Below the pieces are notes generated by a model. That model did not search any database and was not told the origin of the DNA. It saw only the letters and a program-made list of their open reading frames with translations. Shown here one piece after another: positions 1-34,246 of a DNA stretch of 34,246 nucleotides; within the stretch, counting starts at the first letter, position 1, and the number at the start of each line of letters is the position of its first letter. The DNA comes from Kipferlia bialata. Its lineage: Eukaryota. The position numbers were made by a program, and so were the translations under genes. Location of the stretch: positions 1 to 34,246 of the forward strand of contig BDIP01000067.1 of the NCBI GenBank assembly GCA_003568945.1, read 5' to 3'.

Positions 1-8
1 GCCCCCAG

Positions 9-409
9 TACTCCACCCTGAGGGTCAAGGTCAACAAGAGTGTGCTGCAGGAGCCATACTCACTCAAGTTGCACTACCACAGGTTCGGTCTCTCTCTCTC
101 TCTTTGCTACCACTTGCTTCCATTCTCTTATAGACCACCCACAGACGTCATCCCTCTCCCCCATACTCTCTCTACATACACACACATACACCTATATACA
201 TGTCTCTCCCTTCCTCTTATTCCGGTACTTCCCCCTTCTCTCTCTATATATCTATATATATGTATATATATCTAATACCAGCTTCCATGCCTCTGACGAC
301 AACAACTCTCTCTCTCTCTCTCTCTCTTCCTCTCTCTCTCTGTCTCTAAATAATATTTACCAATTACTTTATACATATCTCACCCTCAGCTTGGCCAGTC
401 TCTCTCCCA

Positions 410-457
<48 letters not shown>

Positions 458-2400
458 TTATATACATGTATGTATATACATACATCTCATCCTTAGTTTC
501 CATGCCTCTGACGACAACTGGTCTGTCAGGGGATTCCCCCAGCCCCACAACATAGGTACTCTCTCTCTCCTTCTCTCTCTCTCTCTCCCTCTTTGCAAAA
601 GATAATATCTATCTTTCAATCTATATCCTCATGTAACTCACTACAGCCATGCCCCCACCCCACTGCCTCTCTCTCTCCCTGCCCCCTTCTCTCTGTCTCT
701 CCCTATAACCAATATAGCATATAGTAGTGGACGGCGGTGCCTACAACTAGTCTCTCTCTCTCTCTCTTCTATATATACTCTCTCTCTTCTAACTTCAGGT
801 GAACCCACCGCCATCTCCACCGTTGGGGGTGCCTACTACTCTCTCTCTCTCTCTGTCTCCCTCTCTACCCCCTTATATCAGGTGAACCCACCGCCATCTC
901 CACCTATGGGGGTGCCTACTACTCTCCCTCTTCCTCTCTCTCTCTCTCTCTTCCATATGTACTCTCTGTCTTCTAACTTCAGGTGAACCCACGGCCATCT
1001 CCACACATGGGGGTGCCTACCTAGTCAGGCACTGCTGTGACAACCACTGTGACATAGTGGACATGGTGCTGCAGAGTGACTCCCCAGACCAGGTATTAGT
1101 ATTGTATTATGTAAATGTTTCCACAGTATATATTTATGTTATACAATATATATACATAAATACTTTGCATACTATAACTATACATTACTAACCACAGCTC
1201 GCTGTCTGTCTCAAGGACGCCTCTGGCAGAGAGTGGTGGTCCAGCAACGATGGTCAGAACTGGCACATCAACAAGTTCACACAGGTATACTCTCTCTCTC
1301 TCTCTCTCTACGCCCTCAATTCACCCTTAGACTGGCTGGTCTGCTAAGCTCTCTCTCTGTCTCTCTCTCTCTCTCTCTACACCCTTAACTCACCCTGAGA
1401 CTGGCTGGTCTCCCAAGAGAGGCCTCTGCTTCCCCTCCTTCCACCGCAATCAGGCCTCTCTCTCCACACTAGTGGTGTGCAACCACACAGGTATTATAAT
1501 ATACATGTGTATACGTTTATATAGTGATTGACGGAAACGTACATATACACATGTATATTTATCAGAGCAGCCCTCCCTCTCCACACTAGTGGTGTTAAAC
1601 CACACGGGTACTCTCTCTCTCTGTTTCCCAAGAGTACTGCTATTCAGAATGTATACCTCCCTCTCCACTCTTGTAACTATACATACTTACACCTCATCTC
1701 ATCCACAGGTGGCGCTGCTGTGTCTCTACAGTGTACAAGGCACATATGCGTCTTTTACTCTTTTCTATTACGCATTCTATTCCTTCATATACTTACTTAA
1801 CCCTTAGGTGGTGCCTCTGTGTCCCTGGTGTACAAGGCATACACGAATGTACACCATATATCCATAATTCTACTTAAGTAGTGTTTCTGTTATTCCTCAC
1901 CTTATCCTAATCCAGGTGGCGCCTCTGTGTCCCTGGTGTACAAGGCATACAGACCTGGGTGAGTACTGGATATATACTACATACTATATATATTTGTATG
2001 TATACAAGTAGCTGACCCCAGGTCAGAGACCACCCTGACCCACCCCACCCCTGAGTGCCCAGTCCCACAGGGGTGGCACAAGGTATATATTATAGTGTAT
2101 ATATATATATTTGTATATACTACTATATATAATAGTATATACTGATACCTGAGTGCCCAATCCCACAGGGGTGGCACAAGGTATATGCCTCACAAATATA
2201 GTATATATATATATACATATGTATCAGTATCATTGTTACTATATATATATATATACAAGCCTCTGAGTGCCCGGTCCCGCAAGGGTGGCACACGGTATAT
2301 AGAGTCTAATGTACAGTATATTCAGTGGCAAGTATATATCACCGTCCTCTGTTATCTTACCCTTCTCTACCCCCAGGCCGACCTTGTCAAGAGTAACATA

Positions 2401-2444
<44 letters not shown>

Positions 2445-3234
2445 TCTCTCTATTCTACCCCCAGGCCGACCTTGTCAAGAGGGCAGATGGGGTGTACGGA
2501 GGTGGCCTAAGGTATGTCTTATGTCTATTAATGAACAGTAAATTGCTATACGTATGCCAACACGCTATCCCTCATCTATACGTGGAGAAGACATACTAGG
2601 ATGTACTATACGAAGTCGCGTTACTCCCTCACCCCCAAGGTGGAGAAGGGACACTTTGACTGAGCGTGGGGGTGTGACCCTTGCTATGGCCTATGTCATG
2701 AAGGATGAGGAGGTACTTACACTGTATATAGAGACAGAGAGAGAGAGATATATATATATGTAATGAATGCAGTAGGTGGTATAGGATTAGTATAGCGGCA
2801 TGGTGTGACCCTTGCCATGGCCTATGTAATGAAGGACGAGGAGGTATGTAATTATTCGTATACATACACACGTATACATATAGGCATAGATATGTATATA
2901 GATAGATGTAATGGATGCTGTACAATGTATATATACATTTATGGTGTGACCCTTGCCATCCAAGAGAGTGTAATACTTTACAATGAGGTGCGTGTGCATG
3001 GGTCCAAGTGTGTAGTGCTATATGTGTTACCCCTCACCATCATGGCACCCACATCCTGTCCAATGGGAGTTAATGTATACAACCCTACCCTGTATAGTAT
3101 TGTGTATGTATGATATATACACTTCCTCCCTGTAACTCCAGGGCACCCACCTCCTGTCCAACGAGGGCGATCTCTACTGGCCACTCAGCGTGGACACAGA
3201 GGTGTGTAGTCACTGTAGATATAGACATATGTAG

Positions 3235-3268
<34 letters not shown>

Positions 3269-4376
3269 GACCTCTACTGGCCTCTCAGGGTGGACACAGA
3301 GGTATGAATATGATCATACATACATATATATGTGTGCAGTGTATATGTGATCATATAATACCAATGCACATTGTGTTCTCTCACACCAGAGAGGCATCGG
3401 CGGTGAGCTCAGCCAATATGTGTTCTTTACTGTACTGTAGTGTTTCATATACATATTCTATATATATTCATTCTCTATTGACTATATCTCTCACACCAGA
3501 GAGGCACAGGAGGAGAGATCAGGATATATTTGAAATATACCGTTCCCAGTGTTATATATTTGCTGTATCTATACAAGTATACTATTTATACCAACAATAG
3601 ACTTACAATATACTTACACCAGAGAGGCATCGGAGGAGAGATCAGGAACTCATACGGGTTCAGAAAGAGTGGGTTCAGGTGAGCTATTCTCTCCTGATTT
3701 CACACGATCAATCTCTATAACAATCCTTGTTGAGATTGGTATCTCGTGTGACAAGCGGTGTGACATGGAGGTCTATGCCATTCTTTCTCTCTCTCTCTCA
3801 TAGTGTGTATAAATACCTCTAACTCCATTAGGGCCGACGCGCTGTGTGACATGGAGGTCTCTCTCCCCCTCTATACATATATATCCATCGATGTATCTCT
3901 CTCTCTCTATACCATATACTTACCCCAGGGCCGACGAGCTGTGTGACATAGAGGTCTCTTCTCTATGTATATACACGCAATTATAGCAATATATTCATTA
4001 TTTAATATACCTCTTACCCTAGGGCCGACGAGCTGTGCGACATGGAGGTGGAGGGGGAGACTGGCACAGAGAAGGGAGGAGTGCATCAGGTGGACAAGGT
4101 ATATATATATATGTGTGTGTGTGTGTGATATATAGACAGAGGGAGAGGGAGACAGGCACAGAGAAGGGAGGAATGGGTCAGGTGGATAAGGTATATGTAT
4201 ACAATATATATGTTCACGTATATAGAGAGGGAGGGAGTGAGAGAGAGAGTGGCACCGAGAAGCGGATTGGTGCGATAGAGTATTACTTCTATGTAGTATG
4301 GTGTGAGTTACTCAGTGAGTGACTATCTCACTAGCAGGCTCCAGCTGGCAAGGGCATTGCCGCATTTGGATTCTAG
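9..4376 (+). CDS. Multi-exon gene, 5'-truncated by the window; protein with putative starch/glycogen-binding (CBM21/CBM25-like) motifs
   Basis: Exons 9-82, 497-555, 983-1092, 1198-1284, 1400-1490, 1916-1958, 2022-2082, 2465-2511, 2640-2712, 3142-3201, 3623-3678, 4023-4098 and 4338-4376 join through GT-AG introns with consistent phase and end in TAG (4374-4376). Translation includes LKLHYHSFHASDDNW, LAVCLKDASGREWWSSNDGQNWHI and LAMAYVMKDEEGTHLLSNEGDLYW, resembling the FAVCY..G.E.WDNN.G.NY motif of CBM21-type modules. The gene structure is well supported; the function is inferred from motif resemblance only. Confidence 0.75.
797..1020 (+). repeat. Acceptor-echo array (AG|GTGAACCCAC.GCCATCTCCAC) x3
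   Basis: Copies begin at 799 and 882, and the live exon begins at 983. Only the last runs on to a GT donor (1093). Confidence 0.95.
2050..2298 (+). repeat. Donor-echo array (CTGAGTGCCC..TCCC.CA.GGGTGGCACA.G|GTAT) x3
   Basis: The live exon ends at 2082, with copies at about 2148-2184 and 2263-2298 separated by (TA)n. Confidence 0.95.
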
Positions 4377-4907
4377 AGCGACTAGGGCCTCTAGAGAATC
4401 TCAACTAGAGTTTATAGATGAGTCAAGACGTAGGGAAGCTGTTGGCTACGAGAGACTCGTGGTTATGTTGATGGAGACTCCAGTGAGATGGTGACTGTCA
4501 TAGTCTCGTCTAGTTATCAAACAGACACACTTCACAATGAGAATGAAGTCAAATATATTCAGTTGTTCTCATTCAGGTGTTGCATCACTGATGTATTTGT
4601 CGCTCAGTGACTACTTACTGTGTATCACTCAGTAGCTATTGTATGAACGTCTATTGGTATTCCAGGTCCATACTGTAACAGAGAGAACACAAAACTAATG
4701 TGTGCACCTGACTCTAGCAACTAGAGATATCCAACCTGGTAGATAGAGCTAGTAGATCAGATACTGTCGGCCACACAATCCAGATGAGGTGCTGGGGATG
4801 TAGTAAACAATGACCATATTGGACCTAATAGATCAAGTACCCGCAATCATTACTGCGGTGCATGGGTATACACATGGCTAAGTAGACCAATGAGATGAGG
4901 TGCTGAT

Positions 4908-4943
4908 CCGCGAGTTCCGCGAGTTCCACGAGATCCGCGAGTT
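4908..4943. repeat. 9-bp tandem repeat CCGCGAGTT x4
   Basis: ccgcgagtt ccgcgagtt ccacgagat ccgcgagtt, immediately beyond the predicted stop of the SAMHD1-like gene. Confidence 0.9.
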
Positions 4944-4947
4944 AACC

Positions 4948-5085
4948 TCAGATGAGGTGCTGTGTGGGCATGAGCTCCATGTTGTCTAGGATGTCCTGCA
5001 CGGAGTATGCGGTGTTGGGTGTGGACTGGTAGGGTGCAAACGAGGTGCCCCCAATGTACTCATCATCCTGGGAGACATACCCACC

Positions 5086-5116
<31 letters not shown>

Positions 5117-8100
5117 TCTGAGGGTGGGTACTGCTGAGTAGCTGGTGAGTGCGGCACATGGACATCTCTGTCGATACCCTGTGAGTCATAGACCATGTCC
5201 TCTCCAGGTGGCACAGGGGGCCTATCTCTAGATGGTCTAGATGGTCTCTCCTCGTAACAGTCCTCGTCGTCTGATATGATGCAGAAGTTGTCCATCTCGG
5301 TATCAATGCCCATCTCTCTCTCTCCCACTCTCTCTCCACCGTTGGGTGAACGCTCATGCCTCTGTCTCTTGCCTGTTGTTGGTATAAGAATTGAAATATG
5401 TACTATTCACTATATGTATAGTAATAGCTATTAATACTAGTAGGCATATATATATATATATGCATACATACCTGTTGCTGGTATGTATGGGCCGTGCTTG
5501 GCCACGGACAGGGCAGGGAGAGGGTCGTCGAGGCGGGACTGGCGTTAGAGAGAGAGTGACATATGTATATGTATATATATATGTATACATATTTCGTATA
5601 TATGAGTAATACAGGGCAGGGAGAGGGTCGTCGAGGCTGGCCTAGGGTGAGGGGTATTTTATAAGGTAAAGAATACCCTTTAGGCATTATGTACAGATAC
5701 TACATACATAAGCCAAGCTAGATCCAGTATACATATACATGTACTCTATAGTATATATATATATACTCTATACCTGGCTAGCTGCACCGACAGCGTCCTG
5801 TCTGGTGGGTCCCAGCTCTGAGGTGGTCTCGGGGCTGAAGGGCAGGGGGGACTCGGCAATTCCCCTGGTGTGAGTGTGGAGTATATAGTATATGTATATA
5901 TGTATATATATGGAAGGCCTATAGAGTGACTGGAGGGCAGGGGGGACTCGGCAATGCCCCTAGTATATTAGAATACACTAGTATATAGAGAGAGACATAT
6001 ATATGAAATTGTACACAGTATGGGACACATTGTAGATGATGAAGGGCAAGGGGGGACTCGGCAATGCCCCTGGTATGAGTGTAAGTATATATACATATAG
6101 AGACTCTACGTATATATATATATACATGTATAAACAAATGTAATGGGTACCTACTAGATTATTCTCTGGATGATGCGGCAAGAGATGCCATCTCTCTCTC
6201 CCTGACCCTGTCTCATATATATATGTATACGCATGTACATACACATATATACGTATATGTACTACATATATACTACGTGCCTGCTAGAGTATTCCCTTGA
6301 TGCAGCCCGGGATGCGGTCTCTCTCTCCCTTGCCCTCTCTGCCTTAGTAGGGAAGGCAGAGGGTCTAGGGACAGGGTATCTGGGCATTAGAATCAGACAT
6401 ATGTATATTAGTACACACCACATATCAACAATGCCCTGACTTTAGGAAGGCAGAGGGCCTAAGGACAGGGTGTCTTCAGGATGTCAAGAGGCATATCTGC
6501 AATATATTCCAATCCTACCTCTTGCTAGCTGGGTGCACGGGTGACATGGCCATGGTCTCATACATAAATATTATATATACATATATATATATATGCATAT
6601 CCACATATATATACACACTCCACCTCATTATATATATACTGTATATTGATATAGATACCTCTTTGAAGCTGGGTGCACGGGTGACATGGCCATGGTCTCA
6701 CACATAAATGTATACATATAANNNNNNNNNNNNNNNNNNNNNNNNNNNNNNNNNNNNNNNNNNNNNNNNNNNNNNNNNNNNNNNNNNNNNNNNNNNNNNN
6801 NNNNNNNNNNNNNNNNNNNNNNNNNNNNNNNNNNNNNNNNNNNNNNNNNNNNATACCGATCCTACCTCTTGCTAGCTGGGTGCACGGGTGACATGGCCAT
6901 GGTCTCATCCAGGTGGGACACATTGTCATTGTTCATGGCTATGGGTAAAATGTTATATACATATAGGTATATATATATATATATAGTGTGTGTGAGAGAG
7001 AGAGAGAGAAAGGGAGAGAGAGAGAGAGATGGTCTCATCAAGGTGGGACACATTGTCATTGTTCATGACTAAAGGAAAGTGAATATGATGATATATAATT
7101 ATATCTGGTGAGCGAGAGAGCGAGATAGAGTGACAGACAGAGCACAATACTATTCACAGCGAACGATAAGATGAGAGATATTATGTATCTATATATGTGG
7201 GTTATCTCTGATAGCTACAGATGTATCGAATGAGACATCGGTCAGGTAGGGTTCAGTACGTACCGTTGAGCCTTGCTGTGAGCTCGGCGTACTCTTGCTG
7301 GGGTGAGAGCCGTTTGATATATATATATATGTACATATACTCATGAACACATATATCATGTTACTTATTACCTTAGCAGCGTGTCTGATTGCCTCGTGTA
7401 TACAGTTATCCGTAAATACACTGCCAGTATACACATAGATCTCTATCTATACATTCATTACCTTCGCAGCGTGTCTGATTGCCTCGTGTATGCTGTTGTC
7501 TGTGTATATATTGTTTATACTTCTATATCTATACCTACATCAATGCACTAAATACCTTAGCAGCGTGTCTGATTGCCTCGTGTATGCTGTTGTCTGTGAT
7601 GTACACCCTCAGGATGTACGAGGAGTGCGTCACGGGCTTCACGGCCTGGTATCAATGCATATATATGTAGAACTACAATATACATGTGTATTCAATGAAT
7701 GATATATGAATACTATTGTGATGTACGAGGAGTGCGTCACGGCCTGGTATTAGAATCACTGTCACGGAGATATTATTGACAACACTAATTACATGGCCAG
7801 ATCACAAATACATATTGGCAAAATCTATAGACTGTAGAATGAATCATTACCCACCCTAAACCCATCGGAGGTTATGAACTCCAGCTCTATGTCCATTCCG
7901 ACCAGTGGCTTCTTGAAGAATGGGATGGCAGTCATAGGGTCTCCGTCCTTACCCTTGCCACCGTATCCTGATATTGGGGTACATATGTGTGTTAAGCGCA
8001 TATATCATATATCATATACACAATTAATGTATATTAGAACACATTATATATGAATGGGATGGCAGTCATGGGGTCTCCGTCTTTTCCCTTTCCTCCGTAT

Positions 8101-8367
8101 CCTGTGTAAATGATTTACTTCACACTAATAATTATGTCAATGAATACCGGTTCAATTAAAAAATGACCAATACTGTATATATACATATATCAGAATAGAG
8201 TAACAATGGGAATAGAGACAATAGTGAATATGGTACCCATAGTGCTCTTCGACACCCTGACATATAATACATACAAACATGATATTCATATATATTCTGA
8301 ATAGTGAATACATTCATATATATTCTGAATATTGAATACATACATATACATACATACATATACATAC

Positions 8368-8402
<35 letters not shown>

Positions 8403-9970
8403 CACGCCAGTACCTATTGTGCTCTTCTGCACCCTCACCAGCTCTGGGGAGACATTGGCACGGCGGCAGATTCTGGAGAGTTAGTACTATATGTAAACGT
8501 ACATTAGAACTCTATAGTACATATATACAGCTATTCCTAACTCATATGTATACCTGTCATTGAACTGCTTTGTTCCAAAGGTGTCAAACAGGTATAACTA
8601 ATCAGATAGTTGTATATGTGTATACTATTACCCAACTACCCTACATATGTAAATATATAAATATATATATATGTGTGTGTGTGTGTGTATATACCTGTCC
8701 CTGAACTGCTTTGTCTCAAAGATGTCAAACAGGCTGACGTCATTCATCATGTCCTTGGCAAACCTAGGAGTCAACGATAGAGTCAAAGAATCATTAGTGA
8801 ATCAATGTACAAACAATTATGTACCAAATACTGAATCACCTCCTTGGTCAGCCTGATCATCAACACTGTAACATACATATATAGATAATAATAGTTACTA
8901 GGGCCTAATAGTCACTGATACGATGAATACATACCTGATGCCAAATGCCAGCTTGTATGTGTTCCGCGTGTCGACACGCTGCAGGATGGCCTGATGGTAG
9001 GAATACATTTATAGGTATATATACTGAATACATATTGAATATAATTCAGATTAGAACCAATATGTATATACTATATGTTGCAGGATGGCCTGGGGGGTAA
9101 GGGTATATATACACACACGACATAATACAAATTGATAGTGTATATCCACATATGTATACACACATACATATATACATATAGGATATATATATATACATAT
9201 ATATATATGTATACATACATATATATATATATATATATAGGATAGCTGCAGGATGGCCTGGGGTAAGATGCAAACATGATTCATACACAATACACATATA
9301 CTGTACACATGCAGAACTTATATACCTTAGCCTCGTCAATCTTTTTATTCTCTAATTTTCTATTTTGGGTTGTGTGTCTAGGTACACTTTTACTACAGTA
9401 CAGCAGTCCATATATACATTGCATCTGAGACGTATATCTCCAGATATATATACCTTAGCCTCGTCCATCTTTGGGTTCTGTGTCAGGCCATTGCCTCCAA
9501 ACCCACCGGCTGGGTACATCCTGATGGCTGGGGGTGAGGAGATACATACATATCCATCATATATATGAGAGAGAGTGCGTGAGAGAGAGAGAGATAGGGA
9601 GACACAGACGCCAGCTGGATATATGCTGATGGCTGGGGGTGAGATGTATAAATATATACATATATATGAAGAGAGAGAGAGACAGAAAGCAAAAGAAGTG
9701 ATATTCACAACACGTACTGTCCAGGATGCCGTCGTTGAGCTTGAGGAACAGGTCCAGGTCATGGCAGGAGTCAGTCAGGCGGAAGGTGTCTGGGATTAGA
9801 GGTCAAATATGGAAATGGACCATGTTCAATAATATATAGGAATACAAGAACAATCAATTATACATATACTATATGCATACTCACCCGATGCCTGCACGAG
9901 GGCGTCTGTCACCATCAGCTCCACAGCAGAGGAGGTCTTGTGGGAGTACACACGGCTGAAGAGACTAGAC

Positions 9971-10017
<47 letters not shown>

Positions 10018-10805
10018 CTTGTGGGAGTAGTAGGCTATTGAATAGTGGAGACACGTGAGGTTGAGAAGGAGATGTCACCTGTATCTGCAGCCGAATATCT
10101 CGTTGATGGCATGTTGGGTCTTGACCTGGAAGGCCCACTTGTCACCAACGAACCTGGGTGATTAGAGACATGTCACACGCAATTCAAACAATGCCACATA
10201 CATGCAAACACATAATGACTATTGGTATACATAGTCACAGACAATTGGCGCCATACCTGCTGGCCTGTAGTATGTATGCCGTGTCTGGCCTCTGCATACT
10301 GGGGCCTACATTGACAGAGTCTCTGGGGGTAAGGTATACAATAGTATACATACAAATATATACACTACCATTGACAGAGTCCCTGGGGGTGAGGGGTGTA
10401 TTAGTGAATACATATACATATGTTTATTTCGCTATTAGTCTCAATGCTGGGGCCAGAGTCTCTGAGGGTTATGAATACTATAGTGTATCAAGTCCAGTAG
10501 AATCTTCAACACTTCTATATGTATATATAGATCTATATCTCATACCTCTCCAGATAGTCGAGCTTGTCCACGTCCAGCCCGCACTGACTGTTGGACACAA
10601 TGTCATAGAGCCAGCCTCTTTCACCGGTCTAGAAGTCAGGGAGATTTAATCGAAGATATATACCCTATATATGCATATATAGTATATATATGTGTGTGTA
10701 TATATACATATAGTATATATAACTGACTGTTGGACACAATGTCATAGAGCCAGCCCCTCTCACCGGTCTAAGGGTCAGAGAGACACCACTTGATATATAT
10801 CTATG

Positions 10806-10840
<35 letters not shown>

Positions 10841-11697
10841 TATATATGGTGTTCTGACTGTTGGACACAATGTCATAGAGCCAGCCCCTCTCGCCGGTCT
10901 AAAGTAAGTACAGGGTAACTTGTATGTATATGTATATGTATGATTGTATATGTGATATATAGTGTTCTGACTGTTGGACACAATGTCATAGAGCCAGCCC
11001 CTCTCGCCAGTCTGAAATTAGTATGATATATATAGTATATATAGTATTCTGACTGTTGGACACAATGTCTAAAGTCAGGCAGTATCTATAAGAGAGAAAG
11101 GGTGTACCATATACACATGTATGTATACTTTTTATACCTTGCGCCCCTCTTTGCAGTCACAGATGGCAGTATATATATATATATATATATACTATATAAT
11201 AGCTTTGTGCGTGTGAGTGTATGTATACCCTACCTTGCGCCCCTCTATGCAGTCACAGATTGCACCGGAATTGCATTTGTAATAAAATATTTATACTGGT
11301 ATATATATACATACATAGATTATACCATGTAACAATACCTTGCGCCCCTCTATGCAGTCACAGATGGCAGTGACCTCACAGTCCTCGAGGTCTAGGGTGA
11401 GATTCATATATAGAAGGTGTATATTGATTAGATAGAGAGGAGTTAGACATCAATAAGTAGGATATTACGAAGGTATATACTCTTATAATAGATAGAGAGA
11501 GAGAGAGGGGACCTCACAGTCCTCAAGGTCTAGGGTGAGGGGTATATGAATTAGAATCATCCATGCTTATAGGTAGGAAAGTGTGAATACGCACCATCAT
11601 TCTCCTGTGCTATTCTGTGCACCAGTTCCACAGACATGGCCTCGTGCTCCTTCCTGATGCCCATGGCACGCAGGAACCTGGAATAAGGGGGTAGAGG

Positions 11698-11742
<45 letters not shown>

Positions 11743-13939
11743 GAGAGATGCCCATGGCCCTCAGGAACCTAAGGATTAGACCATACGGAATATATATGAA
11801 TTAGAATAAGAATGAGGGGTAGGAAGAGAAATCTATAAGTGTGACACTTCTGATGCCCATGGCTCTCAGGAACCTAAGAGTGAGGAGGTAGGGAGAGAGA
11901 GAGAGAGAGGGAGATAGAGAGAGAAAGAGTGTATAATACAGAATATATACTCACCCACTGTCCCATGCGTGACTGAATGGTCCGTGGCCCAGGTCATGGC
12001 ACAGGGCAGCAAGGGTGACTAGAGTAAGGTTAATACTAACAAAAATACTTGGGTATATATAGACAGAGATGGGGGGGGGGGTACTAGGTCATGGCAGAGA
12101 GCAGCAAGGGCGACTGTTATTAGTATCACATATATAATACATGAACACACACACACATATATATATACATGTTAGTGTATATATATAGTTCAGGTCACAG
12201 GGCAGCAAGGGTGACTGTAATTAGAGAGTAGATGTATATTCATATACATATATTCATATACATATATACATATACAGAGAGAGAGAGAGAAGGATATATG
12301 GGTAGAGGTAGAGGGCAGCAAGGGTGACTGGGGTGAGAATAATACTACTTAGGGGTTCCCAGAGTGTACGAAAGTATTTTCATATACCTATCTTCCTCTC
12401 TCTGTGTGTGAGCCTCAGGCCTGGCTGGGATGCACTGACCTTGGACAGGAGCTGGCCTAGAGTAAAATATATATACATACATGTCTATATTAACCTAGTT
12501 CTATATGTTCTCATACCTGCCAGGTGCATGGTGCCCAGACTGTGTCACATATATAGTACAATCTATAAACAATATGATATATACATATATATACAGCATA
12601 TCTACACAATACCTGCCAGGTGCATGGTGCCCAGACTGTGTCAAATATGTCATAATATACACTAAATACACACAACACTGACTTCCAACATATGATATTC
12701 ATATATAAAGATAATATATATATATATTATTACACTATATTTTATTAAACTATATTATATATCTGTACAGTACCTGCCAGGTGCATGGTGCCCAGACTGT
12801 GCTCAAACCTGGCAATTAGAGGGTGAACACATGGAGAGAGCTGTATACTAAGCAATGTACAAAAGTGCATGGTGTGGTCATTAAGAATTTGTGTGTAGTG
12901 TCTTAATACCTATCCACCATACCTAGTGTGTGTGGCCCCTGGGTACACGTAGTGAGCAGTCCCCAGCTGTCTAAGACCCCTGGAGTAAATAGTAGTATTA
13001 TACACAGACATATATACATATATAGATATATATGTATTCATGTATATATAGAGAGACAGTACCAAGCTGCCTCAGTCTCAGACCCTTGGAGTAAATAATT
13101 ATTGTTGTATACATACATACAGTAAGTATATATATGGTCAATATACACAATACTGAACCATATACCTCAGCCTCTGCACTGCCTGTGTGTTGAGCACATC
13201 CACTGCATAGCCTGGGACCTCGATGACCTAGAGTAAAAGGGGTATATATATTACCTAATATATATATATATATATATATACTATATACACTAAACATAGG
13301 TATAGACATCCACTGCATAGCCTGGGACCGATCAATGACCTGGCAGTGAGGGAGGGAAATGATTGACACCAAATATAATACATATTATAGATACCTTGTG
13401 GATGGGGTCTGTGATGGACACATCGAAGTACACCTTATATGTATATATATATATGTGTATATATATATATTCATTTATTCATTCTATACTGATTCTGATA
13501 TCATTGTGGTATCCATACATACTACTATAGCTAATATATATACCTTGTGGATGGGGTCTGTGATGGACACGTCGAAGTTGTACGCACAGTGGTACCTGGG
13601 GTAAGGGTCATGTTGAGAGAGAGAGAGGGAGAGAAATAGAGAGACAACATATATAGAAACATAGGAGAACGGGGGGGGGGGTAAACACTAGATATACGTC
13701 AGATAGGGAGTACGAGAGTATGATGGTGGGAGCCATAGTACCGAGGGATGAGATAGAGAGAATGGGGGACGAATGGGAGCGGGGGGGGGGGGAGGGCACA
13801 TATGAATCCTTAAGCAGAATAATACCGGTATATGGTATATTGACTGAGGCACCCTAAAGATAGAGACAGTGATAGAGAGAGAGAGAGATCTACACCTGCT
13901 CGACAGGCTGTCTCCTGCTATATCGGCCTCTCCTGGCAT
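4948..13939 (-). CDS. SAMHD1: SAMHD1-like HD-domain dNTP triphosphohydrolase (no SAM domain; low-complexity C-terminal tail), about 25 exons
   Basis: Spliced translation starts [15 protein letters not shown] (13939-13896), then [17 protein letters not shown] (13595-13544), [51 protein letters not shown] (12808-12774), [15 protein letters not shown] (12018-11955), [32 protein letters not shown] (10628-10546 onward), [20 protein letters not shown] and [13 protein letters not shown]. These match the SAMHD1 signatures [39 protein letters not shown] and VYQHK. The exact 3' end is less certain. Confidence 0.93.
6722..6852. other. Assembly gap (131 N)
   Basis: Run of N inside an echo array in an intron of the SAMHD1-like gene. 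Confidence 0.99.
10584..11070 (-). repeat. Acceptor-echo array of the [15 protein letters not shown] exon x5
   Basis: Plus-strand ctgactgttggacacaatgtc occurs at 10584 (live exon), 10723, 10854, 10967 and 11049 (internally deleted). Confidence 0.97.
12515..12808 (-). repeat. Donor-echo array of the [11 protein letters not shown] exon x3
   Basis: acctgccaggtgcatggtgcccagactgtg occurs at about 12515, 12611 and 12772 (live). Confidence 0.95.
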
Positions 13940-14296
13940 CTCTGATCAAGCTCAGTCAAGGCTAGTCAAGCACAGTTAATATAGAACGATGTAGGTGGCC
14001 AGTATACTCGCAGGGGTAGGTGCAACTGCGATACAGAGAGAATGCGGATTGAATATGGCGGCAGATACGTTCAGCGTTTCGTTGGATTGTTTTTGAGTTA
14101 TTAGATAGGGGTTGACCTCGAGGTCATCAGCTGTCGTGACATCGTCTCTCTCTCTCGTGACATGCTCTTGTCATAGAAAGGACAGTATACCTCCATCATA
14201 TGTCACGTCCCCATATGTCACACATCAGCTGACCATTCATGACCGTGTTCGTCTCTCCACCTATAGGGGAAGAGAGGGTGTGAGTGTATACTACCC
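13940..14296. promoter_or_regulatory. Putative compact bidirectional promoter region
   Basis: 357 nt between head-to-head ATGs (13939 minus, 14297 plus), with little microsatellite sequence compared with the flanking introns. Positional inference only. Confidence 0.5.
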
Positions 14297-15042
14297 ATGC
14301 CATCCCAGGCCGATATAGCCATTGAGGCAGAGAGAGAGGGAGAGACCCAGGCTGATATAGCCATTGAGGCAGAGAGAGAGGGTGAGAGAGAGGTTGTCCT
14401 CAACGCATGTGGGTCAGAGACAGGGAGTGTGTGTGCCTCTGAGGTGCCGGAGATCCCAGCCTCTCCACTGCATGAGAGTGTAGCAGTTGCGGAGTCAGAG
14501 AGAGAGGGAGAGAGAGAGTCTCTGTCTATGGAGGATGGGATTGAGACTGAGGTGGTTGACCTTGTTGACACTGAGACAGAGGGAGAGGGAGAGACAGAGG
14601 TGGCTGATCTCGTGGTACCTGACAATGAGGCAGATACAGAGGTCAATGAGCACGACCTGCCAGTGAACACAGGTATTCTATCTCCCTCTGTCTCTCTCTG
14701 ACCCTCCCCCCCCCTTCCATTGTGCCACTGGTCTCCCCATTCTATCCCAAGTACTCTCTCTTCCCCTATAGATCTATCTTCCTCTCGCGTACTGCTTGAT
14801 ACATACGTGGCCTACATCTCATATGTGTGATAATATATATGCTTATGCCAGAACCAGAGGCAGGTGTGCATGAGACAACCGGGGCAGAGAGGGAGGGAGA
14901 GGGAGAGGGAGATGAAGAGACAGAGAGAGAGGGAGAGGGAGAGAGAGATCATGCAGAGAGGGAGGGAGAGGGAGAGATAGAGAGAGAGGTGGAGGCAGAG
15001 GCAGAGGAGGATACCGTCCCTGAAGCTGACTGCACAGGTACT

Positions 15043-15081
<39 letters not shown>

Positions 15082-15842
15082 CCCCCATATTTACAATTTC
15101 ACATTTTTTCCCTCCTTCCCCTACTTTGCCTCTAGTCCTGTCATGGTCTCGCTCCAACTCTCTCTCTCTCTCTCTCCATCTCATCTCAGCACGTGCCCTA
15201 TCTGTCGAACCCCCCCCCCTCTCCCTCCCTCTCTCTCTCTCTCTCTCTCTGTCTGTCTCTCATCACAGCCCGTGCCCTATCTGTCGACCCAGTCACCTCC
15301 ACTGCTGAGACTCAGCCAGAGGTATACATGCATACATACGCATATAAATATATCTATATATATCTATGTACGGGTGTATATACAGATTTTTCCTCCCCCC
15401 CCCTCCCCCTCTCCCTCTATCTCTCGTTCTAACCTACAGGGAGTCCCAATGCCCTCTAGCCATGTAGTGACTGAGGTTGCATCCCCAACTGAGAGTGTCA
15501 AGGTATCTAGTATAGCTCTACATCTCTCTATACTCTCATATTTATTGTGTAGATCAAGTCTTAACCCAAGTCTGTGTACGAGAGTGAGTGGGAGGGCTGA
15601 GTATGTTCCCTCCTATATGTGCGTTTATATCGATTTGTATATTTCTAATCCTCAGTCTGTGTACGAGAGTGAGTGGGAGGGCTGGGACACAGAGAGACTG
15701 GCACTGGCAGCAGCGGAGAAGGAGGTAGACATGTATATTTTTATACATAGATATACATATATATATGTATAGAGAGAGAGAGAGAGAGAGACTGGCACTG
15801 GCAGCACCGGAGAAGGAGGTAGATCTATATATAGAGAGAGAG

Positions 15843-15878
<36 letters not shown>

Positions 15879-17026
15879 GGAGACTGGCACCGGCAGCAGC
15901 AGAGAAGGAGGTATATATATACACACACACACACACAATTAGTAAATATATATATATATCTCTCTCTCTTGTTCTCTTCCTATGCACACTTCTTATCCCA
16001 AGGTTGCTACTGCACTGGAGAGAGAGACTCTCCTCATTGCCAAGGTAAGAGGTGTCTGTATACAGTATGTATCGTCTGAAAAGATATGTAATTTACTCTG
16101 TTGTAGTACACTCTCACGTTAGGTTGAGTCCCTGGAGTCTCTCTGCCAGCAGGTAGAGGTGGAGAGAGAGACTGAGAGAGCTCAGTGGGAGACAGAGAAG
16201 GGAGAGTTGGAGAGGGAGAGAGAGACTCTGACAGAGAAGATCAAGTGGGAGGGAATAGGTATAGCGCACACTCCTATATATATATATGTATATGCTTCAT
16301 ATATAGTCTTCTCTCCCTTCTCACTCCAATGGGTGACAGTACCCGCTCATATTTGGAGTATTTATATATATACTAGTAGGTATCTCTCACCCCCAGCCCA
16401 CCAGGCCATTGAGAGTACTATCTCTCTCTCCCTATTATGTTCAAGTATAAATACATATTGAAATGTATCTCACCCTCAGCCCACCAGGCCATTGAGAGAC
16501 AGTACGACTCCACATATTCTGCACTCACCGAGGTCAGGGAGCAGGTAAGCTATACATACTGTATATACACAAAACACTAAACAGGTGGTATTGTATGTAT
16601 ATCTGTATATCAATCGATGTATATATATGGGAGGCAGAGAGGGCAGCAACTGTCAAATATTTCTATACATATATACAATATGTGAAATTGCTGCATCTTA
16701 CCTTAGCTCGAGACCGAGAGGGCTGCTTGGGAGGCCGAGAGAGCATCAGCAGCTGAGAGGGAGGCTGAGAGGGTGAGGGAGAGAGAGAGGGAGAGAGAGG
16801 CCGAGCACATGGAGGTGGCAGACCTACTCGCCATCAAGGAGCAGGTATATAGTTTATGTATACATATATGTACACAATATATACACTGTATATAAATATG
16901 ACTATTGTATATACAAATGTACTACTTATACTATATTGGATATGGAGGTGGCTGACCTACTCGCCATCAAGGAGCAGGTACACTACTCACTTATATACAT
17001 ATATACATATATACATATATACATAT

Positions 17027-17065
<39 letters not shown>

Positions 17066-17167
17066 TACACATATATAGTATATAGTATCACATGGAGGTG
17101 GCTGACCTACTGACCATCAAGGAGCAGGTACATTCCACACACGTACATATACATGATACGTATGTAA

Positions 17168-17200
<33 letters not shown>

Positions 17201-18119
17201 AATACATATGTAGGATGTTTCGTGTAAGTTGGAGGTGGCCATCAATGAGCAGGTATAGTGTTTGTATATATACTATATATACAAAATATATACACTATAT
17301 ATTAGTATATGACTAGTGTATGTACAAATGTACTGATTATACTATATTGGATATGGATGTGGCTGACATACTAACCACCAAGGAGTAGGTACACTTCACA
17401 ATAGTATATGTCTATGCTCATATTCAACTAATAGTAGGTCCTATATGTATACACTTGTATTTCTCTTAATGTCAGGTCCAGGCCACCCTATACCAGGCCG
17501 AGTCCGACAGGGCAGTCTCTCTCTCTCTCTATATATATATACGTATATATACAGACATATACAGACATATAGATACAGACACTAATTGTTAGGTACAGGC
17601 CACCCTTGATCAGGCTGAGTCAGAAGGGGCAGGGTATCTAGATCTATCTCTCCCTCGCTCTCTCTCTCTCTATCTATATAGATATAGACATAGTATGTAC
17701 TAATAGCAGGTCCAGGCCACCCTAGACGAGGCCGAGTCTGTCTCTTCCTATCTCTCTCTCTCTATATATATAAGTTCTATTGTCTGTGGTTTGCCTTACA
17801 ATAGGTCCAGGCCACCCTCTCCCGGGCTAACTTTGACACGGCAGTCTCTCTCTCTCTCTCTCTCCCTATGTCTCTACATACATTTATATATATCTAACTA
17901 CATACACTAATACTAGGTCCAGGCCACCCTCGACCAGGCTGAGTCCGACAGGGCAGAGTCTCTCTCTCTCTCTCTCTCCCCCTATATATAGGAGTTCTAT
18001 TGTATATAGTATGCCTTATCATAGGTCCAGGCCACCCTTGATCAGGCCGAGTCCGACAGGGCAGAGTGGGCACAGACAGAGGCAGCACTGAGATGTCAGG
18101 TATGTATATGTATATATAG

Positions 18120-18167
<48 letters not shown>

Positions 18168-21100
18168 TGAGAGGGAGAGAGAGAGTCCGACAGGGTAGAG
18201 TGGGCACAGACAGAGGCAGCACTGAGATGCCAGGTATATATAGTGTATATATATATGTATATATATAGAGAGAGAGAGAGAGATTGACAGGGCAGAGTGG
18301 GCACATCCTACATAATTTATCATATATTTCTTTCATTTCCAGCACGATTGTGTGTTCCATCTTGGTTACAAAGAGTGTACTTACACCTAACGTCAGGTTG
18401 TGGAGCTTGTGAGGAAGAGAATGATACATCAGGTGTATGTTTCATTATAATATATACAATCTCTTATTGTCAGGTTGTGGAGCTTGTGAGGAAGAGGGCC
18501 CAGGAGAGAGAGAGAGAGGAGAAGAGGAGGGGGAGAGAGAGAGAGGAGTGGGACATCCAGACTGCCATACTGCAGACACAGGTATGTATATAGTGTGCCG
18601 TGTATATATATACAAATACATATACATACGGTATAAGAGATGCACTTGTCTGTATCTTGCTACAATAGTATATGATGTCTTCTGACCTCAGGTGACAGGA
18701 CTCCAGGGAGAGAGAGAGGGCAGGGAGGGAGAGAGAGCAGCCCTGACCCAGAGTGTGCAGGAGGGTACGACACTGACTAATATGTGTTTGTAACCACTCA
18801 TACTCATATCAATGTATATTGCCTTCATCATATTTATCATACACCTCTACTTTCATTCCAGGCCACGTAGAGAGGACCAGAATATATAAGATTATAATAT
18901 CATGTATGTATTACAGTATGTGCCTATTGTAAATTTATATGTGTAATCTGATACCAGGCCTGGTAGAGAGGGCCAGCCTTGTGGCTGAGATGGAGCAGGA
19001 GAGTGAGGCCCATGCTCTTGCACTAAAGGGTGCAGAGGGAGAGAGAGAGGCTCTCAACTCCGTCCTAGTAGAGGAGAGAGAGAGGTGGGAGAGAGAGGAG
19101 AGAGAGAGAGTGGAGCAGATTGCAAGACTCAAGAGAGTGCTAGAGGTGGAGAGAGAGGAGAGAGGGGGTGAGAGAGAGAGACTGGAGAAGGCACTGAGGA
19201 CAGAGAGACTCTCAAGGGAGGTGGAGAGAGTAGAGACGGAGGCGGAGAGAGAGAGGGAGAGGCTGGGTTACCAGCAGGAGAGAGAGGCTCTCTTCTTGGA
19301 GATGGAGAGAGAGACAACCCAGTGGGAGAGGGAGAGAGAGGAGACTGCTGCCAAGGCCAGAGAGGCAGAGAAGGTAAGGAATTTTAGTGGATGTATAACC
19401 ATATATTAGTCACATACATTTACACGTGCATTACACATACATTGGTCACAGAATGGAGGCAGTACAAGTGTACAGTTTGATATGAGGTATATATACCATA
19501 TGGTGAGGCTATCTATTCTTGCGAGTTATACATTATCCTCCTAATGTCCAGATGCACTCTCAGCAGGTCCAGACCCTGGAGACAGAGCTGAAGGAGGTAG
19601 GGCTAATTGTATATGAACAATGTTGTAGTAATACACTATTATCTAAGGACTCATCCTAGGCCAAGGAGGCCCTTACTACCCTAGAGACCCAGATGCTCTC
19701 TTTCAGTAATTATATATATAGTATTACAATATCTTATGTCTCACGTTAGATCAAGGATGCCCTTACTGCTCTAGAGACACAGAGGGAGAGAGAGAGACAG
19801 GAGGCGAGGGAGAAGGCAGAGCAGAGAGAGAGGGCTGAGGAGGAGAGACTGGAGAACCTGAGGTATCTTATTTAGAATACATAGAGTATATAGTGTTTGG
19901 TGTCTATGTACAGGCTGTTATGTATATATATCCAGTACAAACTAGTATAGTATTGCATGCTATGTAAATGTGTTGGGTTATAACCGTACCTATAGGTCCA
20001 GACTCTCTTCCTGGAGACAGAGTCCACAGTGCTTATATAAATATTTTCATATCCATTTATATATGTAATTCATATACAATAAGATATATCTTAGAGTAAC
20101 TCCAGGTCCAGACTCTCTTCCTGGAGGCAGAGCCCACAGGAGGAGAGAGCCACCCTGGCATGTCTGAAGGAGGTATTCTTTTATGTATTGGTGCTCATAT
20201 ACACACATATGTATGTATTAGGTGTCTTACGAAGATGTGTGGATATTGAGACACGTTTCTGTTTGGAGATCATACTACTATTACAAGATGAAATAGTATT
20301 AGTACTCCAACTGACACCAGGAGATTGACGCAGAGGCACTGGATGATGTATTCATGTGTATGTATCTTGTCATATAGTATACATCATATAGTATATAGTA
20401 TACAGCTGCACAACTCTCTCTTATAGTAGGAGATTGATGCAGATATCGTGGATGACATCGCACCCTCTGCAGCGTCTCTCAGAGAGGAGTGTATCCTACT
20501 ATGATATGTTACTATAAGTCTATATATTATCTCACACCAGGAGATTGATGCAGAGGCAGTGAGTGATATTGAGCCTCCCACTGCAGCCTCTCTCAGAGAG
20601 GACCTCTTCTTCTCAGCATTCGAGGTATGCTCTATACTTCTCTCTCTCTGTCTTTTCTCATGTTCAGCTGTTCTTCTCAGCATTCGAGGTATGCTCTCTC
20701 TACTTCTCTCCCTCTCCTTCTCTCCTAAACTTCACTCAGAGAGGAGCCGTTCTTCTCAGCATTCGAGGTATACTCTCTCCTTCTCTCTCTGTTTTGCTCC
20801 TTATCTTCCGCGATGCATGGGAATTCGTCGCGAGCGATTAATACATTTCTCTATACTACTCTTCTCTACACTTCAAATCCATTTGCATGTGCTATCGCTA
20901 ACCTGCCTCTCGATATCTCTCTCTTCTCACACCCCTACAGTTTGTGATTGACCCTCAGGAGGAGACTGGACCCCTGCAGGCACAGCTGGCCAGTGTGGTG
21001 AGTTACAGTATGCATATATGTAATATTGTTTGCAGTATATGTATACATATACTACTGAGACATCAGCCTCACCTTCAGGAACTCGTTGGTTACTTATACT

Positions 21101-22714
21101 CTCCCTTAATTGTCTCTATCTATATATATATTTATGCTTATATTCTGCCTCATCTCCAGGTTGCTTGTGTTATACATTGAATAGTGTTTGTTTACATAAG
21201 TGTGTTATATCCTATATGTCACACTCACCTCCAGGTTGCTGAGTGCACCAGGGTCACTGAGTCCCTGGCATCTCTCAACACACAGTCACAGGTATAGTAT
21301 AGGATATATATATATATAGTATATAGTATAGGTATATATATATACTACTTATTATAGATGCATGTATACTCACAGTCACAGGTTGGTAGAGTTAGTGTCA
21401 ATGTGTATTTTATATACATATGTATGTATAAATACTCAACACACAGTCATATGTGGAGTATATACTTGTATTACTATACATACACTATATTACTACACAT
21501 AGTAATTTACTTAGCAATTACTGGGTGTATATTGTATATGTTAGGAGTTACCTCCTCTGACCCCAGGATGAGAAGACTGATATGTATGTGTGTATTTGTG
21601 GTATAATGGGCACTCACTAGGCTGAGAAGGAAGAGTGGAAGAGAGTTCACTATATGTGTATAAGTATACATATGTATACTGATATCCCAGGCTGAGAAGG
21701 AGGAGTGGGAGAGAGAAAGGGCAGTGCGTGAGAAGCGGCTAGCACAGCTAGAGGCAGAGAGGGAGAGGGAGAAGAGAGAGAGAGAGGCCAAGGAAGAGAA
21801 GAAGGCTCAAAGACCCACTCCAACAGACTATGCCAGGGTGGGTTGATATATATATAGTATATGTAGTATATATATATATATACTCATATACAAAGAGAGA
21901 GAGAGAGAGACCCACTGCCACAGACTATGCCAGGGTGGGTTGATATATATATAATATATGTAGTATCTATATTAATATATATACATACATAGAGATAGAG
22001 AGAGCCACTCACACAGACTATGCCAGGTTGGGTATATAGTGATATACACATGTATATGTATATATATTAATAGCAATATCTAGTCACTCATGTATACCCA
22101 CCTGACCCCCAGGCCGAGCAGGACAGGCATATGCATATATCTATACCTATATATATATATAGCCTTCTTGTATAATACCTATATATATATATACATATAC
22201 CTCAATATACATCTGACCCCCAGGCCGAGCAGGACAGACAGTCACGGGCCAGGGAGGAGTGGGCTCAGAAGGTGTGTAGTAGTACAAATATACATTAGTT
22301 TGTATATTAATACTTATGTATATTCATTCTAACTTTGAGGCCGCTGCTCTGAAGACAGTCAGGGATGATGTGAGTTGTGGTATATATTGTGTATTAATGT
22401 ATATTTATATAAATATTCGCTTATTCCAGGCCGCTGCCCTTAAGACAGCCATGGGGTATAATACTGTATATATGTATATAATACTGTATATACTATATAC
22501 TATATACTTATTCCCTAACCTCCAGGCCGCTGCCCTTAAGACAGCCCGGGAGGAGAGAGAGAGACTGGCAAGGGAGGAGGCAGAGCGTGTGGAGAGGGAG
22601 AGAGAGAGGAGAGACGCTGCTGAGAGAGAGAGACTGGAGAGAGAGAGCATCCCAACTAGTGGGAGTGGTGGAAGGGTGAAGGATCTCATTAGGAACTTCT
22701 CTCAGAGTGAGTAG
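14297..22714 (+). CDS. Large multi-exon Glu/Arg-rich (ERE) coiled-coil hypothetical protein
   Basis: An acidic N-terminal exon (MPSQADIAIEAEREGET...) is followed by many GT-AG exons with heptad-like E/R-rich translation, e.g. 16707-16844, 18025-18099 and about 18958-19372 (LVERASLVAEMEQESEAHALALKGAEGEREALNSVL...). The last exon ends GRVKDLIRNFSQSE-TAG at 22714. The start codon and some internal exon choices are uncertain. Confidence 0.8.
16809..17390 (+). repeat. Donor-echo array (ATGGAGGTGGC.GACCTACT..CCATCAAGGAGCAG|GTA) x5
   Basis: The live copy ends at 16844, with echoes at 16942, 17092, about 17230 (deleted form) and about 17352 (most diverged). Confidence 0.95.
17474..18099 (+). repeat. 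Acceptor-echo array (AG|GT.CAGGCCACCCT) x6
   Basis: Copies start at 17476, 17593, 17710, 17805, 17917 and 18025 (live exon 18025-18099). The period is about 95-117 nt. Confidence 0.97.
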
Positions 22715-22964
22715 AGAGGGAAAGAGAGAGAGAGAGAGAACTTATCAGGAACACTGTTGTTATTCGGTCTGGCACAATGAATGGAGAAATAGATTTTGTA
22801 GTACTTACGGATACTTACTGGTGCCAATGAGACAGTTTGTATCTATCATAGTTAGGTAGCTCAGCTATGCTCTAGGGAAGACCTCTGGAGAGACGGGCAC
22901 ACAGTCTAAACGAACTCCGATTTTCCGACTCACTTCGCAGTATTAATTAATAGACAAATCTGAA

Positions 22965-23170
22965 ATGGAAGAACAAATCTTTCTTCATATCCGTCCTTGT
23001 ATCTCCTCCGGAAGCTACACTGACCAATACGCCACCCCATGTCCCCCATATGCCCATGTGTGTGTACCTTGTACAGACACAATGGGGCAGGCAGTCTCCC
23101 TGACGATACGGCTGGCAAGGTACACACATAAGACATGTATCACCCCCCCCCCCCCCCCCTCCCTCTCCCC

Positions 23171-23203
<33 letters not shown>

Positions 23204-23613
23204 ATGTTAGGTCCGGGATGCCCTGAGACAGGAGGGCAGGGTCAGAGAGCTCATCTCCCTTGGGTACTCAGGTATGCAGTGTGGTATGCAGTGTGGTATG
23301 CAGTGTAGCATAGCTGTTGTTGTCTGCCTCCCATCGTGCCCCTGTCTCACCCCCAGACGCCGAGGCCCGTCGCATGTCCAGCCAGCAGCAGACCCAGCAG
23401 GGACCAGGGTCAGTCAGGGAGACCACGGGGGAGCGCATACAGCGCAGGATAGGTATAGATGCGGCACTCCACTCTGTCTGTCTGCCCTCTTCCTATACAT
23501 CTCCACTCCTATCCATATCTACCCCTCCTCTCTGAGCCTCACCCCCAGCCACCGTCGACTCTGAGATTCAGTCCAGGGGGTCCAGCCGGAAGGGAAACGC
23601 ACTCCCATGGTAG
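22965..23613 (+). CDS. Small multi-exon hypothetical protein
   Basis: GT-AG exons at about 23077-23119, 23211-23271, 23357-23452 and 23549-23613 join in frame as HNGAGSLPDDTAGKVRDALRQEGRVRELISLGYSDAEARRMSSQQQ...SSRKGNALPW*. VRELISLGYSDAEARR resembles the first helices of UBA-like modules. The 5' end is unresolved; ATG 22965 is only a candidate. Confidence 0.55.
23143..23201. repeat. Intronic poly-C tract
   Basis: About 59 nt of nearly pure C between a GT donor (23120) and an AG acceptor (23209-23210). Confidence 0.95.
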
Positions 23614-23907
23614 AGGGGAACGGTAGTAGTTGCACTGGAGGGTCACTTGTACTGGCTCCCAGGGCCACTCATGACAAGACATTGGGTGCCGGAGACGGCC
23701 CACAATGCATTGCTTGAGTAATTGTAAATATCGGATAAATACATCTAGTTATACTAGGAACTATGTGAGTTAGGTGCATGAGAGTCTGGGATGCCCACTG
23801 CTCAGTTCATCCTGTCATTGTTGAACCTTTTTTGTTGAATTTTGAGAGAGTCACTCTGAGTGTCATTGCTGAGTGTGCATTCTTGTATAGATCTATCTAG
23901 CTCTGAG

Positions 23908-24275
23908 ATGGCCAGTGCTGGGAAAAATCGCAGGAAGCGCAGGAAGAAGGCTGCCAAGGCTGTGTGTGTCCCCCTGGCCCCTGTGTGTGAGTGGCCAGAG
24001 GAGGGGGGGGAAGACAGTGAGGCACTGCGTGAGATGGGTGCCTTCAGGCTGACAGACCTCATCCCCCCCAAGGCCATGGTATGCACAGACTCTAGAGGCT
24101 CACACTGCGTGTCAATATGGCGTGTCTTTGTCTCGTTATGACCCCGATACTGCCCTAACTCCAGAACGGAGGCTCCCACATTGTCACCCACATTGGTCAC
24201 AGCACGCTGCTGGTGCTGTGCTGGAGCACCATCTACAATGAGGTGGCTGACACGCATCTATTTCTCTCTCTCTGA

Positions 24276-24324
<49 letters not shown>

Positions 24325-26330
24325 CCTCCCATTTCCACTCCCATTCTCTAACCATTAGACCCCAGACCAACAGTGCACTGCATACATCATCGAGCCCGTG
24401 ACGGGTTCTGACAGCACCAGGGAGCTGAAACTAAAGTGCCAGCAGATTCACATGCCCATGATTGGTCCCTCTCCCTCTGTTACCATGCTGGACGGGAAGG
24501 TGAGTGTCTGCCACTCACACACTGTCCCCCGTCACTTGTGGCCTCTCCCTCTCCATGTGTCTGATACCTCAGGTGTACGTGTTTGGCGGGGACTTACAGT
24601 ACTACTACCAGAGGAGAGTGGTACGTCAAGAGTATCTACCAACATATTCCCTACCGTTGCTGTGTCTTACCCTCATGACAGATCCGCATTACTGATGCCG
24701 AGAAGGAGGGGCTGATCAAGGACGGCAAGTTCTATGGGTATGGGGGGTGTTCTCTCACACACTCGATCATGTCATATTCCTACTTCTCTCTCCCCCTCCT
24801 ACCTTAGGGACGAGAGTTTCAACACCTACAGCACTGCCTGTGTCAACGACCTCCACGTCCTGTCCCTCGATACACTTACATGGACCTCCAAGGCAGGGCT
24901 CGGTCTCTACTAGTGGTCTGTTGGTGTCTCTTGGGTATTGTTGTGAATTACTGTGGGGTACCAGATATATTTCTCCTTGCTAACCCAGGTGTACAATGAA
25001 AAGAAGCCAGATCACAGAATGAGACGCGTCATGAAGCGTAAGCCTGCACCTCGGGTAGACCCAATTGTACGTGGGGAAGATGCTTGTAGATGTTCTTCTC
25101 GCTTCTGCTGGGGTGTTGCCTAACAGCCAGGCCTATACATACAATGGACTCCTGGTCATCAACGGAGGCCAGGGGGTGTTCGACTACGAGTGAGTACAAA
25201 TGTATTGTATATATAGTAAACATTACGTACTTACGATACTGCTCATGTGTATGTATCTGCACCGCAGTCTATTTGGGTACCCTCACCTCAGTGGTACTGG
25301 GTTGAGTGGCCTGATCAGTGTGTATGACCCCGAGACAGACAAGTGGGGCGAGGGAAGCAGGTGCGTCTTAGTGATGGATTGCATTTTCTCTTTCACTACT
25401 AGGTACCTACTCGTATTGATGTGATAGTTCTCCAGAATTCATTCAAGTGGGCTGGTATGTTGTGTGTGTCTTTATATATCTATCCTCATTGCAGTACGAC
25501 GTTGCTGGAGAAGTATGGCACACACTCTGTGGGAGAGGGATACCATAAGCAGTATCTGCAGGTGTCTCCAGGTGAGTGTATATGTATCTCTCCCTCTATC
25601 TGGTTATCCTGTCATTGATGTATTGATGTGTGATGTCTCATGACCCGTAACAGACACGTCAAGCACTGGCCTTCTTTCCATATATATATACCTACCCTCA
25701 GGAGAGGGTGGATGGAAGTCCATGTTCACAGAGGCCGCAGCCAGGAGGGGCCTCACCCACCTGTGGAGGGAGTCACTGGGCGTGATACAGGTACAATCGC
25801 AACCTTGGTACCAGTGTCTCCATATATACACTACCGGTGTTCTCACCCGAGCTCCCCGGCCACCGTGACATCAAGCCCCAGGATGACCAGCTGGAACTGC
25901 AGGGTGCGGCACTGATGCTGATGGGGCATCAATCAATGATGGCATGGATCACTCAATCGCAATAGTGTTCATTATGTGCACGATACTGACCCCAGACGAC
26001 ATCGGTGGCCTCCATGACTACGGGGCCGTCCTGCCCCACAGTATAGAGGTGGCCGAGTCTGAGTCATTCATGAGTGATGCCGATGGTCCATTTGATGCCC
26101 AGTTCTGCCCATTAGGTATGATACTTCTCAGTATGCCTGGGGGTATTAATACTCTTTTGCCATCACCGCTCTCTCTGTCTCACCCAGGTGTTGAGTTCTG
26201 CCCCGGGATAGTGATGCTCTTTGCCGCGGACGGCGTTGTACATGTGTGCAGCGTCAACCCCGCCCTGTCCTACCCTGACCACACACTGCAGTGGGCAGAT
26301 CTGTGTCAGAGGGTGTCACATGAGAAGTAA
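23908..26330 (+). CDS. Kelch-like beta-propeller protein with basic N-terminus
   Basis: ATG 23908 gives MASAGKNRRKRRKKAAK (NLS-like). Short GT-AG introns separate exons with kelch-type segments SVTMLDGK|VYVFGG, VNDLHVLSLDTLTW, AYTYNGLLVINGG and ISVYDPETDKW. The last exon ends WADLCQRVSHEK-TAA at 26330. Confidence 0.75.
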
Positions 26331-26456
26331 ATCAGATGGGCTCTTATCCGCTAGAGTCTATTTGGCTGGTTTCTTTAACTGAGGGTACCGAGTTACGGTA
26401 TAGTGTATGCCAAAGTTGGCGTTTTAAGCCCGGCTCTTGAGAGTTTCACCTCACTA

Positions 26457-27011
26457 CTATACAGCAACCCTATTTGGACCCAGCCTAACCCCTCTGCCTG
26501 CCCACAGTCTCTGTCCTACATACAGACACGCCATGGGACTGCCTAGACAGGCCACCAGGCCTATCCAAATGACAGCTGTCAGGGGTCTGTCCTCGGTATA
26601 TAGTACGATAACAGAGAGACAGAGGGTGAGGACGTAGTAGTCGAGAACAGTGGTCAGGAGCCAGGAGCTGGGGTGGGAGGTGGGACATACTTAAGGAGTA
26701 TTCAACTCCGATATATAGAGACATGTGGGAGGGATTGTATACAGAGTATAGGAGTCCCGGCACACCTAGCCCACTCGGCAGATTCAGTATCAAGGGGGAA
26801 TAGGGGGTACTTGAACAGAGTCCACCCAACACGGATGGCTGAAGGGTCAGACCGACTGTGTAACGTACACCGTGGACTTTACTCCATTGTATACTCTAGG
26901 CATTGCCCCCTCACCAAATGTCACTCCCACCACAAGGAGTATGGCCAGCACCAACACAACATGTCCTATACGCCTAATGTCCTTGTCCGCACGTGTCAGA
27001 GGTCTTGACAT
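26457..27011 (-). CDS. Small membrane protein, DUF1475-like (3 exons, 111 aa)
   Basis: Exons 27011-26915, 26838-26811 and 26667-26457 join in phase as MSRPLTRADKDIRRIGHVVLVLAILLVVGVTFAIRVGWTLFNSWLLTTVLDYYVLTLCLSVIVLYTEDRPLTAVIWIGLVACLGSPMACLYVGQRLW...VAV*. It has 3-4 hydrophobic segments. The W..TT..DYY, Y.E and WI....CLGS....LY pattern recalls DUF1475. The spliced product is not visible as a whole in the ORF track. Confidence 0.75.
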
Positions 27012-27266
27012 CGGGTAATGGGAACAGAAGGTGAAAGAGAGGCCGAGCAATAGTGTGAACTGTTGAGTAAACATATGGTTAGGACTGCACCCTTAGACAT
27101 CCGAATGTCTGGCATATACAGTATATAGTATACCATGTAGCGATGTATTCGTCAGATCTAACCATGTATCTGTGAGTTCTCAGGCTCACCTCTAACCATT
27201 CTCCATAACACCAGCACCAGACATAATAGACGCAGTATATGCAGAGGGTGAGGCCCAGGTTAAGAT

Positions 27267-30200
27267 CTATTCCTCTGCGGCAGATGGTTGTGCCACATCA
27301 GCATGATCAACATCGACAGGGGGGGCTGCGTGTGAGGCCTCTGTCTCTACAGAGGGCACCCCAAAGAGACTCCTCCTCAGACACTTGGATATATCCTGGG
27401 AGGTGACAATCTCGCGGGGCCGCTCTCTCCCGCTGTCCTCACCCTTGGGCACCCACCTCCTCTGCCGCAGACCCACCATGGGACGCGACGTGTCCCACCC
27501 AGCACCCATGGAGAACTGGGCCTGGGGGTGAGGGGACACAGGGAGAGTGAGAGTAAGGCACTGTGACATGTTGTTTACCAGTACCTTGCTGAGATCAGGC
27601 TTGTCCTTGCTCCGCTTGACCCTCCTTGCATGCTTCTTCTCTCTCCTTAGAGTCCTCTCTCCCTTTACGATCTCATCCTCCTTGACTCGTGCTTGGTGGC
27701 CTCTCTTCACTCCCTTCACCCTAAGGGTCTTTGAGACCTTATCCTTCTGGGCCTTGCCTGCCCTCCCACCACCTGTGGCAGGCCTCGGCCTCACTGGGTG
27801 TGTGCTGGGTATGTCCCTTTGAGAGCGAGTCACACTCGCCGAACGACGGCTGGAGCTCTTAGGCCTACTATTAAGCAAAGCGACTAGAGTATTCATGTAT
27901 ACATAGAACGTGAGCCACCCTTTACACACCTGGGAGGCAGGGCTGATGCAGGTCTCTGCAAAGTCTTCCTCCTGCGTCTGCCCTTTGCCTTTGTCTTGAG
28001 TATAGCACGGGGCATCTTGTGTGTGGAGACCTCTCTGTCTTCCTTCCTATCAGTTAACCTCTCCATGCCACTGACGGCCCTCCTTCTGCTGACACTAACA
28101 CTCCTCGACCGTCCCCTCCCTCTAGATGCCCTTCCCCTCCCTCTAGATGCGCTGCGCCTCTTCCTGCTGATGCGTGCCCTCTCTCTCTCCCTGTCCAGCT
28201 CCTGTGCCATGTCAGTATCAAGGGTATCAGTATCAGCACCCGTGCCCCCTCGGGCGATGCTGGCAGCAACAACACGGAATATGTCACTCTCTGTCACTCT
28301 CTCCCTCTCGGAGGTCGGGTCTCTCTCACTTCTCCTCCTCTCCCTAGCTCTCCTGACCTGCTTCCTAGGTACGGGAGGTGGGGAGGCTGACACCACGACA
28401 CTCGCACTGTGTCTGTCTCGCTCTCTCTCCCTACTGCCGTCCCTGTCGATGGATACAGAGTTGGGTCTCCAGGGCGGCATGGGGAGAGGCAGGGGCTGGG
28501 GGGCTAGCCTCCTGTGCTTCTGTAGAGCACGGGCAGCCGCTCTCCTACTCTGTCTGTCTAGTTTACTGTCAGCCTTCCCCGTCACCTTTGAACCGGCGCT
28601 AGAGGGCCTACGCCTCACCCCACGAGACCGGCTGCCCCCACCGTGACCAACACTGCCCCGCCCTCCCGTCTCTCTCTCCACAGTAGGGTTGCGCCTCCTG
28701 CCCTTGGACCTAGACCTGGAGACAGACCGACGGGGGGCAACCTCCCTACCCAGAGACGTCTCTCTCTCTCCCCCCCTCTTGGTGTCCGTTCCCTTGCGTG
28801 ACGCGTGTCTCCCTACCACCGAGTCCTCTGCATGTCTAGCCTGGTTGTCGGCCTTGTCTCCCATGGTCAACTCCTCGTACAACAGGGTCCTGGAGGGTGA
28901 GGTGACAAACACATCACGGTATTGATACTGACCCTGGCTGTCTATCAACAAACGTACCTCTCAGTGGGGTCCATCCTGCCGACCGCAGACAGCACACTCG
29001 AGAGGTCGGGCAGCACTGACACTGCCGGCCGGACAGGCACAGTGTGGGATACCCCAGTCACAGCGTTGGAGGGGTGAGTGACACGGCCCGAGGCGAGGGG
29101 GGAGGCCACAGCTGCAGAAGGGCCTAGGGTCGGATATTGATAGAGACTGAAGAGTACTGTGGAAGTATCTGACACAAGAGGCTACGTATTCAATACAAAG
29201 CACGAAGACGATATCGATTCAAGCAGAAGTGTCCCCTAACCTGAGACCGAGTCGTATGTAGAGAATGCGGACCGAGGGGGGTGGGGGGATACGCCGACAG
29301 TGGGTGTGAAGGGGGTCCCTGTCTCCCGTCCCCTGCCACTACCAGCATCACCATCAGCAGGCACAGCCACACACCCACTCACCGAGTCCAGGCTCCTCCC
29401 CATGTGCATCTGCCCCCTCTGAACGGCGTCTGTCACAGCCTCTCTTCCCTTCCCTGCCACTGGCTCTGGGGCCAGGAGGGATGATGCAGACATGGGCAGC
29501 ACAGAGGCAGGGGGGACAGAGGCACCGCGGTATGCCTCGGCCGAGACACCCCCAGACCCCTCTCCGTCTGCTACAGTGGTATCACTGGGTCAGAACAGTT
29601 TTGATGCATGCATCAGTATTGTGAGATGACAACGTCTGACCACATCGGATTGCTATACATACCTGGCAACAGCTGGGGGGGGTAGGCTCTCTGTCGCTCT
29701 GAACCTGCTCTCCCCCACGATCTGCTTCTCTCTCCTCCTCTGTTGCTGTCTGGGGTGAGAGCAGTTGTGGGGCCAAGAACACACTGGCAGTGTCCTCACC
29801 AACCACACACTCACAGTCTTACCTATCCTTGCGCAGATACTGCTTCCGCCTTCTCTCAGCCAGCTCCCTCGATATCTTACCACCCACTGGGCGCACAGGG
29901 TTCTGCTATGAGGCTCATGGCTCCTAATACCTATATATACTCCATATGCCATTCTATCCCCCCACCTGGGCTGTGGCTATGGCCCGTATGGGGTCCCTGG
30001 CAAGGGCTATGCGGAACTCAAGGGCCGCTCGTCCCCTCTCTCTCCTCTCTCTCTCCTCTCCCGCCTTCTTGGTATCCTTCTCGACAGACCGGGAGTTGAA
30101 CTTACACACTCTGGAGTGGGAGAGGGTTGGAGAGAAAGACAGTGGGATAGAGTGGAGGCGTTGGTTGTTACCTCTTCTCTGATGCCAGTCTATTGCGTCT

Positions 30201-32623
30201 CTCCCTCTCCTTCACTAGGTCCAACACGGTAGGGGGGGCTTCAACTGGGAGTCAGTACACTTAAGAGTATGACACACGCACACAGATAGAAGGTCAGTAA
30301 TCAACACGGGAAGGATACTAACCAGTGAAGAGTAGGGAATGTGGAATGTGTCGGGGCATGGCCTACCCACCTGGTTCCTCCTTAGGCCTGGTAGGGGACG
30401 GCGGGGGTGGCTGCACCCCTCCCATGTCTGTGGATAGAGTGGGAGGGGCATCATCCTCCCTAGGTGTCACCATGGCCCTCCCAACCCTAGGGGGAACAGA
30501 GGCTGCCCTGCCGTCTGCATCAGTGTCAGGCTGCAGCTGCTCTAGACCGGTGTGGGTGACCCTGTAGGTAAGGGTAGGTCAGTGTAGGTAAGCACAGGTT
30601 AGCAGACGGGAACCACCACAGTCGGTAGATGTCGCACCTGATGTCTGTGAGCTCTCTGTTCCTGTAGAGTATGCCCAGCACAGGATGTCTACGGACACTG
30701 GCAGGGAGTAAGGAGGGGTCGTCAATGCCTGGGGAGTCAGGGACACTCGTAGAGGGACACATACACACCGAGACATACAACATCTACTCGCCAGATAGCC
30801 GACTTCTTCTCACCGATGTATCAGTATCAGTATCTATATTCTATCTGATACTGACTCCCTCTCACCTATGAGCCCCAGGTCGATGTCCTTCCTCTGGGCT
30901 GGGGGTGCACCCTCACTGTCTCCCTGGGGTCAGAGGTAAGGGGGGGGACAGGTAGCTGGAAATACCAGTCTCTAGAGTACACCCTCACTATGATACCTTC
31001 TTGGCCTTGTCAGTGCCAGGCACAGGGGCACTGGGCTGGGATGAGAGACACAACGGGGGATATCAGCGTCTATAGGAACACTTACGACACTATCTCTCTG
31101 CCCAATACACCCCCCCCCCCTCTGTACCTTGTCCCTCCCCCTTAGCATGCTGGGCACCGATGAGCTGCGGGCACTCCTCTTCCCAACAGAGTACTGGGGG
31201 TGAGATTGGAGAGGTGGAAGGAGTGTGTCCCTCTCTACCCTGTCAATGGTGTGCCACATACCTTGGCCAGTGGGTTGAGGGGGTTGTACGACAGGTTCAA
31301 CGTGTAGGGGGGGCCATCCGTGACGTTGTCCCTGGGGTCAGAGAATCGCTGTGTGTACCAATATCATGACACATATATACACTAATATGTATCTCTATGA
31401 CACATAGAGTGCCCCCTACCTAATTGCTCTCATTGTCTGGGGGCCCAGTCTGTTGTGGCTCAGGTCCAGCCCCCTCAGCCCATAGGGGGACATCAGCTTG
31501 TCCTGCAGAGTAGGCGAGGCATGCAGGGTCTCCTTAGGGTGAGAGAGGGAGAGAGAGAGACATGGTATGTTGAAATGGTATCAGTGGTATCATGCACCCA
31601 CCATCCAGAGGCCCTTGTGCTGTATCTGCTGCTGGACCTTGACCAGTCTGCCTGGACAGTCAGGGGGGGGGGGGCACGGCACATACGCATATACACACAG
31701 ACATGGAAGCACACACAGATGGGCCGAGTGCCACCCACCTATGCTGTCTGCCGCTGTGTCATCTACCGTATTGCCAGACAGGCACAGGTACCTCAGTCTG
31801 GGACAGTCGCAGAGCTCGTCTAAGGTGAGGAGAGCATTGCTGTACAGTCATATACTCACTAGACTCCCACAAACACTACGGGTTCATTAGAAAATTCCAC
31901 ATATCCTGTCCCACCTAGGAGGACCTTGGCTCCCTCCGAGCCCAACTGGCAGTCCTTGAGAATGAGGACAAGACCTAGGGTAAGGGGGTGCGATAGAGAT
32001 GGGCTGTACTAGCCTGGACCAATATCTCTACGCATAGAAGCCCCAGTGGCTGAGGAATGGTGAATGACCTGTCTTTGATGTGTACTCCTCTCTCTCCATC
32101 ATCTGGCGCAGACACTTGGCTATGACTCCAACCTGGGGTGGGGGGAGGCTGATGCATGTATACATTGGTGATTCTCTCTCTCTCTGTGTGTGTGTGTGTG
32201 TACCTGCTGCACACTGAGGGGTATGCCGTACAGGGCAAAGACAGAGAGCACCTTGCACCTGGGGTCAGGGGAGAAAGTAGGGTTGTACTCACGTAAAATT
32301 GCATCCACACGTGTGTAGCACACTCACTACTGAGAGAGCACCAACCCCCTGATCTCTCTCTCTATATATACATATATATACATATATATACCTGGGCAGA
32401 CACTGCTTGAGGGCGGATGTCAGCCTCCTCCCGGCCCCTGCCTCTAGTATAGGGGGCAGGTTGGTGGACGAGGGGGGTCTAGGGTGAGGGTACTCTGGAG
32501 GCTAGGGTGTATGGATCTGTGTGCAACATGTCTTACCTCCTGACAGCCTGTGAGAGCCTGGCGGCCATCTTGGCAGAGGCTGTCTTGGGTCCAGCCCGCT
32601 TGATCTGACATAAGAGTCTAATC

Positions 32624-32655
<32 letters not shown>

Positions 32656-33497
32656 GCAGACCCACCTCAGCAGGTCTCTCTGGCACCGTGTCTCTGTCTG
32701 GTTGTCCCAGCCTCATCGGGGCTGCCCCGTGTCTCCTGTACGCATCCTCCAGCACTGAGTAGTGCACGCTGTGGCAGGTGTTGAACACGCTGGAGTACGC
32801 ATCGGGGTCGGAGGGGGCAGGCCTGGGGTGGGGGGCACAATTTGTATTGTTTCATAACTACACCCATCTATACAGATATCATTAAGGAACTGATGGACCC
32901 TCTCCTATATATCCAATATATCCTATATATCCGCACCTCTCCTCGGTGGGTGGGTCTGGTACAGGGACCGTGCCACAAAGAGAGATCTCCTGGGGTCAGG
33001 CACTCATTGCAGCTGAGATATATTGGAAGGAAGAGTATTCTTCGACACAGTCACATGTAACATCAACTGATATGGTATAGAGGTGTTAAAGGAGAGTACA
33101 TGCCTTGAGGTTGTGCCCTCCCATCCGAATGGCGCCAAACAGGGGCAGGATGTGCTTCATCTTGTAGGCCTCACACTCAACACGCACCCTGGGGTGGGGG
33201 GGGGGGGGAGAGAAGTATTGGAATGAGAATAGAGACCTACGAAATTGATACTCGGGACACCCGGCACCCATATATAGACACACACCTTCTCTTGGCGGCA
33301 TATCGCAGCACATTGGTGTCGGGTATATCGAGAGAGTGCTGCTTGCACTGTTCCCTGAAGATGAGAAGGGATACTATATACATATACATGGGGCAGTGTC
33401 GAAGGGGGGGGGGGGGGGCATAGAGAGATATATAAATACTGAAGAAGAACTTGTTCAGTAGTGCAATAGACTCCCGACTAGAGGATTGAAGTGCCAT
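27267..33497 (-). CDS. CEP78: CEP78-like centriolar leucine-rich-repeat protein with long disordered C-terminus
   Basis: Spliced N-terminus MALQSSSRESIALLNKFFFREQCKQHSLDIPDTNVLRYAAKRRVRVECEAYKMKHILPLFGAIRMGGHNLKEISL, then RLTSALKQCLPRCKVLSVFALYGIPLSVQQVGVIAKCL, LILKDCQLGSEGAKVLLDELCDCPRLRYLCLSGNTVDD, GRLVKVQQQIQHKGLW..ETLH and GLRGLDLSHNRLG. This parallels the recalled CEP78 order (LCKALKGCL..LELNGL.L....L..LAKGL, then KILKYQ..RHEETWAESLRY..GLRRITLNCN). The C-terminal R/S/E-rich exons correspond to ORFs 27893-28951 and 27267-27929. Whether all distal exons belong to one gene was not fully traced. Confidence 0.72.
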
Positions 33498-34013
33498 AGA
33501 GTACTGTGGGGATCAATGGGGTGTGAACCAATGTAGCCAACCCACTCACCTGTACACCCGCACGAATGCACTCTCTCTCTTCTCCCCATCACTGGGGGTG
33601 ACCACAGGCCTAGGCCTCATTCACAAGTGGACTGACTGCACTGACTGCACCGGATGTATGAATGTATGTGTCCAACACAGGCAGTGTGTCTGACCTCTCC
33701 TTTGCCAATACAACTCCTCCCAGTGCAACACACTACCGGAGTCCTGCTATTTGAGGAGTGTCCGGTACCACTAGGTGTATCAGGGCTCACTCCCACAGCC
33801 ACAACGACAGCACAGAGCGCGTGGGAGTGCTGTTGTTGAAGGAGTCAAATTCCAGAGAATCCTGACGCAAATACAAAGGGTCTAGTGCCGCTGTGTCAAA
33901 AAGTTGTCTACAGTGTAAGAGAGATCACTTCTATATGAGCCCCGAGATGCCACCTTCACACGCAAGGCAGACAACAGGGAGACGGAAAAGTAGACCGGAA
34001 CTTGCTGCACTAC

Positions 34014-34134
34014 TCAGTAAGAGAGGGGGAGAGAGAATATAGGGAGAGAGATGTCATCGGGTGTGACCATGCGAGGGGCTGCCATCCCGCCATTGCCAGG
34101 GGGTATATCAGTGTCAGACGCCCTCAAGAGAGGC
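34014..34134 (-). CDS. Probable terminal exon of a gene extending beyond the window
   Basis: An acceptor ccacctag is followed by an open frame PLLRASDTDIPPGNGGMAAPRMVTPDDISLPIFSLPLSY-TGA. Upstream on the minus strand lies intron-like (GA)n/poly-G sequence. Confidence 0.4.
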
Positions 34135-34188
34135 CTAGGTGGGACTGAGTTCTGGGCCAGATATTACAATTGAGAAAGTGTATTCATT

Positions 34189-34215
34189 CTCTCTCTCTCT
34201 CTCTCTCTCTCCCTC

Positions 34216-34246
<31 letters not shown>
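34189..34246. repeat. (CT)n followed by poly-C at window end
   Basis: Directly visible in the sequence. Confidence 0.95.

Follow-up and report, generated by a model that had tools for sequence, protein, structure and literature searches.

How introns come to hold repeated fragments of the exons beside them, and how splicing passes over these fragments, is the question raised by a stretch of 34,246 nucleotides from Kipferlia bialata (contig BDIP01000067.1, positions 1 to 34,246 of the forward strand; the whole stretch is referred to below as the window). Three unrelated genes occupy its left part. Gene 1 (1..4376, forward strand) is 5'-truncated and comprises 13 exons with an open frame of 293 codons (exons 1-7: 1-82, 497-555, 983-1092, 1198-1284, 1400-1490, 1916-1958, 2022-2082; exons 8-13: 2465-2511, 2640-2712, 3142-3201, 3623-3678, 4023-4098, 4338-4376). 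Gene 2 (4948..13939, reverse strand) has 26 exons and an open spliced frame of 714 amino acids, the last four exons being joined in RNA contig 9; judging by its motifs, we take the product to be a putative HD-domain dNTPase of the SAMHD1 type. Gene 3 (14297..22714, forward strand), modelled from frame and splice signals only, has 22 exons and encodes a Glu/Arg-rich, probably coiled-coil protein of 868 amino acids. Homologue searches with single exons found no related locus or protein, a search of metagenome loci with single exons yielded 597 pattern hits and 0 confirmed ones, and eight exons compared with Pfam gave sub-threshold matches only, such as LRR_4 at E 0.033.

Each modelled exon was aligned to its adjacent introns (61 exons and 58 introns in the three genes), and matches scoring at least 24, a cut-off reached by 0.53% of 2270 non-adjacent exon/intron pairs, were taken as exon copies, here called echoes. 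There are 87 of them, derived from 42 of the 61 exons and located in 41 of the 58 introns: 48 upstream copies of the 5' part of an exon, 29 downstream copies of a 3' part, 9 internal fragments and a single near-full copy. A preliminary description of this DNA had reported that most exons are echoed with a consistent polarity, and the observation is borne out; all 26 positions it named fall on a detected echo of the expected kind, all 77 end-anchored echoes have the proper orientation, no wrong-polarity copy occurs among the 87 matches between exons and adjacent introns, and in each of the 13 introns of mixed content the downstream-type echoes all precede the upstream-type ones. Echoes are 13-59 nt long (median 28), the median copy covering 36% of its exon, and an intron holds up to nine. 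Partial copies account for 86 of the 87; the sole near-full copy lacks its AG, and no copy is included in the transcript contigs checked.

The copies are arranged in 23 head-to-tail arrays beside the real exon, with 2-5 copies each, at median periods of 104 nt from AG to AG and 115 nt from GT to GT (69-113 nt for the arrays according to TRF), and introns gain about 103 nt per echo (rho 0.86). Every end-anchored echo (77 of 77) spans the exon-intron boundary and is in this respect a mirage-type unit, and the ragged ends of adjacent echoes coincide within 3 nt in 15 of 26 pairs, compared to the 20% expected. Tandem duplication across splice junctions, as originally proposed, is supported. The spacers are AT-rich and intron-like, with branch/AG or GT ends of their own; their characterization as microsatellite filler was overstated, dinucleotide runs making up only 15% of the intron letters in the left region. 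Long-range or inverted self-matches within the window are short and weak, and near-identical introns of the introner type were not found.

The pattern had also been described as region-wide, which is true of the left part and ends at about 22.5 kb, so that the phenomenon is regional. The remaining domain (23039..33620) served as a control: none of the 43 introns of the three genes predicted at 23.0-33.6 kb (median intron length 87 nt, GC 49.5%) contains an echo, and no direct self-match starts past 22.9 kb. The pattern ends at a compositional boundary.

In gene 1, upstream echoes of exon 2 (282-303) and exon 3 (799-836, 882-919) are followed by echoes, located by exon-versus-intron alignment, of exon 5 (upstream at 1331, downstream at 1581) and exon 6 (upstream at 1709 and 1808; 1331..1843 overall), by downstream echoes of exon 7 (2148, 2260) and an upstream echo of exon 8 (2377; 2148..2393 overall), and by those of exon 9 (downstream at 2802, with a degraded one at 2943) and exon 10 (upstream at 3044, its AG lost; 2802..3063 overall). 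The echo at 2802 differs from exon 9 by three synonymous changes and no non-synonymous ones. The last group (3269..4190) consists of echoes of exons 10 (3269), 11 (3390, 3500) and 12 (3750, 3832, 3929, and downstream at 4142). In gene 2, on the reverse strand, echoes of exons 25 (5611-5641), 24 (5930-5959, 6040-6069) and 23 (6151-6172) lie closest to the 3' end, and that of exon 23 carries a GT where the donor in use is a GC. Echoes of exons 11-23, identified by the same alignment, extend over 6445..10382, including one of 50 nt (8052-8101) with five synonymous and no non-synonymous differences from its exon. Intron 9 of this gene (10629-11338, 710 nt) holds six echoes (10722..11264), two downstream ones derived from exon 9 and four upstream ones from exon 10, three of the latter four sharing their end position in the exon within 1 nt and differing from it only synonymously; echoes of exons 2, 3, 5, 7, 8 and 9, with the near-full copy of exon 5 that lacks an AG (12613-12645), occupy 11510..13429. 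Gene 3 (forward strand) contains echoes of exons 3, 5 (one upstream, two downstream), 8 and 9 at 15190..16648; four downstream echoes of exon 9 followed by five upstream echoes of exon 10 (16942..17958) in the 1180-nt intron 9 (16845-18024); and echoes of exons 10, 11, 15, 16, 17, 19, 20, 21 and 22 at 18185..22450. A stretch of 36 nt at 18397-18432 is a candidate for a micro-exon that would keep the frame.

Public DNA contigs (run X1) and RNA contigs (run X2, presumed to be an RNA run and judged spliced from its GT..AG joints) from one sample were compared over positions 1-6500 of the window; uncovered bins were not counted as evidence. Thirteen echoes lie within X1 contig pieces, with 0 differences and a depth of 393-441, compared to 421.5 in an echo-free piece. 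These include pieces across the exon 5 and 6 echoes of gene 1 (1388-1842, 0 differences), across its exon 9 and 10 echoes (2455-3220) and at 3274-4093 (0 differences, depth 425). In the pieces of 12 of these 13 echoes, exact internal repeats reach at most 19-23 nt, a length at which a 31-mer assembly is not mis-joined. On the RNA side, contig 8 leaves no letters for any of 20 gene 1 echoes, among them those at 282..919, and contig 9 none for the four gene 2 echoes at 5611..6172, so that all 24 copies crossed are skipped, with the caveat that rare isoforms are lost from contigs and that wrongly spliced RNA may undergo decay. Contig 8 has six listed GT..AG joints in gene 1, including 1487>1913, 3199>3621 and 3676>4021, and its letters are accounted for exactly (53/53, 5/5 and 417/417): the 53 letters between two pieces are those of exon 497-555, and the count of 417 excludes the echoes at 2148..2393. 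Given the single-locus DNA depth and the skipping in spliced contigs, the echoes in 1-6500 are neither collapsed haplotypes or mis-assembled single copies nor constitutive exons, the two outcomes that the preliminary description had named as fatal to it. No second set of letters was seen in X1 when a second allele was sought at 93% likeness in the contigs of this one sample over 1-6500. For the remainder of gene 2, skipping is supported indirectly, contig 9 being just long enough to accommodate 81 letters of 5' UTR, compared to 970 letters of echo upstream.

The AG and GT letters of the echoes are intact in 152 of 154 cases, and the two changes compare to 6.5 expected at the 0-fold rate (P 0.04). 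The decoy sites are indeed as strong as the real ones, with median scores of 8.4 versus 8.9 for echo and true acceptors and 9.7 versus 9.5 for donors; 25 of the 48 echo acceptors equal or surpass their own true site in score. At position -3, only 27 of the 48 carry the letter of that true site, and the intronic flanks are barely above unrelated introns in their likeness to the true site (about 0.52 versus 0.38-0.42 for acceptor positions -12..-3), with 11 of 48 and 8 of 30 flanks reaching the top 5% of likeness. A few young arrays do show highly alike, minisatellite-like whole units. Partner splice sites beside the echoes are not significantly depleted (7/48 versus 9.5 and 3/30 versus 4.7). 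Recursive splicing, which had been suggested, finds no support: a GT opens 7 of the 32 exons that have upstream echoes and 10 of the 26 that lack them. Also rejected was the idea that a unit copies an entire intron, beginning at its first letters (3 of 48).

A silent-site excess had escaped the preliminary description, whose interpretation is upheld only in part. Echoes differ from their exons at 70 of 1666 0-fold sites (4.2%) and at 69 of 416 four-fold sites (16.6%), giving a d0/d4 of 0.23 (array bootstrap CI 0.16-0.33; at least 0.5 in 0 of 1000 resamples). The ratio is similar across all three genes, holds after base stratification (0.26), CpG removal and trimming of ragged ends, and vanishes in both wrong frames. 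Simulated copies of the own exon decaying neutrally and passed through the same detector gave mean ratios of 0.49-0.55, the lowest in 240 runs being 0.31. Stratification, trimming and simulation thus rule out base composition, CpG, ragged ends and detection bias as sources of the excess; AT-biased decay was likewise rejected, as four-fold changes have no GC direction (23 versus 24). Comparison of echoes with each other gave a ratio of 0.27, which rejects neutral echo-to-echo copying (P 0.001), with a CI that reaches 0.60 and so still includes 0.5. The ratio is 0.21 for the nearest and 0.26 for the farthest echoes, and 0.25 for rank 1 versus 0.21 for rank 2 or more; a trend for distal echoes to be older is weak (11:5, P 0.11). 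To judge from the sequences, the copies look as if they had formerly been under coding and splicing constraint. Because their decay is not that of neutral duplicates of the own exon, simple same-chromosome duplication does not account for everything.

That haplotypes or strains were concatenated in assembly is very improbable. Haplotypes would produce a silent-site excess, 9 of the 87 echoes share a perfect run of at least 31 nt with the exon, one N gap lies within a gene 2 intron, and X1 may be the run behind the window's own assembly; yet the separately assembled X1 contigs span exon and echoes with 0 differences at single-locus depth, their internal repeats are no longer than 23 nt in 12 of 13 cases, and RNA contigs 8 and 9 match the full exon only. 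Plain tandem duplication on the same chromosome followed by neutral decay would account for the data if silent sites in the working exons evolved unusually fast, for example under selection to differ from the decoys, and we consider it unlikely. The likelihoods of an additive allelic term and of a fourfold faster silent rate are inseparable (lnL -188.8 versus -188.9), the multiplicative model, with a factor of 3.9, fitting as well as the allelic one, and changes common to all echoes of an array comprise 10 synonymous and 3 non-synonymous ones. However, this explanation requires the silent sites of exons to evolve at about three times the rate of unconstrained echo DNA, since equal rates lead to the rejected ratio of about 0.5; the four-fold sites lack a GC-directional bias, and the strong but different splice flanks of each echo are left unexplained.

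About equally doubtful is selection in place, under which echoes would either supply donor templates for exchange into the working exon or be used in isoforms that are rare or regulated, their codons and splice sites being conserved. The introns could then, with the same low probability, be a living library of half-exons, that is, silent cassettes under selection that are swapped into working exons and ignored by a spliceosome with strict exon definition. Amino-acid and AG/GT conservation does persist in distal echoes, splice letters are changed less often than expected, spacers show no relation once past a shared ragged end (3 of 16 in the top 5%), and multi-letter synonymous swaps occur (CGT to AGA and AGG; AGC to TCA). 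Against such selection, the main transcript contigs skip every echo crossed, the ragged end of a half-exon generally has no splice partner, single-letter changes include four stop codons versus 2.4 expected, amino-acid changes are only marginally conservative (P 0.09), and clonal two-way conversion would, by reasoning, still give a ratio of about 0.5. Less probable still are insertions templated, during the repair of breaks, by diverged paralogues, by a hybrid parent or by reverse-transcribed pre-mRNA; break repair is a recognised route of intron gain (PMC3443670). Such insertions would likewise yield coding-constrained copies with foreign splice flanks, but no diverged second copy is seen in 1-6500, the ratios are similar in three unrelated genes, shared ragged ends favour serial expansion over independent insertions, and RNA templates of the same allele would not lower the ratio. 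Nor are ragged ends enriched beside dinucleotide runs (19 of 77 versus 19.5%, P 0.16), and microsatellite-anchored breakpoints were rejected on the same count.

To the remaining reading we give an even chance: the echoes would be junction-spanning tandem duplications, skipped in the contigs checked and probably multiplied or refreshed by out-of-register exchange between homologues from recently working alleles. An initial duplication reaching from the intron into the exon would leave a half-exon with a single splice site, whereas copies with both sites would enter the mRNA and be purged. Polarity calls for no special mechanism, as it follows once a junction is duplicated while one whole exon is kept. 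The half-exon would let the echo pair with the working exon on the homologous chromosome, and unequal crossover or gene conversion would add or rewrite units about one intron long that inherit the ragged end; an echo born on the same chromosome that later recombined with the exon in the ordinary allelic way would leave the same signature, and this course is counted here. The copies do resemble diverged alleles, as the proposed exchange would produce: amino-acid changes are few and silent ones many, AG/GT are intact, and the flanks are strong but different, and we infer an allelic origin, with allelic silent divergence fitted at about 0.08. Finally, the spliceosome would likely pair sites across a short complete exon, and under such exon definition only the AG and GT flanking the whole exon would be used; the partner-site depletion test gave this no significant support. 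Several observations sit poorly with the exchange: crossover chimeras should decay more near the ragged end, and no decay gradient exists along the echoes (0.044 versus 0.042); the ratio does not rise in distal echoes; neither a second allele (X1, 1-6500) nor a related locus or protein was found; and the intron flanks are far more diverged than four-fold sites, so that a high slippage rate is needed.

The preliminary description regarded the arrangement as undescribed, but its geometry has been published, for amphioxus mirages, reportedly first by Canestro et al. in 2002, and for human minisatellites. Mirages (PMC3087553, PMC3902484) are known from Adh3, the globins BflGb6 and BflGb9, TnC and PGBD5, and are tandem duplications of the 3' end of an intron with the 5' part of an exon, or of the 3' boundary of an exon, in units of about 100-160 bp, many of which keep AG/GT while splicing stays normal; haplotypes that differ in length, and unequal crossing-over, have been described or suggested for them (PMC3087553). 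These accounts proceed gene by gene, whereas here 41 of 58 introns in three adjacent genes are involved, and whole mirage units are 81-100% identical (BflGb6) and evolve in concert, whereas in the echoes the intronic part is largely scrambled and the exonic part coding-constrained. Also unlike mirages as there described, both polarities share introns, the host is unicellular, and the arrays end where composition changes. Alignments of mirages supplied with PMC3087553 may be relevant to the coding constraint proposed here. In humans, junction-spanning minisatellites in which the outermost site is used (F7 IVS7, CBS IVS13, 6-16, LMNB2, PDGF; PMC1557585) are isolated, donor-side loci with near-identical repeats, the F7 units including only 4 exon bases. 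The scanning rule proposed there explains donors but not acceptors, where the last of several branch/AG sites is the one chosen in the present genes. Mutually exclusive tandem exons likewise place exon-like, possibly coding-constrained copies in adjacent introns, but they are whole exons with both splice sites (PMC9013439); this candidate was rejected, the copies here being partial and never included in the contigs checked. Intron gain under the Rogers model also involves intragenic tandem duplication that copies splice-like signals, but creates a new intron inside an exon (PMC3443670), whereas here existing introns lengthen and the outermost original sites are used; it was rejected as well, exon-end/intron-end matches of at least 8 nt occurring in only 1 of 101 introns. 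Within the open literature covered, we found no report of mirage-like arrays from a protist, none of comparable density and none that analysed synonymous sites. Intron gain by tandem genomic duplication was reportedly treated by Gao and Lynch in 2009. The echoes are a far denser form of mirage repeats, new in their high, regional density and in their look of coding and splicing constraint.

Splicing in protists with short introns is usually taken to proceed by intron definition, so that reliance on the outermost sites points to exon definition here, and dozens of decoy acceptors and donors that match the real ones in strength make the locus a natural experiment in splice-site choice. The host discriminates among them with a reduced spliceosome, for which 87 of 174 proteins and no snRNA candidates were found (PMC6679479). 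If the echoes are alleles that were captured, a single genome would preserve a record of silent diversity of about 0.08 and of exchange between homologues, for a lineage on which population data are few; if they form a living library, housekeeping genes would evolve through an intronic store of alleles. Inside one domain with sharp limits, introns grow by about 100 nt at a time, which ties intron length to local recombination or mutation. For annotation, the echo copies will mislead gene predictors and can pass for collapsed haplotypes.

The window consists of intron-rich eukaryotic DNA, and three genes were modelled within 1-22.7 kb, each yielding one open frame: gene 1 (1..4376, + strand; 13 exons), gene 2 (4948..13939, - strand; 26 exons) and gene 3 (14297..22714, + strand; 22 exons). 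Gene 2 contains what we take to be the motifs of a SAMHD1-type HD-domain dNTPase. Alignment of the 61 exons to their own adjacent introns, at a score threshold met by 0.53% of 2270 non-adjacent pairs, yielded 87 matches to exon copies, mostly truncated, denoted echoes. Among these, 48 are upstream copies, comprising an AG and the 5' part of the exon, 29 are downstream copies, comprising the 3' part and a GT, and the remainder are 9 fragments internal to an exon and 1 nearly complete copy; none of the 87 has reversed polarity. Echoes are present in 41 of the 58 introns, with an intron gain of about 103 nt per echo, and in all 13 introns that harbor both types, downstream-type copies precede upstream-type ones (13/13). 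All 26 coordinates at which a preliminary description had placed such copies coincide with detected echoes, and the architecture is almost certainly real. According to the accessible part of its published description, the Kipferlia bialata genome spans 51 Mb, contains 124,912 GU-AG introns and, judging from k-mer peaks, is diploid (PMC5874029).

Positions 1-6500 were compared with two public runs from a single sample, X1 (DNA) and X2 (taken to be RNA, and judged spliced from its GT..AG joints). X1 may be the source run of the window, and its contigs represent a separate assembly of the same sample; on 1-6500, 13 echoes fall within these contigs, in several cases along with the copied exon, with 0 differences, and the depth over echo pieces is 393-441, compared with 421.5 in a piece without echoes. 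Exact internal repeats longer than 23 nt were not found in the five X1 contig pieces checked. X2 contig 8 is spliced at GT..AG joints in gene 1, and the letters between its aligned pieces number 53, 5 and 417, exactly as in the exon model, leaving room for none of the 20 gene 1 echoes; RNA contig 9 likewise omits 4 gene 2 echoes. Both outcomes that would have undone the preliminary description, misassembled arrays and constitutive exons, are contradicted by these comparisons within 1-6500. The contigs reveal the main transcript form, in which echoes are very probably skipped; rare or degraded isoforms would escape. Contig 8 also reads on without splicing past the stop of gene 1 and into the final exon of the convergent gene 2 (4336-5071), either because the two 3' ends overlap or because the contig is a merger. 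An assembly gap of Ns (6722-6852) lies within gene 2 intron 22, and the echoes near it are provisional.

The echoes carry apparently perfect splice sites, as had been proposed. Median position-weight scores are 8.4 for echo acceptors vs 8.9 for true ones and 9.7 for echo donors vs 9.5, far above other intronic AG (-4.5) and GT (-1.1); the AG/GT letters are intact in 152/154 cases, and a branch-like motif accompanies 42/48 echo acceptors vs 49/58 true acceptors. A normal-sized intron would often be possible from the true donor to the first echo acceptor, but the far acceptor is used instead. Recursive splicing, also proposed, finds no support: exons starting with GT account for 7/32 of those with upstream echoes vs 10/26 of those without. 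The simplest rule would be pairing of splice sites across a complete short exon; partner sites beside echoes show no significant depletion. Reed and Maniatis reportedly observed in 1986 outermost-site use with engineered duplicated splice sites. In human junction-spanning minisatellites, the outermost splice site is used as well, as stated in the accessible part of the report (PMC1557585). The region is well suited to testing how splice sites are chosen. Gene 2 intron 23 (6280-5865, - strand), joined in contig 9, is a GC-AG intron, and its downstream echo (6151-6172) has a canonical GT, yet is skipped.

Comparison of echoes with their own exons revealed 70/1666 mismatches at non-degenerate sites and 69/416 at four-fold sites (d0 0.043, d4 0.187), a ratio of 0.23, with a bootstrap interval of 0.16-0.33 when the 55 arrays are resampled and 0.16-0.41 with one echo per array. 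The ratio expected for an own-exon copy decaying neutrally, with the exon itself changing only silently, is 0.5; neutral decay simulated through the same detector gave mean ratios of 0.49-0.55, never below 0.31. The silent excess is present in each of the three genes, persists within each base, without CpG and with the ragged (broken-off) ends trimmed, and disappears in the wrong reading frames; gene 2 has a small low-complexity tail where it was not observed (9/175 vs 4/49). Differences between echoes are also mainly silent (ratio 0.27, CI 0.16-0.60). Intron letters next to the splice dinucleotide are far more diverged, with acceptor position -3 identical in 27/48 and strength retained. The resulting identity ranking, AG/GT (99%), non-degenerate (96%), four-fold (83%) and flanks (~50-65%), matches what homologous working exons would show, not junk copies.

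When one breakpoint of a tandem duplication falls in the intron and the other in the exon, the polarity would result from geometry alone, because junction duplication beside one whole exon permits no other arrangement. Adjacent echoes have a common ragged end in 15/26 pairs (20% expected, P 2e-5), and therefore arrays expand from a founder. Microsatellite-anchored breakpoints found no support when tested. The favoured reading is that arrays grow or are refreshed by out-of-register exchange between homologues, which would turn a half-exon, along with its splice site, from functional use in another allele into an echo; birth on the same chromosome followed by allelic recombination would leave an equivalent signature. 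An additive silent-divergence term of 0.082 greatly improves the fit (lnL -188.8, against -196.8 without it); a fourfold increase in the silent rate, however, accounts for the excess equally well (lnL -188.9). Also against an allelic origin, X1 gives no sign of a second allele within 1-6500, no decay gradient was detected along echoes and d0/d4 does not rise in distal echoes, which are only weakly indicated to be older; no relatives for testing echo variants were found. We consider the chances of an allelic origin about even, and the introns of this region possibly archive alleles.

The preliminary description knew of no account of the architecture at this density; amphioxus 'mirages', as far as the accessible parts of the reports go, share the geometry, at both exon boundaries, retain cryptic AG/GT without disturbing splicing, and differ between haplotypes (PMC3087553; PMC3902484). 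The window echoes lack one defining feature of mirages in these accounts, high identity across the whole unit, and differ in density, host and coding signature, so that they are classified as a variant of mirages rather than a plain member. Among open-access main texts, the literature searches revealed neither a protist case of mirage-like arrays nor a synonymous-site test, nor any account of comparable density. Mutually exclusive exon duplication, as portrayed in the accessible part of PMC9013439, was ruled out as the class, and an introner family does not apply within the window. Nor is the pattern Rogers-type intron gain as given in the accessible account (PMC3443670), the trace of which is present in 1/101 introns, gene 2 intron 25, where the last 13 letters copy the upstream exon end with one mismatch (5373-5385 vs 5472-5484, - strand); this intron end is possibly a Rogers-type or echo-derived acceptor. 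In gene 2 intron 16, a 26-nt AG..GT-flanked segment (8840-8865, - strand), incompatible with the reading frame as an exon, resembles by eye the spliced exon 16/17 junction and could be a relic of an intron-less state, or chance. At 18397-18432, an upstream echo belonging to exon 11 of gene 3 has a strong donor (score 10.5) 36 nt further on, which makes this segment a candidate for an in-frame micro-exon of echo origin. Gene 3, the start of which is uncertain, opens with a tandem repeat of 42 bp that keeps the frame and is possibly an echo as well, and its N-terminus (14297-14387, +) is by eye similar to that of the divergently transcribed gene 2 (13896-13939, -).

The echo pattern ends at ~22.5 kb. 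In the right-hand domain (23039..33620), none of the 43 introns of three genes predicted by our own predictor contains an echo (Fisher P 1e-14), and a model-free self-comparison agrees: direct matches within 500 nt number 71 to the left of the boundary and 0 to its right. Median intron length is 87 nt vs 238 nt on the left, and intron GC 49.5% vs 37.4%. The boundary at ~22750-23000 is sharp: echoes vanish, introns shorten and intron GC rises from 37%, with exon GC similar throughout. The echo-free domain includes a predicted, presumably kelch-like gene (23908-26330, +) and a predicted leucine-rich-repeat gene (27267-33620, -) with a weak match to Pfam LRR_4 (E 0.033).

Follow-up and report, generated by a model that had tools for sequence, protein, structure and literature searches.

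Splice-junction echoes in the introns of Kipferlia bialata: intact splice signals, an acceptor-side silent bias and a likely exchange with the working exon

The introns of three modelled genes on a contig of Kipferlia bialata (BDIP01000067.1, the 34,246 nucleotides of which are referred to here as the window) are populated by partial tandem copies of splice junctions, hereinafter echoes, each of which spans one splice site and the adjoining part of its exon. These echoes keep splice signals of working quality and differ from the working exon mostly by silent changes, likely because they are swapped with that exon and not because they store an ordered history of it. Specifically, we regard as about evenly poised the reading in which they are tandem junction copies, skipped in the sole transcript seen, that continue to recombine with the working exon. 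As part of this reading, a spare acceptor together with its exon start is likely to be swapped occasionally into the live position and to be screened there by selection.

Census and structure of the echoes

All counts derive from three gene models in positions 1-22714, whose frames are all open. Echoes were detected by extending the match from the splice site without gaps, with no AG, GT or branch point being required. This yielded 76 echoes, of which 46 are acceptor-side and 30 donor-side; they form 48 arrays and occur in 36 of the 57 introns. A gapped search recovered 10 further degraded or truncated pieces that were excluded from the counts. Relative to the exon from which they are copied, acceptor echoes are placed upstream and donor echoes downstream, with a median spacing of 102 nt, and the presence of 20-54 nt of live intron flank in some of them indicates that plain tandem duplication occurs. 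The features discussed individually are collected in Table 1.

Among the pairs listed by a repeat scan, no echo pairs lie beyond 22546. The segment at 22700-34246, for which no echo pairs are listed, has a higher GC content (0.50-0.60) and intron-like segments at ~24330-26330; the echo habit may differ by gene or region. A minus-strand open frame of 151 aa (23802-24257) includes a short stretch that may resemble the final part of a copia-type RNase H region, and a gene A exon peptide (1198-1284) may resemble a carbohydrate-binding module motif.

Table 1. Coordinates of the focal array, the gene containing it and two comparison arrays
Feature	Position	Strand	Basis
Gene A comparison array; echo 2 has the live flank but silent alleles in common with echo 1 (mosaic)	751..1020	+	
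SAMHD1-like HD-domain gene; 26 exons, 714 aa modelled, 29 echoes	4948..13939	-	Open gene model, HD-domain and SAMHD1 matches
Live exon 10 of the SAMHD1-like 26-exon gene	10546..10628	-	Open model, SAMHD1 matches, spliced contig with 0 differences
Acceptor echo 1, made up of branch point, AG and the first 45 nt of the exon; 2 silent differences	10723..10783	-	
Acceptor echo 2; 3 silent differences	10854..10910	-	
Acceptor echo 3; 4 silent differences	10967..11023	-	
Acceptor echo 4; lacks 25 nt of the exon start, retains branch point and AG	11049..11080	-	
Exon 9 donor echo 2; 33 nt of exon end and GT, one amino-acid change	11134..11170	-	
Exon 9 donor echo 1; 31 nt and GT, one silent change	11231..11264	-	
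Live exon 9; a 710-nt echo-filled intron separates it from exon 10, to which it is joined	11339..11391	-	Gene model and loose end of the spliced contig matching exon 9
Gene C comparison array; five acceptor echoes, 1/10 alleles nested, four gametes	17474..18099	+	

The focal gene and its splicing

The array that first drew attention belongs to a gene which an earlier note on this DNA had called SAMHD1-like. That identification holds, with SAMHD1 being the best named match for exons 4 and 10: the best PDB matches of the exon 10 peptide are an HD-domain protein (E 0.0009) and SAMHD1 (E 0.005-0.009). Additionally, exon 7 matches the HD domain (E 0.0014, under the curated cut-off), while Pfam recognised one of five exon peptides. 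On the basis of the HD motif and the SAMHD1-like catalytic segments, the gene qualifies as a predicted SAMHD1-like HD dNTPase.

Sequencing data were compared over 10030-10655 only, and missing echo letters in the RNA contigs do not prove non-use. An RNA-type contig of 2086 nt has introns of 223 nt and 103 nt removed exactly, and the same joints are absent from the DNA run. This contig connects the live exons 9-13 with live letters, rare isoforms being invisible in contigs; over 10546-10630 it carries the live codons with 0 other letters and is joined to the exon at 11339-11391 and to 10322. Hence, the exon designated as live in the earlier note is the one spliced in the sole transcript contig seen. 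Contigs of the DNA run, which drop variants, contain no alternative letters over 10030-10613. No relative was recovered from metagenome contigs, in which an exact search with 33 nt gave 0 matches.

The focal array

The exon starts at 10628, 10767, 10898 and 11011 on the minus strand, and the codons that follow them, are all as previously described. The live exon and echoes 1, 2 and 3 show 0, 2, 3 and 4 silent third-position differences respectively, which are nested by distance; all four copies encode TGER, and the 33 nt downstream of these first four codons are identical among them. Absent from the earlier description are a fifth, deletion-broken copy of the exon 10 start at 11049-11070 and the two exon 9 donor echoes in the exon 9/10 intron. 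As the copy at 11049-11070 lacks 25 nt, the array does contain a private, frame-breaking change. The proposal that the copies carry no private non-synonymous changes stands for echoes 1-3 and fails for the fifth copy, as it does elsewhere in the window, where 31 replacement alleles as against 22 silent ones are private.

On the null of a dead echo and a constrained live exon, the finding that four of the four differences are silent has a P of 0.014. For all four to fall within the first four of 14 degenerate codons, P is ~0.001. Both figures are for an array chosen as the most striking of 48. Since two of the four sites do no more than split the live copy from all echoes, one of the six possible orders of three echoes yields the ladder (1 in 6 by chance), and the order by itself is weak. 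Along the sequence, the silent switch points shift monotonically, and one distal junction is common to echoes 2-4. The live exon has the rare codon GAA where its echoes have the common GAG; codon bias is extreme throughout the three modelled genes in 1-22714 (AAG 64/AAA 0, GAG 265/GAA 9, CAG 77/CAA 3).

Silent bias: acceptor versus donor echoes

A neutral dead duplicate is expected to show a pN/pS of ~0.5 relative to its live copy, and such duplicates a value of ~1 between themselves. The observed pN/pS relative to the live exon is 0.24 (0.15-0.35, from a bootstrap over arrays in which 0 of 5000 replicates reach 0.5), which bears out the suspicion in the earlier note that the echoes are something other than dead copies evolving neutrally. 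Taking a single echo from each array gives 45 silent versus 36 replacement differences (P 0.0006-0.005), or 43 and 36 with the focal array left out (P 0.0015-0.009). The two sides differ in this respect (Fisher P=0.006): the pN/pS of acceptor echoes is 0.16 (CI 0.08-0.27), i.e., below the dead-copy null, whereas that of donor echoes, 0.40 (CI 0.26-0.60), is compatible with it. Further, when neighbouring acceptor echoes are compared with one another, 16/73 fourfold sites differ, as do 10/263 non-degenerate ones. The corresponding echo-echo pN/pS is 0.17 (P 1e-5 against 1 and 0.006 against 0.5), or 0.21 without the focal array (P 0.03 against 0.5), while the figure for donor echoes, 0.60, is compatible with neutral dead duplicates. 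The site-level P values assume independent sites and are therefore optimistic, the bootstrap being the safer figure. Together, these observations support constraint as a general property of the acceptor echoes in this window.

A biased mutation spectrum was ruled out as the origin of the silent excess, with 52 fourfold changes seen as compared to the 27.5 expected from the observed spectrum. Also ruled out were a stronger constraint on the nearest echo, the nearest and the second both standing at 0.24, and a general edge gradient of differences window-wide, including at fourfold sites. Two individual cases illustrate the kinds of change encountered. The acceptor echo of exon 19 at 8052-8101 (minus strand) has five silent and no replacement differences in 50 nt, one of the silent changes producing AAA, a codon without use in the three genes. 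The two acceptor echoes of exon 8 at 11747-11873 (minus strand) have AGG and AGA for the live CGT, two-base differences that keep the arginine.

Splice signals and flanks

The AG is intact in 45 of the 46 acceptor echoes and the GT in 29 of the 30 donor echoes. A branch-point motif is found in 43/46 acceptor echoes and 52/58 live acceptors, as against 136/689 other intronic AGs, and the median acceptor matrix score is 4.3 for echoes and 3.4 for live sites, as against -8.0 for background AGs. The flanks of 29/46 acceptor echoes and 23/30 donor echoes resemble the corresponding live flank no more closely than do the top 10% of unrelated flanks; in acceptor flanks, positions -3 and -4 are also near background and the residual identity is 0.10-0.24. 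This near-background similarity, set beside the AG and branch-point counts, depicts an exon part that is near-identical, a flank that is often saturated and signals that are intact. Indeed, the branch point is intact in 27 of the 29 acceptor echoes with unrelated-looking flanks, a retention with P <=3e-5 under neutral decay with assumed branch lengths. Splice dinucleotides were lost in 2/76 echoes versus 5.5 expected at the non-degenerate-site rate, the changed sites between echo and live copy being 48/1241 non-degenerate and 52/318 fourfold. Flank similarity shows no relation to exon-part divergence (rho -0.14, P=0.26; 63/76 echoes).

Several structural interpretations were tried and rejected. 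Echoes are not whole micro-exons with decayed donors, given that a GT near the end is present in 19/46 versus a background of 36%, nor are they frame-preserving units, the lengths and spacings being even modulo 3. Alternative or mutually exclusive exons are ruled out by the lack of a donor-like site at the ends of acceptor echoes and by the focal echo acceptors, use of which leads to a stop after 43-78 codons, and recursive-splicing ratchet points by the focal echoes beginning with AC, only some other exons beginning with GT. Some modelled junctions are unusual in their own right: at 6154-6281 (minus strand) the model requires a GC donor after exon 23, of which the diverged donor echo then has GT, and the modelled live acceptors at 1399, 2639 and 16002 are GAG or AAG and not YAG, with the echo upstream of 1400 being TAG.

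Relationship to known junction duplications

By structural definition, the echoes are mirage-type junction duplications, with whole-unit, minisatellite-like identity confined to a minority of them. The amphioxus ‘mirage’ minisatellites are known from Adh3 and the globins BflGb6 and BflGb9 (PMC3087553, PMC3902484). In the accessible parts of these accounts they are tandem duplications over an intron-exon boundary, on its 5' or 3' side, often with AG or GT and with normal splicing, and the account of them in PMC3087553 proposes unequal crossover and concerted evolution and reports copy numbers that differ between haplotypes. Likewise, the 76 echoes are anchored at a splice site, most with AG or GT, and one contig attests to normal splicing. 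However, as far as those parts of the accounts extend, mirages occupy few loci, as opposed to 36/57 introns here, and their units are 81-100% identical along their length, whereas here the exon parts are ~94% identical and the flanks often look unrelated. Further, ‘many, but not all’ mirages retain splice signals, as compared to intact dinucleotides in 74/76 echoes, and the same parts report no test for mirages comparable to the silent bias measured here. Hence, it is the density of the echoes and the signature of selection that are new relative to the known mirages.

The Rogers model of intron gain by tandem duplication of an AGGT-containing exon segment (PMC3265369, as set out in the part available) likewise involves a local tandem duplication copying splice signals. 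However, the duplicate in that model sits within an exon and creates an intron, whereas the echoes span an existing splice site and end without a partner site. Sequence exchange between a working copy and a neighbour that is not expressed is also a feature of gene-pseudogene conversion pairs, for example CYP21A2/CYP21A1P and SMN1/SMN2; these are whole-gene duplicates of many kilobases, unlike the 100-nt half-exon units repeated here in most introns. A search of the open-licence literature found no report of junction echoes at this density or with silent, coding-type constraint. As context and not as evidence, the accessible portions of the respective sources describe diploidy (PMC5874029) and a reduced spliceosome (PMC6679479) in Kipferlia bialata and a lack of NHEJ in metamonads (PMC8516963).

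Alternative explanations

The earlier note had interpreted the array as a chronological tape of past exon alleles. With such a tape, each event would retire the live acceptor beside the exon, and the new live copy would gain a burst of changes of which only the silent ones survive. The perfect nesting of the focal array, with its changes clustered on the acceptor side, agrees with such a tape, as do the alleles common to all echoes (eight silent ones and one that is half of an Arg-to-Arg change) and a weak rise of divergence with distance (correlation with echo rank 0.24, P=0.04; in adjacent pairs the farther copy is more diverged in 12, less in five and equal in 11). However, across the 21 multi-echo arrays the order-informative alleles are nested in 30/58 cases versus a shuffled mean of 24.2 (P=0.11), in 28/56 without the focal array (P=0.17) and in 13/26 among silent alleles alone (P=0.24). 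Full nesting was found in three of the 15 arrays with at least two informative alleles, and the five-echo array of gene C (17476-18067) has all four gametes at two silent sites, with 1/10 of its alleles nested. As copy order does not beat the shuffle, the tape is not a rule in this window. Moreover, neutral snapshots cannot yield an echo-echo pN/pS below 0.5, contrary to the above values with and without the focal array, and there is no general silent excess near acceptors. Of the two outcomes that the earlier note had said would speak against it, a copy order unrelated to topology is largely what is seen, whereas the echo dN/dS is far from 1. On balance the tape is decidedly unlikely. Ordinary dead duplication, in which protection extends to the live exon alone and the focal array represents the lucky tail, draws on the decay that is evident in the echoes (the stop codon near 17388, deletions and the 31 private amino-acid changes), on the fit of donor echoes to the null and on a detection threshold that favours intact echoes, with the 10 degraded pieces falling outside the counts. 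Against it stand the pN/pS of 0.24 and its bootstrap, the fourfold excess and the branch points that are intact amid diverged flanks; it is quite unlikely as an explanation and, for the acceptor echoes of this window, already rejected. The array containing that stop codon, at 16809-17395, has four donor echoes of one exon in which decay increases outward, the outermost having 89 nt of its unit in common with the first echo.

A direct role in present-day splicing, e.g., as stepping stones or recruitment sites by which a short-intron spliceosome crosses longer introns, is unlikely, if less readily dismissed. It would accommodate echo acceptors that score as high as live ones and the persistence of branch points inside saturated flanks. 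It would also accommodate the growth of introns by ~106 nt per echo, with 18 of the 21 introns without a detected echo being shorter than 200 nt, but this length relation is expected from duplication alone. Further, the sole spliced contig employs outer sites only, no partner site above background is present at echo ends, and a splice to an echo of exon 10, which begins with AC, would regenerate no donor. A splicing role also does not by itself demand amino-acid conservation; the silent bias would have to arise separately, from conversion and allelic polymorphism. The assembly itself might have strung divergent alleles or paralogues in tandem, and a 131-base N gap does lie within one echo-bearing intron. 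Read depth also hints that the focal array was assembled below its full copy number: contig depth in the DNA run is 398 for unique sequence, 2283 for the shared core and 1642 for the echo 3 junction, the core thus being at ~5.7x unique for four assembled copies, although depth is no copy number. However, read-derived contigs contain an echo-specific junction and the echo 2 flank (as loose ends), and the DNA run, which may be the source sample, contains 0.90 of the sampled words. Further, the echoes end mid-exon, with up to five having distinct flanks, which two alleles cannot give. An artefact is accordingly very improbable.

Proposed exchange between echoes and the working exon

The reading preferred here, of junction copies in recombinational contact with the working exon, could be realized in three steps. 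A duplication over one splice site would survive because the partner site is missing. Short conversion tracts would then keep the exon-derived part uniform, the flanks meanwhile diverging. Finally, an echo and the live exon would undergo unequal crossover or annealing, which would make the branch point, AG and first codons of the echo live, whereby damaged echoes would be purged and silent variants of other alleles mixed in. In these terms, two silent versions, one live-type and the other echo-3-type, might be present in the focal ladder, which would be a staircase formed by the ends of tracts between them, with echoes 1 and 2 being live-type at the acceptor side and echo-3-type beyond. The monotonic switch points and the distal junction common to echoes 2-4 are consistent with such a staircase.

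Swapping is favoured by the observation that non-degenerate sites and splice dinucleotides point to an equally brief period outside selection, with fourfold sites and flanks being far more diverged. Recombination among copies is further suggested by the decoupling of flank and exon divergence, by the four gametes of gene C, and by the mosaic in gene A, where the live exon and echo 2 have a flank score of 24/30 with 4/38 exon differences, while echoes 1 and 2 have a flank score of 3 with 2/38 exon differences. The gene C pair could instead stem from a recurrent C/T change. Some observations run against swapping: the DNA run contains no alternative letters over the segment given above, although contigs drop variants; and frequent exchange should homogenise the flanks, yet the 29/46 acceptor flanks noted above look unrelated, and the model hence needs long-lived flank lineages. 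It also predicts no asymmetry between acceptors and donors, yet one is observed, and fourfold sites show no window-wide edge gradient, nor are the nearest echoes more constrained. The data themselves show the junction-spanning duplicates with intact signals, the acceptor-side silent bias beyond the dead-copy null, the mosaics and the use of outer sites in RNA; the swap and its three steps are proposed to account for them.

Implications

Splice-site turnover and the growth or sliding of introns are normally invisible because the intermediates are erased. Here several former or spare junctions lie side by side in the majority of the introns examined, and hence a single genome suffices to measure the turnover of splice sites, the lengths of conversion tracts and the indirect selection acting on DNA that is not expressed. 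The junctions also raise the question of how the spliceosome chooses the outermost among up to six equally good acceptors spaced ~100 nt apart. More tentatively, and with somewhat less than an even chance of being correct, most introns might keep a reserve of spare acceptors and exon starts that is under selection for both splice signals and protein coding, be it via swapping by homology-driven repair or via use by the spliceosome. If so, the introns would largely be archives of former working exon ends, the spares of which are unseen in the mRNA.
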